The notes under the pieces: model-generated
The model's input: only the letters and a program-made list of their open reading frames with translations
Told to the model about the DNA's origin: nothing
Databases searched by the model: none
Shown here: positions 1 to 64,000 of the stretch, piece by piece
How positions within the stretch are numbered: the first letter of the stretch is position 1
How the letters are laid out: each line of letters starts with the position of its first letter
Assembly: GCA_010093995.1 (NCBI GenBank)
Contig: ML992504.1
Location: forward strand, 496,001 to 560,000
Source: Elsinoe ampelina
Taxonomy: Eukaryota
Direction of reading: 5' to 3'
DNA length: 64,000 nucleotides
Program-made: the position numbers and the translations under genes

Positions 1-353
1 CACCACTCCTTCCCAATCACCCGATCCGCGCCAAAATCGGCACATCAGCCTACTCGGAGATCTACAGCAAGATCATCCTCCAAGCACGCACACCAACCGT
101 CCCGATCAACCTGTCTCACATAACAAAGTGCTTGGTCCGCGGTTGGATCGAAGAAGGCAACTGGCCTCCGAAGCAAGGCGTGCTGGAACCGCTCGCGGGT
201 AGAAAGAGAGACAAGGGATTGCTTGCTGGTATTGGTAGAAACGGAGAGCGGCACCCGCATCTCAGCAAGGGTGTCAAAGTGTTTGGACGCGTGCTCGGGC
301 TGGGTATTGGAGATAGTAATAAAGAGAAGGAGAAGGAGAAGGAGGCGAGATAG
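1..353 (+). CDS. 3' end of an uncharacterised fungal protein (5' part outside window)
   Basis: Frame +3 is open from base 3 to TAG 351-353: PLLPNHPIRAKIGTSAYSEIYSKIILQARTPTVPINLSHITKCLVRGWIEEGNWPPK...KEKEAR*. Protein-like; no family assigned. Confidence 0.65.
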   Translation, partial: PLLPNHPIRAKIGTSAYSEIYSKIILQARTPTVPINLSHITKCLVRGWIEEGNWPPKQGVLEPLAGRKRDKGLLAGIGRNGERHPHLSKGVKVFGRVLGLGIGDSNKEKEKEKEAR

Positions 354-1409
354 GACCGCGCCGGAGAGAGGGAGAATACTGATGATGGAGATACGACTGA
401 TGATGCTGGCGAAAAGATTGAAAAGAACGAAAAGGTTGAAAGGGACGAAAAGGTTAAAAAGGACGAAAAGGTTGAAAAGAAAGACAAGTTTGGAAAGGTT
501 GAAAGGATCCAAGATGATGGTGATGCTACTGGAGATAGCGGCATTTTGGACTGGTTGTTTGGCCTCAGTGAACCACTCGTCAAGCGACTCCTCAGGAAGA
601 GGGCTTCCACGCCGTCCCTGAGCACACAGCCGCCCCCGACGCCTGTGGATTCCCTTCAACCTCTTCAAGGACCCGTAGGGCCGTTGACTTTGCGGCCTAT
701 CTTGTCATCCTTGGCCCCACTAGACTCTACGACATCCTTCAGCCTGCAACAGTCTGCGACACCCCAGACACAACGAAGCTCCTCGACAACCTTGGGCCAA
801 CACGGTATTGCCATAGACTCAGATGTCAGATCTTCCAGGAGCGTCAACTACGTCAGCAGGCCTTTCATTCAGCACACCGACCTTAGCACCATACGGGAAA
901 CCCCGCAGAGCGTTACTGGACGCGGAGGAAGAACGCCGGAGATTACCTTTCAGATGAGCACGGCGCCGCCAACAGATGCTGCTCAACCTGCAGCTCAGTC
1001 TGTCCCTGCAGAAGAGACCAAGCGGGTGTCTCGCACACCATCCACGGCCCGACTCCGTGACGGACCGGAGAGGAGACAAGCTTCTAGGCCTCCTTCAATT
1101 CGTCTTCATGTGCCGGATGATGATGACGGTTCCACTCGTCGTCGAGAAGACAGAGACTCGAGAGCACCTTCACGAGCCAGATCCTTTGATACTCTAGGCA
1201 CGTCCAGCACCTACACAGCCCGCCCACGGAGGTTGTCAGACACGGAACGTCAAGGCAGAAGACCACGAAGACATTCTGGCACGAGCCCGGCACGAAGTTA
1301 TCGAGAGATCCGCAGAGTACATCGTTCGCCGTCATTGTACCCGATTGATTACGGCAGCGATTCATCCTCGACTGCAGCCATGGCGGTTGCAGGCACAGGG
1401 TTCATGTGA
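354..1409 (+). CDS. Long low-complexity open frame, in frame with and directly after the upstream TAG (possible read-through extension, or a separate gene from ATG 954)
   Basis: No stop in frame +3 from 354 to TGA 1407-1409; charged, Ser/Arg/Pro-rich; first in-frame ATG only at ~954. Confidence 0.4.
   Translation, partial: DRAGERENTDDGDTTDDAGEKIEKNEKVERDEKVKKDEKVEKKDKFGKVERIQDDGDATGDSGILDWLFGLSEPLVKRLLRKRASTPSLSTQPPPTPVDSLQPLQGPVGPLTLRPILSSLAPLDSTTSFSLQQSATPQTQRSSSTTLGQHGIAIDSDVRSSRSVNYVSRPFIQHTDLSTIRETPQSVTGRGGRTPEITFQMSTAPPTDAAQPAAQSVPAEETKRVSRTPSTARLRDGPERRQASRPPSIRLHVPDDDDGSTRRREDRDSRAPSRARSFDTLGTSSTYTARPRRLSDTERQGRRPRRHSGTSPARSYREIRRVHRSPSLYPIDYGSDSSSTAAMAVAGTGFM
410..505 (+). repeat. 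Imperfect 18-bp purine-rich tandem repeat (GAAAAGGTTGAAAAGGAC-like)
   Basis: aaaagattgaaaagaacg/aaaaggttgaaagggacg/aaaaggttaaaaaggacg/aaaaggttgaaaagaaag; reads EKIEKN-EKVERD-EKVKKD-EKVEKK in frame +3. Confidence 0.8.
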
Positions 1410-1545
1410 TGGGGAGTTACGATATTTATGATTACCGCATGAGCGAACGAACCAAGCACGCATGATTTTTCCCTAGCATTAGCATTACTCGCAAACTAAG
1501 CCTACCCCTAGCAATGCATTTCTGTACACTTCCTTTTTCTCCCTC

Positions 1546-2337
1546 TCACCTCCCCATCCAACCTCCATCCACCGTCACCACCTCCCCACTCACATACCCA
1601 CTCGCTCCACTTGCCAACCACACCACCACGCCCGCGAAATCCTCCGGACTCCCCCACCTCCCCGCGGGTATCCTCTCGAGAATCTGCCTCGCCCTCCCCT
1701 CATCCTTGATCAACGCCTCATTCATATCCGTCCCGATATACCCGGGCGCAATCGCATTGACCCCGACCCCCTTACCCGCCCACTCATTACTCAACGCCTT
1801 TGTCAACTGCGCCACCCCGCCCTTACTCGCCGCATACGCCGGCACCGTGATACCGCCCTGAAAACTCAACAACGAACCCACGTTGATGATTTTCCCCCTG
1901 CACCCCTGAACGTCCGGTTCTTGCGCCAGCATATGCGCCCCTACATCCCGGCACAAGACGAAAGGCACAGTGAGGTTGACGTGCAGCACGGCATCCCACG
2001 CCTGGGTCGGGAACCGGTGCGCGGGGTGGCGGTCCTGGATGCCGGCGCAGTTGAGCAGGATGTGGATGCGGGGCACGAGGGCGAGGGCGGAGGCGACGAG
2101 GGAGGAGACGGCGGCGGCCGAGGTCAGGTCGCAGGTTAGCATGTGGCATTTTCGGCCGAGCGAGAGGATGGCGTCGTGTGTGCTGGTGGTGGAGGTTGGC
2201 GAGCGTTGCACGAGGATGATGTCGGCGCCGGCGCGCGCGAGGGAGAGGGCCATGGTTGCGCCGATGCCGCGCGTGCCGCCGGTGATGAGGGCGGTTTTGC
2301 CGTGGAGGCCGAAGAGGGTGTCGAGGTAGGAGGTCAT
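1546..2337 (-). CDS. Short-chain dehydrogenase/reductase, KduD / 5-keto-D-gluconate reductase-like
   Basis: [26 protein letters not shown] (TGxxxGIG), LNCAGIQ, YAASK catalytic motif, [17 protein letters not shown]-terminus; intronless; ATG at 2337. Confidence 0.9.
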
Positions 2338-2782
2338 GGTTGGGGTTGGTGGGGTAGGGGTTCTTCCGGGGGGATTGGTGAGGGGGAGAGGTGAGGCTGG
2401 GGGTCTGGGGGTTATATCGTTGGCGGGATGAGGTCGTTGATATTGATGGAGAATGGTGCCAGTTCCGCTGGTGGTGGGTGGATCAAACGCCGAAAGGTCG
2501 GCAATTGGGTTTTTTTTGGGCTGCCCCGCGTTGGTACTGCGTGCCCCGTGGTGCGTCACTGGAGAACCCGGCGGAAAAGCAGATGCCGATGATATTTTCC
2601 TGGCCGGAGCAGGGAGTCCAAGAGGGAAGAGGCCGATGTATATACCGATGGAAAAGGCACTTGTCGCGTTTCTGCTTGACTGACTCTTCCTATCCTCGAG
2701 CCACATCTAACAACTGACATATCCTACACTCACAAGCATCTCACACACACCCTCCACAACAGCCACACAAATCCCACCCCTC

Positions 2783-4116
2783 ATGTCAGAAATCCAAGTC
2801 CAAGCCTCCGTCCTGCACGGAGCAAAGGACCTTCGCCTCGTAAGTACATTCTCCTCCCCCTGCACCTCCCTTAATCTCACCTCCCAAACCCCCCCACCAC
2901 CCTCCCCTGCAACCCCCCCTCCAACCACCCTCTAACCCACCCAGGAATCCCGCCCCCTCCCCCCTCCCTCCCCCACCGAAGTCCAAATCTCAATCCACTC
3001 CACCGGCCTATGCGGCTCCGACCTACACTACTACACGCACAACCGCAACGGCGACATCCTAGTCCGCCAACCACTAACCCTCGGCCACGAATCCTCGGGC
3101 ACCATCGTGTCGCTCCCCGCCTCCCCCTCCCCATCCTCCCCCCCCTCCCTCGCCATCGGCTCCCGCGTCGCCCTCGAAGTCGGCGTCCCCTGTTCCGCGT
3201 GCGAGAACTGCGCTGCAGGGAGGTACAACATCTGCCCGGACCTGAGGTTCAGGAGCAGCGCGAAGAGTTTCCCGCATTTTCAGGGGACGCTGCAGGGGAG
3301 GATCAACCACCCTGCGGCGTTTGTTCACCCGTTGCCGGATAACATGTCCTTCGCCGAGGGGGCGTTGCTGGAGCCGTTGGGGGTGGCGCTGCATGCGTAC
3401 CGCCGGAGTGGGCTGGAGAAACTGAGTGAAGAGCAGAGGCGGAGGACGAGCGTGGTGGTGTTTGGGGCCGGGGCGGTGGGGTGTTTGTGTGCGGGCGTCG
3501 CGAGGATGAAGGGGGTGGGGAGGGTGGTGGTGGCGGATATCGATGCGGGGAGGGTGGGGTTTGCGACGGAGAAGGGGTTCGCGGATAAGGGCGTGGTGTT
3601 GCCGCTCAAGAGGGGGAAGGATGTGGAGGAGGGGTTGGAGCTGGCGAGGGAGGTGGCTGGGTTGGTCAAGGGGGAGGTGCAAGGGGATGTCAAGGTGACG
3701 TTTGAGTGTACCGGTGTGCAGGGGTGTGTGCAGGCGGGGATATATGTGAGTCTCGCTAATCTTTCGTGTCTTTTTGCACCAGCTTATGATGCTAGGCCAC
3801 ATCCCCGGGCGGTACTGTCCTCTTAGTGGGCATGGGCGTCCCCATCCAAACACTCGCCCTTTCCGCAGCCGCACTACGCGAAGTCGATCTCGTCGGCGTC
3901 TTCCGCTACGCAAACACCTACCCGGAGTCCATCGCTTTGGTCTCGAGAAAAGCTCCAGGCGACCCGGAGTTTGCTAGCTTGGTCACGCATACGGTGCGAG
4001 GATTGGACAGGGTTCAAGAGGGGTTCGAGTTGGCCGGTAAGACCAAGGATGAGAAGGGGGGTTTGGTGGTGAAGGTTGTCATTGAGACGCCCGAGGCAGA
4101 GACGAGTGGGGCGTAG
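2783..4116 (+). CDS. Zn-dependent medium-chain polyol/sugar-acid dehydrogenase (sorbitol/xylitol or L-idonate dehydrogenase-like), 3 exons
   Basis: Exon 1 MSEIQVQASVLHGAKDLRL; intron 2840-2944 (GTAAGT..CTAAC..CAG); GLCGSDLH, LGHES, CxxCxxC..C structural Zn site, FGAGAVG; second intron ~3746-3794; ends ETSGA*. Confidence 0.9.
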
Positions 4117-4275
4117 AGACAGAGGCAAGTGAGGGCGAAGAGAAGGATCGGTGGCGAGGACGGAAAGGTGGGGTATTGGGGTTGCATGGGCGAGGGCGTC
4201 GACGACGAAGGGTCAGTGGACACTTGGTAGAACCATGTTTGGTAATATGTGAAGCAGTAAAAGTTGTACAGACAT

Positions 4276-7200
4276 CTATATGTAAAGACCTGCTAGGTCT
4301 GCAAGACCATGATCAACGCCCTCGCTATGCTCCTGCCCATGCTCTTGTCGTGGCTCATTATACTCCGCCCTTCTAACACCTCCACTGATGATTCGCATTT
4401 CCCTCACGAGTGACTCTGCTGAGACCTGCACCTTGACTCTCTCTTCTGCGGCCAGCCCCATTTCGGGCACATACACCTCCTCTTTCAGCCCCGCTCGTCC
4501 ATGTAACAGCTTCTCCCCATCCCAATACCATGTCCTGCCCAACTCTTCAGCAAGGCTTTGTCTTGCGTACTCCACCACATCGGAAACCCGTGATACGTCT
4601 TCCCGTGGCACACCATCTATGGTCAAGCCTCTCTGCTCTGCCGGATCAATGCTAGTAGCAATCATGGTGATTTCTTGAAGCTTTGCAAACATTTCCTTTC
4701 CCTCTCCAGTAGCCCGATGCATGAAATCCACCAATGACACCAAACCTTTTGCAGCGTCCAAGGCAGAAACCGCTACGCAGGCTTGAACAACCGTCATCTG
4801 CTCGGCTCTTCCGCCAGTCATCTTGAGAACTCCCAATAGCAGCTCCAGGAACTGCTTGAGCACCCATCCCTCTCGTCTCGCCATCTCCTTCCGACTCAGA
4901 TCAACGATCTCTGCCATCCGCCCGACCACCCTTCCCGTGGCAACCAGGACGGGCAGAACGAAGAACATGGCTTCTACCTTATTGGCCGCTAATTGTAGGT
5001 ACGCAGGCAGGATGTCCTCCACCATCGTTCTTCGCAGGGTCCACAGTCTCGTACCCAGTCCGGCTGATATGTCTTGATTCTCGAGGCGGATTTCCTCCTT
5101 CGATGGAAAGAGTGCTTGCTCAAGCTGTAGCGAAACAGCTTCACTCTCGCCATGCAGCACAGTCTTGGACAGCACAGTCTGCAAGAAGATGGCGAGCTGT
5201 TTCCTCCCCTTCTCGTTGCCAAGCTTTGGCACGTACCCTTTAAGGCGAGCGACGAGGTACTTTGGGTCGCTTGTTGGAAGAGGAAAGGTCCGTGGGTCAG
5301 TGAAGAAAGGATCGATGGCGATGATATCGGAAGTATGTTGCTGCAAGAGTGAAACGAGCTGTTGGAGAAAGATCGTATGTTGCTCTTCTGCCTTCGTTGT
5401 CACGGGCAAATGAGACGGTAACGTGTTTGTGGTTGACAGGTGGGTATCTTTCATTGCCGCCATCAGAGAACGAAGAATGGTCGTGTGCGAGCGTTTGAGA
5501 TCTGGCAGGAGCGAAGGTCGAACAGCAGAGAGGCTGGTGCGGATATTGGAGAGGATCGCAGCAAGAAGACTAAGACGTCTAGCCCGGAGGTCGCTCAGAC
5601 TGACGTCGTACCTCCCTGAAAAGTCCACGGCAAACGGCAGATTGTACAGTAAAGTATGATGGGATTGAGTGTTCAGCAGTGCAGACGTAAGAGCGTGCTG
5701 ATGCTTGAGCTGTGATTCCGGTGCAACAAGCGAGGCAACCCATTGCGTCAGGATCGAAGTGGAATAGTCGTCGAAGCTCGCACCGTCCAATGCTAGGATG
5801 CTGGCCAACATCAGAGGTGTATATTGCTGGAAATTCTTGGTGTTACGAAGCTGGTACCAGGACAGCGATCCATGAGCGTCGAGGTAGTCCGCCCAAGATC
5901 GTTGACCAGCAGTGACACTTTGGTATGCCAGTCTGCACCAAGCGTCTGTCAGACCAGCCAGTAGCGGTTCGTCTATTGAAGTCTCTGCGCCGAAGCAATT
6001 CGACAACAGTTGATTCACACCCGGCTGCAGTATCGTCACAGGGTTTACTGTCGTGCCTGTGCAACACGGCTGCTCTCCCATCATGTCATCCAGACCATCC
6101 CAATCTCCGTAGTCCTGGCTCTCCTCGCTCTGCCCGTTGGACTGCGAGTGGTTGTCGGCAGTCAAGAGTGGTTTGATGATGGCCAGCACTTTCTCAACAG
6201 ACTCGAACGTACGTGACTGTGTGGCGTCGAACACTTTGAACAGTCCAGTGAAGCTTGCGTGCTTGACCAGATCCAGTTGCCTAGTGCAATCGTTGCAAGT
6301 TGTGATCGCCAAGCCGAATGCCTGTATGGCGTCCTGCAAGGTGTTCAGAATACAGCGTTGATTACTCGTAACAGTCATTTGCATGACATCGTACGAGATA
6401 GCACCGGATTGACGCTCTTTCGACATCTCGAAGAGCTCTTCCGCTTCGGATCGAGCGAGACGGTACTGATTGATCAAGACATCCGTCAGGTCTCTGAACC
6501 ACACTCCCAGCTCTGGGATCTCCGATTGCTGAGCTGTATCCGACATGATAAAGACGGCAAGATTACGCCATGCATCAATGTTGATCCGACATGCCTCCAA
6601 GTGAGACGTGTTGAAATCCACAAGATTGCGGATGTGATCCAGTCGTGGCCGCGCCCCGGCAGGCAGTGTCCAGAGGAGAGTGCAGAGTATGTCATGATGG
6701 TTGCGAAGTGCATCGAGATCGGTCTGCCGTACCTCCTGGTCTTTGCGGTACGTTCGGCCATGATTGGGGATGAATCTCCAGACTACTCGCTTCAGTTTGA
6801 TGGTGGGCAGCTCCTTACTCGCAGCTTGCAGGCCGATAGCCAGAAGCTTGAGAAAAGCATGGAATCCGAGATCCGAATGCTCATTATCTAGGTCCTGGTA
6901 TTCGTTTAGGTGTCTCAGAAATGCTGGAGATCCTGAAGGGCGTTCGCCAGACAGATTTGCTAGACCTCGTTTAGCAAAAAAATCGTAGATGCAAGCCAGC
7001 GCTGACTCTGCGCCGCGCCATCTCCATCTTACGATCAGAAGGTGGATCCGACCGAAGACAGCCTTGAGATAGTCGTTGGCATGTCTCTGGTCAGGTTCAG
7101 CAGTCGAGCTATACGCTGAAAGCGTCTGGTCCAGAAGCATCTTGACTAGACTCCAGCAGGGCTGTGGTGATCCTGATGACTTCGGCATTGCATTACGGTA

Positions 7201-10200
7201 AATGCCTGATGCGTCGACTTCGAGCAGTGGCTGCAAAGAAAGCAGGTCGTACCACACCTTATCAAGGCAGTTGACTTCCACGGTATCTTGAATCCTATCC
7301 TTCCACAAATCGGAGATGAGTCTGTCAAAGGAAACCTGAGGTACGGCAACCATTTGCATGATGCATCGAAGCACGACCACAAGCTTGGCAGCTACTTGAT
7401 CGTCTTTAATTCCAGCATCTCGAATTATGTAATGCTGTAGCTTCTGTAGATACGCCTGAATCTGGCCGCAGCCTGTTTGAAAGAGTGCTGTAAAAGCAAT
7501 GTGAGACAGCCGTCGCAGCAGCACGGCGGCGCCTGAAGATTGCTGGATGTAATCACTAGACCCTTGTGTGAGAAGGCAGATCTGAGCATTGAGCGTAAGT
7601 AGGTAAATCGCACCGTCGACCAGATGAGCCTTGGCTGTGTCAAGCAGGTCGGTCTGTTGAAGCTTCATTGCCAGGCTGTCCGCAAGATCTTCGATGAAGC
7701 GTTGCAGAGTGTCGCAAAAGCGGGTTTTGATTGCTTCGTCCGGACACTGTAAACAGCTTGAGATATAGCGTACAAGTGATCGGAGCAGATATGACATGGT
7801 CTCATGCGCGCTTGAGAGCGAGCTGGCTTCGTCATCAGAGGAGGTTGAAGCCAGAAATTGCATGACTTCAATGCAGACGTCTTTGACAGACCGCAGCCAA
7901 TCTGCTGTTTCATCGGTCCATTCGCTCCAGCGTGTGGCTGTCTCGTCAACACGAATAGTAATATGTCCACCGGGCAGAGTCAGGTCTCGGACACCTACCG
8001 AGAGAGCTTTGGCAAAGTCACCGCTTCCAAGAAACGTTGAAGAGTGGAAGTAGGTTCCCAGCGGCAGGTGGCGGACATCGAAATCAACGGGCACTGCCCC
8101 ATGGTACGCATCCAGTCCTTGCAATCCATCGGAGGAATGTACAGCCGTCACGAAAACATCAGCGCTGGTGAAGGTTGGCGGTGGAATGGCAGGCTGCCTA
8201 TATTCGACGACCTCAACTGGTAATCTGGTTGGGGCTGGTTTCCTTGCTTTTCTTCGAGTGATTTGAAATTTTTGTGGAAGAGCTACCGGTGGACGGTCGA
8301 TTCCTGCTCTGGTCGTGTACGGCTGTTCTATGGGCACGGCGGGCTGCGTGTGGTTATCGGGAGTAGGTTGTGTATCTTCCTGGTGAAGAAAGCGTCTGAG
8401 TTGTAGGCTGGGGCCTTGTTTCATGTTGGGCTGTTGTCTCAGTAGATTGACCAAATTGTAGGCATGAAGTCCTGAGGGGCCAGTGCGACTGTTGTTTATA
8501 GGATTGGATGACTCCACTTCGAGTTGAGCAGTGCGAAACCTCTCGCGAGATCTCGCAGTGCTTTGCAAATGTCCTCTTCGTGCAAGCAGAATGTTGCCAA
8601 TTCTACTTTCGCTTGGACCAGACTGCTCTTGCTGCTGTGTGTCGCGATTGCTTTCAAAACCGGCTTGTTGTGGAGCTGAGAAAGGTTGACTTTGGAGGAG
8701 GTGGTGAGATCCTGGCAACATTGATCCATTCGTAATTCGCTGATCAGCCGCCGGTCTTCCATGCAACGTATCCGTCTTCAGGGACGTATACTTGGTAGCA
8801 GGGTCTTTTGAATCGGGTCGACGAGACGTATCCGTCCTAGTGAGCGGTGTGCGCCGCAAAATCTTACCCTGCTTCCATGCGGCAAGAGTTGACATGGCGT
8901 CCTCGGTATCAGCACTCGTCGCTAGTCGTATGGTCTTGCTCGATGGACTTTGCCGTCCGCCGTCCGATCGTTTTCGAGCTTGACGCTTTGCTAATCGCAC
9001 AAATGCCGGCACGACGGTCTCACGACTAGGGCTCGGTGGATCCAGGTCAATAATGCTAAGAGGTGGTTGACGCTGTCTGAGTCGACCTGACTTGCTTTTA
9101 TGCTTGATGGGTCTCAAGTTGCTTTGGCCACGAGGCTCTCCTGCTCTTGCTCGTGGTCTGTCAAAGCTTTGATCTATCCGTGTCTGACGCTTCTGACGTT
9201 TCGCGTTGATATTTGCACTCTTCCGGCGTCTGGCTTCACCGGGGAGCATGGCATCAATAGCGTTATCCTCCATTTGGTCCGAGTCGTAAAGCAAACCCAC
9301 CGTTGAAGGAGCAGCATTGACTGGCGCCGCTGTACGTCGCAATGGTGTCTCAACGGGCCTTTCGTCTTCAGAGCTGCTTGAGAAGTCTGCAAAGCGATTA
9401 CCAAGCTTTTCGGGGCTGGTTAATGTGGCCGTCTTGCGTTGTGCGATACCCCTGCCTGTATTGAGGACTGCAGAGTCAATCCTGGCCTCGAGACCCTGCC
9501 TTCGCTTCTCATAGTTGGCCGGTCCATTCTTCTTGTCCATCCGCAGCCAGGAAGCAGGTAATACACCTCGTATGCGTTTGCGTGCGCTTTGGAACTGCAC
9601 CTCGTTGTCGGATGAGCTTGATTCTGTGGTACGCTCCGATTCAGCTTCTCCAATTGCTTCAGGCACAGCCTGATCTGGCTCTTCGACATTCATTGTTGAC
9701 GCGGGTATTTCTGCTGCTGCGGGAGGCTGATTACTCCTTGGTGCAGGAGTTGAAGCATTGGCGACCTCCCTAGCAAGATTCCGAGATAATCTGAAACCAG
9801 ATTCCTTAATTAAATACCTCGGGACTGCTGCCGAATCTCCAGAGTTCGAAGTGGGAGGTGTTGGAGGGCTCGAATTCTCGTGCGGAACATCCTCTAAACC
9901 CAAGTGGGAGTGCCCTCGAGCCGGAGTAATCACTGGAATATGAAATAGTTTTCGTCGCTTGGGCAATCGGCCGGTCAAAGGGGCCTCATCTTGAATATCC
10001 TGATCGAGTTGTCCTTCCGGGGGTATAGTGCTCGAAGTTGTTCCATGTGCAAGTGGAGGCGACGACTGATACGACTCTTGACTTGCACTATGCTCGCTCG
10101 AGCCCTCATAGCGCTCGACTCGAGGTCGACGCACGGATTGTGTGGCTCCTAGCTCTTGCGAAGGTGCTATCTGAACAGGTTTGTATCCCCCCGCTCGCAT

Positions 10201-10869
10201 TGTCTGCTTGTACTTCTCGCTCTCGAGCAAGTAAGGATGAAGTTGGATCGCTTTACGGGTCCTGAAAGCCCGGCTTGGTGCAGCCATGGACTGGTTGAGC
10301 TGGAATGCATGTGGGGAGTCAAGTAGAGAGGCTTGTCGTAGCAAATCCGCTGTAGATGTGGAATGCAAGTGCATGGTGGGAATGCTGTCCATTTCGACAT
10401 CGCTTCTGGCATCGCTAAGGGGTGAGGAGGCAGCCGTGTTGATCTGCCCGTATTCTGGATTATTCCCCGAGGGCAGAGAAGATGGAAGATCGATGTCGTC
10501 AGAGAGATCATGCATTGCATTCGGTCCTGGCAAGTTGCTGGCATCTTCAAGCTCTTGCAAGAAGGCTCCCAGCTCATCTTGCCGTTGATTTGTAGCATTC
10601 TGATCCCGGTCCTTGCGAGGATATGTCTGCAAGGGTCTTGTCACCGAAAGACGAGCTCCGGCTGAAAGACTTTTCGTGCCTGCATGTAGTATCCAGCCCG
10701 GCTCTTCCTCCTCATCTTGAGGCGGCGCATCATTCCGGTCCTCGACATCGTCCTGCCAGACCGGAGGTGGAGCTTCCTCGAGATGGTACCCATGGTCGAA
10801 AGCTGTGGTGAGGGGCGTGTCTTCATCGTCCGAGTCGGCAACGTATCCGCGGTCCTTCCAGTTCTGCAT
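4276..10869 (-). CDS. MMS22: Mus7/MMS22-family replication-fork repair protein, 2197 aa, intronless
   Basis: N-terminal WKDRGYVADSDDED, RKAIQLHPYLLE, KRIRGVLPASWLR and IPNHGRTY..LRNHHDILCTL motifs, as I recall from filamentous-fungal Mus7/MMS22. Confidence 0.8.
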   Translation of the reverse strand: MQNWKDRGYVADSDDEDTPLTTAFDHGYHLEEAPPPVWQDDVEDRNDAPPQDEEEEPGWILHAGTKSLSAGARLSVTRPLQTYPRKDRDQNATNQRQDELGAFLQELEDASNLPGPNAMHDLSDDIDLPSSLPSGNNPEYGQINTAASSPLSDARSDVEMDSIPTMHLHSTSTADLLRQASLLDSPHAFQLNQSMAAPSRAFRTRKAIQLHPYLLESEKYKQTMRAGGYKPVQIAPSQELGATQSVRRPRVERYEGSSEHSASQESYQSSPPLAHGTTSSTIPPEGQLDQDIQDEAPLTGRLPKRRKLFHIPVITPARGHSHLGLEDVPHENSSPPTPPTSNSGDSAAVPRYLIKESGFRLSRNLAREVANASTPAPRSNQPPAAAEIPASTMNVEEPDQAVPEAIGEAESERTTESSSSDNEVQFQSARKRIRGVLPASWLRMDKKNGPANYEKRRQGLEARIDSAVLNTGRGIAQRKTATLTSPEKLGNRFADFSSSSEDERPVETPLRRTAAPVNAAPSTVGLLYDSDQMEDNAIDAMLPGEARRRKSANINAKRQKRQTRIDQSFDRPRARAGEPRGQSNLRPIKHKSKSGRLRQRQPPLSIIDLDPPSPSRETVVPAFVRLAKRQARKRSDGGRQSPSSKTIRLATSADTEDAMSTLAAWKQGKILRRTPLTRTDTSRRPDSKDPATKYTSLKTDTLHGRPAADQRITNGSMLPGSHHLLQSQPFSAPQQAGFESNRDTQQQEQSGPSESRIGNILLARRGHLQSTARSRERFRTAQLEVESSNPINNSRTGPSGLHAYNLVNLLRQQPNMKQGPSLQLRRFLHQEDTQPTPDNHTQPAVPIEQPYTTRAGIDRPPVALPQKFQITRRKARKPAPTRLPVEVVEYRQPAIPPPTFTSADVFVTAVHSSDGLQGLDAYHGAVPVDFDVRHLPLGTYFHSSTFLGSGDFAKALSVGVRDLTLPGGHITIRVDETATRWSEWTDETADWLRSVKDVCIEVMQFLASTSSDDEASSLSSAHETMSYLLRSLVRYISSCLQCPDEAIKTRFCDTLQRFIEDLADSLAMKLQQTDLLDTAKAHLVDGAIYLLTLNAQICLLTQGSSDYIQQSSGAAVLLRRLSHIAFTALFQTGCGQIQAYLQKLQHYIIRDAGIKDDQVAAKLVVVLRCIMQMVAVPQVSFDRLISDLWKDRIQDTVEVNCLDKVWYDLLSLQPLLEVDASGIYRNAMPKSSGSPQPCWSLVKMLLDQTLSAYSSTAEPDQRHANDYLKAVFGRIHLLIVRWRWRGAESALACIYDFFAKRGLANLSGERPSGSPAFLRHLNEYQDLDNEHSDLGFHAFLKLLAIGLQAASKELPTIKLKRVVWRFIPNHGRTYRKDQEVRQTDLDALRNHHDILCTLLWTLPAGARPRLDHIRNLVDFNTSHLEACRINIDAWRNLAVFIMSDTAQQSEIPELGVWFRDLTDVLINQYRLARSEAEELFEMSKERQSGAISYDVMQMTVTSNQRCILNTLQDAIQAFGLAITTCNDCTRQLDLVKHASFTGLFKVFDATQSRTFESVEKVLAIIKPLLTADNHSQSNGQSEESQDYGDWDGLDDMMGEQPCCTGTTVNPVTILQPGVNQLLSNCFGAETSIDEPLLAGLTDAWCRLAYQSVTAGQRSWADYLDAHGSLSWYQLRNTKNFQQYTPLMLASILALDGASFDDYSTSILTQWVASLVAPESQLKHQHALTSALLNTQSHHTLLYNLPFAVDFSGRYDVSLSDLRARRLSLLAAILSNIRTSLSAVRPSLLPDLKRSHTTILRSLMAAMKDTHLSTTNTLPSHLPVTTKAEEQHTIFLQQLVSLLQQHTSDIIAIDPFFTDPRTFPLPTSDPKYLVARLKGYVPKLGNEKGRKQLAIFLQTVLSKTVLHGESEAVSLQLEQALFPSKEEIRLENQDISAGLGTRLWTLRRTMVEDILPAYLQLAANKVEAMFFVLPVLVATGRVVGRMAEIVDLSRKEMARREGWVLKQFLELLLGVLKMTGGRAEQMTVVQACVAVSALDAAKGLVSLVDFMHRATGEGKEMFAKLQEITMIATSIDPAEQRGLTIDGVPREDVSRVSDVVEYARQSLAEELGRTWYWDGEKLLHGRAGLKEEVYVPEMGLAAEERVKVQVSAESLVREMRIISGGVRRAEYNEPRQEHGQEHSEGVDHGLADLAGLYI

Positions 10870-11345
10870 TTGATGTGCGCTTCATGTCGTGATGAGTCTG
10901 CACACTAGGAGAATGCTCGGGATTAACATATGCTCATGTGACGAATTGCTCATACAATCGAGGCGGTTGACGCGTTTGGAGACGCGACGTGGATATTGAA
11001 AATCACAAGCCGGCCCGACTAACCGAAGAGGGGCAAAACATTCAGCAAGGCAGCGAGCACTTGAATTATTAACGATTTCACATGATACAAAGTATTGAAA
11101 GAGCTCCATTGGTCACAAATGCAAAATGGGAAGATGATCGATTAGCGTTCAAACGCGTCTGAATTTTCAGGCCAGCCCGCAAATGCAGGCGGCAAAGAAG
11201 CAGCAGGTATCTCGATTAAAGCCGTAACCCAAGGCCGTTCGCTGTATGTACAATGCAATTCAGTAAGACCTCTCCGTTGATATCATGTCCCGAGCGCCTC
11301 GCTAGCAAGTCGTCGTTTGGATTTTGTTTTTGTATGCGGTCAAAC

Positions 11346-12107
11346 TTAAAGGGCAAGGGCAGCGAGAGCGGCAGCCGCGAGGAGACCGCTGGCACCAGTC
11401 TGGAGAGCAGCGGCAGCACCGGTGGCTCCGGATGTAGTGCTCTGGGCAGCAGTGGTGGCCGCGCGAGAAGTGGTGGTTGGGGCAGTGGTGGATGTGCGGA
11501 GGGAGCTGGGAACGGTGATGGAGCCAGTCGGGGTGGGCTCAGTACCGTTGGGGTATCCAATACCGCCAGTAGCAGTGCCAGTGCCGACGGGGTACTTGGG
11601 AGTCTCGACGGGGTAACCAGACTTGGTGGCAGTGGCGGCGGACGAGGAAGAAGAGTGCTCGGAGTGGTCATCAGATCCAGCAACGTACTTGTCGTTGGAG
11701 ATGCCGAAGCGGGTGGAGTACTGGTAAGCCTGGGTCTCCTGGCAGATGAGCTCGATGCCGTAGTTTTCCTCTGATGGCTCGAGAGAGGTGGAAGGAGTCC
11801 AGGAGTAGCTACCGTTGTTGTTGAGACCCTTGGCAATGTAGCTATATGGGGCCATGGCGCTGGCGGATGGACCCTTCAGAAGGACGAGGTCGACCTTCTT
11901 GCCGCAACCCTCCTCGGTAGGCTTCCAGGTGACGGAGAAGCCAGAGCCAGCAGGGACGACCGAGTTGAGGCCCGGCTGGAAGACAGCGCCGGCGGTTGGG
12001 TTAGAGCCACCAGGGACGGTGATCTGCTCCTTGTCGTGAGCAGCGACGAGAGGGGCGAAGACGGCGAGGCCGGCGGTGAAAAGGGCGAAAGTGCTGAAGT
12101 CTGACAT
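11346..12107 (-). CDS. Secreted GPI-anchored Ser/Thr-rich cell-wall protein (Kre9/Knh1-like N-terminal Ig domain)
   Basis: Signal peptide MSDFSTFALFTAGLAVFAPLVAA; VTWKP..VDLVLLKGPS..NNGSYSW..YQYSTRFGI domain; Ser/Thr stalk; hydrophobic C-terminus GLLAAAALAALAL. Confidence 0.85.
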   Translation of the reverse strand: MSDFSTFALFTAGLAVFAPLVAAHDKEQITVPGGSNPTAGAVFQPGLNSVVPAGSGFSVTWKPTEEGCGKKVDLVLLKGPSASAMAPYSYIAKGLNNNGSYSWTPSTSLEPSEENYGIELICQETQAYQYSTRFGISNDKYVAGSDDHSEHSSSSSAATATKSGYPVETPKYPVGTGTATGGIGYPNGTEPTPTGSITVPSSLRTSTTAPTTTSRAATTAAQSTTSGATGAAAALQTGASGLLAAAALAALAL

Positions 12108-13752
12108 TTTGATGGTTGTGGGATGTATGAGGTTTGTGGAAAGGTGTGTATTATCGAAGGTATATTGTTGAACGTGGTAAATTAAGTGAGCGACGTGGAA
12201 TGTTGGACGTTTATGAGCGAATGGCTGGAAGAAATGCTTCCTGAAATAACGTGAGACGCAGGGCGCAGTTTTCGAAGGTGAGTAAAGGTAAAGGAGAGAA
12301 AGGTTGCAGCTGAGAGGCGTCCAGTTGAGATATAGCGGACAAGGCGAGCCACGCTTCTCAGCTGGAGGGCTTTTTTGCCGGCGGCATGGTTCCTTGAGAA
12401 TGAGCCTTGAGGGCTTTGGGTGCCCTTCATCCCCCTGTGTCAAACAATAGTCGACTCGAGTTGGCCTACGTCTGGGCCGCTTGTCAAGAACAGCTTAGCG
12501 TCAGGAACGAAAGGAACAGCAACCAGTCAGTGCGCGTCTGACGACCAATGAGAGACGGAAGACGGCCGGACCGGTGATGAGCAAGACGAGTCTATTTTGC
12601 GCCTCTTCGACCCTTGACCATGACAGGAAATGAGAAATGGTAATTTACGAGCCCAGCTGGACTCGTGATGGAGAGAGGGCTCCCGAGGTAGCATTGCATA
12701 AACTTCTTACTGTGCCGGTACATCGTATGCTCATGCCAGATATTGGAAATAATGTAGGTTGTGTGTTTATACAGCCCTTGAGGAATGCCGCAGGGCAGGA
12801 TTAAGATTATACGCCGTTGTCAGACAGTGCTCGCGCAAACACCACGCGTCTGACGTTTTGATGGTAAACCCCCAGGCGATGGCAAGTTTATCGATAGCAA
12901 GCGTCCTTTACGAAGTTGCGATATGCATGGTCAGCCCTATGTGTGCCACAGAAGATGCACCATGGGGATGATGCGGGTCCAGCTCCTTCTCGATTGGATC
13001 AGTTGGACTGATCAAGGCACTCTGTTGTTGTTGAGTGCTTTGCAATTTGCTTACCGGAAGGCAGCACCAAACGCCACTGGCGCCTTGAAAAGAAGGCACA
13101 GTCGACGCCTTGGGATGCCTTGCGGTAGCGCGTGCTGCGTGCTGACAGCCTCGTAAACTCCCAAGCGGTGAGGATCGCTTCTATTATTGCTTCTTTCCGC
13201 TCTGATAGTCTTGAGCAGGAAGAGCCTGACGTGCATATCCAATCTGCTGGAGAGACTATGGATGCCGGATGAAGCTTGACCTGAAGATCCGGGCCGTGTG
13301 TGTCTCGTCGCTTTTGTCGTGAGCTGGAGCCCGCGTGCCCGGGCCAATTCATCTCCGCCTGCCCCACAGTCAATATCGACCTCATCTACCGACAGAGTGA
13401 CTTGTCTTTCATCGATCGCTGCACCCGTCACAATTCTCATATGCACTTCAATGGCTGTCCAATGCCATGTCTATTTCCAGGTAGGTTCTGACAGTCGTAC
13501 AAGAACAAACAAGCATCTCACACGACCTTCGGAGAATCCATCGGACTTTCTCGTCGGTGACGTATCTTCTAACCATCATCTGCCATTTTTGTCCGACAAA
13601 AGAACGTCAACATCTCGGACCTCCACAATGGCACAACTATGGCATTTCCGCATCGCTGTAGATTTACCACGGCCAAGTATACAGGTCAAGTTTGCTCCGA
13701 ACCTCCTGTCTCTCCTTTACCACATCACCCCGCTGAGCAATACACTCACACA

Positions 13753-15333
13753 ATGTCAACTAAAGAGAAGAAAATCAAGGTGGCCATCATTGGCGGAGGT
13801 ATCGGAGGACTCTCACTTGCCGCAGGTCTCGTCAAGCAAGCACACGTCGATGTTCACGTCTATGAATCAGTCCCAGAGTACAAGGACATTGGCGCCGGAT
13901 TGGCTCTCCACATGAATGCTATCAAGGCTATGGACCAAATCGGCCCACATGTCAAGAAGGCATATTTCGAAAAGGCCCTCACAATGGCCGAAGAAGCAGA
14001 CGAAGAGATGTCGACACAAGTCTCGATAGCATCCGGACCAAACACCGGAGCAGTCGTTGCTGAATTGGGCAAGGCAAAAGGACGCAAGACTGTTGCTCGC
14101 TCCGACCTGCTCGCTGGACTCAAAGCCCTCATCCCATCCCACCGTCTCCACTTCAACAAACGCCTCGAATCCATTCACGAACGTCCAGACGACACAATCG
14201 ACATCACCTTCAAAGACGGCCGTAAGAAGCACGTCGACTGCCTCATCGCCTACGACGGCGTCCACAGTACCGTCCGAACCTACCTGCTCGGCGCCGACCA
14301 CCCCGCCACCCACCCCAAAAACCACGACGGCTGGCAAATCTACCGCACCATGCTCCCCACCGCCGAAGCCAAAAAGCACATCGACGAGAAATACACGCGC
14401 TCCGTCCCCATCCTCTGCGGCCCAAAAGGGCACATCAACATCATGCCCCTGCACCGCGGCAAGGACATCTCGGCCGGCGTCGCCGTCCGCGGCGCCCGCT
14501 CCCCCAACCAAACCACCACTCCCCCTCTCCGCCCCGAGGACTTCACATCCTACAGCCCCTCCGCCCAAGCCATCGTCCGCCTCATCGCCCTCGACACCTC
14601 CTTCTCATGGGCCATCTCGGACCACGACCCAGCCCCATTCTACTCCCGCCGCCGCATCTGCCTCGCAGGCGACGCAGCGCACACCTCCCTCCCCTTCGCC
14701 GGACAAGGCGCGGCACAAGCCCTCGAAGACGCAGCCGTGCTCACCGCTCTCTTCAAAGACCTCGCCCCGCCGTCCGCGTCCACCCCCCCGTCCCCCTCGC
14801 GCCGCTCCTCCGCCTCTTCGTCATCCTCCTCCCCATCCTTCTCCTCGGACGACGACCCCCTTTCCTCCCGGAGCCCGGGCCGTCTGATCCCCCACCTCTT
14901 CGCGGCGTACGACCACGTCCGCCGTCCTCGCAGCCAGAAAGTCGTCGACATCGCGCGTGACTTTGGCCGTCTGTATGGCTTCGCGCTGCCTGGGTACCGG
15001 GATGATCCTGAGAAGATGCGTGGGTTTTTCGGGAGGATGGCGCGGTTCACGAATGATGCTGATATTGAGGGGCAGAATAGTATGGCGGTGGAGAGGTTTT
15101 GGGGGTTGGTGAGGATGGAGGAGGGGGGATGGGGGGTTGTCCGGGGGAGAGAAGGGGGAGGGGAGGAAGGGATGCGAGGGAGAGAGGGAGAAGAGGGGCT
15201 AGGAGAGGGGATGGTGAAGGAGGAGAGGGAGAGGGTGGATGAGAAGGTGGAGGGGATGGGGGAGAAGGGGTTGAGTTGGGAGGAGGCGGAGGTGTTGCGG
15301 GCTGGGGTTGGGGCGCAGGCTGTCGCTGCTTGA
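13753..15333 (+). CDS. FAD-dependent monooxygenase (salicylate hydroxylase-like)
   Basis: VAIIGGGIGG (GxGxxG), DG motif (AYDGVHSTVR), LAGDAAH..PFAGQGAAQALEDA; ATG 13753. Confidence 0.9.
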   Translation: MSTKEKKIKVAIIGGGIGGLSLAAGLVKQAHVDVHVYESVPEYKDIGAGLALHMNAIKAMDQIGPHVKKAYFEKALTMAEEADEEMSTQVSIASGPNTGAVVAELGKAKGRKTVARSDLLAGLKALIPSHRLHFNKRLESIHERPDDTIDITFKDGRKKHVDCLIAYDGVHSTVRTYLLGADHPATHPKNHDGWQIYRTMLPTAEAKKHIDEKYTRSVPILCGPKGHINIMPLHRGKDISAGVAVRGARSPNQTTTPPLRPEDFTSYSPSAQAIVRLIALDTSFSWAISDHDPAPFYSRRRICLAGDAAHTSLPFAGQGAAQALEDAAVLTALFKDLAPPSASTPPSPSRRSSASSSSSSPSFSSDDDPLSSRSPGRLIPHLFAAYDHVRRPRSQKVVDIARDFGRLYGFALPGYRDDPEKMRGFFGRMARFTNDADIEGQNSMAVERFWGLVRMEEGGWGVVRGREGGGEEGMRGREGEEGLGEGMVKEERERVDEKVEGMGEKGLSWEEAEVLRAGVGAQAVAA

Positions 15334-16438
15334 GCAAGGATGGAGGGAGGGACAGGTTCGCTGATGTATTTGTTTGATTTGTATCACTCCAATCGAGATA
15401 TGAGGGTCTTCTTTCGGTTCGCCGCTTCGTGCGTCTTCCTCTTCTTTGCCGCTGTTCGAGTGACCAAAGATAGCTCCTCAAGCACCGTCTACCCCTCACC
15501 TTCATACACCCAGGCATGACCGCGGTGAACCAATGCCTTCAAAAGATGATACGATACACAAGTACTACCCCTCCTAGCCCCTTGCCAACCCGAGCCCTAC
15601 CACCTCCTCTCGCCCCTTCTCCCCCCTCACGATTCATGCCAAGTCTCACATGCAATCACATGCCTCCCGCCTTTTCCCCCAAAAAACAGCAAAAAAGACA
15701 AAGCTGTCCTCGACCTCGAGCGATTACTCACTCTCAGCTTCGAACGCGGGTGCGGCGTGGGCTTAATGGGACCGATCCTGGGCTGTCTAGCAGCGTGTTC
15801 AACATCCGGCCACTGTGACTCTGGCTTTGTCTTTGGATCCGAGGCGGGTAAGAAAATATATGTACCCTTGTTGACTTGGAAGGGGATCGGTGGGAGCACG
15901 TGCTTTAAGATTATGTGACGGTCATTGAAAGGCTGGGTGTGGGAGGTGGGCAAAGGTTGCTACCTGATGTGCTTGTCGTTGGTGGGTTCGCATCGGCCTT
16001 TGACGAGGTGCTTGCGCTTCTTGATCACTCAGGCTCCAAGGTGCCTCGTCGAAGAGATAAGCTGATTTGTGCTGAGATACAGCTTCTGCCGCGGTCGTGT
16101 GCCACACAGTTCTTCGAGCTGACTATCCAGGACTTTGCCGTCCGTTCCTCGCACTTGAGGTCCTATCTCCGAGAAGCTACAGTAAGAGTGCCCTTGAGTT
16201 ATCTCCTTAAGGCAATCGTCAGGAGCAGGGCTCTCTTCCAGCTTACTTGGTGCCGTGCTGGCAGTTGCCCTCTTATGAGCACTTGCTAATGCTGTTCCTC
16301 CACTGGGAGCTGATTGAATTTGGGTCAGATTCATTAATTGCTTTGATGCTGCACCTTCTAGGGCTTCATAATGCAATGTCGGTCGTCAGTATCCAGTAGC
16401 CCAGAACTCTCTGTCGTCTCCTTTCGGCTTGATCGATC

Positions 16439-19400
16439 CTACACCGAGGTCGCATCCAACTCCTTCATCACGGCGTCCAAGGTCGTCGGACATCTCAACA
16501 CGTCCAAGCTAGTGATGGCCATGTAATGCACACCCAACATCCTCTGGAGAAAGGAATCCCCAATAGAATCGAGTTGCGACATGTGATTCTGCACAACCAC
16601 CATCCGGTCATACCACAGATCGTATTCCAGGTGTTGCCGAGTCTCCGTTTTCATAAGACGTAAACGCCGTCGACCCACCGTCTCAATTTCCTCGACCTCT
16701 GGGACTAGTTTGTCCAGGATGTGGAACTTCTGTTTCCTGCTCTTGCACCAATAGTCTAGGGTATTTTTCTTCGTGTCCGCCAAGAAGACATTGATTCTCG
16801 TACATGTCGGACACCCGCAGTCGAGCTTCTGCCTTGACCAGTCCGTCTTTGGTGGTTCGGGTCCTACTGCGTCGAGCGCCCAAGATAGCAGCATGCGGGT
16901 GACAGCATGCTGCGCTGCTTCTAGGATCGGACCCTCGAGCTGGACAACCAAGGAGGTCCCAAGAAGACGCATCAGTGGTATTGTGATGAGGGAGTGGATC
17001 TCAGTCACAGACTTGGACAGTTTCGTGACGCTGGCAGAGAGGCATTTCAAGAGAGTCGTGATCAGGTCTTCTTCGTCAGATCCTGTCCCGGTTTTCTCCC
17101 ATAACGCCTCCAGTATCCTCAAGATGTGGTTAGGATTTATTGTCCAGGCACAAGTGGCTCTGTGCGGTGGTAGTTCTGCCACGGTCCTATCTTCCTCCTC
17201 GCGCTGCCCGATTTGAAAGTGCTGCAATGACGTGCGGAGTACCCTCTTGAAGAGTGAGCATACTTTGTCATCGGACAGACCTTCGGTTTTTGGATGTGCG
17301 AGTGCGTCGAGGAACTCAAATGCCCAGTTAGTCCGGTCGATCCTCGCTACAATCCATGTTTCTATCCTGCCAGTAGTCAGATGCCCATATCATGCATTCA
17401 CGACATATCAGCCGGATTGCTCACTGCTGCAGCATATGTCCTCGCCCCCAAAAACGACCCAGTCCTACCAGAGCCGCAACGTCTCCACTCGAGGATGGCT
17501 TTATCTTCAGGACTGACGACGCTAGTGCGTCGAAGAAGGCACTGAAACGACCAGGCCGGCCGTTGCGTGCTCCAGGCGATACAAACACACTCGATTTGGT
17601 TCGCAGATTGGTAATTGCATTCGCCGTCTCTTTCGTGGTGATGGTGTCATTCTGTATTGCAGTAGCAAGTCTGCTTGGTCAGTGCTATTTCAGCTCATGA
17701 GTAGTGGAAACTTACTTGGACAAGAATTCTCCAGACACGTCTAAAGGTATGCAGCGGCCGATTCCTTCATGATGGACTACCCCAGATACCGCTTGGAGTA
17801 CATCAAAGATGCCTTGGATGCGATCGGCATCTCTCAGGACAAGCGCAGCGTAGACCATTCGCTTGCAGATCTCAACGTGGCATGACACGCTTGCCCTGCA
17901 TCTGTTATGTTTGCCAGTATGTGGCGGGCGGAATACTGCGATGACGACATCGAGCAAGTGAGCAAGCTGCCTGGAAGCGATCGAATCGTCAGGGGACATG
18001 TTCAATGTCTTTGTGAGATCTTTGATAAGGGGAATCACTGCCATGCGACACTCGTACCAAGTGCACCGCAACGACTGATCTAGATTGTAGGCATCGTTGT
18101 ACTCGCTTGGTACGATCACAGCCACCTATGAATATATCAATCATACTGGGAAACTCCTCAGGGGGCACAGCGCTTACTGCTCGATCGTACCGTTGCTTAC
18201 AATTGACATCGACGGAGAAGTTTTGGTAGGTCTGTTGCGTAATCGCACCCCACGATACTGGATCGTTTATCATGGGGTCGAAAATTGACGGCGGTATACA
18301 ACCCCATGTCGTCAAACCGGGATGAAATATCCAATTTGCTCCCCATGTCGTATTGCGCACCTGATGGATGGTACGTACTTTTGGTATCTCCGTTGGCCAA
18401 AAAGAACCATAGTCACTGGCGTTGTTGTCGTAATCCGAATCATCGTGCGACATACATTTGCCCTCGATGTACCTTTGGGCCCGAGCTTCGAAGACAACCA
18501 GACCGTTCGATGCCGCTAGAGCCAACAGCGAGGACACGACCTTCTGGTGGACGTGCCACAGTTCTGTATCCTCTCCAGGATCAATTGCTCTGCCCATGTC
18601 GTAGAACAGGTGCGGAATTACTGGCTCCGTAGAACAATCCTCCAATTGCCGCCACGACCGGAACGCTTCATTGATTGCGGCGTCCTGATCTGCAGCTCGC
18701 TTCAACGCCTGTACCGGCGGCTCCCCATCGCAGTCCCCGACCAGATCATATATCAGCAGCACTTGATAGCCCTCGGTGACCGGAGTCATGGCGTTGACCT
18801 CGACACCATGGTACCAAGCAGCATATGTGACACTTCCGGCGGGATCCTTGCCTGATAGCCAATGGCATTCACGATTATTCCAGCATAGACAGACATCACC
18901 TCCGGTATGGGGAGTGATCAGTTGTACTACCAAGGTCGCATATGCCTCCGGTCGCTTCGATTCTCTGCAATTGGTGTCAGTATCATGTAAATCGGCTGTC
19001 TCAACCACATCGTACTTGAAAGCATGGCCTAAATTGGCTCCCTCGCCGTGAATCCTTATGCAGCGTAGTTCCAGATTCACTTCATACTCCTCTAAGACGT
19101 CGAGATCATCGAATACATCGGGAATGATAGGGTCATACATCGTCTGCTTCCACCCGTCGTCGACGGTGATCTCGCCACCGGGTATCTCCCAGACATTGTG
19201 GCCGACGGCGTGACCCGAACTTGTCAGCCTTGCAATATCGACCTGCAATGCGTCGAGATCCTCCACATTCAGGTCAACACGACCAATATCCTTGACTGAC
19301 AATCCAGGATTTTCATCTTGCCCGATCACTTCTCCCTTGCAAGCGTGCGTTTTCAAGGGCTCCCAGTCCTGGAGACAAGATTTCAATGCATCCTTTATCA

Positions 19401-19479
19401 GCTTTTGCGGAGTCTCCTGCCCCTCGGATATTCTTTGTTCGGGACCTCCCTCAGCGACGGACTGGGCAAGGCCAGTCAT
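16439..19479 (-). CDS. 2OG-Fe(II) dioxygenase-fold family protein, copy A (5 exons; catalytic residues lost)
   Basis: Introns 19015-18965, 18177-18126, 17715-17671 and 17424-17367 join into one open frame. Homologous to copies B/C (NPGLSVKDIG, WEI, TLVVQLITPHTGGDV, AAWY, CGCPTC..FL). Confidence 0.75.
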
Positions 19480-19727
19480 GACTTTCCAGGCTGCCAGAGG
19501 CAAGGAGTTGATGGAGAAACAAACCAATACACCGAAGCGCAGGGGAGGTCGGAGGTGACGCGCCGCGCTTCGCGACTCGCGCGTAAATTAAATAAAAGTG
19601 GGTCATTTCGAATAACTATACTGCTCTGTACTGTGTTTTATATCCCATGCTCATCTGTCCATAGCATTCATCATCCGCTCCTCGTCCCTTCATCATATCC
19701 CAGCAAAGCCACCCCCATCCCGCCACT

Positions 19728-19803
19728 CCATCTTTCCCCCATGCCATCTTTCCCCCATGCCATCCTTCCCCCATGCCATCCTTCCCCCATGCCATCCTTC
19801 CCT
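19728..19803. repeat. 16-bp minisatellite, (CCATCYTTCCCCCATG) x ~4.5
   Basis: ccatctttcccccatg ccatctttcccccatg ccatccttcccccatg ccatccttcccccatg ccatccttccct, just 3' of the A-T-R-R gene stop. Confidence 0.9.
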
Positions 19804-19817
19804 AGCCCAGGTACCAC

Positions 19818-22800
19818 CTATATCGGCTCCTCCCTCGGCTCAATCAAAACCTCGTTCACACTAACATGCTCCGGCTGCTTCAAAGCATAAACGATACTCC
19901 CCGCCACATCTTCAGGATCCAGCACCTTCGCCCCGGTTGGCTCCCCATACTTCTTCAACGCCTCGGCATCACTGCTCAGCCCAAGCAACTCACTCTCCGT
20001 ATTCCCGGGCTGAATAGTCGTCACCCTCAACCCACTACTCGCCGTCTCCAACCTCAAGCCCTGCAGGGTAAACTCCACAAACGCCTTGGAGCCAGAGTAC
20101 ACCGCCAGACCAGGAAAGCACTTCCTCCCTGCGTCCGAGGAGATGGCGACGATGTGCCCTTTGCCGCGCTCCAGCATGCCAGGAACGGTGGAGGAGAGAC
20201 AGTTGAGTAGCCCCTTGCAGTTGACGTCGACGGTACGTTCCCAGTCCTCCACGTGGACGTTCTGCATCATGGTGAAATACATGACGCCGGCGCAGGAGAC
20301 CAGGATGTCGACTTTGCCGAGGTCTTTCTCGGTTTGGGCGATCAGATTCTCCACGTCGGCGCGCTTGGTCACGTCTGTCTTGACGCAGATGATCTTGCCC
20401 TCGCGCACGACGATGCGGCGTTTGAGTGCTTCGAGGGTATCGAGGCGGCGGGCCGCGAGGGCGACGTGGGCGCCTTCGCGGGCGAGTGCGGAGGCCACGG
20501 CGGCACCGATGCCGGAGCTGGCGCCAGTGACGACGGCGACTTTGCCGGTGAGAGGGCCGCGGATGCCGTGGCGGGCGGTGCCTCCTTTGGCGTTGTGGCT
20601 GCTGGGAGCGCGGTTGACCCAGCCACGAGCGAACCAGTGGCGGGTGTAGGTCTCGAGCAGAACAGCATCGACCTTGGGGCGCTCGACTACGGCACGGAGA
20701 GGGCGTGTCGCGGGATTACCGAGCACGGTGATGTCGCGCAGGAATTCGATGCTGGGCATACCGGAGCGGAGCACATCGATTGTGAATGCGCCATCGCCAC
20801 CTTTGACAGCACCTCGCTGCGAAGTCCAGAGACTAACCCACTCTTCGAATGGCAGCGGGGTCGTGGGGAAACCAAGTTCGTTCAGATGCTCAAACACGCT
20901 GACGGCAGTGACTGGCTGAGGATCACCAAGGTGGAATATCAGTTGATCCTTGGGACTAGACTTATCCTCTGTGATGTTTGCGAGATGGACGATCGACTTG
21001 CTGACAAAGTCGACAGGGGTCATCTCCGTACGCCAATTGGGAACGTCCGGATAGTGACCAAGCTGTGTGCTCTCGACTATGAGAGAAGTGAGCAGATCGT
21101 AGGCGTTGGAGGCTCCAGAGGCTGAATGGCCACTGATCGTACCAGCTCGCAGAATGCGGACGGGCAATCCTCTTTGAACTGCTTCGCGAGCTAGATACTC
21201 TGCTACACACTTGGTCTGACCATAGCCGTCAGGAATGGCAGAAGCGACCTCATCGACTTCGAGGATCTTGGTTTCCGGCCAGCCTTCTTGTGAAGGAGGA
21301 AGAACGCCGTTCGTCGAGACGTACTGGACAGTCGCACCACCAATGGCTGCAAGTCGCAAGATCTCTCTGGTACCGCCGACGTTGGCGTTTCTTAGAGCAG
21401 CATATGGATAGACCAAGTTGACAGTTGCAGCGGCATGGACAATGACCTGAACCCTCTTGGCAAGCTGCTCGAAAGGTTCAGGAGGAATACCGAAGCGCTT
21501 CCTGCTCAGATTACCCGGCAGAATCTCGATACGTTCCATGATTGAGTCTGACCACAAGCCGAAGTCGAGCAAATTTCGTCGAAGACGCGCGATACCTGCT
21601 GGGATATCTGCTTGAGTAGGGTCGCTGAAGCGGACCAGGCAGATGATCTTGGCAGAGGTAGATTCGAGGAGGTCATTGAGGATGAAAGGGCCGAGGAAAC
21701 CGGTAGCGCCTGTGAGAAGAATGGTGTCTGCCTTGTTTGCGGGGATGAGCTTGGTGCCTGGTGCAGGAACGATATCCTTGTCGAGCACACTGTCGGCTCT
21801 CATAATGTTCGGTAGGTCTGCTTGTACAGCTGCAGTGTGACCGTCTCTAACGGCGCGCACGGTGTGTAGATGACCATTGAGAGTAGGTGGATCAGCAAGG
21901 CGAGCAACTGGTACACGGAAGCCGAAGTTCTTCGAGAAACGTGAGGCAAGGTCGGATAGCAGGAGTGAGTGGCCACCAAGATCGAAAAAGTTATGTTCGG
22001 GAGTGATGGCGCTTCTCGGTGTGCTCAGAGTGGCGGCCCAGATTTCTGCTACTGCATCAAGTGATATCGGGTCGTTCTCGTCCTTCTTTGCAGTGGCTCG
22101 TACGGGTGAGACTGGCTTGCTATCTGTTGATCCAGGCTCAGGAAGAGCCTTCATGTCAATCTTGCCAGACACTGCATGAGTTGGGATCTTGTCAAGCCTG
22201 ACCCATAGCGTTGGGATCATGTACTGGGCAAGAGCTTGCGAAAGGACACGCCTGGCCGCAGGACTGCGAGCTCCGTCGTCGATCTTTACGCTTGGGCGTT
22301 CTTCGCTTGAATCCTTTTCGTCCGCAATGTATGCCACAAGCTGACGATTCAGGCCCTCGCCATGCGAAGTGACGACGCAGTCTCGAACCGCTAGATTCTG
22401 CACGATAGCTTTCTGGACCTTTGCAGGGACAATTGAGTATCCTCGCAGCTTGATCATGGCTCCGACTCGTCCTGTGATCTCTAGCAGGCCCTTGGAAGTG
22501 ATTCTTGCTAGATCTCCAGTGCGATACATGTATGCGCCGTGGGCGGGGTCGAACGGATCCGGGATAAATGCCTTTGCCGTCGTCTCAGGTAGATTGAGGT
22601 AGCCACGTGCTAGCTGATGTCCTCCGACGAAGAGCTCGCCCGCGTTACCATTTTCGACCCTCTGCCCGCTATCGTCCAAGATGTAGGTGCGTTTGGGATC
22701 CAGGAGAGGACCGACTGGGCAGACTTGAGCATCATCGCTGATCATTTCTGACACTACTCCTGCTGCTACTTCATGCGTCTCGCATGCGCTGTAGACATTG

Positions 22801-23726
22801 AGGAGACGGCACTTTGGAAGCGCTTTGAGAGTCTTTTGCGCCAAATCTGTTGTAACGACTTCACCGTTCAGCCATAGTGTGCGTAGATCCGGTAGACGAG
22901 TGGCTAACGCTTGATGCCTCGAGAGAACTGCTGCAAGCAGTGTTGGTGTCATGAGAGTCTCTGTGATCTTCTTGGATTGTAACGTGTTGACCAGGATGCC
23001 AGGGTCGTAACTCGTCTCGTCCGGAATGGCAACGACTGTGGCACCACGAAGCAGTGGTCGAAGAATTTCCCAAATGAAGAAGACATTGCAGGCGACTCGG
23101 TCGCCTGGCTTGAGGTCAGAGAGACCAAATCTTGCATTGTAAGAGTATACGGCAGCTTTGTGGACGCAAGCGATACCCTTGGGCCTACCAGTGGTGCCCG
23201 AAGAGTAGCAGACAAAGGCCAGCTTGTCAAGGTCGTGGGGGTCTGTTTCGTCAGATGCTACATTAGCATGACCATTTGAGTCACCGTTCGAGTGCCCATT
23301 TGCATGACCATTCGATCCGGATTGCTCTTCGTCCAGAATAATCAAGGGGGAATTTCCTCGGATCCTGCCGACTTCGGACCTGGTAGTGAGAATTACTGCT
23401 GGATTCGCATCCTCGATCACCTCATTCAAGAGTTCTGTAGGATATGCGTTCTCGAGAACCAGAAAGGCACCGCCCGCCCTGAGGGCTGCCAGACAGGCAA
23501 TGACATAGTCGGCACTGCGTCCCAGCAAGACGCCGACCAAGCTGTCTCGTTCCACTCCATAGCGGCCAATGTTTCGTGTGAGAGATTCGACCTTGTCGTC
23601 GAGCTGTGTATAGGTGTAGGTGTGGTTCTCATCCTCGAGTGCGACCAGATCTGGTGTCTCCTTGACTTGTTTCTTGAATAGAGCAGACAGGTCCAGCCTG
23701 GTGTCGATGATTTGAGGTCGGGACAT
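19818..23726 (-). CDS. ATRR: NRPS-like A-T-R1-R2 enzyme (glycine betaine reductase ATRR / NPS10 type)
   Basis: A domain YSSGTTGRPKG and YRTGDL; T domain FFDLGGHSL; R1 TGATGFLG and YGQTK; C-terminal SDR TGASSGIG and YSGSK; intronless; ATG 23726. Confidence 0.9.
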   Translation of the reverse strand: MSRPQIIDTRLDLSALFKKQVKETPDLVALEDENHTYTYTQLDDKVESLTRNIGRYGVERDSLVGVLLGRSADYVIACLAALRAGGAFLVLENAYPTELLNEVIEDANPAVILTTRSEVGRIRGNSPLIILDEEQSGSNGHANGHSNGDSNGHANVASDETDPHDLDKLAFVCYSSGTTGRPKGIACVHKAAVYSYNARFGLSDLKPGDRVACNVFFIWEILRPLLRGATVVAIPDETSYDPGILVNTLQSKKITETLMTPTLLAAVLSRHQALATRLPDLRTLWLNGEVVTTDLAQKTLKALPKCRLLNVYSACETHEVAAGVVSEMISDDAQVCPVGPLLDPKRTYILDDSGQRVENGNAGELFVGGHQLARGYLNLPETTAKAFIPDPFDPAHGAYMYRTGDLARITSKGLLEITGRVGAMIKLRGYSIVPAKVQKAIVQNLAVRDCVVTSHGEGLNRQLVAYIADEKDSSEERPSVKIDDGARSPAARRVLSQALAQYMIPTLWVRLDKIPTHAVSGKIDMKALPEPGSTDSKPVSPVRATAKKDENDPISLDAVAEIWAATLSTPRSAITPEHNFFDLGGHSLLLSDLASRFSKNFGFRVPVARLADPPTLNGHLHTVRAVRDGHTAAVQADLPNIMRADSVLDKDIVPAPGTKLIPANKADTILLTGATGFLGPFILNDLLESTSAKIICLVRFSDPTQADIPAGIARLRRNLLDFGLWSDSIMERIEILPGNLSRKRFGIPPEPFEQLAKRVQVIVHAAATVNLVYPYAALRNANVGGTREILRLAAIGGATVQYVSTNGVLPPSQEGWPETKILEVDEVASAIPDGYGQTKCVAEYLAREAVQRGLPVRILRAGTISGHSASGASNAYDLLTSLIVESTQLGHYPDVPNWRTEMTPVDFVSKSIVHLANITEDKSSPKDQLIFHLGDPQPVTAVSVFEHLNELGFPTTPLPFEEWVSLWTSQRGAVKGGDGAFTIDVLRSGMPSIEFLRDITVLGNPATRPLRAVVERPKVDAVLLETYTRHWFARGWVNRAPSSHNAKGGTARHGIRGPLTGKVAVVTGASSGIGAAVASALAREGAHVALAARRLDTLEALKRRIVVREGKIICVKTDVTKRADVENLIAQTEKDLGKVDILVSCAGVMYFTMMQNVHVEDWERTVDVNCKGLLNCLSSTVPGMLERGKGHIVAISSDAGRKCFPGLAVYSGSKAFVEFTLQGLRLETASSGLRVTTIQPGNTESELLGLSSDAEALKKYGEPTGAKVLDPEDVAGSIVYALKQPEHVSVNEVLIEPREEPI

Positions 23727-24525
23727 GTTTACCTGAAACGGGCTAAAGCAGGCTGCAAATCCGGTGTCGATCCCGAAGAGTTGCAAAGTGTTTCTCGTGG
23801 TGATATCTCGACAGGAACAACCTCAATTTCTCCACATTTCAAGGGGTGAAGTGAAGGAGAGTAGCGCTATGCGGAGTTTGATTGTGATAGCTCCGGCAAT
23901 TCGGTCGAGAAAGTCAAGTCGCTATCAGATGTGAATGCAACTTTTTTGTTGAGTGGGAGAGTGTAATTGAGAAAGCTCGGACCAAATGACGATTTGGGTG
24001 ATCAGGAAGTGAGAAGAGCTCGGGATGGCGCAATCAACGGCGTGGGCGTGCGTGGGAAACAGGACGGCGTGATGGAAGTGGAAGGGAAATTTCAAGCTCG
24101 ACGTCAAATGTGAGGCCCCTCTTTGTGCTACTTCCCAAAGTACCTTGTTGAGTTGTGTAGCATGCGCAATACTCCTCACTTTCATCTGCACAGCTTGCAA
24201 TAACTGGTCAGATAGATACAATTGATTGTCATCTTTTACTAGATGATAGATATGTACATAGTCATGCGGAGCGAGGGTATCAATATGGGTGAGATGCGCA
24301 TGCTCTTTCTCATCCTTTCAGCAACGCCCACGCCTGGATCGCTTGCAAAGGGTATATCTCCTTGCCAACATGGCAGCAAATCAATTCCAAATGGTCTCGC
24401 CTTTTTGTCATGAGGCATCAGACTGCCACTGATGGTGCCAGCTGGAGTGTTATTGAGGTACAGTTATGAAAGACTTTTCGTCATGAATCGTAGCGAGTGT
24501 AAGAAGACTCCGGGTCTCTTGTCGC

Positions 24526-25811
24526 TCAGCATCCGGCGGCATTGCGGGTGGTGACAGGATTAGGGAAGATGCCATTCCTAAGGAGGGCTTGCATGTCCCA
24601 CTCTGGACTGCTCTCGGTCTTCCAGGTCCAGAAGATCCAACCGGTCCTCTTCTCATACGCATCGAGTTGAGCGTTAATGAATCCGCGAATGTTGCTCTTA
24701 TCTGCGTCGGATAGAGCCTGTACAGTACCCTCGCGCTTGCCGTCGCAGCTACCAATGTAGGAGCTAGTCTCGGAGCCACGAGTGAATGTGCCGTCATACC
24801 TAGCACCGAGGCCACGACCGTTCAGATGCTTTGTGCAGTCGGTGAGAGCACCAGTCCACTCGCCCGAGATGGTCCACAGATTATTCTGTGCCATCTGGTC
24901 GCCAAAGCCACAGGCGGCTTGGTTGTGACCTTCTGGACTAAGACGAAGCTGGTCGTTGTTGAAGATTTCGTAATGATGAGTATCGACGAGTAGACCATCC
25001 ATGCCAGCACCGAAACCATTCCAGGCGTTGACACCGAGGAAGGCATCATGGAATGCGGTCACAACAGGAGAATCGCGGAAGTCACCCCAAGTGTCGCGGT
25101 AGAGCTGTTCAACCTTGTCGCTCCCAATGATGGCGCCCTGTGGCTCGTTGACAACCTGAATTGAAGAGACAGCTGGGTGATTGGCGAGGTCGTCTCGTAG
25201 CTTCTGGAGAACAGCCCGAGTCTCGTCGATAGAAGTACCTTGTCCGAAACGAACGTCGCCACGCTGGCCTGAGTTATCAAACCCATTCTGGGAGCCGTGT
25301 GCACCGTGGAGGTCGACCATGACTTTGAGACGGCGGTCCTCAGCCCAGTCCAAGATGCGACCAAGGTATGGGTATGCTCCATCGACGTATGGATCACCTT
25401 GCCTGGGAATAATAGACCAGTAGCCGATAGGTACTCGGATGTGGTTCATGCCGGCGTCTCTGATCTCGTCGAGGTCTTCTGGTCGCTGCAAAGTAGGTCA
25501 GACGAACTTCTTTGCGACAATAAACATGATGGACTTACAATGAAGTTCTCCCAGTGAGGAGTCAGACGTCGGAGGTACTCATCCCTTCCGAGATTCTGAG
25601 CCAGAGTGTATTCATCCACTACCCAGTCGGGTTCGCTGTCGAAGAACGATGGGGTGATCCATGGCTCGAGCAAAAGCCAACCACCCAGGTTTACACCGCG
25701 TACCTTCTCGTCAAAGTTGAACTTGAATTGACGCTGGCGTTTGTAGAGCGGGTTACCGGTGACCAGACCGGTGAGGGCAGTGAGCCCAAGAAAGAGGTTC
25801 TTGGTAAGCAT
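24526..25811 (-). CDS. EXG1: Secreted GH5 exo-beta-1,3-glucanase (glucan 1,3-beta-glucosidase), 2 exons
   Basis: Signal peptide; VRGVNLGGWLLLEPWITPS; intron 25538-25486; RIPIGYW-like motif, SQNGFDNSG, NEP acid/base, GEW nucleophile, GWIFWTWKTE. Confidence 0.92.
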
Positions 25812-27431
25812 GGTTGCGATAGGTGGTGAGGATGAACTGATTGAGGATAGGGAAGAAGATGGTGTAGCTTATAAGACAAAGAGGCTCGCGTCCATGCGCA
25901 GAGCAATTGTGTGGTAGAGATGCGGGAGTAAGAATAATTTGAGAGGTTCAAGGTGCCGAGCTTTGCTGCGGCAGGTGCGTGTTGTTGGTGGTTTCCCTGA
26001 ATAGACAGCGTTTCAGAGTGGGCTGAAGTCGCCCTTTAGTACTCACCTCGACACTTGAAGCCGGCACAAGGAGAAGTGGGCATGTGGATGCGCGCATCAC
26101 TTCTGCGTTACATCTCGTGGCTATCCAGGACTGGTCTGTCTCCCAGACGACTTCTGAACGGCGCTGGATCGACAGCGCGAATGTGACCTCTGAGGTCTTG
26201 AACAGGCAAAAGCGCGGCCATTCAGCGCCGAGGTCGAATCTGACACGCGAATCATTGCCTGCTCGAGCCGCACAGGTCCAGGCAGGGTTCGCAGAAGCAT
26301 CAGCATGGTGACGGCAAGTGTCAGGAGTTCAGCTCAGGCACAAATGGTGATTGGCAAATGGCAGCGGGTCGGTGGAGGCGTCCGGCGAAGAAAGAAAGCG
26401 GGCTGAAGGAGCCTTGTCGATCATTATTCCACTTGGCTCGGGCGGAATGTTCCCCTTCCAAGGTCAGAAAGGCATCTGACGAGATGCTGGAGTAACTCAG
26501 TGTCGCCTGACCGCCCTATTCTTCTGTTCAGCTGTGGCGGAATGGCTTGCTTTGCCTGCAAGGGGTCAGAGGGGTGCCCATCTGGCGTCCTTTCTCCTCA
26601 CACCAAAGTGCGCCCCCTCGTCACTGGGTGTAGACCCCGCATGGACAGCGAGCTTCCAGAATGCTTCACCCGGCGCCAACTCCATGGGAATAGCACCGAC
26701 GTGAGTTGCGCCGGACGCCACGTCCTGTTGCGCAATTTGGACGTGTATTTTGGGTGCTGTGAAGCCTTGTGACTCTATACCAACAACCACAGACCCGGTG
26801 CATTGACATGGATGCTTTGTGCAACAGCAGCCTCGTATGGTCAAGCACTTTCCTGCTCTCACCGACTCGACTTTAGAGCATCTTCTCACCGAGTACAGTG
26901 CTCACTCTGATGCGACGACAGCGACCGGCACGTAGTGCCACTTTTGCATTGTTTCTCCATCAAATTGTGGTAGATTCCCGAGCCCGTTTGGTCTTGAAGA
27001 TCCACCGTCTCTCCACGAAAATCCATTGCAGATCTGATCTCACCCGCCTTTTCGCTTGGATTTCGTCAGTAACTTGGTCATGAGGCCCGATGATCACGGC
27101 CGTTGCCCCACGCCAACCACAGACTGGCATGGGGAAGGAAGTTGTTTCTTTTCACACCAGCGCAGATCTTTTTTGCATTTTGGCTGAACAGCTCAAACCA
27201 TGTGAAGCCCTATTCGTGAGCACCGAGTGTGCCAAAGCCGAAGAGAGCCGCTCGTCCGCAACGCTTCTTTGAGTTTGCCCCCTCCTTGTGGCGCTTGTGG
27301 CTGACATTTTCGCCACACCTTCTCCACGGCCAAGTCACGTTTCTCGCTCCACCTTCGTGTCATCCTCAACGCGTCGCGCATCAGCAACATCGAACAGCAA
27401 TATTCCAGAGCATCAATGATTATGCCGGATA

Positions 27432-28448
27432 ATGCCCGTGGAGCCATCGAATCGCCCACAGACCGCTAAACAAGCCAAAGCAGCCTTCAAGACACGCGGC
27501 GCGAGTTATGTTTCCGAGGCCGAGAAGAAGCGATTAGAGCGTGGCGCTGAGCTGCTGCGCCGGGCTAACAGGATCAAGGCGCAGGAAGCGAAGAAGAAGG
27601 AATGGCAGGATAAGCAGGCAAAGGATGCCTCGAAGCAGAACGAGGTCAATCTCAGCAGTCAGAGGCGCCTCGACAAGTTTGGATATGCGAGCAGTCAATT
27701 CCACCTCGGCAAATTCTTCAAATCGGCGCCAAACGCAATAGACAACGTTACCAAGAACGATGGTCGGGAGCAAACAGAGGAGTCCGACGACACTGACCCA
27801 GAAGATGAGACGCCAACAAGTCCAATAGACATGGACATGTTCCTCGACAGCAGCACGCAGATAGCCAAGGATCTCTCAGTGGACGACTATCAGCCTCTCC
27901 CAGCACCGCCGCCTGCACTCTCCCCGGTCAAGAAGGAGCTAAACTTTCCTTCTTTCAGCTCAGACTTTGACGACGACACGATTGCCGAATTGGATGGTGT
28001 GGTAGAAGAGCTTAGAAGGTCTTCTCAGTCGCCAGTCAAATCACAGTCACCAGCTGCGGTTGAACGTTGCAAGGAGCCAATAGATTCTATCTCGCAGCAC
28101 GGAAAAAACACGAGTCTGCTTCCACCAGGGAAAACAGCCAAGGCATCTCCAGCAGCTGGTCTCCCCAAGAACGCCACGCCACGAGCCATGCTCCCACCAC
28201 CACGACCCGCTCTCGCTCCAAAGCCAAAGAATGACACCTTCACTCCTCCAGCTCAGAAGACATCCTTCCAAAAGCCTATGCTCCCACCTCCAAAACCGAT
28301 CATACCAGCAAAACGCCCCGCTGCTCCAGCACTTATCTCAAGGCCACGAGCACCAGCATCCGACCTTAGTAGATTCGGCATCAGCCACGCCGACTTGGAG
28401 AGCTTAGCGGCAGACGATATCATCCTCAGCCAGATGCCACCACGATAG
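27432..28448 (+). CDS. Hypothetical low-complexity protein, 338 aa (basic coiled-coil N-terminus, Pro-rich C-terminus)
   Basis: Single 338-codon ATG-initiated ORF with protein-like composition; no family recognised. Confidence 0.7.
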   Translation: MPVEPSNRPQTAKQAKAAFKTRGASYVSEAEKKRLERGAELLRRANRIKAQEAKKKEWQDKQAKDASKQNEVNLSSQRRLDKFGYASSQFHLGKFFKSAPNAIDNVTKNDGREQTEESDDTDPEDETPTSPIDMDMFLDSSTQIAKDLSVDDYQPLPAPPPALSPVKKELNFPSFSSDFDDDTIAELDGVVEELRRSSQSPVKSQSPAAVERCKEPIDSISQHGKNTSLLPPGKTAKASPAAGLPKNATPRAMLPPPRPALAPKPKNDTFTPPAQKTSFQKPMLPPPKPIIPAKRPAAPALISRPRAPASDLSRFGISHADLESLAADDIILSQMPPR

Positions 28449-28705
28449 AACATGCTTCGACGATACCCAGGATGGTGATCCAAACACGAGTATTGGATCG
28501 ATTCACAACGATGGCGGTGGCACATTGAGTGCTTTCTTTTCATAAAGTGTATAATTAATGACACAAGACAGGGTATCAAACCAGTCACTTCCCAACGCCT
28601 CTCTTCTGACCATTCATCCTTTCTCTCCCTCTCAATCCACCCTGTATCATCCCCACCATGCTCCCTCCACCCCACCTCCTCTCCCTCTTTCCTCGAAAAG
28701 AGCCA

Positions 28706-30964
28706 TCACCCCCTCATCTCCCCCCTCCCCCCCGCATTCCTCTCCCTCTTCTTCCTCTCCCTCTCCCCCTTCCCCGTCTCCCTCTCCCTCGCCACCTCCT
28801 CCTCCACCTTCCTCCTCACCCTCTCCATATCCGCCACCCCCGGCAACCGCTCCATATTCGTACTCGGCGCCGCCTCCACCACCCTCAGTTCCTCGAAACA
28901 CCACTGCACGATATCATCCAGCCCTTTTCTCGTGCAATCATTCGGGTGAAACCCCTTGAGCTCAGGGTAGAGTTTCCCGTCGCCGTGTTGCCGCCCTTCG
29001 AAGGCCTGGGGCCGGGGGACGATGTGCATCGGTAGTTGATTTGGCAGTTCGGCCCCGACGGCCAGCGCGGTCTCGTGGCACCATGCTCTCGCCACGTTGC
29101 GGGCCGTGTAGCCCCCTCCGCCCAGCACGAGAAGGGGGACGCCGTACGATTTCACAAAGGAAAGGCAGTCGCCGTGCGCTTTGATGTTGAGGTTGAACTG
29201 GCCCAGTCTGTCGCCGCCGAGGGAGTCGGCGCCGCATTGCAGCACGATGGCGGCCGGGCGGAAGCACTCGAGGGTGCGGCCTATGATGCGCCGGAAGAGG
29301 GAGTTGTAGTCGTCATCGTTGATGCCCGAGGGGATGGGGACGTTGAGGGCGAAGCCGCGGCCGGCGTTGGTGGGGTTGCCGTTGTCGGTGAGGCCGCCGG
29401 AGCCTGGGAAAAAGTAGTTTCCTGTTTCCGCGACTATGCCGTGGCGGTGGAGGGAGACGGTCATGACGCGGTCGGACGAGTTGAAGGCTTCTTCGACGCC
29501 GTCGCCGTGGTGGACGTCGATGTCGATGTAGAGGACGCGGGAGAAGTGTTTGAGGAGTTCGAGGATGGCGAGGACAATGTCGTTGATGTAGCAGAAGCCA
29601 GAAGCTTCGGATTTGTGGGCGTGGTGGAGGCCGCCCGACCAGTTGATTGCGATATCAGATTGGCCGTTGATGAGGCGGGAGGCTGCTTCCATGGTCGCGC
29701 CAGTGTAGAGGAAGAGGTACTCGGACATGCCGTCGAAGACGGGACAGTCGGCGCCATGACTAATGGAGAGGTTGAAGGGACCGAGTCTAACGATGTCTTC
29801 GGAACTTCCGTGTGGGATGCGGTCGGCATATACTTGTCCGAGTTGCTCGAATGTCTGGGGTGAGATTTTGGAGAGGAACTCTACATAATCTGGGTCATGG
29901 AAAGCGGCGACAGTCTCTTTGGAGGCAGGTAATGCTTCGTAGTTGTCCATTGCGTACTGCAGACCATAGCCCATGACGAGATGTTTGGTCAGGGTGAGAC
30001 GCCATGGCTTCATGGGATGCGTACGCCCAAAGTGCATGTTCTCTACCTTTCGGTTGTAGTGGAAGGAGACATTGTAGCCTTTCGGTCGCTCAATTCCGTT
30101 AGCTTCTACCTGCTCCTGAATGAGTCCGGACAGCTCTTGTTGTCTCCTATCTGCCTCGTCTTCGGCGGTAAGGGGAGGCGTATGAAGCGCTGTGTTGCTA
30201 CGAGTCAGAGGGCTATTCCCATTTCGAGGTGTGGTAGTTGGCTCCCATTGCTGGACTATGCCGTTCCTCACGCCCTGACGGGCGGGTGTACTGTTGTTGG
30301 AGGCTCGAGACATGGTTATGGTAGTCCTCCGCCTCACAGTCCTTGTGATAGCAGCGGAGCCGTAGTCGGACGCACCACTATTGCCACCTGGCGAGCTTAC
30401 GCCCTCACTGTAATCGTCCTCGCCGGTCAAATAGTGTTCGGCGCCTGGCAGATGGTCTCGAGATTCGTCGTGGGAAGAGAGGTCGCTGCTATTTACTCCC
30501 TCTATATCGTAATGATAATCTTGTCCGATTGCAAGAGTCTTCTCCGGAAGGTCTCGATGGTCCTCACGAGTATCCTGGAAATGCTCGGCTTCCTGGTATT
30601 CAGCCTCGGAATCGTCCTGGTAGCCGGTCGCTTCTCTCTCGTCTTCGTTTGCTTGCGTATGCTGAGCGATATTCAGATATCGCCGGTCCTCTTCGTCTAG
30701 GACCTGCAAGCTCACACCAGATAGAGCAGTGGGGGTTTCCTCAAGTGGTTGGTTTGCGACACGGTCTTCGCGGGCATTTCGAGTCGCTAAAGATACATAA
30801 CTACTCTGACAAAGCGGAATACTATCCTCGGACGAAGGAGAAGATTCAGACTCGTCAGACTCTACTACAAATATCAGAACAAATAATTGGCCAAGTTATG
30901 CGAGGGAGAAGTGATACTCACCGATGACCCTTTTCCTGCGACGATTGGTTGAACGCGCCTTCAT
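28706..30964 (-). CDS. HOS2: Class I histone deacetylase, Hos2 type, with long acidic N-terminal extension
   Basis: HFGRTHPMKPWRL, DCPVFDG, NWSGGLHHA, SGFCYIND, YIDIDVHHGDGVE, QCGADSL..D, GGGGYT. Exon 1 30964-30922 (MKARSTNRRRKRVI) plus intron 30921-30865 splices in frame; alternative start at 30313. Confidence 0.9.
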
Positions 30965-31295
30965 TGTGACTTTAGAGTTTGCGTAGGGCTGCTTAGTCAG
31001 TGGTGCTTACCTGGGCTGCTTCGTTCTTTGTGTCGACGACGGACGCTTTCTTCTTCGCAAACCGCTATTGTATCGACCAAGTTTCGCAGACTGAATTTTT
31101 CGGTGGACGTCGATTGCGAAATACCACAAGGAGACTTACATGCCGCGCATGTGAACATGGCCTAGCACAGGGCCCGCCACTCGCCATGCACTGAACTTTC
31201 ACATGATCGTGCCAAGTCCTTTCCGCCTTCCACCTTCGACCAGGACTTCACACGAACGACAGCAGCACATTCTCGTGTGATATCGGAACTTCAAT

Positions 31296-32633
31296 ATGGC
31301 CACTATAGACGACGCTGCGACAGTCCTGGAGCAGTTTACACACGATGGTATGTTAGGCTTGCCACTTGCGCACACGGTATGTACTAACGATTGCGCAGTC
31401 GCAAATCTGCCCGCAGAAATCGCCCATCTGCTGGAAGAGATCAAAGCCAAAGACGAGATTATCATGCAGTGCAAAGATCACATCACAAGTCGCGACGCCG
31501 CACTTCAGAGACATGTGAAACAAAACGGCAGTCACGTGAAGCACCCTAAGGAGGAAATCTTCACGAAAGCCATTACCGACAGCTTCGACCGCATGGAAGC
31601 GTTGCAGAAGGAGAAAATAGCGCTCAGTGAAAAGGCTATGGTAGTACTGGAACGACAGATCAAGCGATTCGACGTCAAGCTCCGAGACTTGCAAGCTACA
31701 GATCAATTCCCCCGCGATCCCAGCTTGCCCTCTCTTCTACATCCCTCCGCAGGCAACGCTGTTCCACCACTCTCGGGAGTCAGCACTCCTCTTCAGTCCA
31801 TGTCAGTCAACTCCGCGCAAGGAGGCACCAATGTAGCGAATGCTGCTATTGCTCGGCTTGCAGGTACAGCTAGGACGGCATCTGGGACAGCCTCGCCCAA
31901 TCCGTTACTGGTTCAGTCACATCTCAACGTCCCTGCTGCTGGAAGATCTCCAAGAGAGACGAGCGCCGATGCTTCTAAGCGTCGTCGCCTGAATGCAAGT
32001 CTCGGCTCACTCCCGACTGCCTCATCAAATTTGAGACAGACATCTACCGGACCCGCAGCTACTCCAAAACCTGGTACTCCAGGTCCTACATCACGTGCTG
32101 GATCTGCTCAGCCCTCGAAACCAGCTCAAGCACGAAAGGCACCTGGTCAGAAGAAGGGTAGTCTACCAAGTACATCTGCGACATCTGCAGCAGGAAGAAA
32201 GCGACTAAGGACATCAATCATGCCATCAAAGAAGGGCGATCGTCGTAGGCAGCTAGCCGGAAGGTCGGGACGAGGATCGCCATCTGCATCGCCAACACCT
32301 TCAGACAGTCATGCTTCGGTATCTCCCACACCATCGGCACAGCCATCAGAGGCAGGGACCAAGGCTCGTGGTGCGGTGAAGCAGAAAGTGGAACCAACTT
32401 CCGACGATGAAGACGTCACTCAGGTCGAAGCTGGGGAAGAAGATGACACAGAAGTCTACTGCAGTTGTCAAAGGACCAGTTTCGGTGACATGATTGGTTG
32501 TGACAATCTGGACTGCAAGTACCAATGGTTCCACTGGAGCTGCGTCGGACTAAAAGAGACACCGGAAGGCGAGTGGCTTTGTCCATTCTGCAAGAAGCTA
32601 CCAAAGGACAAAATCAGAAAAGAAGAAGACTAG
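31296..32633 (+). CDS. YNG2: ING-family PHD-finger chromatin protein (Yng2-like), 2 exons
   Basis: ING N-terminus LEQFTHDVANLPAEI after a 51-nt intron 31348-31398 (GTATGT..TACTAAC..CAG); C-terminal PHD YCSCQRTSFGDMIGCDNLDCKYQWFHWSCVGL..WLCPFC. Confidence 0.88.
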   Translation: MATIDDAATVLEQFTHDGMLGLPLAHTVCTNDCAVANLPAEIAHLLEEIKAKDEIIMQCKDHITSRDAALQRHVKQNGSHVKHPKEEIFTKAITDSFDRMEALQKEKIALSEKAMVVLERQIKRFDVKLRDLQATDQFPRDPSLPSLLHPSAGNAVPPLSGVSTPLQSMSVNSAQGGTNVANAAIARLAGTARTASGTASPNPLLVQSHLNVPAAGRSPRETSADASKRRRLNASLGSLPTASSNLRQTSTGPAATPKPGTPGPTSRAGSAQPSKPAQARKAPGQKKGSLPSTSATSAAGRKRLRTSIMPSKKGDRRRQLAGRSGRGSPSASPTPSDSHASVSPTPSAQPSEAGTKARGAVKQKVEPTSDDEDVTQVEAGEEDDTEVYCSCQRTSFGDMIGCDNLDCKYQWFHWSCVGLKETPEGEWLCPFCKKLPKDKIRKEED

Positions 32634-33317
32634 GAGTCGGACGGCGAGCCGAGATGTTCGCGAAGGTCGACGTCCAAATCAAGTGCGCTCACAGAAGTGT
32701 CGGACGAGACACTTGAGAGGAGCAGATTCGGAAGGCTTCTTCGACCAAAGCGCCTCGATTGATGGGTATGGAGTTTATAAGGATGGATGATACCACTTTC
32801 ACTATATTGGGCTGGATGGAACGGCCACTGTGTATTGGATAGCGAGGCAGACTAGACCTAATGATCTCCTCTATTGATGACACTATAAAATCTCCTGCTC
32901 ATCCTAAGATCGCGGTGAACATGCATTGATGCCTCAGCTCGGGCTGCGCCGTCTGTGGCTGAAGCTCTCAACTCCGTCCCGCCGCAGCACTCTCGCTCCC
33001 GCTGTGCGCGACCAATCACTGCTGCTCACTGTAATATAGTGCCATCACAGCTAAGTCGGGATCTATACTCTCAGTCTCTGCCTGAAAGTGCAACTCACAG
33101 ACCAACCCAGTCATACCTGACTCTAGCCATCCGAGACACATCGGTACCTCACTTGACCACCGCTCCATCAGGCAGCCACCGCCTCTGAAGTGGGCTATAT
33201 AACCCCGCTCATCCCTTTACCACCGTCTACTCACACATGAGCACAAGCCCCACTCACCTTTCCAGCTTGTCCGACTCTTTGACCACCCCCACCACATCCC
33301 TCTCCAAGACGTAGTAT

Positions 33318-36301
33318 ATGGACCTCGCTCGTCGCCGCGATCCCAACTTTGACGAAGACGAATACCGCCGCCAACGGGACCTCCAGGAACACCTGAACAG
33401 ACTTCGCCGAGACAATCTCCGGCGTGCTGCCAGAGCCAACAGAATGCGGAGCAATGACTCGTCCTCGGACGAGGACGAGAGCGGGCCTGTAGAGACACCG
33501 CAGGAGAGCACGGCCGAGAACAGCACGAGTGGCGATCCGGCTAAGAATGGAGATGACAAAGCGGAGACGAAAGAGGAGGGTGAGAAAGAGGTGAAGAAGG
33601 ACGGTGAGAGCGAGAGTGAGAAGAAGGATGGCGAAAAGAAAGAGGACGAGAAGAAGGAAGAGGACAAGAAGGAGGAGAAGCTCGACCCCAAGCTTGTTGG
33701 CATGAGTGTTGGTCTAAAGCACCTCTACTCGGGCAAGGAGGACAAGAAGGGCAGATTTCAGTGGCAGACCACCATCCCGGAGGACGTAGGTAAGCCTGCA
33801 GAGGACGCAGAGACGCAGAAGTGGGCATTGATCGTCCGGCATATCAAGGTCTACAATGACCCGAGCAAAGTCCTGGCGGTACACAGTATCGTGGTACAAA
33901 GCCCGCTGCTGAAGGATTTGCTGAAAGGCGTGCTAAAGGGGTATCCCGGCGTCACAGTGGGGCTTCAGAGGCTCGAGTTTGGCAGCAAATTTGAGCCGCT
34001 GATACATCGGTGGCCACAGCTTACCGCAGCGATCGAGGAGCTGAGAAAGAAAGTCAAGGCACGAGAGACAGGAGAGGAGGCGGAGAAGGGCCATGGCGAG
34101 GAGGAGAATGAGGTGAAGCATGAGCAGGTGGATCAGGATGGCAAGATCTTACCAACAGAAGCCACGACAAAGTCAGATGAGAAGAAAGACGACACAAAGG
34201 CAGAGGACGTACTTGTGGTCACGAAGCCCACGACGACAGCCGAGTCAAAGGATGTCGTCAAAGAACCCACACCAGAAGAGCAAGACGCTACCAAGCTCAA
34301 GCATGCCGAGCTTCTCTACGACCTCCTTGTCTCCGAGTTCCAGACTCTGATCGACTCTTCACAAGACATGAAGGCAAAGGGTGTCATGACCTACGAGTAC
34401 CTTTGGACAATATTCCAGCCTGGCAGTTTCATCTTCTCCAAGGTCGAGGGCCAAGAACGAGTATTTCGACTACGCAGCGGCAGGTACGGTCAGGACCGGG
34501 ATGGAAATCCTGTCTTTTGGCTCATCATGCTCTACGTGGAGTATGACGGCGTACGATTTGGCTACCAGAAGCTAAATGTCTTCATCCGAGCTTTTAATGG
34601 CACACGAGGCATATCAACGCTTTCCAGCTTTCCATTGGAATCCCATCAGCACAAGGACGAAGTCAAAGCTCGACTACTTGCACGTGGCGAGAAGGTTGAA
34701 GATCTCGCCGGCACGCACTACCGTTCATATGACGGTATGGGCTGGAAGGAGGGTAATTGGGGTCAGAAGGAGAAGTACAGCGTCAAAGGCAGGATCATAG
34801 TGGACACCTATGGCTGGAATAGATTCGACCCCAATCAGAGCATCTATGTCAGTCCACTGAACAAGGACGCTCTGGATATGGGCGACAATCGGTCCGGCAG
34901 TGGCGATGACGAAGAGGAGTATGGCGATATGGACAATGACATGGAGGATGGGATGCCGATTGATGGTGTGTATCATCTGATCGCTAGAGAGTTACCTTGA
35001 GCACTGACAATATCGAAGGTCACTTTGCCGACGAGGACGAAGGTGAAAATCGCGTGCCCCTCGACGAAGACCAGAAACTCATCTGCACCCATCTTGTCCG
35101 CGGCTACGCTTTGAAAGAGAAGCTGTGGCTCAATATGTACGCCAACTCTGTCTCAGAAATAGCCTTCAACACGAGGGCCTTCGACTCGCTTGTCTTGCCC
35201 GAAGCTACGAAAGAGCTAATTCTGGGCTTCACCTCCTCCCAACAGTCCTTCCGCAACCAATTTGACGACGTCATCGAGGGCAAAGGAAGAGGCATAATCC
35301 TCCTTCTTTCTGGTCTGCCCGGTGTCGGAAAGACTCTTACAGCCGAGTCGGTTGCCGAGGAGATGCGAGTGCCCCTCTTCGTCATGTCGGCAGGAGACGT
35401 CGGGCTCGACAGTCGTCACATTGAGACTCGTCTCCTGGACGTCTTTGAAATGGTCACCCGATGGAACGCTATCCTTCTGCTCGACGAGGCTGATGTCTTC
35501 CTCGAAGAGCGCTCACTTCATGAGATCGAGCGCAATAAGCTCGTCAGCATCTTCCTACGAGTACTAGAGTACTACGAGGGTATCATGTTCTTGACGACCA
35601 ACCGGGTCCAGACATTTGATGCCGCCTTTCAGAGCAGAATCCACATCAGTATCGACTACCCCGAGCTCAGCATTGAGAGCAGGAAGCAGGTCTGGAAGAA
35701 CTTTCTGGTACAGCATGATGTGGTGCAGAAGGCTTCGAGAGAAAAGGGGCCACCGAAGCCGATTAGTTCGAGTATCAAGAACACACCTGCAAAGAAGAAG
35801 TTGGAGGAGGTAAAGACTGAGGAGAAGGTTGTGGTCGGGGACAAAACCGAGGAGAAGATCGGTGACAGCGAGAAGCCAGCTGTTAAGTCAGCTGACACTG
35901 ACAAGCCAGAAACGAAGCCAGCAACGACCGAAGCTACCGATGCTCAAGGTGGGAGCACTACCTCTGCGACTGAAGACACAGTAGCCAAAGACGACAAGAC
36001 CGAACCAGAGAAAGCAAGCGACAAGTCCGCTAGCGACTCGACCGAGAAGGCGGAAGCAGAGAAGAACCACCAGCTCGCCACCCAGCCCCACTGCATCACA
36101 GAGAGAGACATTGATACGCTAGCACGCATGCATATGAACGGCAGACAGATCAAGAACGTGCTAAAGACGGCACAGCTCTTGGCTAGCAGGAGGAAGGAGA
36201 GCTTGAGTAAGAAGCACATCCAGACCGTACTGGATGTGACGCAGCATTTGCATAACAGCACGAGGGAGAATGAGCGGACGAGGAGTAGTATCTTTGCGTG
36301 A
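33318..36301 (+). CDS. Fungal AAA+ ATPase with long N-terminal domain and charged insertions, 2 exons
   Basis: Intron 34966-35018; Walker A GLPGVGKT, Walker B LLLDEADVF, FLTTNR sensor, DAAFQSRIH, MNGRQIKN. TATA-like CTATATAA at ~33195. Confidence 0.9.
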
Positions 36302-36764
36302 GGGACAACGTTACATGAGCGGAGCATAGGGCGGGACATAACGACGCAATGAATGTGAACAGGATATCATGATAGCATGGCGAGGTGTCTTGTCCAGTTA
36401 TTCTCTACTCCGTGTAAATTTCGGTCAATGAAAAAATTATCGATCCAATGTATAATCATTGTGTACTGAAAGGGGGACGAGGAGCTCCTGGTGAGCTTCG
36501 GCATTGATTTGGGGTGCAACGCTTCGCCATCACTCAACTTCATCCGTCCATACTCGCATATATTGACGGAACTACCACATCAACCAATACTTTCTCACTC
36601 AGCGTAATCTGCATACGCTCAGCATAGGCACGATGGTTGTAGGAGCTCAAGAGGTGCCGAGCTTCATCCGGACGCCGGAAATGAAGCTGCCACGTTTGCG
36701 TCGCGGTAACGCCACTCCTACACCACGCGTACCCTACCACCCTGTCACGTAGCGCGATTATCAG

Positions 36765-39700
36765 ATGTCTCAGTATCACGATTCCTCGGATAGCGGTCCA
36801 AGTGTCGACGACGATGACTCCTCAGTGAGCTTGGGAGAAGGCGTGTCACATTTAACCCGTAGCAACAGCGACTTGCGAACGCAGCTACACCAATGCTTCA
36901 CATCGGCATACGTCTCTGGCACCTTTGCCAGCAGCGCTACAGTAGACACCTGGCCGAATCCTGCTCTCTTCGTACGAGACGTGGGCTACGTGGGTCTTCC
37001 ACTCGCAGATCCCACAGCACTCAAGGCCGTCGCCCAGAAAGCGCCCTTCGGACAAGGCGAATCTACTTTCGTGGACGAGACCGTTCGTAAGACCTGGGAG
37101 ATAGACGCTTCAAGGCTACAAATAGGTAATCCGCAATGGCATAACTTCATACAGGGGACTGTGGTGCCCGTTGTGACAACCGCGATCGGTGTAGCAGGGT
37201 CATCAAGGACGTCCACCAGAGCCGAGCTGTACAAGCTTTTACTGTACGAGGAAGGAGCCATGTTCAAACCTCACAGAGAGTCGGTTGCCCTCTGTCACTT
37301 GTAATATCGCGCTCGCTCACGCGAAACAGTACGCCAAAAGTGCCCGGCATGTACGGAACTCTCGTCATCAGTTTGCCTTCACCGCATACCGGAGGAGATG
37401 TCATCCTACGACATGACAATAGGTCTATACAATGGCAGTCATGCACTTATCCGATATGGGTTGTGTCGTTCTGTGCTTGGTATGCAGATGTTGAGCACGA
37501 AGTCCTGCCCGTGACATCTGGCTGCCGACTCGTGCTTACTTACAACCTCATCGATACCGCTGTTACATCTGAAAAGTCATGCGTGAAGGTAGTCACGTCA
37601 CCAGACCAACGGCTTGCCACCATTCTAAATTGCTGGCAAAGATTTACCCCCGACTGGAAGAACAAGGATAATTCGGACTACTTGTGCTACGCTTTGAAGC
37701 ACAAATACACCGACAACAGCCTCACTACAGGCATGCAAGCTCTGAAGGGACCAGATGCCATGATCGTTTCACAGACTGCACGAACTGCCGATGTCAACGG
37801 ATTCTCGGTCTTTCTCGCAACAGTACAGAAGTGCGTCACCGGAGAGGTGGATGGCGGCGAACGGCGAAGCTCTCAGCAAATCGTCGATGTCACCAGTATT
37901 GGTTGGAACCTTCGCTTGATAGTCTCGCTTGATGGCCGCGAGTATGCGAGGGACGTTCCCATGGAAGAATCGCAAATGATCCAGGAAGACTTTTTCAACA
38001 GCGCACATCCGTCCAAAATAGAGCCGAGCACATTTCAAGGTAATTATGGCTCATCGGCTGTACACTGGTATCGTTCTTCGGTGAGTGCAAGAAGCGTGAT
38101 GTGTCGACGGTGACTATGCTGACAGCAACAGGTGATGGTCATCATGCGAGACAAGGATGTTGTCCCGACCTTGCTAAAGACTTCGCTAGCAGGTCATACT
38201 ACCCGAGATGATAGAGGAATCAAGGACCGGCTGTCTCTGCTGATCGAAAATTGCATGCAACGTCAAGGGGATCCCAAATCAGCATCTATGCTCAGCGCAG
38301 CATGTCGAGCAGTGCATCAACGGCTAGTGCAAGAGGATTACAAGGATGTGCCTGACCGTTGGTCAACTACCAGAATGAAGCGGGTATTTGACCCTTCGGA
38401 TGACGACCTGGCCTACATTGCTTACTGTGCATGCTATATTGGCAACTCCGTCATCTTCCACAACATGATAGGTCGCCTGAAGCACCTCACACTGCCTTCT
38501 ATGCAATCATTCGCTGCAGTTCTTGCGCCGAGGGTACTTTTGAATTTCGAGCAGAGGTAGGGACCCAACAGTCGCATGACGAGTGCGATCAGGCTGACCT
38601 TATGTGTGCAGCCTTTCGACCTTGGTGACCAAGACCGACGGTCCTTGGCAGAAGCTCCTCAATGCAGTCACATTCGAACAGGCATGGAGACTGCGGTGTA
38701 ATGAGCCTGCTGCTTGTGCTGCCCTACCGATCGTCGAGCGATGCAGTGATATCTTGTTCGAGCGCGCCAGTCAACATGGAGCGACGGGTGAAGATGACGG
38801 CGTGATACTTGCCATATGGGCGAAGAACCGAAGGGCTCCAGTGCTCGGACATAGGTATGTCTCCCTGCTATTGGTCGCTTCAACCACTCACCCTTGATAG
38901 TGTCCTACCGTACCTCGAGCGTGTGCAACCTCGGCCACAGTTTGTGATTGGTTTTTTTGGCGGAGAGCCACAGAGCGCCAAAGACAGCGTGGGGCGAGCG
39001 ACTGCACCGTATCGAGTTCACCAGGCTGCTTAGCCGTGCATTGCATCAGCTTGTACCTTCAGAGACGACGAGTGCCAGCAATCCGGTGACTGTCCGCGAC
39101 CCTCGCGAGCCTGCACCGTTATGGGCTTGCAAATTAGACTGGCAAAACTGGTCCACTCTGTCAGATTTTACGCTCTTGACACAAAATTGGGAGCTGGCAG
39201 GCTCGTTGATCGAGACATTGACAAGCTACGTGCTTGATCTCGCGCGCTCGGCACCAGACATACACCCCTCTTTCACCCTACCCTTTCTCGACGTCACTTC
39301 CAGAACCAGCTCTCGGGGAGTACAGATTCCAGTCCACTTCTTTTCTACACTCTCAAAATGTTACAGAAGGCTTCTAAGGTCATGTCTCAAAGACTACCTT
39401 GGCGAGTCCCCGCCAGAGATCGACAGCAGCATGGAGGGTCTTAGCTGCAGCTGCGAAATCTGCTACGAAGTCAATGAATTCCTCGAGGATGCAGAAGAGA
39501 CCACGCTGGAGCTAGCTGACATGTGCAAACAGGATCGATTCCACTTGCACCAGCAGCTGGATGAGACGGAGTGTAGTCACGAGACCTCCCATGCCGAAGA
39601 GATTGTGATGGTCATTCGCAAGCCTGTAGCGGCTGGCACAAAGGCGTTCAAAGACTGGCAGATGCGGCAGGAGTTCCTTGAGCCCTATTTGCAGCCTGGT

Positions 39701-40021
39701 GCATTCATGGATCATGCGTTCCTGGAAACGATCCTTGGAGATGCGTATGAGGAGATAGTGAACATGGAGATGGATGTGGAGGACGAGAATGAAGATGGCG
39801 CAGCTTCTCATTCGAATCAGGAGGAGGACGCTGCAGAGGAGCCACGCGGGCCGGACATCAGAGAGCAAGCGCCAGTCTCTCTGGGATACCACCACGATGC
39901 CAGCGTGACCGCGGACAGGGCCGTGTCGACGATGGCTCGACCGGTGGCTATACCGGCTGCAGTGGTTCCAGCGAAGCGTCGTATTCAGGAGCTCGACGTG
40001 GTAGATCTGACGGGCACGTAG
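36765..40021 (+). CDS. 2OG-Fe(II) dioxygenase-fold family protein, copy B (5 exons; +1 frameshift at a T7 run ~38952-38958)
   Basis: APFGQGESTFVDETVRKTWE, LYKLLLYEEG, spliced H-R-D, GTLVISLPSPHTGG, AWYADVEHEV..GCRLVLTYNL. Introns 37280-37329, 38081-38131, 38557-38611, 38855-38900; CSCEIC motif; ends PAKRR..VVDLTGT*. Confidence 0.8.
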
Positions 40022-40273
40022 AGTAGAGTGGGCAAGTGAATGTATATAGCAAACCAGCCCGGCAGATCCATCTCTAAATATCTACGCCTCAAAATGCAGT
40101 ACAGCTTGAAAGAGAGAGACTGATTCCCTTTGGACCGAGTACTACCACATTGGATCTATCAAAGACCCACACCGCGTCAGTTTCGCGTTTGACAAGAGAC
40201 CCTGGATGCGTTCACCCTTGCATCCTCCCGTCCACCGTTCGCGCAACGCATCCATCCCGCTCCCCCACCAGGA

Positions 40274-43200
40274 ATGGACATCTACCGCATCCCCGGCGCC
40301 GGAGAGCTCCAAGTCGACGACCTAAAAGAATCCCTCGAATCCTGCTTCACCTCCTTCGACGTCCCCGGCGGTACTTTCGCGCACTCGGCACGCGCAGCCC
40401 AGTACCCCAACCCCGGCCTGCACGTCGAGGGCGTAGGCCTCGTCAGCTTGCCGTTGACAGACGCCAGCGGACTGAAGTCCGTGGCGGCACAAGCGCCGTT
40501 TGGGCACCGGGAGCGGACGATTGTCGACGAGACGGTGCGGAAGACGTGGGAGGTTGATGGTGGGGAGGTCACGTTTCAGAACACGGCATGGGAGGAATGG
40601 GTAGAGGGGACTGTCTTGCCCGAGGTGCTGGAGGGATTGGGTGTTGGTGAGGGGGTCGAGGTGGATGCGAGGTTGTATAAGTTGTTGTTGTATGATGAGG
40701 GGGCGTTGTTTAGGGCGCATCAGGAGTATGTTTGTCCACTACTGGGGTTGTGGGGATGATGCTGACTAGGCTAGTACGGAGAAGGAAGAAGGAATGTTTG
40801 GGACGCTGGTGATTTGTTTGCCCAGTGCACATACGGACGGCGATGTCAGACTTACGCACAACGATACTGAGATCGTCTGGTCGTCGAGCAAGGATTCTGC
40901 CTTTGGGGTGTCGTATGGAGCATGGTATTCAGACGTCATCCACGAGGTGAAGAAAATCACATCCGGCCACCGTTTGGTCTTGACGTACAACCTGATCAAC
41001 TTGTCTGGAGACGAGGAGCTCTCTGCCGAGACCGTGGAGGAGTCCAACAGCCAGCTGACAGAGCCACTTGAGCAGTGGCTGGAAGCTAATCTCGTTGGCT
41101 ACCGGAATGAGATCATCCAGTATCTTTGCTGGGGTCTTGGTCATACGTACAGTGAGGCGAGTCTGCGATTGTCCAATCTCAAAGGCGAGGACCTACCACT
41201 GGTCAAGCATGTGGCTGCGATTGCCAAGCGTACGGGTTTTACCGTCTTGCTTGCTACCATGGAGAAGGATGTTTCCGGTCCTTGCGAGGATGGGTATGAA
41301 GATGACGACTACGACCCATACGACGAGGACGAGGATTGGGATGAACGTCAAGGAGGCAGCGGCGTCAATCACACTATAACGGATATTGTGGAACAGCATT
41401 TGAAGTTGACCAAAGTCGTCGACTTGAACGGTAAGCTGCTCGCCAAAGGCCTCGTAGCTGATGAGCAGAATATCATCCAGGAAGATCTGTTCGATGGTGT
41501 TGATCCATCGCGAGAGAACTACACTCCCTGGCAAGGCAACTATGGATGTGAGAGTACTCAATGGTATCGGCAGTCGGTAGGCATGGTTACACCTGCCATC
41601 TGACTAGCGCTGATAGTGACAGGTCATGATGCTCGTCCGTGATGATCAATTCCCGGCCATCCTTCTGGCAGACTCCTTCGCAGGCAAAGGCGATATAAAC
41701 TCCATCTTCCACTCTTTGCACCGGGACATGCTTTCCGCAACGCCAGGCGACACTCGGCCTGCACATCTGCTGGGTAGTGCACTGTCTACTGTGGAGAACT
41801 TTGTTCGTAATGGATCGCCTGACACGAGAAGTTCGAGACGCTACCACTGGTCTTCGGAATCCACGACAGCGACATTGTCGGACAAAGCACTCCTTGCCGT
41901 TGCAGAGTATGCTATGTACCTTCATGAACCATGGCGGATGGCGGACATTGTGTCTTTGATGAAGAAGGCTCCTAATTCAGAGTACTACCAGACATTCATG
42001 GAGAAATGGGGGACGTACTCGCTACCCAGAACTGGTGCCGGTTTCGAGGAAGCGTAAGTTGCCTGAATGTGATTCTGCTCGGGACGCTGACTTCCTATTG
42101 GGCTATCAACCATGATTCACACCGAGAAGAACGCTTTCCAGCGACTCCATGCAGTCGTTGGTGTGCAGGGGGGCCTGCAGCGCAGTATCCGGAATCGACC
42201 AGTCGGGTATCAAAGCGATCAGCTCACCGAGCGAATCGACATCTGGGCAAAAGGCATGGTAGAAGACATATGGTCGAACTTGAATCCACAGACCAAGGAA
42301 GATGGCACAGCCATGGGCGTCTTCGGTGTCTGTCAAGGCACACAGGAGCTCAAGGATCGGTGAGAAGGGAACCCTACCTGCGCCCTGCAACATTGCTAAA
42401 CTTCACAGGATTGTGCCAAAGGTCGTCGAGCATGCGGACAGGACGGCTTTCTTTCTTGCCTTCCTGGCGGAGTACTACGTCAACGGCGGTGCTATTGATG
42501 ATCCGGAGCATTATGATCACATCATCGTATCACTCGTTCCACTAGCCATTCCAGAGTTCTCACTGGCGGAACTCACCAACATTCAAATCACCAAGAGTTC
42601 TATCGACGTTCCTAATGGAGCCCTGGAGGTGAAGAATTTGGTAGGATCGATCGACCTCTCGTGGCTCTTCTGCGCGCTACTGGAACACAAGCATGTTGAT
42701 AACGCAGTCAAGCTCTTCAAGGCTATTGCTGAGTCAGCCATCGTTCTCTCAGGTATGGCTCCACAAGTGGACTATCAGACCACCCTGCCGTTCCTCAGCA
42801 GCATCTCCAAGTCTGAGCACATGTCGCCGACCCCAGAACAGCTTCTGGAAGTCATGAAACGATACCTACCACAGATTCTGGTCTGCTTCATCCGCTACTT
42901 CGTCAAAACCGCTCCACCAAGAGCGACATGGGCCATGTCCCGGCTCTCATGCAATTGCGTCGACTGCTCGTACATCAGCGACTTTCTCGCCAACCCAGGT
43001 CAGCAGTTTCTCCGCCACCGGGGCGCCACAAAGAGTATGCGACATCACATCCACATCATGCTGGACCGCACAAGCTGCTCGCACGAGACTACCGATCGTG
43101 GCCGGTGGAGCTCGACTATGGTCATTACTAAGCGAAGCCAACACGGTCAGGCGGCATACACTATATGGCAACAGCGTGCAGATCGGGCGAGACAGGCGAT

Positions 43201-43558
43201 CGCAGACATACGCCAGTCATGGCTGCAACAGGTCCTCGGTGACAGCTACGCAGAAATCATCGACCTGAAGATCCCACAGCGGTACAGGACAAGCAGTGCT
43301 GCGCCGACGGCGGAACAAAGAGCTGCGTCGGAACAGAGGCTGCATCGATTGCTGACTGAGCATGCGGCGAGGGGTGGGCAAGCGGCTCGGCACGTTCAGG
43401 AGATGCTTGCGGCGATGACTGCGGGGCCTTCTGCCTCGGGAACAGGGACTGCAATGAGACAACCACGGGTAGTCGGTACACCTGTAGCTGGCCGGCCGCC
43501 AGGGTCGACTGTGCCCGCGAAGAGACCGATTGAGGTTGTGGATCTCACTGGGGACTGA
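40274..43558 (+). CDS. 2OG-Fe(II) dioxygenase-fold family protein, copy C (5 exons; intron 3 lacks a canonical AG)
   Basis: APFGHRERTIVDETVRKTWE, LYKLLLYDEG, spliced H-Q-D-TEK, AWYSDVIHEV..GHRLVLTYNL. Introns 40726-40774, 41577-41622, 42054-42101(?), 42360-42408; CNCVDC motif; ends PAKRPIEVVDLTGD*. Confidence 0.8.
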
Positions 43559-43890
43559 AAGGCCACAGCAAGGCGGGGACATACATTGTCCTACTGTATG
43601 CACAGTTGCCGTTCGAGAACAAGCACCAACTAGAACTAATTCGGGGTCTCGGAGTGGAGTGTATGCTTCAGAAGCAATCATGAACCTCACGCAAGGACAA
43701 TCGCTTTCGATAGCGTAAATCTAAGCAAACAGGGTAAGCTGGTAATGAAAATGGCATCGACCGCTTTCTCCTACATTTCCTTCTCACAGCACACCACATC
43801 TCAGCGTACTGGTCGAATAATAGTGCTATCGCCATCCCGTTCCCATCGAGCTCCAGGTCAACAACTCTGTATACTCTCCACCTCAGAGAC

Positions 43891-45251
43891 ATGTCCTCAC
43901 CTGCGACCACCGCTGGTGGAAGACCCGTTGAAATGGGCGCTCAGGATTGTGTGAAAGAACTACTGGGAACGTCCCTTCAGCTTCACCTCAACAATGCCAC
44001 AGGAGATCCAATCGTCAAGGCTCAGTCCGAGGCCAAAGCTGCTGCAGCTTTCAATTTGTGGCAGGTCATGGTGTCGCGATCGTGCTCTCCGTCTCTTCTG
44101 TACTGGCCTGTTCAAGTCGATGGCGAGACTTTGATCGTGCATCCAGAAAGGGCGGCTGCTTTGAAACAGCTCATGGAGATGATGTCAACTGAAGCAAGCC
44201 GACTTGGCTTCTCGATTGCTCTGGCTTATTTCGACAAAGAGGACCGCTCTCTCTCAAGCAGTGGCAATGATCCGCTGTGCGGAAAGCAGACCCCTCCGGA
44301 AAAGGTGACATTCGCCAGATTGGTCGATATCACTGGCAAGCTCATGAATGAACATAGCATCACTGCTGATTTCGAAGAGATGGTGCTTTTCTGCCATCTG
44401 GCAGACCGCAAGGGCAAGGCTTCAGTGACGCTCGAAACGTTCAATGTCCGAGCGAAGACTGGTCAAGCTCAGAAGATGGTCAGCCGAAACTTGAGCCGTT
44501 TAGAAGACGAGACTAATACACTCACAGGCCTTGGTGTTCCTCACAGCTAAATCCTTGCAATGTGTGAATCTTCAGCCAGCGTTGTCCAACAGTGGTAGAT
44601 GCAAACTTGAAGGCCTGCTGCAGGACCGAGGCCTGCTGCAGGGGACCGCATGAAATCCGATAATGAACCCGACCGGCAGCGCACATTCGAAGCGCTCTCT
44701 CACGCTTGCAGGGCAGTACTTGATGTTTCAGTCGCCTGCAAGGCAAACAATGTGTCTCTACCCGAACTACTAAGAGATAGCGGATTCTGCAACAGTGACT
44801 TGATCATTGTGGTCAGCTTCGCAATCATGCTTGACGACGACAACTTAAACCATCATAAAGGCTTGCAAGGCATCCTTGACAATATTGCAGCCTTCAAGCA
44901 CGGACACGATCTGGTTGTGCTAGCAGATCTGCTTCAATTGGATCGATCTGGTTCGTTGAAACGAGAGTATGACTTCCATTCCCAGCCAGAGAGCATCGAC
45001 TAACCAGTTACAGCTTGCCTTTCATTTTGAAGAAAGCCGAGGATGGCCCAGCAGCCTTGCGGTCATTACTCGAAGAGGAGCGAGCGCAAGAGGATTCCAC
45101 TGGCAGACTTCGATTGATTGACATTCCGAGCTCGTACAGGATCCTGCACGAAATACTGGAAGGTCGATCAACGCAATACAAGCGGTTATCAACGCGTATT
45201 TTGCCGTCCCAGAACGCGGTCCGTCGTGTCCTATCATGGGGACTCTTCTAG
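43891..45251 (+). pseudogene. Truncated, frameshifted copy D of the same family (no dioxygenase domain, no C-terminal region)
   Basis: ASRLGFSIALA, RLVDITGKL and LSHACRAV match middle segments of copies B/C. Introns 44479-44527 and 44967-45013 are at homologous positions. An 18/20-bp duplication at 44611-44648 breaks the frame. Confidence 0.6.
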
Positions 45252-45525
45252 TCTACCAGAACAGCTGGAGAACTTGGAAATCGGGATTTGAATTGCAATT
45301 CTAGATGTGTCATTTCCAGACCATGAGATTGGGCCGACTCCAAGCATGACAAGATCCACGAGGCTGGTCACTCAAACCACTCTACAGCATGAATGTACCG
45401 TACCATATATAAACCGTGGCAGCATCTCGACCGTTTCGGGCAGTCCGATTCACCAGGGGATGATCACCAGCACGCAAATTTGCGGGTCAGCTTCTTAGGT
45501 ATTCACAGGTTTCCAAACATCAACG

Positions 45526-48500
45526 CTACGCTACATGCAAATTCGCTATCCTTATCCCATTACTCGCGAACCAATACCTCCGCTTAATCCCCAGTCCACC
45601 CCCGGCCACATGCCCTTCCCCTTCCATCCCACTGCCTTTCCCATCCTCCTTCCCCTCCTCCTTCCCATCCTCCCTCCCATCCTCATCCCCTTGTCCTCCT
45701 CCCCTATCCCCCCCGTGACCCCTCCCATCCCTCCCCTCAAACCACCACCTCCCCCCCCTCTCCGTCCCCACCTCCCCACTCGCCCTCTCAAACACCCCCC
45801 ACGTCTCCTCCCCGCCACCAACCATGACAAGCGTAACCGGCCTCCTCCTCTCCACCCCGCTCCCCGTGCGCTGCACCTCATCCAAAAACGGCCGCACATG
45901 AAACTCCCTCGCCGTCCCATCCTCATCCCGCTCCTCATGCTCCGGGAAACTCACCACAATCACCAACTTCAGCCCGTCGTCCGAGGGGGGGTGAGAAGGG
46001 ATCTGCTCGAGTTTGCGGCTGAAAGAGCAGGACCCGCGGCGGATGACGAGGATCTGGTACCGGCGGGGGATGTGCGGGGGCAGGGGCGTGGAGCAGAGAT
46101 CCGAGTCGAGGAGGAGGAGGGAGGGGTAGGTTAGGGAGCCGAGGGGGGCGGTGGCGGGGTCGGGGACGAGGTCGGTGGAGGGGAGAGGGGCGGCGCCGGG
46201 TCCGGTGGGGAGGAAGGCCGGGAGGGTGTGGCGTTGGATTTTGACGGTCGATCTGGAGGTGGGGGTTTGGGTCGCGGTCGCGGCGATGGAGGCGGAGGCG
46301 CGGAGCTCGGAGGCGGCGGCGCGGAAGGCGGTGTTGAGGTTGAGGGTTGGGAGGGAGAGGTCGGCGAGGGAGTCGAGGTGGTCTGCGAGGGCGTGGGGGG
46401 AGGACAGGAGGACGGGGGGGAGCGAGTTGAGGAGCATTTCGTGGGGGGCGGAGTGCGTGGAGAGGGAGCTGAAGTCGAGGGTGGGGTTGGCGAAGTAGGA
46501 GAGAAGGGTTGAGGCGAAGTCTTCGACTGGTTCTGGTGTGGATATAGGGGGGAGAAGGGGTTCGGAGTCGACGGTGGTGGGTACGTCTATGATGAGGTCC
46601 ACGATCTCGGTGTCCTTCAGTCGAGTGAGGTTGGGATCAGTCGGATTGAGCTGGGCCATGACATTGGGGTGGAGATAGATCCCTTCGTCTCGGCCGAGAG
46701 CGAGATTCGAGAGGGCGTAGATACGGTATGCTTCCTCTCCTGGTCGATGAACATCGTTGTCCAGCACGAGCGCAAGTCGCAGTCCACTGACCGATTTGAT
46801 CAAAATGCCCTTGTCTATCCGCTGCAGCGCACCAAAGTCCGTCACGGTATTTGGCAGATTGGGAAAGGTCAAATCAAATGTCTGCCGCAGAGACATCTTC
46901 GAACATGTCCCGAGTGTCGGTATAAGCTCTAGTGGGAGCGTCCAGGGGTAGTATGTATCGTTGTTCGGCGAGCTTGGCTTGACCTGTATTGTGCTCGATT
47001 CACCATTCATGTCGTCGCTGATGAATGATTGTGTCTCGCTGGCATGTGTCTCATGTAGTCGTGCCAGAGAAGCAGCATGAAAGAAGTCGGGTCGATTGGC
47101 CACATTCGATATGCTGAATGCTTGTGGTGACGGTGGTGCAGGACACTGAGGATTGCCATCCACCGGGTCTGCGTCCACGTCCAGTTTTAGCGGTTTATAA
47201 TGCTTTGGTATAATTAGGGGGTGTCCTTCGGTCGTGAACACAAATGGCGCGTCCAAGTGATTCAGTGGATGGTCTTCGTCAAACAGCAAGTACAGGTATT
47301 TCACCGTCTCGCCGAGGAAGAAGCTCTCCATACGATCGCTCTGCTCTCCTGTCCGAACATCCTGAAGTCCAGCCCAGCCGCATGGCGTCCAGCACCTGCG
47401 TCTAATATCCTTGAGCGCCATCTCTCCGACATGCAGATACCACGGATCCTTTGTCGCTCTGTACAAGTACCAATTACTCTCGATGAATTCAGGTCGTCCT
47501 CCCCACCATCTAAGTCCAGCGTCTATCTTGCCCGTGAATGTATTCCAGCGTTCCGGCAAGGCACCATATCTATTCCAGAGCGCCGTGTAAAGCAAATGCG
47601 CAGAAGTCGCTTCTTCAATCTCGCCCGCTAAAGCCAGTAATCCAGGATAGTAAGCACTCAGACTATCGATCCAGGCCAGCCTAGGTCCTCCAGTCCACAT
47701 GTCGTTTTGCGCGTAATGAGGATGCTGGAATTGCGGTCCTCTGTAGATATGCCGCTTGATAGCCTGATGAGCATTCTCCCATGTACCCAGAAACATCGAG
47801 CTCGTGACACCCTCCTCTCCGTTTTGCTCTTCCAGTCCAGAAAGCAGGATATGGCTCTTGAAAGCATACTCGAAGAAGCTGTCAATACCAGCGCCGATCC
47901 CAGTATACGGACTGATCCACTGCCCCGTCTCAGCATCAATCCCACTCCCAATCAACCCAGCACTCGTCCTCCTCTCCCACACCGCCCAAAACGCCTTCTT
48001 CGCCAACCTCTCAAACCTCTCGTCCCCCGTCAAGCGACTCAACACGGTAAACTCCAACACCAAACTCCCAGCACCCGCACTACACGTCTCCGTCACCTCC
48101 CTCTCCCCCACCGGCGTCTCCTCGGTCCCACACTGCCCATTCTCCGCATCGTTATTCAACGGACTATTCTCATAAAACGGAATCCCCGTCCTCAGATTCA
48201 CCCTGGGATACGGAATCCCCGTCGGGGTATGAAAAGCCGGCAACAGCCTCTGCCCCAAATCATACGCCAACCTGAGCAACTGCCCATCATACACGAAACG
48301 ATCCCTCCCATTCGTGACCTCCACATCCCACTCCACCCCATCCCTCCCCGTATCAGGCCACCACTCAAACCGCGGCTCGTACCCTCTGATTGGCAGATCC
48401 CCCATCGCGAACTCATGCGCGCTCAATAGTCCCCCCAGCCCGCGGATCGTAGTCTCGAACAGCTGGACTTTACTATCCAGATCAAACCCCCTCGCCCTCC

Positions 48501-48933
48501 GTCCCTGGCCGGCTCTTCCCTGCGTCCCGTCCCCGTACTCCTCCACCAGCAGCGCGACGTACCCCTGGAAGTCGCGCAGCGCATCGTGCCCGTCTTTGTC
48601 CGAGCGGGCTGTCGAGGCGAGGATGGCGAGTGTGCTGAGGCTGTCGACGAGGGAGAGGGAGTAGTTGCCTAGTACGTCGTTGACTTCGATGTGGGAGGGG
48701 TTGGCGCGGTCGCGGGTCAAGGGCGCGCAGGTGAGGGGTCGGAGCTCGTCTTCGGGGTAGGCGTAGCGGATGTAGGAGTGGAGACCGTGGTAGAAGATGT
48801 CGCGGGTGGATTGCCGGTGGGAGAGGCGGGTGGTGGTGGGCATGCAGTGGGTTGTACGAGGGAAGAAGGCGAGAAGGAGGAGGGAGGTGAGGAGGAGAGG
48901 GAGGTGGAGGGGGTGGAGGCATGGTGGTGGCAT
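45526..48933 (-). CDS. MNL1: GH47 alpha-1,2-mannosidase, EDEM/Mnl1(Htm1) type, with C-terminal PA-like segment
   Basis: Signal peptide; AYPEDELRPL, LVDSLSTL, FETTIRGLGGLLSAH, GAGIDSFFEY, RPEFIES, MESFFLGET, TTEGHPL; LVIRRGSCSF PA-like motif; intronless. Confidence 0.88.
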   Translation of the reverse strand: MPPPCLHPLHLPLLLTSLLLLAFFPRTTHCMPTTTRLSHRQSTRDIFYHGLHSYIRYAYPEDELRPLTCAPLTRDRANPSHIEVNDVLGNYSLSLVDSLSTLAILASTARSDKDGHDALRDFQGYVALLVEEYGDGTQGRAGQGRRARGFDLDSKVQLFETTIRGLGGLLSAHEFAMGDLPIRGYEPRFEWWPDTGRDGVEWDVEVTNGRDRFVYDGQLLRLAYDLGQRLLPAFHTPTGIPYPRVNLRTGIPFYENSPLNNDAENGQCGTEETPVGEREVTETCSAGAGSLVLEFTVLSRLTGDERFERLAKKAFWAVWERRTSAGLIGSGIDAETGQWISPYTGIGAGIDSFFEYAFKSHILLSGLEEQNGEEGVTSSMFLGTWENAHQAIKRHIYRGPQFQHPHYAQNDMWTGGPRLAWIDSLSAYYPGLLALAGEIEEATSAHLLYTALWNRYGALPERWNTFTGKIDAGLRWWGGRPEFIESNWYLYRATKDPWYLHVGEMALKDIRRRCWTPCGWAGLQDVRTGEQSDRMESFFLGETVKYLYLLFDEDHPLNHLDAPFVFTTEGHPLIIPKHYKPLKLDVDADPVDGNPQCPAPPSPQAFSISNVANRPDFFHAASLARLHETHASETQSFISDDMNGESSTIQVKPSSPNNDTYYPWTLPLELIPTLGTCSKMSLRQTFDLTFPNLPNTVTDFGALQRIDKGILIKSVSGLRLALVLDNDVHRPGEEAYRIYALSNLALGRDEGIYLHPNVMAQLNPTDPNLTRLKDTEIVDLIIDVPTTVDSEPLLPPISTPEPVEDFASTLLSYFANPTLDFSSLSTHSAPHEMLLNSLPPVLLSSPHALADHLDSLADLSLPTLNLNTAFRAAASELRASASIAATATQTPTSRSTVKIQRHTLPAFLPTGPGAAPLPSTDLVPDPATAPLGSLTYPSLLLLDSDLCSTPLPPHIPRRYQILVIRRGSCSFSRKLEQIPSHPPSDDGLKLVIVVSFPEHEERDEDGTAREFHVRPFLDEVQRTGSGVERRRPVTLVMVGGGEETWGVFERASGEVGTERGGRWWFEGRDGRGHGGDRGGGQGDEDGREDGKEEGKEDGKGSGMEGEGHVAGGGLGIKRRYWFASNGIRIANLHVA

Positions 48934-49384
48934 CGGCTGGCGGTGTTAGGGAGATGGTTGAGAAGATAGCATGCCGGGATTGAGGACTCGAGAAATGCGA
49001 ATAATGGCGGGGCGTGAGGGTGAGGTTGTGGTGCAAGGCTGGAGGTGGTGATGACGGAGGTGGATGGGATGGTGAAGCTCGGAGGTGGAAAGTTGGCCGC
49101 ATTTTTGGCTTCATGCAGGGTTCACTTTGGCACAGCAGATCTGGATGCAGAAACAGATCGCGTGTCATTGGCTACATGTTTCGACCTCTCGCATGTTGAA
49201 TTGATTTTGTTTGATGTACTGATACAGATGTCCGAATTATATCGACTGGATATACAGCGCTTTCAGTGTCCCTTACTATGCGCGGGGCCTCAGCCCGAGA
49301 GTGAAGATGCAAAAACCCCCTAACCACCACCAAACATATCCCCCAACACACTCATCCTTGTATCCCTTCTCTCCCCCCTGATTA

Positions 49385-51342
49385 TCATCTGCTCGCCTCT
49401 CCAGCCGGGGGTCCTCCGCCACCCATAAGCCCTCCAAACCAGCCCTTCTTCATATCCTTCATACTGCTCTCGATCTGCCTCTTCTCCTCCTCCTCGATCT
49501 CTTTTAACCACTTTTCTCCATTTTTTCGGATTTCTTCTTCGATGCGCATGTACTCTCTTTGACCGCGTTCGCGGATCTGGTCACTCAGCATCTTGCCTTG
49601 CGCGAGACCTTCACTGACTGTCTGTCCTGGTCCTTCTGGACCACCCAATACTAACGAGCCGGGGGCAGGCATGGGCTTCACTCCGAGTGCTGACGAGAGA
49701 AGGCCACCTATCGATGCTCTAGGCTTGCCTCCTGACTGAATCGCGTATTGTTTTTGGAATTCCTCTCGTGCAATGCTTTCTCTCCGCGCGAACTCTGTTG
49801 GAATATCCTTGTCCTTGAATGAATCTACTAATTGTCAGCGTGAAATCATGGTCGAATCCTGCTTCAAAGCATACCAATGACCTTTCGAACATCCTGAATG
49901 TTCATTGTCGCAATGTACTCCAAGAACGGAATGAGCGCCACCAGATCCTTTGCATCGCCATCGCCCGGCTTGCCAGTCCACTTTGGCAGGACAATAGCGT
50001 TGTTAGGCTGGTTTCTCACGTGATCGGGATTCGTGTCAATGATGAGTGTCTTTTCCAATGGGCGATTGAGGTATTCCAGGTCCTTGACGTACTTTCCGTT
50101 CTCGTACTTTGTAGCTTCGCGGAAAAGCGGCCACATGATGACACGGAAAGGATCGAGTTTGCGAATGACGGGATCTCCCATCGCCGAGGGAACAGTAGTG
50201 AAGACGACCAGCTCGTAGTACTGCGAGAGATATCGGAGGAAATAGTCCACACCAGGTCGCTTAGCTGTCCGCCATCCATGCTCTCGTGACCATTCCGAGT
50301 GGATGAGCAGATCTTCCAAGCTCAAGACAAGCGTAAACGGGTAAGCTTGTGCAGTTGGCATGTCCGGGAGAAGCTTGCGTGACGTTGGCTCGGTGTAGTA
50401 TTCTACGCTTCCTGTCATCCTGCCCTTGATACGTGTCCATATAGCTCCGGGACCCCAGCCTGTGAGATCCGAGGGATCCACACCTGTGGGTGCTGGCTCA
50501 TCCTTCTCCAGTGGTCTTCCAAAGTATCCACCACCTAGAGTGACGGCCAAAGCCAAAGACACATACATGTAGCGCGCAAGGCGAGCCCTGGCGCGATCCG
50601 TTGACGTCTCGTAGTCACTCTGTGAAAATTCCCCTCCGCCGTCCTCTCCTCGGCGTCGTCGACCACCACTGCCTCCCACGGGCTCGCCGCCTTCTGAAGG
50701 CAGATCGTACTTGGCCGAGTCCGCCTCCCCGCTTGACGCTTGCTTATCGAATCCGAACTCTTTCGCGAACGTAGATGGTATACCCTGACGGAGATCTGGC
50801 AGAGGTCCTCTCGGCTTCTCACTCTCTTCCGGCTCCGTATTGACTTCTGGCGACTTTGGTCCCTCGAATGCTTCATTGGCAGCCTCAGGATCCGACACTT
50901 TCGATGGCGTAGGGTCTGAAGGTTTCACTGTTCCTGGTACAGGTCCAGGCTGTCCGTGAGGAATGGTGTTTGCGGAAGGGGAGGCGTTCTTGTTGAATTC
51001 TGCAGACTCTCGACTGCTCGCTGCTTGAGTGCTTGCTTCAGGCGGCTGCGACGATGTCGCTGATGCCGCTCCAGTACCTGCAAACTTTATCGAGTCTTTG
51101 GGCTTCCACGTCTGATCCTTCGGAACACTCGTGCCCGGTGATGTTTGTCTCGCTGGTCCGGTTGCAGGTTTCGCGGAAGGTGATTTCGAATCGCTAGCGT
51201 TACTCTGTCCGTACCTTGGCTTGCTGTACTTTGCATACGTCCGCCATGATTGCGCTGTGACTGGAGCTATCGATGTGCGGAAGCTCGGAGCTGTCTGGCG
51301 GAGAGGTAGTCTTGATGCTGCGCGCGCAGCTTGCGCGAGCAT
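49385..51342 (-). CDS. TIM50: Mitochondrial import translocase subunit Tim50, 2 exons
   Basis: Arg-rich presequence, single TM, TLVLSLEDLLIHSEWSREHGWRTAKRPGVDYFLRYL (NIF domain); intron 49874-~49825. Confidence 0.93.
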
Positions 51343-51800
51343 CTTGCAGGAAGTTGTGAGACTCTATAAGCTGGTGTGAGACAACTCCGAGAGATATGAA
51401 GCAAGTCACACAATGCAGGAGTGTCGTGATGCCGAATTGAGAGCACTCTTCAGCTGCTGTGAATGATCTGAAGCAAAAGCTCCGACTTCAAAAACTTTCT
51501 ACATCATTGTCCATCTCGCCAAGGCCGCTCATCTCGTCGCGCGAGTCATGGTCAGCCACAACTGCAACAGCACACCCACATTTCCTTCATTCCGCCTTCC
51601 TCACCGCTGGCCTTACCAAGTACTTCCAGGCAACGATATGTGATCCACCGAGGTATCAATACAGGCTGGGTAGTCCCCATCTTGCTTCCCTTCACATACA
51701 GTCTTCCCCTTCTCATCTTACCATCCTCCTCTTCTCATCTCCTACCACGGCCTCACATTCCCTATCACGCACCTCACACCTCCATCCACCCTGCCTGAAC

Positions 51801-52646
51801 ATGGCCACCAACCCCACCAACCCCCTCCCCCTCTTCCACCCCATCTCCCCTCAAATCCTCTACCACTCCCCCCCTCCCACCTCACACTCCTCCCCGCCCC
51901 CTCCCGACCACCCCGCCCTCATCCTCCTCTGCACCTGGGCCTCCGCCTCCCGCCGCAACATCGCCAAATACACCGCCACCTACACCACCCTCTACCCCTC
52001 CACCCCGATCCTCATCCTAGAGTCCACAGTCACAGACATGGTCTTCGCCACCGACGCCTCCCAAGCCCGCGCTTTTGCCCCGGCGCGCGACGTCATTCTC
52101 TCTACCCTCGCGACGGCAGGATCGGGGAGCGTGTTGCTCCATGTCTTCTCCAATGGGGGCGCGCAGACGGCGGGACGGTTGATGGTTAGCTTGCCGGTGC
52201 GGGAGAGGGAGAGGTTACTGAAGGGGGTGGTGTTGGATTCTTGCCCTGGTGGGACTGGGATGGGGAGGAGCGCGGATGCGATGAGGGCTTCGTTGCCGAG
52301 GACTTGGGTTTGGGGGGTGGTCGGGTGGGTGGTGGTGTGGGTGGTGCTGCTTGGGGTGATGGTGGTGGAGGTGGTGTTTGGGGTGGAGAACGTGGTTAGT
52401 GTGGCGCGGAGGAGGTTGGTGGATCCAGAGGTGGTGGGGAGGGAGGTGCCGAGGGTGTACCTATATGGGAAAAAGGATAAGATGGTGTGGTGGGAGGATG
52501 TAGCGGCGCATGTGAGGGAGGCAAGGGAGGGCTGTGAGAGGGTCGAGGAGGTGAGGTTTGAGGACGGCGATCATTGTGCGTATATTGTGAAGAACGACAG
52601 GGAATATTGGGAAGCTATCACGAACTTGGTGGGTGGTAAGAGGTAG
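51801..52646 (+). CDS. DUF829/TMEM53-like (PaxU-like) alpha/beta-hydrolase-fold protein
   Basis: LILLCTW..NIAKY..Y, LLHVFSNGG, VLDSCPG, PRVYLYGKKDKMV..W.DV..H; ATG 51801. Confidence 0.8.
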   Translation: MATNPTNPLPLFHPISPQILYHSPPPTSHSSPPPPDHPALILLCTWASASRRNIAKYTATYTTLYPSTPILILESTVTDMVFATDASQARAFAPARDVILSTLATAGSGSVLLHVFSNGGAQTAGRLMVSLPVRERERLLKGVVLDSCPGGTGMGRSADAMRASLPRTWVWGVVGWVVVWVVLLGVMVVEVVFGVENVVSVARRRLVDPEVVGREVPRVYLYGKKDKMVWWEDVAAHVREAREGCERVEEVRFEDGDHCAYIVKNDREYWEAITNLVGGKR

Positions 52647-52823
52647 TTGAAGTGATTAGTCTTGATTCATTCTGCTACTATCTTACACCCATTAAGTCAT
52701 GCCAAAGCAAGACCCTCCACATCTCGACAAGCGCTTGCTTAAACTTCGTTTCTCATACTGATACATGTAATCCTCCTAAAAGCTATGCAAGCTCGGGTAT
52801 CAACCTTTTTTTCTTTCCGTAAT

Positions 52824-53687
52824 TTAAAAGTTCCTGGCGGGAGCGGCGTTGGTGTTGTTATAACCGTACGGGTTAACGCCAGTGCCCTCGGGCTGGGTGT
52901 AGTAGCGACCGTGAGTGGAGTGTCCGACAGGCTCAGCGTCCTTCACCAAGCCAGTCTGATGGGGAGCGGCGACAGTAGAGCCGGTGTATGCAGTGTCATA
53001 GGAAGGACGAGTGTCGACACCAGCCATCTCGGCATCGCGGTGGCCGTGGTGACCGTGGGCACCAGCGCCGGCGGCAACAGCAGCCTTCTTGCGCTGCCAA
53101 GGGAAGCGACGGCGGCCACTGCCGGAGGTGTAGTTGTTGGATGGGCTGGGTCCGAAGCGCTTCTCCTTCTTGTGGTTCCTGACAAGGAAGACCTGGATAA
53201 CAGCAAGGATGAGGAAGAGGAAGGCGCCAACGATGGAGACAGCAAACGAAGCCTTGTTCAGTCTGCAGGCGGTGCCGAGAGAGCTGGAATAGGTGATCTG
53301 ATCATCAAAGCTGCCGCCGCTGTTGACGTCTCCAGTGCCGATGGGAGTGGTGACTGTGCCGGTGCAGGAACCAGTAGCATCCCTGGTGAGGACTGCGATC
53401 GCGACGAAAGCTCCCGCGAATGCAACATTAAGCACAATCGCGAGGAAGGCGAAGAAGCTGATACCACCGAGGCAGCAGGTGAGGACAATGCCAAAAATGG
53501 TGTAGACAACAGCAATGCCTGAGATGCCTTCTACAGCCAACCAGTTGCGAGCGAGAGGGATGTTACGATCCGACAAGACGGCAAGGAAGTAGGAGTAGAC
53601 GCCGATGATGATGGCTGAGCAGCCAAAAGCGAGGGCATAGAGGAATGTCTGAAAGAGGCGTAGGAAGCCTCCACCGAGAAGACCCAT
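52824..53687 (-). CDS. MARVEL-domain four-TM membrane protein
   Basis: Four hydrophobic helices, CRLNKASFAVSI, cytosolic tail KRFGPSPSNNYTSG; ATG 53687. Confidence 0.8.
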   Translation of the reverse strand: MGLLGGGFLRLFQTFLYALAFGCSAIIIGVYSYFLAVLSDRNIPLARNWLAVEGISGIAVVYTIFGIVLTCCLGGISFFAFLAIVLNVAFAGAFVAIAVLTRDATGSCTGTVTTPIGTGDVNSGGSFDDQITYSSSLGTACRLNKASFAVSIVGAFLFLILAVIQVFLVRNHKKEKRFGPSPSNNYTSGSGRRRFPWQRKKAAVAAGAGAHGHHGHRDAEMAGVDTRPSYDTAYTGSTVAAPHQTGLVKDAEPVGHSTHGRYYTQPEGTGVNPYGYNNTNAAPARNF

Positions 53688-54544
53688 GGCGGCGATGTGA
53701 TGACCGTGGAATGTAGGTTGGATGTGATGCGGCGTGATGCGATGAAATGAGGGAGGAGCAAGTCTGTTGGTGGAGGGATGAGGTGAGGGTGAAGAAAGTC
53801 CCACTGATGAAGTACGGCTGTGACGAGGGATGTGGAATGTACCTCGAGGCGGTATAAGAATGCATCAGGATCGGAGCAAGGCTCACCTCATGTGAGGCCG
53901 GCAGGTTCAAAAATCCCACGTCATTGCTGCGCCGCATCTATGAATTGCGCGCCCCACACGTCATGCCTGACGGGCGATCTGGTTGGACAGAAAGGGTCCA
54001 GTTCACCCTCCTTTGAAATGTTTGCATGCGACAAGCCACACTCCGGCTTCTTGGTTGCGGCACGGTCAAACTCTATTGGTCTCGAGCCTTTCGCAGCCTC
54101 TATTTTCTATGAAACGCATCGCATGAAGGACGCGGCTTTGGTCTATTCTTACACGTGTCAGCTTGCGCAGGCTTCACTCTTCTCCACTATGCTGATCAGA
54201 ACTCTTCAACGGCACCATCAGACCGACGCACGGGAGAGACAGCCGCTCAAACAGTCGGAAAGACACCGCCGGGAAGTGTGTGATCGACGACTTCGTCACA
54301 GGCACCAGGAAACTTGATTCTGATCACAACTCCGATTGAATTGTCCTCTGGGGTCTAGACACTCTCATCGGCCTTGCTTTTGAACGCATTTTCTCAAACT
54401 GGACAAGCAAATAGCAAGCTTTTAGTGTCGTCCTGGAAAACCTTACAAGTTCACCGAGCAGTCTGGATGAACATGATGAACACTTCGGTACCAAGGATAT
54501 CGTCGAGGGTTTCAATCCCTCCATTAGGGTAACAGTATTGGGCT

Positions 54545-55826
54545 TCATAGACCCTTACCGGCTTCCACCAAAATCTTGACCTGGTTGTCCTTATCTTTGA
54601 TCAAGGCAGTGAAACCTTCTTCAACAACCTCGTTGAGCTTGATTTTCTTGGTGATCATTCCTTCTGGCTTCATCCGACCGGAACTGATGGCGTCCAGCAC
54701 TGCTTGAAAGTCTCCTGCCTGGTAAGTTGCTACTCCGTGGTAGCTTCTCTCTTTGAAGCAAAACTTGTTTGGCACAATTGTGCATGGCTTCTCCCAAATG
54801 GCGATATTGACCACAGCTCCTCTGGCTCTTACGGCATCCACAGCGGTGTCCAATCCAGCTTGAACTCCAGCGCAGTCATACACCACATGGACTCCCTGAT
54901 CGTCACATAGCTCTTTACATCGCTTCACCACATCCTCTTTCGTCGGATCAATAATCACATCTGCACCAAACTGCCGAGCGAAGTCTTTCCGCTTGGCTGA
55001 CAGTTCAGAAACAATGATTTGACCGTCGCCTCGAGCTCGAAGTGCTTGAATGACAGAGAGGCCAATCGGACCACCTCCCAAGACGAGCGCGCTCATGCCT
55101 GGCTTCCAAGGTGATATATTGACGGCGTGCCACCCAACCGCGAGAGGCTCAACCATGGCTGTACTCATTAGCGTGCTCCTGGACATTGGAGCGACCTGCT
55201 TACCTGCGACCTCAAGACTGACGTTGTCAGGAACCGAATATACCGAAGCCTCAGGCACGACACAATGCTCTGACAGTCCACCGCCCCAGCCTATTGAAGT
55301 TCAGCCCTGGGATCGCCTAGACCAACGGGACTATGCTCACCACTGAGCCCGACGAAGCCATTGCTATAGCAGCAATTGATCAGGCCCTCTTTGCAAGCTC
55401 CACAGGTTCCGTCGTAGATGATGGGCTGTACGCATACTCTGTCCCCGACCTTGAATTTTGTCACACCCTCTCCGACCTCTTCAACGATACCACTGAACTC
55501 ATGACCAAATGTCAAGGGGACCTGCTCGCCAGTAATAGGGTGCGGGGTTGTGGGGCAGAGCGAGGGGCCACCCATATATTCGTGGAGATCTATGCATCTT
55601 GTCAGCGTGCTGGTCGCGATCAGACTGGTGGCAAGACCGCATACCACTTCCGCAAATACCACACCAACTTGGGGCGACCTATGCATATTCATCAATCTCG
55701 TCTGCCGCCCAAGATCCACGCCTGTGGACCTACCTTGACTTGACCTTTTCCGCACTCGGGGATGGGAATCTGTTCCAAGCGCAAGTCTTCCTTGCCGTGG
55801 AATCGCAATGCCGTCATGGTCGCCAT
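54545..55826 (-). CDS. Zn-dependent MDR, (R,R)-butanediol dehydrogenase-like, ~5 exons
   Basis: Exon 1 MATMTALRFHGKEDLRLE (55826-55734); exon 2 WCGICGS (55678-55645); then DLHEY, FGHEFSG, VEPLAVGWHAV, LGGGPIG, QVKILV. Confidence 0.88.
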
Positions 55827-56784
55827 TTTGAGGCGGTTGTGAAGAAAAGCAGTTTGGTATGGGAGAAGACAATAAAAGTGTCTGGACTCTCAAGCGCAGG
55901 GTTTAGATACTAATATCTCTCGGCGCAGACAGCCACACACGCACTTTCTTACTTTCGCATGATCTACCAGACACATGGTCATGTCTTTATGCACTTCTCC
56001 GCACTGAGGATCACCTGCTGGATTCCAAGGGCAAACGCAGCCGTCCCATGGATGCACTTTAACGGCATGCCCCGAATTGGATTTCCGAAAGCTTTCCCCT
56101 CGGAGGGCAGAGGTGGGGGTTTGGAGGGGCAGCCAACATGGTCCTGGGCGTGTCGCGTCGCAATTCAAGCTCGCCGCAATGCATCCCCGAGACAGGGACG
56201 AAACCAGGCCTCGGCCACGACGACTTCTGTACCTTTGTGATGACGAGGGAATACACTCCGTGATCTTGATTGACTTTGAACAAGTCACACAAAGTCCGCC
56301 GATGACACTGTGGTATCATCACTTTTCAATTATCGCTCGGGCCGAGCAACGTCATAGTGAGAGCTCCTCAGGCCGTCAAGAAGACATGGAATTACTCGCC
56401 CAGAGACGCCGGCATAATTTTTGGCGACATTGCGGCTCTTTTTGACATGGAGATCTCATGCTTTCAGATCCGAAAAGATCAGATTCAGTGATGGATATTG
56501 CTCCGAAAGGTAGGGGGTCTTTCAATGGCCAAAAACCATGAGAGATCGTTGCGAACTGAGGGGTCCTCTTGAAGCCAAAACAGTGACCTCACAGCTGGAA
56601 TCGGAAGTTAGTTTGTCTACTCGCCCTAGGCTGAATATTTTTCAAACACCCCCACCTATCCATCCCACCTGAGCCGCTCTTGATAAACAATTGACCCCCA
56701 ATCTACGGGTTCTGTTCTCTCACTTTGCATTCCTGCTCATCAACAACCTCCACTGTAATTCGTCGTTTCACACAATCGCCCAAC

Positions 56785-58144
56785 ATGCCTTACCCAGAGA
56801 CCGCAACTGGATTCATGATCCATGACCAGAAGGATTACCTCAACTTCAAGAAGGAAGAGGTCAGTCTCACCGCTCAACTCAGCTATTCGTGTGTAGGCCA
56901 GTAAATTGACCTCCTACCAGTTCAAGCTCAAACCTTTCGAGGACCGCGACATTGACGTTGCCATTGAGTGCTGCGGTGTCTGCGCTTCCGACTTGCACAC
57001 CATCAACGGTGGCTGGGGTGACTGCCCTCTGCCAATCTGCGTAGGCCACGAAGTCATTGGCCGCGCCATCAAGGTCGGAAAGGAGGTCAAGACTATCAAG
57101 TAAGACTCGGAGATCACGGGTAATCCAGAACATGTCACTAACAGCTTCCAGGGTCGGAGACCGGTATGCACTCAATGGGATGAGAATATGGAACGAAAGA
57201 CTGACATACTCAACAGTGTCGGTGTCGGCGCTCAGATCAAGGCCGATTTGACCTGCGACAACTGCAAGGCTGACCAGGAGAACTACTGCCCAAACTCGGT
57301 CGACACATTCGGTGCTCCTTACGAGGATGGAACTATCTCTCAGGGTGGCTACTCGAGTCACATTCGTGCACACGAGTACTTTACTTTCAAGATCCCCGAC
57401 AACATTCCTTCCGAGATCGCAGCACCGATGGTCAGTAACGTCAGAATTGCTCGAACTTGAACCTCTGACTGACCCTGAATAGCTGTGCGCCGGTGTGACT
57501 GTCTACAGCCCTCTCGTCCGTCTCGGAGCAGGCCCTGGCAAGAAGATCGGCATTGTCGGAATGTAAGTGTCTTTCCGAGCACCCCCCCCCCGAAGGACCA
57601 CTACTAATACAACCCCAGCGGCGGTCTGGGTCACTTCGCCCTCCTGTGGGCCAAGGCACTCGGCGCCGAAGTCTACGCCATCTCTCACTCGCCTTCCAAG
57701 AAGGAAGACGCCCTCAAGATGGGCGCCAAGGAGTTCATCGTGACCAACGAAAAGGGCTGGAACGAGCCGTACAAGTTCAAGTTCGACTTCATCATCAACA
57801 CTGCCGACGCCATGCACAAGTTCGACATGTCCGCCTACTTCTCCACCCTCAAGGTCATGGGCCGCTTCCACACCGTCGGTTTCGGTGACCACCCCATCCC
57901 ATCCCTCATGGCTCAGGATTTTGCCCCCAACGGCTGCTACCTCGGTGCAAGCCACATCGGTAACCGCCCCGAGATGTTGAGCATGTTGGATTTGGCGAGC
58001 AAGCAGAACATCAAGAGTTGGGTGCAGACAATTCCTATCAGTGAGGCGGGTTGCAAGGAGGCTATGGAGAAGTTGACCAAGAATGATGTGCGGTACCGCG
58101 TGACTCTCACCAACTACGATGACGTCTTCGGCAAGAGGACATAG
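56785..58144 (+). CDS. NADP-dependent Zn alcohol dehydrogenase (Adh6/cinnamyl-alcohol DH-like), 6 exons
   Basis: MPYPETATGF; CGVCASDLH, VGHEV, GGYSSHIR, APMLCAGVTVYSPL, GGLGH, VRYRVTL; includes a 12-nt exon at 57152-57163. Confidence 0.9.
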
Positions 58145-58546
58145 AGTGCTTGTCCGAGGTTTCGAAGTGCAGATGGAGTATTGAGAGTTTGGCGTGGCGT
58201 AGGTCGTCATAGGAAGGGGTGTGTTGCGTTGAGCAAAGACAACAACATATTGTTAGCTTCGGATGTGGAGACTTTGAAAATACAACAAGAACATGAACAA
58301 GAACAACTTCTGCTTGTGCCCTCTATCTTGTGATTGTTTCGCCTTCTCATCCACGCCTGATATCGGACTACGACTCCTCGTGCTTTTCGCGTGCCACTTT
58401 CTACACCTTGGGCTAGTCACTCTACTTGGAGCGCTGCATCTGGCGTTAGATTCAGTCGAAGCATCCACTTTTGCTCCTCTTTTCACTGACAGTCGACCTG
58501 GCATTTCCGTGACGGTACATGATCAATCCTCCCTCCCCATCCCATC

Positions 58547-59329
58547 TCAACCCCCTCCTCTCCCCCTCCTCACCACCCCCTCCCCAAAGCCCCTCACCAC
58601 CCCATCCAAAACCCTTCTCACCTCCCTACACCCATCCACCCCAACCGCCACCATCCCCTCCAACCTCCCCCCCTGCACCCTCGTCTCCCCCAACACAGCC
58701 ACAACCCTCGCCTCCCCCGTCCCCTCCCCCCCACCCACCGTCGCCACCGTAACAAACGGCAACTCCACCTCCTCCGCCGCATTCAAATCCAACAACGGGC
58801 CCGCCCCCTCATCATTCGCCGCATAACTCGCCGCACTCCCCGCCGTGCACGCCACCACGTAATCCGGCAAGGGCACGCCGGCATCAATCAACGCCAACGT
58901 CGTCGCATTGATCAACGCCGCCACCAACCCGCCGTCGGACGAAAGCACGTGCAACGTCACCTGCACCGACGAATGGGGGTAGAGATGCAGGAAGGCGACC
59001 TCCCCGAACGTTTCCTCGACGAGGTGCTGGAGCTCGGCCGCGCGCTTGTCCGTGCGGGAGGTGCGTTTGCGGTCCGTGGAGGCGAAGGGCGCGATCGAGA
59101 TGCTGGCGCTCAGCGTGGCGCGCGAGGATTGGTCGCTGCGGCCGAGGCGTTTGGTCTCGAGTGGGCCGGAGACGGTGCAGAGGATTTCGGTGTTGCCTTG
59201 GCACAGGTGCGAGGAGCCCGAGGAGGAGCGTTGGGTGGAGATTTGGGCTGTGAGGTGCCGGAGTTCGTTCCAGCGGCGGCCGTCGAGGCGGAGGTGGGAG
59301 AGGGGGTAGAGGGTGGTGTCGAGGGGCAT
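58547..59329 (-). CDS. RRP41: Exosome complex RNase PH-like subunit Rrp41/Ski6
   Basis: LRLDGRRWNELR, GSS..QGNT..CTVSGP, VLSSDGG..AALINATTLALIDAGVP, PLLDLNAAEE. Confidence 0.92.
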   Translation of the reverse strand: MPLDTTLYPLSHLRLDGRRWNELRHLTAQISTQRSSSGSSHLCQGNTEILCTVSGPLETKRLGRSDQSSRATLSASISIAPFASTDRKRTSRTDKRAAELQHLVEETFGEVAFLHLYPHSSVQVTLHVLSSDGGLVAALINATTLALIDAGVPLPDYVVACTAGSAASYAANDEGAGPLLDLNAAEEVELPFVTVATVGGGEGTGEARVVAVLGETRVQGGRLEGMVAVGVDGCREVRRVLDGVVRGFGEGVVRRGRGGG

Positions 59330-59769
59330 GGTGGGGGTTGTGGGGGGGTGGTGATGGGGAGGTCGTGTGGGTGAGGGCTTGGGCGTTATTGCATGCGTGT
59401 GGGCTAGGTCTGGATCTCGGTCTGATGGAGAGAGGGTTGGGAGGACTTGGATGTCGTTGATGCCGATTGTAGTGCCGAAAATGGGATGTGCTATACTAAG
59501 GAATATGCAGGTGAAATTTATGGTCGATCGTTCGGATAGCCTGTTTGGGACTAGCTCAGATGTTTCACATGATGTGATTGGTCAGATTGTGCGGCATGCT
59601 GCCTGCGGCCTGTTGATGCTGCTTCGTCCTTTCACGAACAACATGCTTGAAGCTTGATAGTGATTCGTGGTTTTCAAGCAGTCGGACGAATGGAACGATT
59701 TACAGAACCGGTGATCCTGCTTCTCGACGGCACTTGTATGCCGAGAAAACCAGCGAGCTCTGTCTCATC

Positions 59770-62727
59770 ATGGCGCCACCAAGGTCATCTCGGAAGTCAT
59801 CGCCGCAAGATCTCACGCCGTCACGACCAGGACATATAGACCTGAGCCAGTACTCACCATCTCCTTTGGATCCTGAAACAGATTCAAGGTCATCGTCACC
59901 AATCGAGGTATCAGCCCCACGAGTCACGAAGCGTGAACACTGGTCTTCGGATGAAGATGACGAGACTGCTTTCAACAAGTTCAAGAAGCAGAAGAGCACC
60001 GCACGGAAGGCCGAGGCAGCTGCTGGACGTAAAGCAAAAGCTGCGATCAAAGAATCAAAGGGTTCGATCGTAGGGCGGAAGCAGCAGGATCTGGTCCCGC
60101 AAAAGAAACGTCGTCGCTACGATGATCCTTCCAGCGAGGACTCTGCAGACGATGCCATCGAGAAAGCCCAGCCGGAGTTTCTGAAGCAGAGGAGAAATCA
60201 ATTCGAAAGAGCGCACCAGGAGTACGGTCAGGAAGGCCTCAAGCTGCCACCTCTCTTACCTACCGCCTTCGACGAAGATGGGAAGCGACCGCGGGACAGA
60301 GCGATCAAGCCTGTCTTACCGGCTCTTACACCTCCAGCGCCATATAAGGAGGTGACTTTGAGGTATAGTGCCGGTATAGTGCCAGCACCGATCGCTCAAT
60401 GGCTTCGAGAGTATCAGGTCCAAGGTGCAGAGTTCTTGCACGAGCTGTTTGTGTTTCAGAAAGGTGGCATCCTCGGCGATGACATGGGTCTGGGAAAGAC
60501 GATCCAAGTCATCGCCTTTCTAACAGCTGCGTTCGGGAAACATGGTGATGAAAGGGACGACAAGCGCATGCGCAATGCAAGGCGACTGGGTGACGAGATC
60601 TGGTACCCCAAGATCCTTATCATCTGTCCTGGTAGTCTGATTGCCAACTGGGGCAACGAACTCAAGCGTTGGGGTTGGTGGCAAGTCGGTGTAGCACATG
60701 GTCCTGCACGTTCGTCCACAATAGAAGCTGCAAGAAAAGGCCGATTGGAGATTGTCATTACTACTTACACGACCTACCGCGAACATATGGAGGAGATGAA
60801 CATGGTAGACTGGGATGCATGCATCGCCGATGAGTGCCATCAGATCAAGGAACGTAAGGCTGAGATTACCAAAGCCATGGATAAGATCAATGCTCTTTGC
60901 AGAATTGGTCTGACTGGCACGGCGATCCAGAACAAGTATGAAGAGTTATGGACACTTCTCAACTGGACGAATCCTGGTAGATTCGGACCACTGGCTGTAT
61001 GGAAAGCTAGCATCGCTAATCCTCTCAAAGTGGGTCAGTCCCACGATGCAACAGTCGCTCAGCTTGCTAACGCTCGCAAGACTGCCAAAAAGCTGGTTCA
61101 AAATCTGTTACCTCAGTTCTTCCTTCGTCGCATGAAGACTCTCATTGCTGAACAGCTTCCGAAGAAGACCGACAAGGTTGTCTTTTGCCCCCTGACCGAG
61201 GCGCAGGCAGGGGCATATCAGGAACTTGTAGACAGCGAGGTCATTGAGACCATCCGTCGTGCTTCGGAGATGTGTGATTGCGCCTCTCAAAAGAAGCGTG
61301 GATGGTGCTGCTACAAGTATGTCCCTGACGGCACCAAATGGCAACACATGGTCTTTCCGGCACTGGCTACGCTGCAGAAGCTTTCGAACCACTTGGCCAT
61401 GCTGATACCGACTGGAAGTGACCCCAAGGAGAAGCAGGAGAAGGACGTCGGCTGGCTTCAGATTGCCATACCAGATACATGGCGTGACTTGTGGGAGACC
61501 CGCGACAGCATCATGAACTTTGCCAACCAAGAATTCTGTGGCAAATGGATAGTACTCAAAAAGTTACTACGATTCTGGCATCAAGACGCCGAAGCAGGCA
61601 ACAAAGTCCTCGTTTTCAGCCATTCCGTCCGACTCCTCAGAATGCTTCACATGCTCTTCCAATCCACTACCAGCTACAATGTCTCCTACCTCGACGGCGC
61701 CATGCCCTACGCCGACCGCCAAACAGCCGTCGACGAATTCAATTCCCAACCAGGACAATTCGTCTTCCTCATCTCCACCAAAGCCGGCGGGGTCGGCCTC
61801 AACATCACCTCGGCCAACAAAGTCATCGTCTTCGACCCCAACTGGAACCCCAGCTACGACCTGCAAGCGCAAGACCGCGCCTACCGCATCGGCCAAACCC
61901 GCGACGTCGAAGTCTACCGCCTCGTCTCGGCCGGCACGGTCGAAGAAATCGTCTACGCCCGCCAGGTCTACAAGCAACAACAAGCCAACATCGCGTACAG
62001 CGCCAGCGAAGAGCGGCGTTACTTCAAAGGCGTGCAAGGCACCGAAGACCGCGGGGAGATCTTCGGGCTGAAGAACATGTTCAGCTACAAAGACGGCGTG
62101 GTCCTCCAGGAAATCGTCAACAAGACCAACGTCGCGGAGAGCAAAGCCAGCGCCGCGAAAGTCGTTGATCTCGGCACCAGCCAGGCCGATGACCCTGCCC
62201 CTGACGAAGACGATTGGTTCCGCGACGTAGCCGACAGGCAGGACGCGGCCATCAGCCAGGTAGCAGCCATGGTCGTCGGCGACTCCAAGACCAAGCGGGA
62301 CCGCGGGACCAAGAAGACGGACGCCGTGGCTGCTATCCTCGCGGGTGCAGGCGTGGAGTACACCCATGAGAACAGCGAAGTGATCGGCACGTCGAAGATT
62401 GAGGGGGAGTTGTCGCGGGCTGCGGAAGCGGCGGGCGGGTTGGGGGATGAGCATGTGTTTGTGCGGAGCCAGGAGGGGGGAAAGGGCCGGGGTGGAGGGG
62501 AGGACGAGGATGAGGGGGAGGGGGAGGGCGAGCTGGATAGGATCCGGTATCGCTTTCGCCCGCCGGAGGAGGTGAGGAGGAGGCAGTTTGTGAGTATGGC
62601 CAAGGCGGCGGGGTATGAGGATGCTACAAGGTTCGCGTTGGTGGTGGAGGGATGGACGCAGGCGGGGAGGAGGGAGTTTTTGGATAGGTGGTATAAGGGG
62701 AGGAGGAGGGCGTTGAGAGGTCGGTGA
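59770..62727 (+). CDS. SNF2-family helicase, ERCC6L2/Rad26-like
   Basis: GGILGDDMGLGKT, DECH, LTGTAIQN, FLISTKAGGVGLN, QAQDRAYRIGQ, plus the VIGSSK-type motif YTHENSEVIGTSK; ATG 59770; intronless. Confidence 0.9.
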   Translation: MAPPRSSRKSSPQDLTPSRPGHIDLSQYSPSPLDPETDSRSSSPIEVSAPRVTKREHWSSDEDDETAFNKFKKQKSTARKAEAAAGRKAKAAIKESKGSIVGRKQQDLVPQKKRRRYDDPSSEDSADDAIEKAQPEFLKQRRNQFERAHQEYGQEGLKLPPLLPTAFDEDGKRPRDRAIKPVLPALTPPAPYKEVTLRYSAGIVPAPIAQWLREYQVQGAEFLHELFVFQKGGILGDDMGLGKTIQVIAFLTAAFGKHGDERDDKRMRNARRLGDEIWYPKILIICPGSLIANWGNELKRWGWWQVGVAHGPARSSTIEAARKGRLEIVITTYTTYREHMEEMNMVDWDACIADECHQIKERKAEITKAMDKINALCRIGLTGTAIQNKYEELWTLLNWTNPGRFGPLAVWKASIANPLKVGQSHDATVAQLANARKTAKKLVQNLLPQFFLRRMKTLIAEQLPKKTDKVVFCPLTEAQAGAYQELVDSEVIETIRRASEMCDCASQKKRGWCCYKYVPDGTKWQHMVFPALATLQKLSNHLAMLIPTGSDPKEKQEKDVGWLQIAIPDTWRDLWETRDSIMNFANQEFCGKWIVLKKLLRFWHQDAEAGNKVLVFSHSVRLLRMLHMLFQSTTSYNVSYLDGAMPYADRQTAVDEFNSQPGQFVFLISTKAGGVGLNITSANKVIVFDPNWNPSYDLQAQDRAYRIGQTRDVEVYRLVSAGTVEEIVYARQVYKQQQANIAYSASEERRYFKGVQGTEDRGEIFGLKNMFSYKDGVVLQEIVNKTNVAESKASAAKVVDLGTSQADDPAPDEDDWFRDVADRQDAAISQVAAMVVGDSKTKRDRGTKKTDAVAAILAGAGVEYTHENSEVIGTSKIEGELSRAAEAAGGLGDEHVFVRSQEGGKGRGGGEDEDEGEGEGELDRIRYRFRPPEEVRRRQFVSMAKAAGYEDATRFALVVEGWTQAGRREFLDRWYKGRRRALRGR

Positions 62728-62869
62728 AGGGGGATTCTGCTTTCGGCGTATTGGACTGTCAGGGCTTTGGCATGATACCCCGCTGTATTGACACGGCAAA
62801 TCACATCATGTACACTTGGGCAACGGCGTCCGGGTATCTATTCTTTTCATGCGATCCTCTCCAACGGAT

Positions 62870-64000
62870 CTAGTCTTTGTCTAGCCTCACAGCCGCATTC
62901 CCCTCTATGAACCCCAAATCGACCTTGTGCCCCAACAAATCCCTAATATTGCTCAACTTGTATTTAATCATCGTCGGCCTCTCCAACGACAACCCAAACC
63001 CGTACACCCTCAAATCCTCGGGCAAGCCCATCGCCTCCAACATCTCCGGCCTGAACATCCCACTGTTCCCTATCTCAACCCACTTCCCCAGTCCCTGATG
63101 GTACCCGAAAACCTCCATACTCGGCTCAGTATAGGGGTTGTAAGCCGGCTTGAAGCGCAGATTCGTGATGCCCAGCTTCCCGAAAAATCCCTCCAGGAAA
63201 GCCATCAACCCCCCGAGAGTGAGATTGTAATCCGCGATCACGCCTTCGATCTGGTGGAACTCGGCGAGATGCGTCGCGTCGACGGATTCGTTGCGGAAGA
63301 CGCGGTCGATGCTGAAGTACCGGCAGGGACGCGGGTCGCGGGCGAGGCGGTGCAGGCAGTAGGTCGACACGGCGGTGGTGTGGGTGCGGAGGACCAGGCG
63401 GGCGGCTTCGGCCGGGTTCCACGGGTAGCGGTAGCCGATGGAGCCGTATTTGCCGGTTTCGTGGACGGCGCGGACGTTGGCGAAGTAGGTCTCGTAGGGG
63501 GTGGGGTGCGGGGTGTCCGTGGGGGCGAGGGACTCCATGGCGTCGAGGGCGGCGTCGGCTTCGGGGTCGGCACGCGGGGGGTCGGCGAGGGGTGGGTCCG
63601 AGACGTAGAAGGTGTCTTGCATGTCGCGGGCGGGGTGTTGTTGGGGGACGAAGAGGGCGTCGAAGTTCCAGAAGCCGGAATCGACGAACCTGGNNNNNNN
63701 NNNNNNNNNNNNNNNNNNNNNNNNNNNNNNNNNNNNNNNNNNNNNNNNNNNNNGGGCATTTCTATGAAGCCTTGGTGGAAGAATATCTTACGGAACTCTT
63801 CCCGGACCTTGTTCAAGGGATGCAGAGCGCCCGCTTGTTGAGGTGCGCCGAGTGATTTGAAGTTGTATGGTTTCCAGTTTGCGGTTTGCCATGAGCCATT
63901 CTCGAGCATGTCTGGTGTGAGATCTGTGACCTCGACCTGTATCTCCTTGGCATACTTTGGGCCCTTCTTGACAATGTAATGGATGACCTTGGCTGTCGTG
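62870..64000 (-). CDS. FRS2: Cytosolic phenylalanyl-tRNA synthetase alpha subunit (5' part outside window; spans assembly gap)
   Basis: [72 protein letters not shown]. Confidence 0.95.
63694..63753. other. Assembly gap (60 N), probably covering an intron donor of the PheRS gene
   Basis: Run of N. On the minus strand it is followed by ..CCAG|GTTCGTCGAT (acceptor, then FVDSGFW), and the frame changes across it. Confidence 0.9.

Follow-up and report, generated by a model that had tools for sequence, protein, structure and literature searches.

What kind of process would drive one strand of a fungal genome from extreme C-richness to extreme G-richness within about a kilobase, and do so repeatedly over a short distance? 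The question is posed by a window of 64,000 nucleotides from Elsinoe ampelina (GenBank assembly GCA_010093995.1, contig ML992504.1, positions 496,001 to 560,000), in which an earlier note had listed 12 such domains. All 12 were confirmed. Across the listed domains, to which one weaker example can be added, plus-strand GC skew passes from about -0.75 to about +0.8. The lowest values in 300-bp windows (-0.75 and -0.76) lie at 45601-45900 and 58501-58800, and the highest (+0.81 and +0.72) at 15001-15300 and 52201-52500. The GC content of the domains is 0.60-0.73, compared with about 0.53 in the rest of the window. The top C-to-G switch statistic is 349, while 200 shuffles of 100-bp blocks gave 162 +/- 21 with a maximum of 224.

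A fixed calling rule (300 bp on either side of the switch, all sites, absolute skew of at least 0.35) yields nine C-to-G switches. Eight of these correspond to domains already listed (1540-2440, 2740-3750, 14100-15350, 45560-46600, 47930-49090, 51700-52600, 58520-59440, and 62880-63660), and one at about 33430 is additional. The four listed domains that fall below this all-sites rule (19700-20700, 28600-29700, 40220-40770, and 61600-62730) are evident in the third codon position alone, with a skew that goes from between -0.79 and -0.92 to between +0.71 and +0.92. Domain lengths range from about 0.5 to 1.3 kb, and mean skew is greatest at 200-400 bp from the switch, falling to zero past +/-600 bp. 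The centers had been described as CpG-rich. This is true, but merely compositional, given that the observed/expected CpG ratio is 1.06 at centers, 0.97-1.12 in the halves, and 0.88 in the background.

Independent sequencing runs, including spliced RNA contigs and a 73-kb contig from a related species, show the same sequence, and therefore the skew is not an assembly artifact. Such an artifact, foreign DNA, and repeat-induced point mutation can be considered together as the least credible group of explanations, and no point in favor of any of them was found. Repeat-induced point mutation would lower GC content, which instead goes up to 0.60-0.73, and a self-BLAST of the window returned no non-self matches at E <= 1e-5. 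Foreign DNA is contradicted by the presence of ordinary housekeeping genes with close orthologs. Local repeats were rejected as well, because the window contains no internal duplicates.

The domains and the genes in which they reside are listed below.

D1, 1519-2449: whole short-chain dehydrogenase gene (minus strand, CDS 1549-2337; Pfam adh_short, 3e-52) and about 100 bp of 5' UTR; switch at about 1949; coding-strand third-position skew -0.75, -0.50, +0.41, +0.62; GC3 0.73-0.93; left edge 27 bp from the stop codon.

D2, 2690-3750: sorbitol-dehydrogenase-like gene (plus strand, ATG 2783; ADH_N, 7e-20), spanning the 5' UTR, exon 1, intron 1 (2840-2944), and exon 2 and stopping at the next intron; switch at about 3196; third-position skew from -0.83 to +0.77; intron C 0.57, G 0.05.

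D3, 14100-15450: plus-strand FAD monooxygenase gene (stop 15333; FAD_binding_3), final 1.2 kb; switch at about 14935; third-position skew -0.87 to -0.63, then +0.90, +0.93; right edge 18 bp from the stop codon.

D4, 19676-20762: minus-strand A-T-R-SDR NRPS-like reductase gene (stop 19818; assigned by Pfam architecture), 3' end, which encodes the C-terminal SDR domain; switch at about 20136; coding third-position skew -0.55, -0.88, -0.35, 0.00, +0.74; GC3 at most 0.87.

D5, 28476-29815: minus-strand histone deacetylase gene (stop 28706; Hist_deacetyl, 7e-80), final 1.1 kb and 3' flank; switch at about 28999; third-position skew -0.71, -0.92, -0.88, -0.50, +0.02, +0.92.

D6, 40205-40783: 5' UTR and exon 1 of a plus-strand gene (ATG 40274), ending at intron 1 (40728-40776); switch at about 40423; exon 1 third-position skew -0.79, -0.62, 0.0, +0.60, +0.62, +0.89.

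D7, 45552-46650: minus-strand GH47 mannosidase-like gene (stop 45526), final 1.1 kb; switch at about 45982; third-position skew -0.87, -0.79, -0.81, +0.12, +0.80, +0.83; edge 26 bp from the stop codon.

D8, 47865-49090: 5' UTR and first 1.1 kb of the same GH47 gene as D7 (minus strand, ATG 48933); switch at about 48601; third-position skew -0.80, -0.77, +0.36, +0.71, +0.81, +0.58, then a balanced gene middle; 5' UTR C 0.48, G 0.10.

D9, 51690-52660: whole DUF829 gene (plus strand, CDS 51801-52646; DUF829, 1e-45) and 5' UTR; switch at about 52109; third-position skew -0.89, -0.50, +0.83, +0.91, +0.41; right edge 37 bp from the stop codon.

D10, 58520-59487: whole exosome Rrp41/Ski6 gene (minus strand, CDS 58550-59329; RNase_PH, 1e-32) and 5' UTR; switch at about 58967; third-position skew -0.73, -0.38, +0.56, +1.00; edge 20 bp from the stop codon.

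D11, 61597-62727: plus-strand ERCC6L2-like SNF2 helicase gene (stop 62727), final 1.1 kb; switch at about 62201; third-position skew -0.86, -0.73, -0.36, -0.38, +0.38, +0.71; right edge 6 bp from the stop codon.

D12, 62880-63690: minus-strand gene for a mitochondrial-type Phe-tRNA synthetase (stop 62870; tRNA-synt_2d, 8e-75), 3' part, running into an N gap at 63694; switch at about 63214; all-site skew -0.20, then +0.38; GC at most 0.73; left edge 34 bp from the stop codon.

Additional weaker switch, 33056-33778: 5' end of an AAA-ATPase gene (plus strand), C-rich at 33056-33414 and G-rich at 33439-33778, with normal GC content (0.56).

The coding strand is C-rich on its 5' side and then G-rich on its 3' side in 12 of 12 domains. 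The domains had been said to override gene orientation. This holds for the plus strand but is uninformative, because a C-then-G pattern is reverse-complement symmetric and independence from gene orientation follows automatically.

Placement along genes is far from random. A domain edge falls within 50 bp of one of the 22 stop codons in seven of the 12 domains, whereas random placement predicts 0.83 such domains and reached seven in none of 5000 trials. Domains D2, D6, and D8 start in 5' UTRs. Genes of about 1 kb are covered whole, and in long genes one end, or each of the two, bears a full C-then-G unit. For example, the genes for the NRPS-like reductase, the histone deacetylase, and the ERCC6L2-like helicase carry both halves inside their last 1.1-1.3 kb and have no signal at the 5' end, while the GH47 gene carries two complete units that flank a balanced middle. 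Outer domain edges are sharp, and adjoining genes are unaffected. The distribution among gene 3' ends is bimodal: ten of 22 have a skew of at least +0.39 in their last 300 nt, and eight of these ten are C-rich (-0.24 or lower) 600-900 nt upstream, whereas the other 12 range from -0.37 to +0.19.

RNA contigs, whose RNA-like run was recognized by the skipping of GT..AG introns and which carry no strand or transcript ends, leave parts of the window uncovered (e.g., 62472-62884). Their depth reveals no visible split between genes with and without domains, although depth cannot rank genes. The earlier note had placed a fixed site at each center, and had named position within transcripts as the explanation that would displace it. 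That explanation largely holds, in that placement follows position within genes and is anchored at the gene end. A fixed domain center is therefore probably not the source of the process.

The absence of isolated G-then-C domains, also claimed previously, is correct insofar as no strong isolated example exists. However, the same fixed rule detects six G-to-C junctions, all in intergenic gaps between units. The junction at about 4300 links two moderately skewed convergent 3' ends and lies outside any full domain.

In bacteria, replication origins are marked by a skew that is first C-rich and then G-rich, and this shared polarity is the attraction of the proposal that every switch point is a bidirectional replication origin. 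We regard this proposal as very improbable. It would require 12-13 origins in 64 kb, with switches inside coding sequence and domain edges on stop codons and 5' UTRs, and the skew is lost by about 600 bp rather than spanning a replicon. Likewise, a search of the switch points found no common motif among the eight CG-rich hexamers counted; the best, GCCGGC, has six of its 25 sites within 150 bp of a center.

If a strand-asymmetric process has indeed rewritten synonymous sites, as was proposed when the domains were first listed, skew should survive where the encoded protein is unchanged. It does so at silent and intronic sites, and it extends to UTRs and even to amino acid usage. Fourfold sites are 0.79 C in C-halves (1441 codons) and 0.77 G in G-halves (993 codons), compared with about 0.25 for each base in the background (4836 codons); these figures are partly circular because codon classes were set by third-position composition, whereas the third-position skews listed above come from unclassified windows. 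Six pooled pieces of 5' UTR have C 0.50 and G 0.09. Because skew is strongest at silent sites, and as strong in 5' UTRs and an intron, selection on the protein or on translation is not the cause. GC reaches 0.9 at fourfold sites but only about 0.6 in UTRs and the D2 intron, and coding sequence may therefore be subject to a second force.

Twofold purine sites in C-halves are 0.78 A (background 0.40), and twofold pyrimidine sites in G-halves are 0.80 T (background 0.45), which means that the driver is avoidance of G or C rather than a gain of GC. Third-position AT skew flips as well, from as much as about +1.0 in C-halves to about -1.0 in G-halves. Codon choice differs accordingly between C-halves and G-halves (Leu CTC versus TTG, Arg CGC versus AGG, Ser TCC versus AGT), as does amino acid use (Gly 5.8% versus 14.3%, His 4.2% versus 0.7%).

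These observations bear on another explanation, in which the switch points are long-lived intragenic hotspots of recombination or double-strand breaks with strand-directed heteroduplex repair. Hotspots of GC-biased gene conversion were reportedly described by Lesecque and colleagues in 2013. The domains resemble such hotspots in their kilobase-wide GC3 peaks and in the fast evolution of the encoded proteins (Rrp41, D7, and D9), and a reach of about 0.5 kb per side with raised GC3 fits conversion tracts. If G or T mismatches of the invading strand (G.T, G.G) were corrected better than those of C or A (A.C, C.C), that strand would drift to C on either side. The polarity, with C on the left and G on the right, would be the same if fill-in synthesis were error-prone. 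However, GC-biased conversion is strand-symmetric and treats G and C alike, whereas here twofold sites drop the disfavored base and go to A or T. Skew is also maximal 200-400 bp away from the switch rather than beside it, the sharp outer edges fall on stop codons and 5' UTRs with neighboring genes untouched, and the more usual expectation of damaged, resected 3' tails leads to the opposite polarity. Intragenic hotspots are reported in the dothideomycete Zymoseptoria, but that study found GC-biased conversion to be weak or absent (Stukenbrock and Dutheil 2017, PMC5844332). Overall, we consider hotspots an unlikely source of the domains.

A related candidate, breaks at the domain edges with damaged resected tails, was tried and rejected. 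It gives the right sign beside a gene end but leaves the inner halves in long genes unexplained. Moreover, it predicts that the skew should be mirrored on the far side of the intergenic gap. Most edges lack such a mirror image, and mean skew is about zero beyond +/-600 bp.

Selection might instead act on the nucleic acid, through avoidance of C at transcript 3' ends, through a C-rich stretch that neutralizes a G-rich 3' stretch, or through a G-quadruplex or other structure code. The first of these draws on the adaptive CTP idea put forward by McLean and Tirosh (PMC3315797), and the conservation of domain positions across the genus would suit any of them. A structure code superimposed on the coding sequence had been suggested, but it is unsupported because G-runs and G-quadruplex motifs are rarer than composition predicts. 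Relative to composition-matched shuffles, there are 446 runs of at least three G (525 +/- 13 expected, z = -6.2), 204 runs of at least four (260 +/- 10, z = -5.6), and 108 starts of G-quadruplex motifs (157 +/- 24, z = -2.0).

Each of three whole-gene domains is predicted to fold as RNA into one long hairpin (-394 to -464 kcal/mol) in which most pairs join the two halves (263 of 318, 275 of 326, and 203 of 296). The predicted stability of these three hairpins is no better than that of local-composition shuffles (z = -0.18, -1.42, and -0.01), and selection for an inter-half hairpin was rejected on this ground. Furthermore, the unusual residues in conserved housekeeping proteins look costly rather than beneficial. 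Selection on the nucleic acid thus appears quite improbable.

Orthologous proteins place the domains at the same positions across Elsinoe, with a weaker signal outside the genus. The amino-acid-level skew of D7 is common to three other Elsinoe/Sphaceloma species. Identity within the genus is 70-82% for Rrp41 (D10), and in the GH47 protein it is 61-77% over D7 versus 85-88% in the gene middle; D9 is mostly below 80% identical to a related species. When changes were polarized with outgroup proteins, C-halves showed a net C +22.8 and G -19.2, G-halves a net G +24.7 and C -15.7, and a control stretch a net A +19.5. Transversions (G>C, A>C, C>G, T>G) are prominent among the polarized changes. Four runs compared over 51401-63690 differ at about 1180 places, and among the 40 listed, nearly all are outside domains.

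Several known systems share features with these domains. The closest is found in unicellular fungi, whose genes have an excess of C on the coding strand toward the 5' end and of G toward the 3' end, in UTRs and at fourfold sites as well (McLean and Tirosh 2011, PMC3315797). In that report the trend is weak and emerges as an average, reaching significance in 33% of Candida albicans genes. AT skew is flat, and the C and G biases occupy opposite gene ends, with an intermediate middle in long genes. The Elsinoe domains have the same polarity, likewise reach UTRs and fourfold sites, and likewise shift amino acid usage. Unlike that trend, which was described in unicellular fungi such as yeasts, they occur in a filamentous dothideomycete, are near saturation (+/-0.8-0.9 at silent sites), are on or off among genes, flip AT skew, and in long genes complete the C-then-G unit within about 1 kb of one end. 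The skew has been amplified in the Elsinoe lineage and is an extreme, on-or-off form of the weak fungal trend. The polarity was already known; distinctive here are the extreme and bimodal blocks of about 1 kb that place both halves at one gene end. A literature search that covered few subscription journals turned up no account of domains like these in a filamentous fungus, and the word "skew" has no occurrences in the E. fawcettii genome paper.

A C-over-G skew at start sites is reported for plants and some fungi (Fujimori 2005, PMC555766), and in the dothideomycete Leptosphaeria maculans the skew peaks at -50 from the ATG (Bourras 2012, PMC3411245). The C-rich and G-poor 5' UTRs in the window are similar. 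Unlike those peaks of about 100-200 bp, the C-rich stretch here continues for about 500 bp within the coding sequence, and a G-rich half comes after it.

Vertebrate mitochondrial deamination gradients and bacterial replication skew leave one strand rich in G and T and the other rich in A and C at silent sites. The twofold sites described above behave in the same way. However, those skews are set by replication at the scale of a replicon, whereas these occupy 1 kb per gene end, raise G or C far above T or A, and include prominent G-to-C and C-to-G transversions.

GC skew at CpG-island promoters has reportedly been linked to R-loops in work by Ginno and colleagues in 2012 and 2013. Mammalian promoters of this type exhibit a bidirectional strand asymmetry (Polak and Arndt 2009, PMC2817419) that resembles the domains in its C-rich-to-G-rich switch, its GC- and CpG-rich center, and its kilobase scale. 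Their switch lies on a divergent promoter, with a coding strand that is G-rich downstream from the start. In contrast, the switches here are inside coding sequence, 5' ends are C-rich, and promoters lie at G-to-C junctions, as at the divergent promoter at 2337-2783.

Our preferred reading, to which we assign a probability of roughly 0.45, is that the domains were left by strand-asymmetric substitution, through strand-specific damage to DNA or its repair, at the end of a transcription unit rather than at the domain middle, a mechanism that we infer. Starting from the 5' UTR or the stop codon and over about 0.5-1.3 kb, the coding strand would lose G and gain C, and then the reverse. The G-rich strand would be the one repeatedly exposed as single-stranded DNA, where exposed bases, C above all, would be lost, and bypass opposite the lesions would tend to leave the damaged strand with G. 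In the 3' half this would be the non-template strand, displaced by putative hybrids with sense RNA, and in the 5' half the template strand, displaced by putative hybrids with antisense RNA.

Several observations run against this transcription-end model. The two halves are adjacent at one end of long genes, with a balanced middle, whereas a single sense transcript predicts otherwise. The flip of AT skew, which is flat in the published fungal pattern, the lower GC of UTRs and the D2 intron relative to fourfold sites, and the lack of a visible split by RNA contig depth weigh on the same side.

A more elaborate version is perhaps half as probable and should be considered doubtful. Each domain could be a self-reinforcing pair of R-loops, with a putative hybrid of sense RNA on the G-half and one of antisense RNA on the C-half next to it. 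Damage toward G on each displaced strand would make its own RNA more G-rich and the hybrid steadier, and each R-loop would start transcription into its partner. R-loops are said to act as antisense promoters, according to work by Tan-Wong and colleagues in 2019. Only the C-then-G order would allow the two R-loops to feed each other. If true, this arrangement would account for the fixed polarity, the adjacent halves, and the size of about 1 kb, as well as for seeding at gene ends, all-or-none occurrence among genes, and slow amplification in one fungal lineage. If valid elsewhere, it would also offer a mechanism for the 5'-C/3'-G skew of fungal genes, which in its weak form has lacked an accepted cause since 2011.

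About half of the genes in this one neighborhood carry domains, and thus affected and unaffected genes can be compared directly within one genome. There are practical consequences as well. Models of codon usage or selection that assume one composition per gene fail in such genes, and long spurious reading frames open on both strands and can mislead gene callers. Conserved housekeeping proteins are distorted, and divergence between species is inflated. Some have been pushed to odd residues, with changes from Gly to Pro and, in Rrp41, a tail rich in Gly, Val, and Arg.

The window (GC 0.547) is fungal DNA of compact organization, and its introns are short and of the GT..AG type. A search against Pfam found ordinary genes on both strands.

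Genes recognized by Pfam in the window include
short-chain dehydrogenase
sorbitol-dehydrogenase-like gene
Mus7/MMS22
FAD monooxygenase
A-T-R-SDR reductase (ATRR)
histone deacetylase (HDAC)
GH47 mannosidase
DUF829 gene
exosome Rrp41
ERCC6L2-like helicase
Phe-tRNA synthetase

The encoded GH47 protein matches one from Elsinoe ampelina at 99% identity, and Rrp41 is 96% identical to its Elsinoe batatas orthologue. Identity between window proteins and their orthologues is 82-83% in E. fawcettii, 70-76% in E. australis, 73-75% in Sphaceloma murrayae, and 62-66% in Myriangium duriaei. These values assign the window to an Elsinoe species (Dothideomycetes, Myriangiales).

The 12 domains that switch from C-rich to G-rich (D1 to D12, left to right), as reported in the earlier note, are real. 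GC skew spans -0.75 to +0.8 in 300-bp windows, and block GC is 0.60-0.73 versus ~0.53 elsewhere. The top switch statistic was 349, compared with 162 +/- 21 in 200 block shuffles (maximum 224). A fixed rule applied to all sites yields nine C-to-G switches, comprising eight of the listed domains and an extra one at ~33430, and the four listed domains that fall below this rule stand out unmistakably once third codon positions are considered. The window sequence is also found in independent public runs. In one of them, GT..AG introns are missing from the contigs; a 73-kb contig from a related species is collinear and carries the same sequence. An assembly gap of 60 N (63694-63753) cuts both D12 and the Phe-tRNA synthetase gene in which it lies.

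On the coding strand, all 12 domains are C-rich at the 5′ side and G-rich at the 3′ side. It had been proposed that the domains ignore gene orientation. This holds, but it is not an independent property because a C-rich-then-G-rich order reads alike on the reverse complement.

The domains are placed with respect to genes. Relative to 22 stop codons, seven of the 12 have an edge no more than 50 bp away (0.83 would be expected from random placement, and none of 5000 trials reached seven), and nine have one within 150 bp (P = 0.0002). Domains D2 (sorbitol-dehydrogenase-like gene), D6 (a plus-strand gene with its ATG at 40274) and D8 (5′ part of the GH47 gene) start in 5′ UTRs, and the first two end at an intron. 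Three genes of ~0.8 kb (SDR, DUF829, Rrp41) are covered entirely, the long ATRR, HDAC, ERCC6L2, and FAD monooxygenase genes hold a full C-then-G unit in their final 1.1-1.3 kb, and the GH47 gene has one unit at each end and a balanced middle. All six G-to-C junctions, where neighboring skewed units meet in the reverse order, fall in intergenic gaps. Gene 3′ ends are bimodal: the skew of the last 300 nt is at least +0.39 for 10 of 22, eight of which are C-rich 600-900 nt upstream, and lies between -0.37 and +0.19 for the other 12. The mean skew profile peaks at a distance of 200-400 bp on either side of the switch and has dropped to zero past 600 bp.

This arrangement bears on two explanations that place the cause at the switch points. 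Bidirectional replication origins, as suggested in the earlier note, are exceedingly improbable given the density of the switches, the short reach of the skew, and the anchoring of the domains to genes. Recombination hotspots would yield the right polarity through strand-directed heteroduplex repair, if G- or T-bearing mismatches are corrected better; they are a poor match for outer edges that are sharp and anchored to genes, and for neighbor genes left untouched, and we regard them as unlikely.

Within the domains, GC3 is 0.8-0.93 (background 0.45-0.6), and third-position skews run from ~-0.9 to ~+0.9 for GC and from up to +1 to -1 for AT. What is avoided is G in the first half and then C in the second, even when GC falls; the pattern is not one of “more GC.”

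Codon usage in C-halves (1441 codons), G-halves (993), and background (4836), in that order; classes were set by local third-position composition, so the 4-fold figures are partly circular
4-fold sites: C 0.79; G 0.77; ~0.25 each base
two-fold pyrimidine sites: C 0.96; T 0.80; T 0.45
two-fold purine sites: A 0.78; G 0.95; A 0.40
Leu codon (C-halves; G-halves): CTC; TTG
Arg codon (C-halves; G-halves): CGC; AGG
Ser codon (C-halves; G-halves): TCC; AGT

The proposal that synonymous sites have been rewritten is borne out at third positions, and non-coding DNA is skewed in the same way, both in 5′ UTRs (C 0.50, G 0.09; six pieces pooled) and in the intron inside D2 (C 0.57, G 0.05). Amino acid usage follows in the wake of the skew: C-halves are richer in Pro, Thr, Ser, and His, and G-halves in Gly, Val, Glu, Arg, and Trp. 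Therefore, protein-level and translational selection are ruled out as the cause. In several reading frames the skew domains contain no stop codon (45499-46131, plus; 61570-62805, minus; 58523-59371, plus; and others). Real genes are therefore overlaid, on both strands, by long spurious ORFs of as much as 412 aa, which could mislead gene callers.

The centers had been described as CpG-rich. Both C and G are indeed common there, but CpG observed/expected is 1.06, within the range of the halves (0.97-1.12; background 0.88), and a “CpG-rich center” is simply a place where both bases are frequent. None of eight CG-rich hexamers counted marks the centers, and no internal repeats were found within the window. 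The suggested G-quadruplex or DNA-structure code is not supported, since G-runs and G4 motifs are under-represented relative to shuffles of matched composition (z = -6.2, -5.6, -2.0). As RNA, each whole-gene domain is predicted to form one long hairpin, half against half, whose stability is no better than that of shuffles keeping local composition (z = -0.18, -1.42, -0.01).

Comparisons with relatives relied on an amino acid skew score, a log-odds scale derived from the window, for which the window's own values are circular.

Amino acid skew score of GH47 regions in relatives
3′ domain (D7), C-part: Elsinoe/Sphaceloma species -0.55 to -0.67; Myriangium -0.51; other Dothideomycetes -0.19 to -0.43
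3′ domain, G-part: Elsinoe/Sphaceloma species +0.46 to +0.59; Myriangium +0.22; other Dothideomycetes -0.01 to +0.46
middle: -0.17 to -0.33 in 14 of 14 sequences

Rrp41 shows a similarly graded pattern. When polarity was assigned from outgroup proteins together with the codons of the window, small samples consisting of non-synonymous changes only gave net C +22.8 and G -19.2 in C-halves (n = 89), net G +24.7 and C -15.7 in G-halves (n = 67), and net A +19.5 in a control stretch (n = 65). Transversions feature prominently in C-halves and G-halves alike. Among 74 environmental Rrp41 loci (of 80 fetched, with six partial matches left out and duplicates kept), the 3′-minus-5′ skew difference averages 0.14 +/- 0.19, compared with 1.14 in the window. 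The nearest relatives among these, metagenome contigs L001-L003 (60-61% Rrp41 identity), have an intermediate C-to-G skew (difference 0.64-0.75), and the trait may thus reach outside the genus Elsinoe. In a related species (run X15), the DUF829 domain (D9) is mostly <80% identical and the flanking DNA ~90-91%. The gene region (51535-52660) aligns in four short pieces only, separated by stretches of unequal length (for example, 374 against 279 letters). Judged from this alignment, the DUF829 gene is evolving much faster than neighboring genes.

Exposed DNA strands lose C, and lesion bypass in yeast tends to place G in the strand that was damaged. We tentatively interpret the domains as the footprint of a process that is anchored to transcription units and exposes the G-rich strand as single-stranded DNA (probability roughly 0.45). 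In the 3′ half, this exposure would fall on the non-template strand; in the 5′ half it would fall on the template strand, and the latter would imply antisense RNA there. A self-reinforcing pair of sense and antisense R-loops behind each domain is a speculative and rather doubtful arrangement; if true, it would account for the polarity and size of the domains, the adjacency of their halves, their seeding at gene ends, and the bimodality.

In the literature searched, the closest phenomenon is the 5′-C/3′-G gene skew of unicellular fungi, whose cause the authors left open (McLean and Tirosh 2011; PMC3315797). A related C>G peak is described at start sites of plants and fungi (PMC555766, PMC3411245). 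Relative to the unicellular-fungal skew, the window's domains differ in amplitude, bimodality, an AT skew that flips, and the presence of both halves at one gene end.

Other features were observed in the window.
11430-12370, minus: Kre9/KNH-like gene with the plus strand G-rich over most of its length (skew ~+0.4), and therefore a coding strand C-rich throughout; the skew is one-signed, without a G-rich partner
27300-28500, 33300-34200, and 35700-36300: strong positive AT skew (+0.35 to +0.42) and little GC skew, partly in an AAA-ATPase gene; a different asymmetry from that of the domains
19821-23822, minus: NRPS-like enzyme of 1334 aa (AMP-binding, carrier, NAD_binding_4 reductase, and second short-chain-dehydrogenase domains), skewed in its last domain only, with an architecture that we take to be that of fungal glycine-betaine-type carboxylate reductases
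57100-57216: 115 bases skipped in three runs with 10 other letters in place (ends TA..CA), probably an intron of the alcohol-dehydrogenase gene for which the ends of the alignment have shifted; other introns of this gene and of the neighboring gene are confirmed by GT..AG skips

Follow-up and report, generated by a model that had tools for sequence, protein, structure and literature searches.

The question raised by this locus is why a gene whose product lacks the catalytic residues of its oxygenase family still presents an intact, spliced reading frame. The window, i.e. the whole stretch analysed, comprises 64,000 nucleotides of contig ML992504.1 of Elsinoe ampelina, the fungus of grapevine anthracnose (positions 496,001 to 560,000, forward strand) and contains three related genes, here called A, B and C. 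Their coordinates within the window, and those of the features of A discussed below, are listed in Table 1.

Regarding the gene structure of A, all four introns have GT..AG borders and the reading frame is open over 944 codons, so the canonical introns and open five-exon frame described in a preliminary description of this DNA are borne out. The protein reads IHGEGANLGHAFK followed directly across the intron 1 junction by ESKRPEAYATL, and further on AWYHGVEVNAMTPVTEGYQVLLIYDL; the same strings had been quoted before and were re-derived from our model. Intron 1 consists of 17 in-frame codons with no stop, and its retention would leave 'LHDTD' in the protein, but a miscall was ruled out by the conserved intron position, the public model and the RNA joints. 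The public model BDZ85DRAFT_259131 (Elsinoe ampelina, 636 aa) equals the first 636 residues of the 944-aa protein and takes its stop from a TGA within the donor of intron 4. It is truncated, ending inside this intron, and the correction from 636 to 944 aa restores the only well-conserved module of A. The GC content at the three codon positions is 0.571, 0.416 and 0.584, versus 0.466 in the introns of the gene. RIP was considered as the source of the divergence of A and rejected, as the dinucleotide ratios (TpA/ApT 0.53, (CpA+TpG)/(ApC+GpT) 1.25) reveal no RIP-type bias by customary thresholds and no stops were present.

Table 1. Positions of gene A, its parts and its paralogues in the window
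Feature	Position	Strand	Description
Gene A CDS	16439..19479	-	944 codons and stop in five exons; 2835 nt, single terminal stop
Exon 1 of A	19016..19479	-	ATG at 19479-19477; ends at second base of Lys155 codon; public protein agrees
Intron 1 of A	18965..19015	-	51 nt, GTACGA...CTGAC...CAG; in frame and stop-free, yet removed; joint of 18964 and 19016 in X1 and X2
Exon 2 of A	18178..18964	-	remainder of degenerate oxygenase domain and downstream region
Intron 2 of A	18126..18177	-	52 nt, GTAAGC...TAG; joint in X1 and X2
Exon 3 of A	17716..18125	-	helical middle region
Intron 3 of A	17671..17715	-	45 nt, GTAAGT...CTGAC...CAG; joint in X1, X2 and X3
Exon 4 of A	17425..17670	-	from gene model and RNA-derived contigs
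Intron 4 of A	17367..17424	-	58 nt, GTGAGC...CTGAC...CAG; joint in X1, X2 and X4; unspliced in one X3 contig
Exon 5 of A	16439..17366	-	C-terminal module with CxCxxC; coding to 16442, stop 16441-16439; absent from public protein model
H152-A153-F154 and first two bases of K155	19016..19026	-	place of the family His-x-Asp
H207-G-V-E210-V211-N212 codons	18793..18810	-	N212 (or V211) in place of the distal His
Q222 codon	18763..18765	-	replaces Arg kept by 79/86 aligned family sequences
CxCxxC of A, C819-G-C821-P-T-C824	16802..16819	-	residues 819-824
Paralogue B	36765..40018	+	HRD...H...R intact; apparent frameshift near 38950
Paralogue C	40274..43555	+	HQD...H...R intact; nearest relative of A in the whole protein library; homologous intron-3 acceptor not visible

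The gene is transcribed and correctly spliced. A single 3945-nt contig from run X1 (study P1) spans positions 16200-19489 with all four introns removed at the coordinates of the model, and all four splice joints are also present in run X2 (study P2). The check by RNA proposed in the preliminary description is thereby answered, the introns being spliced out exactly in contigs from two studies. Run X3 contributed the intron-3 joint and run X4 the intron-4 joint; stretches of A that are uncovered in these two runs are uninformative. One contig (record 10 of X3) reads through intron 4 unspliced, and this form would encode a 636-aa protein without the CxCxxC module. No run is recorded as RNA and the RNA origin of X1-X4 rests on the four GT..AG joints seen. 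The contigs speak to the presence and splicing of the transcript, not to its level or to the protein.

The paralogues B and C lie 17 kb from A with unrelated housekeeping-type genes between, and the genes flanking A are FAD-monooxygenase and NRPS-like. Near 38950 B shifts frame within a run of T, and the public model of B finishes in the shifted frame; C has no AG at the homologous acceptor of intron 3. A had been called the only copy without a visible lesion; the apparent frameshift in B and the apparent lack of an acceptor in C agree with this, with the reservation that both were read from the genomic sequence and that the statement was checked in part. A candidate fourth copy at 43738-44547 was discarded as it gave no match to the family HMM.

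The homology of A extends over its whole length and places it in a family of two domains, an oxygenase domain (2OG-Fe(II), PF13640-type) and, C-terminally, a CxCxxC module. For the N-terminal domain, the match of A to an HMM derived from 61 intact members reaches 127 bits (E 5e-41). Among 1.84 billion protein representatives its nearest relatives are C and B of the same window, at about 30 % identity (phmmer against C, 2.6e-21); tblastn of the N-terminal part recovered C at 3e-23 and B at 2e-16, and that of the C-terminal part B at 5e-15 and C at 1.5e-10. We placed A, B and C in a FastTree phylogeny together with those 83 of the 129 other matches that cover the domain. The tree groups A with long-branch ligand-less sequences beside the B/C clade, which we read as likely long-branch attraction because the best pairwise matches of A are C and B. 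Of the 64 columns conserved in at least 80 % of intact members, A keeps 26, B 59 and C 60; no other aligned family member has diverged as far as A.

Intact relatives score 27.3-35.3 bits with PF13640 (cut-off 27 bits), B 25.5 and C 22.5; no PF13640 match was obtained for pieces of A at E up to 1 or for the public 636-aa protein at E up to 0.01. The PADLOC and NCBIfam models recovered nothing in A, and the intact members matched only a generic 2OG domain model. Family profiles searched against the sequences of solved structures returned only helical designs and one chance match, none close even to the intact family. The ESM Atlas model of the public 636-aa protein is of low confidence (pTM 0.50, pLDDT 0.58); its residues ~40-240 align to small phage 2OG oxygenases with TM 0.65-0.72, which we take as a lead that the oxygenase fold may be kept in A.

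The four catalytic columns of the family (H, D, H and R) are all occupied as expected in 58 of 79 aligned members, and in A they hold A153, K155, N212 and Q222. The Fe(II) facial triad His-x-Asp/Glu...His is replaced by A153, K155 and N212 (or V211), and the basic residue (Arg/Lys) of the last core strand that binds the C5-carboxylate of 2OG by Q222. In both B and C an intron interrupts the HxD Asp codon after the second base, and the intron in the Lys155 codon of A has the same place and phase; H-x-D therefore corresponds to A153-F154-K155. The change from H-x-D to A-F-K noticed in the preliminary description is thus upheld by both the alignment and the intron phase; likewise, the loss of the distal His and the replacement of Arg by Gln reappear in the alignments as N212 (V211 in the earlier ungapped reading) and Q222. 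In the profile HMM alignment, H152 falls on the canonical His and E156 on the canonical Asp, with a two-residue 'AF' insert between them, and MAFFT, run on 86 sequences, arrives at this pairing too. This alternative gapped alignment would rescue only H152 and E156, two of the four positions, in which case a metal site might persist in part.

Outside the ligands, the invariant Gly-Asn of the 'TGNEG' motif, located after the oxygenase domain, is V406-D407 in A. Of the columns of alignment A3, A keeps 3 of the 15 that are invariant and 20 of the 38 that are nearly so. In the core of the oxygenase domain, the Gly, Leu, Trp and Tyr columns are retained. As the ligands, the 2OG Arg and most other invariant active-site residues are replaced, we infer that A could not function as an oxygenase of the canonical type. 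Of the 78 other aligned members, 15 also lack at least two of the four catalytic residues, and all four are intact in each of the 62 full-length bacterial homologues examined (80 loci kept). Judged from their sequences, fungal paralogues of the family lose ligands repeatedly, unlike these 62 bacterial homologues.

The C-terminal part has fared differently. The family module, CxCxxC-x5-FL ... (R/K)xH, is present in A with C819, C821, C824, FL, K-F-H, K and W, so the CxCxxC site is indeed kept, as had been stated. In total 15 of 24 conserved C-terminal columns are retained, including P, CxCxxC, FL, H, K and W, and four of the nine misses fall in the tail. This tail, a basic patch followed by a SIM-like [VIL][VIL]DL[TS] motif, is found in 15 of the 38 family proteins of at least 850 aa, a fungal subset, and being not universal among members it does not define the family. 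A lacks it and ends with TLDAVMKELDATSV soon after the last conserved motif, in agreement with the absence of an NLS/SIM-like tail noted previously.

The contrast between the two parts depends on the columns counted. With 26 of 64 N-terminal and 15 of 20 C-terminal columns kept, the Fisher test gives p=0.010, and with all 24 C-terminal columns p=0.093, which is not significant. The same pattern of divergence would be expected if constraint on the N-terminal half had been strongly relaxed. We also simulated unconstrained drift of the N-terminal CDS of C to 30 % identity, which on average introduced 14.9 stops over 418 codons; none of the 200 simulations stayed free of stops over this length, which suggests that the 944-codon frame of A was not left open by drift without selection. 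The dS between A and its paralogues, at 30 % identity, is saturated.

The search for an orthologue of A found none, the sole match above 50 % identity being its own public protein. Homologue searches with the 434-aa frame of A returned nothing at that and longer lengths, and with the 636-aa protein they returned only itself at near lengths. A sister proteome, that of Elsinoe batatas, was covered by this search, as an orthologue of C with 83% identity was found there.

The preliminary description had proposed that A is retained for a non-catalytic role. This fits our results in part, since the gene is intact, transcribed and spliced, its ligands are lost and the CxCxxC site is kept; the specific roles named (reader, decoy, inhibitor, antidote) gained no support. 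With moderate confidence we regard A as an expressed ligand-less paralogue, most likely maintained for a non-catalytic job, because its open frame, splice sites, transcription and C-terminal module have all been kept. The members of the parent family, in bacteria and fungi, carry a PF13640-type oxygenase domain at the N terminus and the CxCxxC module at the C terminus, separated by a helical region. The oxygenase domain of A retains its hydrophobic and glycine core, minus the iron ligands and the 2OG Arg, and the protein could act via the retained fold and the CxCxxC module, e.g. by binding the family substrate or a partner without turnover. Its place or context of action probably differs from that of its catalytic relatives, whose basic plus SIM-like tail it lacks.

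The most serious objection to retention for such a job is that A may be in the course of being lost, as a relic without function that is still transcribed and whose frame is open only because its last constraint was removed recently. The missing orthologue, the lowest number of family-conserved columns (26/64), the transcript form that retains intron 4 and the low ESM Atlas confidence (pLDDT 0.58) are all compatible with this, and the damaged look of B and C suggests decay of the family in Elsinoe ampelina. We nevertheless consider a relic unlikely. The divergence of A from B and C is too great for a frame without selection, given that not even a stretch of 418 codons remained open in any of the 200 simulations. 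All four introns keep their GT..AG borders and are precisely spliced in two studies; moreover, the C-terminal module preserves 15 of 24 columns with every Cys of CxCxxC, and the coding-type GC pattern is intact.

Two further explanations were weighed. A could still be a metal-dependent enzyme with a remodelled site (e.g. H152 and E156 with H207 or E210), perhaps using another cofactor or chemistry, as the HMM and MAFFT placement of H152 and E156 at the family's His and Asp columns and the proximity of H207, E210 and E219 to the distal-His strand might indicate. However, the motif flanks are gap-free, with the EGA...K155 and K155...T165 spacing as in C, and the conserved intron phase sets K155, not E156, on Asp. 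Every alignment gives N212 or V211 for the distal His and Gln for Arg, eleven more invariant columns near the site and the GN motif are replaced, and no Pfam oxygenase model recognises A, which leaves a remodelled enzyme very improbable. Somewhat less far-fetched, if still doubtful, is that A serves the catalytic paralogues B and C as a specific antagonist or partner (dominant-negative, antidote or regulatory subunit), through heterodimer formation or by using the shared C-terminal module to compete for the target. Pseudoenzymes that regulate active paralogues are common; C and B of the same window are the nearest relatives of A in 1.84 billion representatives, the C-terminal module is common to all three, and A is without the tail of B and C. 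Against an antagonist speak the 17 kb with unrelated housekeeping-type genes that separate A from B and C, and the possibility that B and C are themselves defective.

Bacterial homologues of the family stand alone in variable islands beside AbiE, HipA, Fic, PIN, Schlafen-AlbA_2 and AEP-TOTE primase-helicase genes. No conserved bacterial gene neighbourhood of the family homologues was found, the best-shared neighbour occurring in 4 of 22 loci. As a long shot, the parent family might be a conflict-type protein of fungi and bacteria that gained a nuclear SUMO-directed tail in fungi, and A a lineage-specific, fast-evolving dead copy retained to antagonise the active enzyme as a decoy or antidote. 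If true, this would explain the missing orthologue, the shed targeting tail and the restriction of conservation to the C-terminal module, which would bind the target. Members of the parent family are numerous, uncharacterised and spread across bacteria and fungi; if dead copies bind the same target as live enzymes, they would provide a handle on its substrate.

Among known systems, the closest are the two-domain PF13640 + CxCxxC proteins annotated as 'Prolyl 4-hydroxylase alpha subunit Fe(2+) 2OG dioxygenase domain-containing protein', for example B, C, Elsinoe batatas KVT40_004933 and proteins of ~810 aa from Verrucomicrobiota and Acidobacteriota. The literature on fungal PF13640 proteins and TOTE yielded nothing on this two-domain family. 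A resembles its members in full-length homology, similar size and the CxCxxC...FL...H module, and shares an intron position with B and C. It differs from them in lacking H, D, H and R, 12 of 15 invariant columns including the GN of 'TGNEG', the basic plus SIM-like tail and any match to PF13640. The parent fold family of these relatives is PF13640 (2OG-FeII_Oxy_3, prolyl 4-hydroxylase-type), to whose small proteins the ESM Atlas model of A aligns; unlike PF13640 oxygenases, A fails the HMM and its defining ligands are gone.

Oxygenase-fold proteins that work without turnover are known from the JmjC group, and JARID2 of animals is a JmjC protein acting at least partly without catalysis. For Epe1, the JmjC protein of fission yeast, one report describes a noncatalytic function that disrupts heterochromatin (PMC6624913). 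A would be similar to both in having an oxygenase-fold domain in a protein that may act, at least partly, without catalysis. A is PF13640-like and not JmjC, and the other two have known partners, chromatin roles and cross-species conservation, whereas an orthologue of A was not found. A combines homology to active enzymes without their catalytic residues with expression, at the RNA level, from an intact gene. It is most likely a pseudo-oxygenase. Pseudoenzymes are common and 15 of 78 other aligned members lack two or more of the four residues, so a ligand-less paralogue will not in itself surprise a specialist; A provides a clean, RNA-backed example of a gene that is still open and expressed while the oxygenase fold that it probably encodes has lost its entire active site.

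Gene A, the ligand-less copy, joins into a frame of 2835 nt, that is 944 codons followed by a single terminal stop. Its introns measure 51, 52, 45 and 58 nt, all four are of the GT..AG type, and three of the four hold a CTGAC branch-site-like motif. Intron 1 is in frame and stop-free; the possibility that it is a false call was ruled out, as the public model of A (P0001) and the RNA-derived joints both remove it. Intron 4 was located by an exhaustive donor/acceptor search, and the reading frame of exon 4 closes at the TGA within its donor, GTGAGC. An exhaustive protein search returned P0001 (hypothetical protein BDZ85DRAFT_259131, Elsinoe ampelina, 636 aa) with 100 % identity. Residues 1-434 of the query matched residues 1-417 of P0001, so the public model, too, treats the 17-codon intron 1 as spliced out. 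P0001 is identical to our 944-aa model over residues 1-636; it runs into intron 4, ends at the donor TGA and is without the last 308 residues, which include the CxCxxC module (16439-17424).

Four public sequencing runs (X1-X4) cover the stretch, their label 'RNA?' being a guess, and their contigs were aligned to 16200-19700. In X1 (study P1), one contig of 3945 nt spans 16200-19489 in five pieces and leaves out segments of 58, 45, 52 and 51 nt, each bounded by CT..AC in plus-strand orientation; these are exactly the four modelled introns. All four joints were also present in X2 (study P2), the intron-3 joint in X3 and the intron-4 joint in X4. The intact five-exon ORF with four canonical introns claimed in the preliminary description is thus confirmed, and the RNA-derived contigs, RNA-seq being a check suggested there, agree with it. 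A gives rise to a spliced message of five exons, the contigs speaking to its presence and not to its level or to protein. One X3 contig is unspliced across intron 4 (17346-17670), so a retained-intron form also exists, which would encode a 636-aa protein. The coding sequence shows zero differences from X2-X4; the sole difference from these runs, all of study P2, lies in the 3′ untranslated region at 16302 (A in the window, G in the runs).

Features in the window and in bacterial loci (window coordinates unless a locus is named)
Feature	Position	Strand	Remark
Gene A, CDS and stop	19479..16439	-	modelled from sequence alone
A exon 1	19479-19016	-	sequence model
A exon 2	18964-18178	-	sequence model
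A exon 3	18125-17716	-	sequence model
A exon 4	17670-17425	-	sequence model
A exon 5	17366-16442	-	sequence model
A stop codon	16441-16439	-	sequence model
NRPS-like gene	19818-23822	same as A	1334-codon single ORF: AMP-binding, PP-binding, NAD_binding_4 reductase, fused short-chain dehydrogenase
DUF7025 + AAA ATPase gene	33315-36298	same as B	directly upstream of B
Paralogue B	36765-40018	+	tblastn of A's pieces against the window
Paralogue C	40274-43555	+	tblastn of A's pieces against the window
AEP-TOTE primase / ResIII helicase / DUF559 endonuclease gene	L002:10783-13359	same as family gene	bacterial locus
AEP-TOTE primase / ResIII helicase / DUF559 endonuclease gene	L052:10339-13302	same as family gene	bacterial locus
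AEP-TOTE primase / ResIII helicase / DUF559 endonuclease gene	L072:5442-7462	same as family gene	bacterial locus

B and C form a tandem pair, and the family HMM found no further copy in the window. The search with A gave 131 matches at E<=0.001, three at <=1e-10 and one at <=1e-30; besides itself, its best matches among 1.84 billion representatives were C (E 2.6e-21, 30 % identity) and B (1e-10). The N-terminal parts are 31.6 % (A-C), 29.1 % (A-B) and 44.8 % (B-C) identical, the C-terminal parts 25.1, 25.4 and 31.6 %, respectively. Elsinoe batatas encodes an orthologue of C with 83 % identity (P0132), which means that a sister proteome is present in the library, and no orthologue of A was found among the same representatives, sister proteome included. 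A is either old and lost elsewhere, or very fast-evolving, or merely unannotated in relatives.

Both paralogues carry apparent lesions. The homologous frame of B shifts by one base in a seven-T run near 38950 (ORF 38806..39033 against ORF 38948..40021), and this could be real or a homopolymer error of the assembly. The public protein P0003 (688 aa), whose motif strings are those of B, stops in the new frame and lacks the CxCxxC module. In intron 3 of C (42054-42140) the GTAAGT donor looks sound and a GCTGAC branch-site-like motif is present, with no AG at the place of B's acceptor (...CTATTGGG/CTATCAACC). P0002 (562 aa), which is C, ends at the TAA in this donor, and P0132 (609 aa) is likewise modelled through another frame at this region. 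That A is the only copy without a visible lesion holds to the extent that the defects of B and C are visible in the sequence only.

The catalytic columns were read from an alignment of 86 sequences, namely A, B, C and those 83 of the 129 other matches that cover the domain. The first three of the four positions (His, Asp, His) each hold the catalytic residue in 71 sequences, and the fourth (Arg) does so in 79. In the family alignment A1, 58 of the 79 members have H, D, H and R; A has A153, K155, N212 and Q222. Three features place A153 and K155 in these columns: the sequence to either side aligns without gaps, the spacing after 'EGA' and before 'TLVV' is equal, and the intron that cuts the Asp codon of B and C after the second base cuts the Lys155 codon of A in the identical phase. 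An HMM of 61 intact members and MAFFT gap the region differently, placing H152 on His and E156 on Asp with an 'AF' insert. This pairing requires three indels and a shifted intron, and we consider it less likely. The distal-His column holds N212 or V211 and the Arg column Q222 in every alignment. The earlier readings of H-x-D as A-F-K, of a lost distal His and of Arg to Gln are upheld. Judged by these residues, A is predicted to be unable to bind Fe(II) and 2-oxoglutarate canonically and hence would not be a canonical oxygenase. Among the other 78 sequences of A1, which is mostly fungal, 20 deviate in at least one of the four columns, 15 of them in two or more (alignment gaps counted), and ligand loss is recurrent in the family. 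In bacteria, H, D, H and R are all present in each of the 62 full-length homologues that were translated, out of 80 retained loci.

The losses in the N-terminal domain extend well past these four residues. Alignment A3 has 15 invariant and 38 nearly invariant columns, of which A keeps three (T165, G177, G220) and 20, respectively. Of 64 columns with 80 % or higher conservation in intact members, A retains 26, B 59, C 60 and other ligand-less members 28-39. A lacks the 'VDxxVRK' segment and has Val-Asp in place of the Gly-Asn of 'TGNEG'. Core positions occupied by Gly, Leu, Val, Trp and Tyr are retained, e.g. 'ATLVVQL.TPHTGG', 'AWY', 'PVT.G' and 'L.IY.L'. In the low-confidence ESM Atlas model of P0001 (pTM 0.50, pLDDT 0.58), residues ~40-240 align with small phage 2OG oxygenases at TM 0.65-0.72, a lead that the oxygenase fold may survive.

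The C-terminal module was scored on the 24 columns whose conservation across 43 other sequences reaches 70 % or more. A retains 15, including P, C-x-C-x2-C, FL, H, K and W, and four of its nine misses are tail columns. Comparing this retention with the N-terminal 26/64 gives p=0.010 when tail columns are excluded and a non-significant p=0.093 when they are included. The tail, a basic patch followed by [VIL][VIL]DL[TS] inside the last 40 residues, presumably resembles an NLS plus a SUMO-interaction motif (SIM). It occurs in 15 of 38 family proteins of at least 850 aa (long fungal members such as P0005, P0009, P0017, P0022 and P0025) and in B (39960-40018) and C (43500-43555). It is absent from bacterial members and, as originally noted alongside the kept CxCxxC, from A, which ends shortly past the last conserved motif, as do several other tail-less members.

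A as a ligand-less, intact and expressed pseudo-enzyme is well supported; its retention for a non-catalytic role, the second half of the original proposal, is plausible but unproven. The best-kept part of A is the CxCxxC module common to the whole family. A is probably a non-catalytic paralogue whose fold and C-terminal module would still bind whatever the family binds, and which would act without the tail borne by its catalytic relatives. That it is instead a transcribed relic without a role seems unlikely. We simulated drift from the N-terminal CDS of C by random substitutions only, stopping once the identity of the product to its starting sequence had fallen to 30 %. Over 418 codons the 200 runs gained 14.9 stops on average (minimum 5) and none stayed stop-free. 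A is open across 944 codons with four working introns, its GC content by codon position is 0.571/0.416/0.584 versus 0.466 in introns, and no RIP-type bias was found in it. The simulation together with the open frame, introns and GC pattern argues that the frame was selected through the greater part of the divergence; constraint may still have been lifted very recently.

As a special case of the non-catalytic reading, A might specifically antagonise B and C or act as their partner, which we regard as rather improbable. B and C lie 17 kb from A, with an HDAC gene, an ING gene and the DUF7025 + AAA ATPase gene between, in a region that is not repeat-rich. A itself adjoins an FAD-dependent monooxygenase gene on one side and the NRPS-like A-T-R-SDR gene on the other, directly upstream, with its end ~340 nt from the ATG. 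A 60-N run at 63694-63753 marks an assembly gap near the window end. Least probable is a remodelled metal site, in which H152 and E156, for example, would take ligand positions.

The family spans many ascomycetes and basidiomycetes and is widespread in bacteria, a relative being encoded in 511 of 568 candidate stretches of the bacterial genome collection. Bacterial relatives are ~810 aa long, with the same architecture as in fungi, C-terminal CxCxxC included. Source databases call members 'Prolyl 4-hydroxylase alpha subunit Fe(2+) 2OG dioxygenase domain-containing protein' or 'hypothetical'. Against PF13640 (2OG-FeII_Oxy_3, cut-off 27 bits) intact-ligand members score 27.3-35.3, B 25.5 and C 22.5 bits, and A gives no match. 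No solved structure is close to the family by sequence, and literature searches on the family (PF13640 in fungi) and on TOTE found nothing. The full flanks of 22 bacterial loci hold no conserved neighbour, the best-shared one occurring in four. That bacterial members reside in variable islands is only a lead: in about 11 of the 22 loci, a count without a control, toxin-antitoxin or defence-type genes are among the two nearest genes per side. These are AbiEi/AbiEii (3 loci), Schlafen AlbA_2 (2), PIN, Fic, HipA, RHS, patatin and TROVE (1 each) and, in 3 loci, AEP-TOTE primase-helicase-DUF559 or pieces of it, the gene that Pfam names 'TOTE conflict system'.
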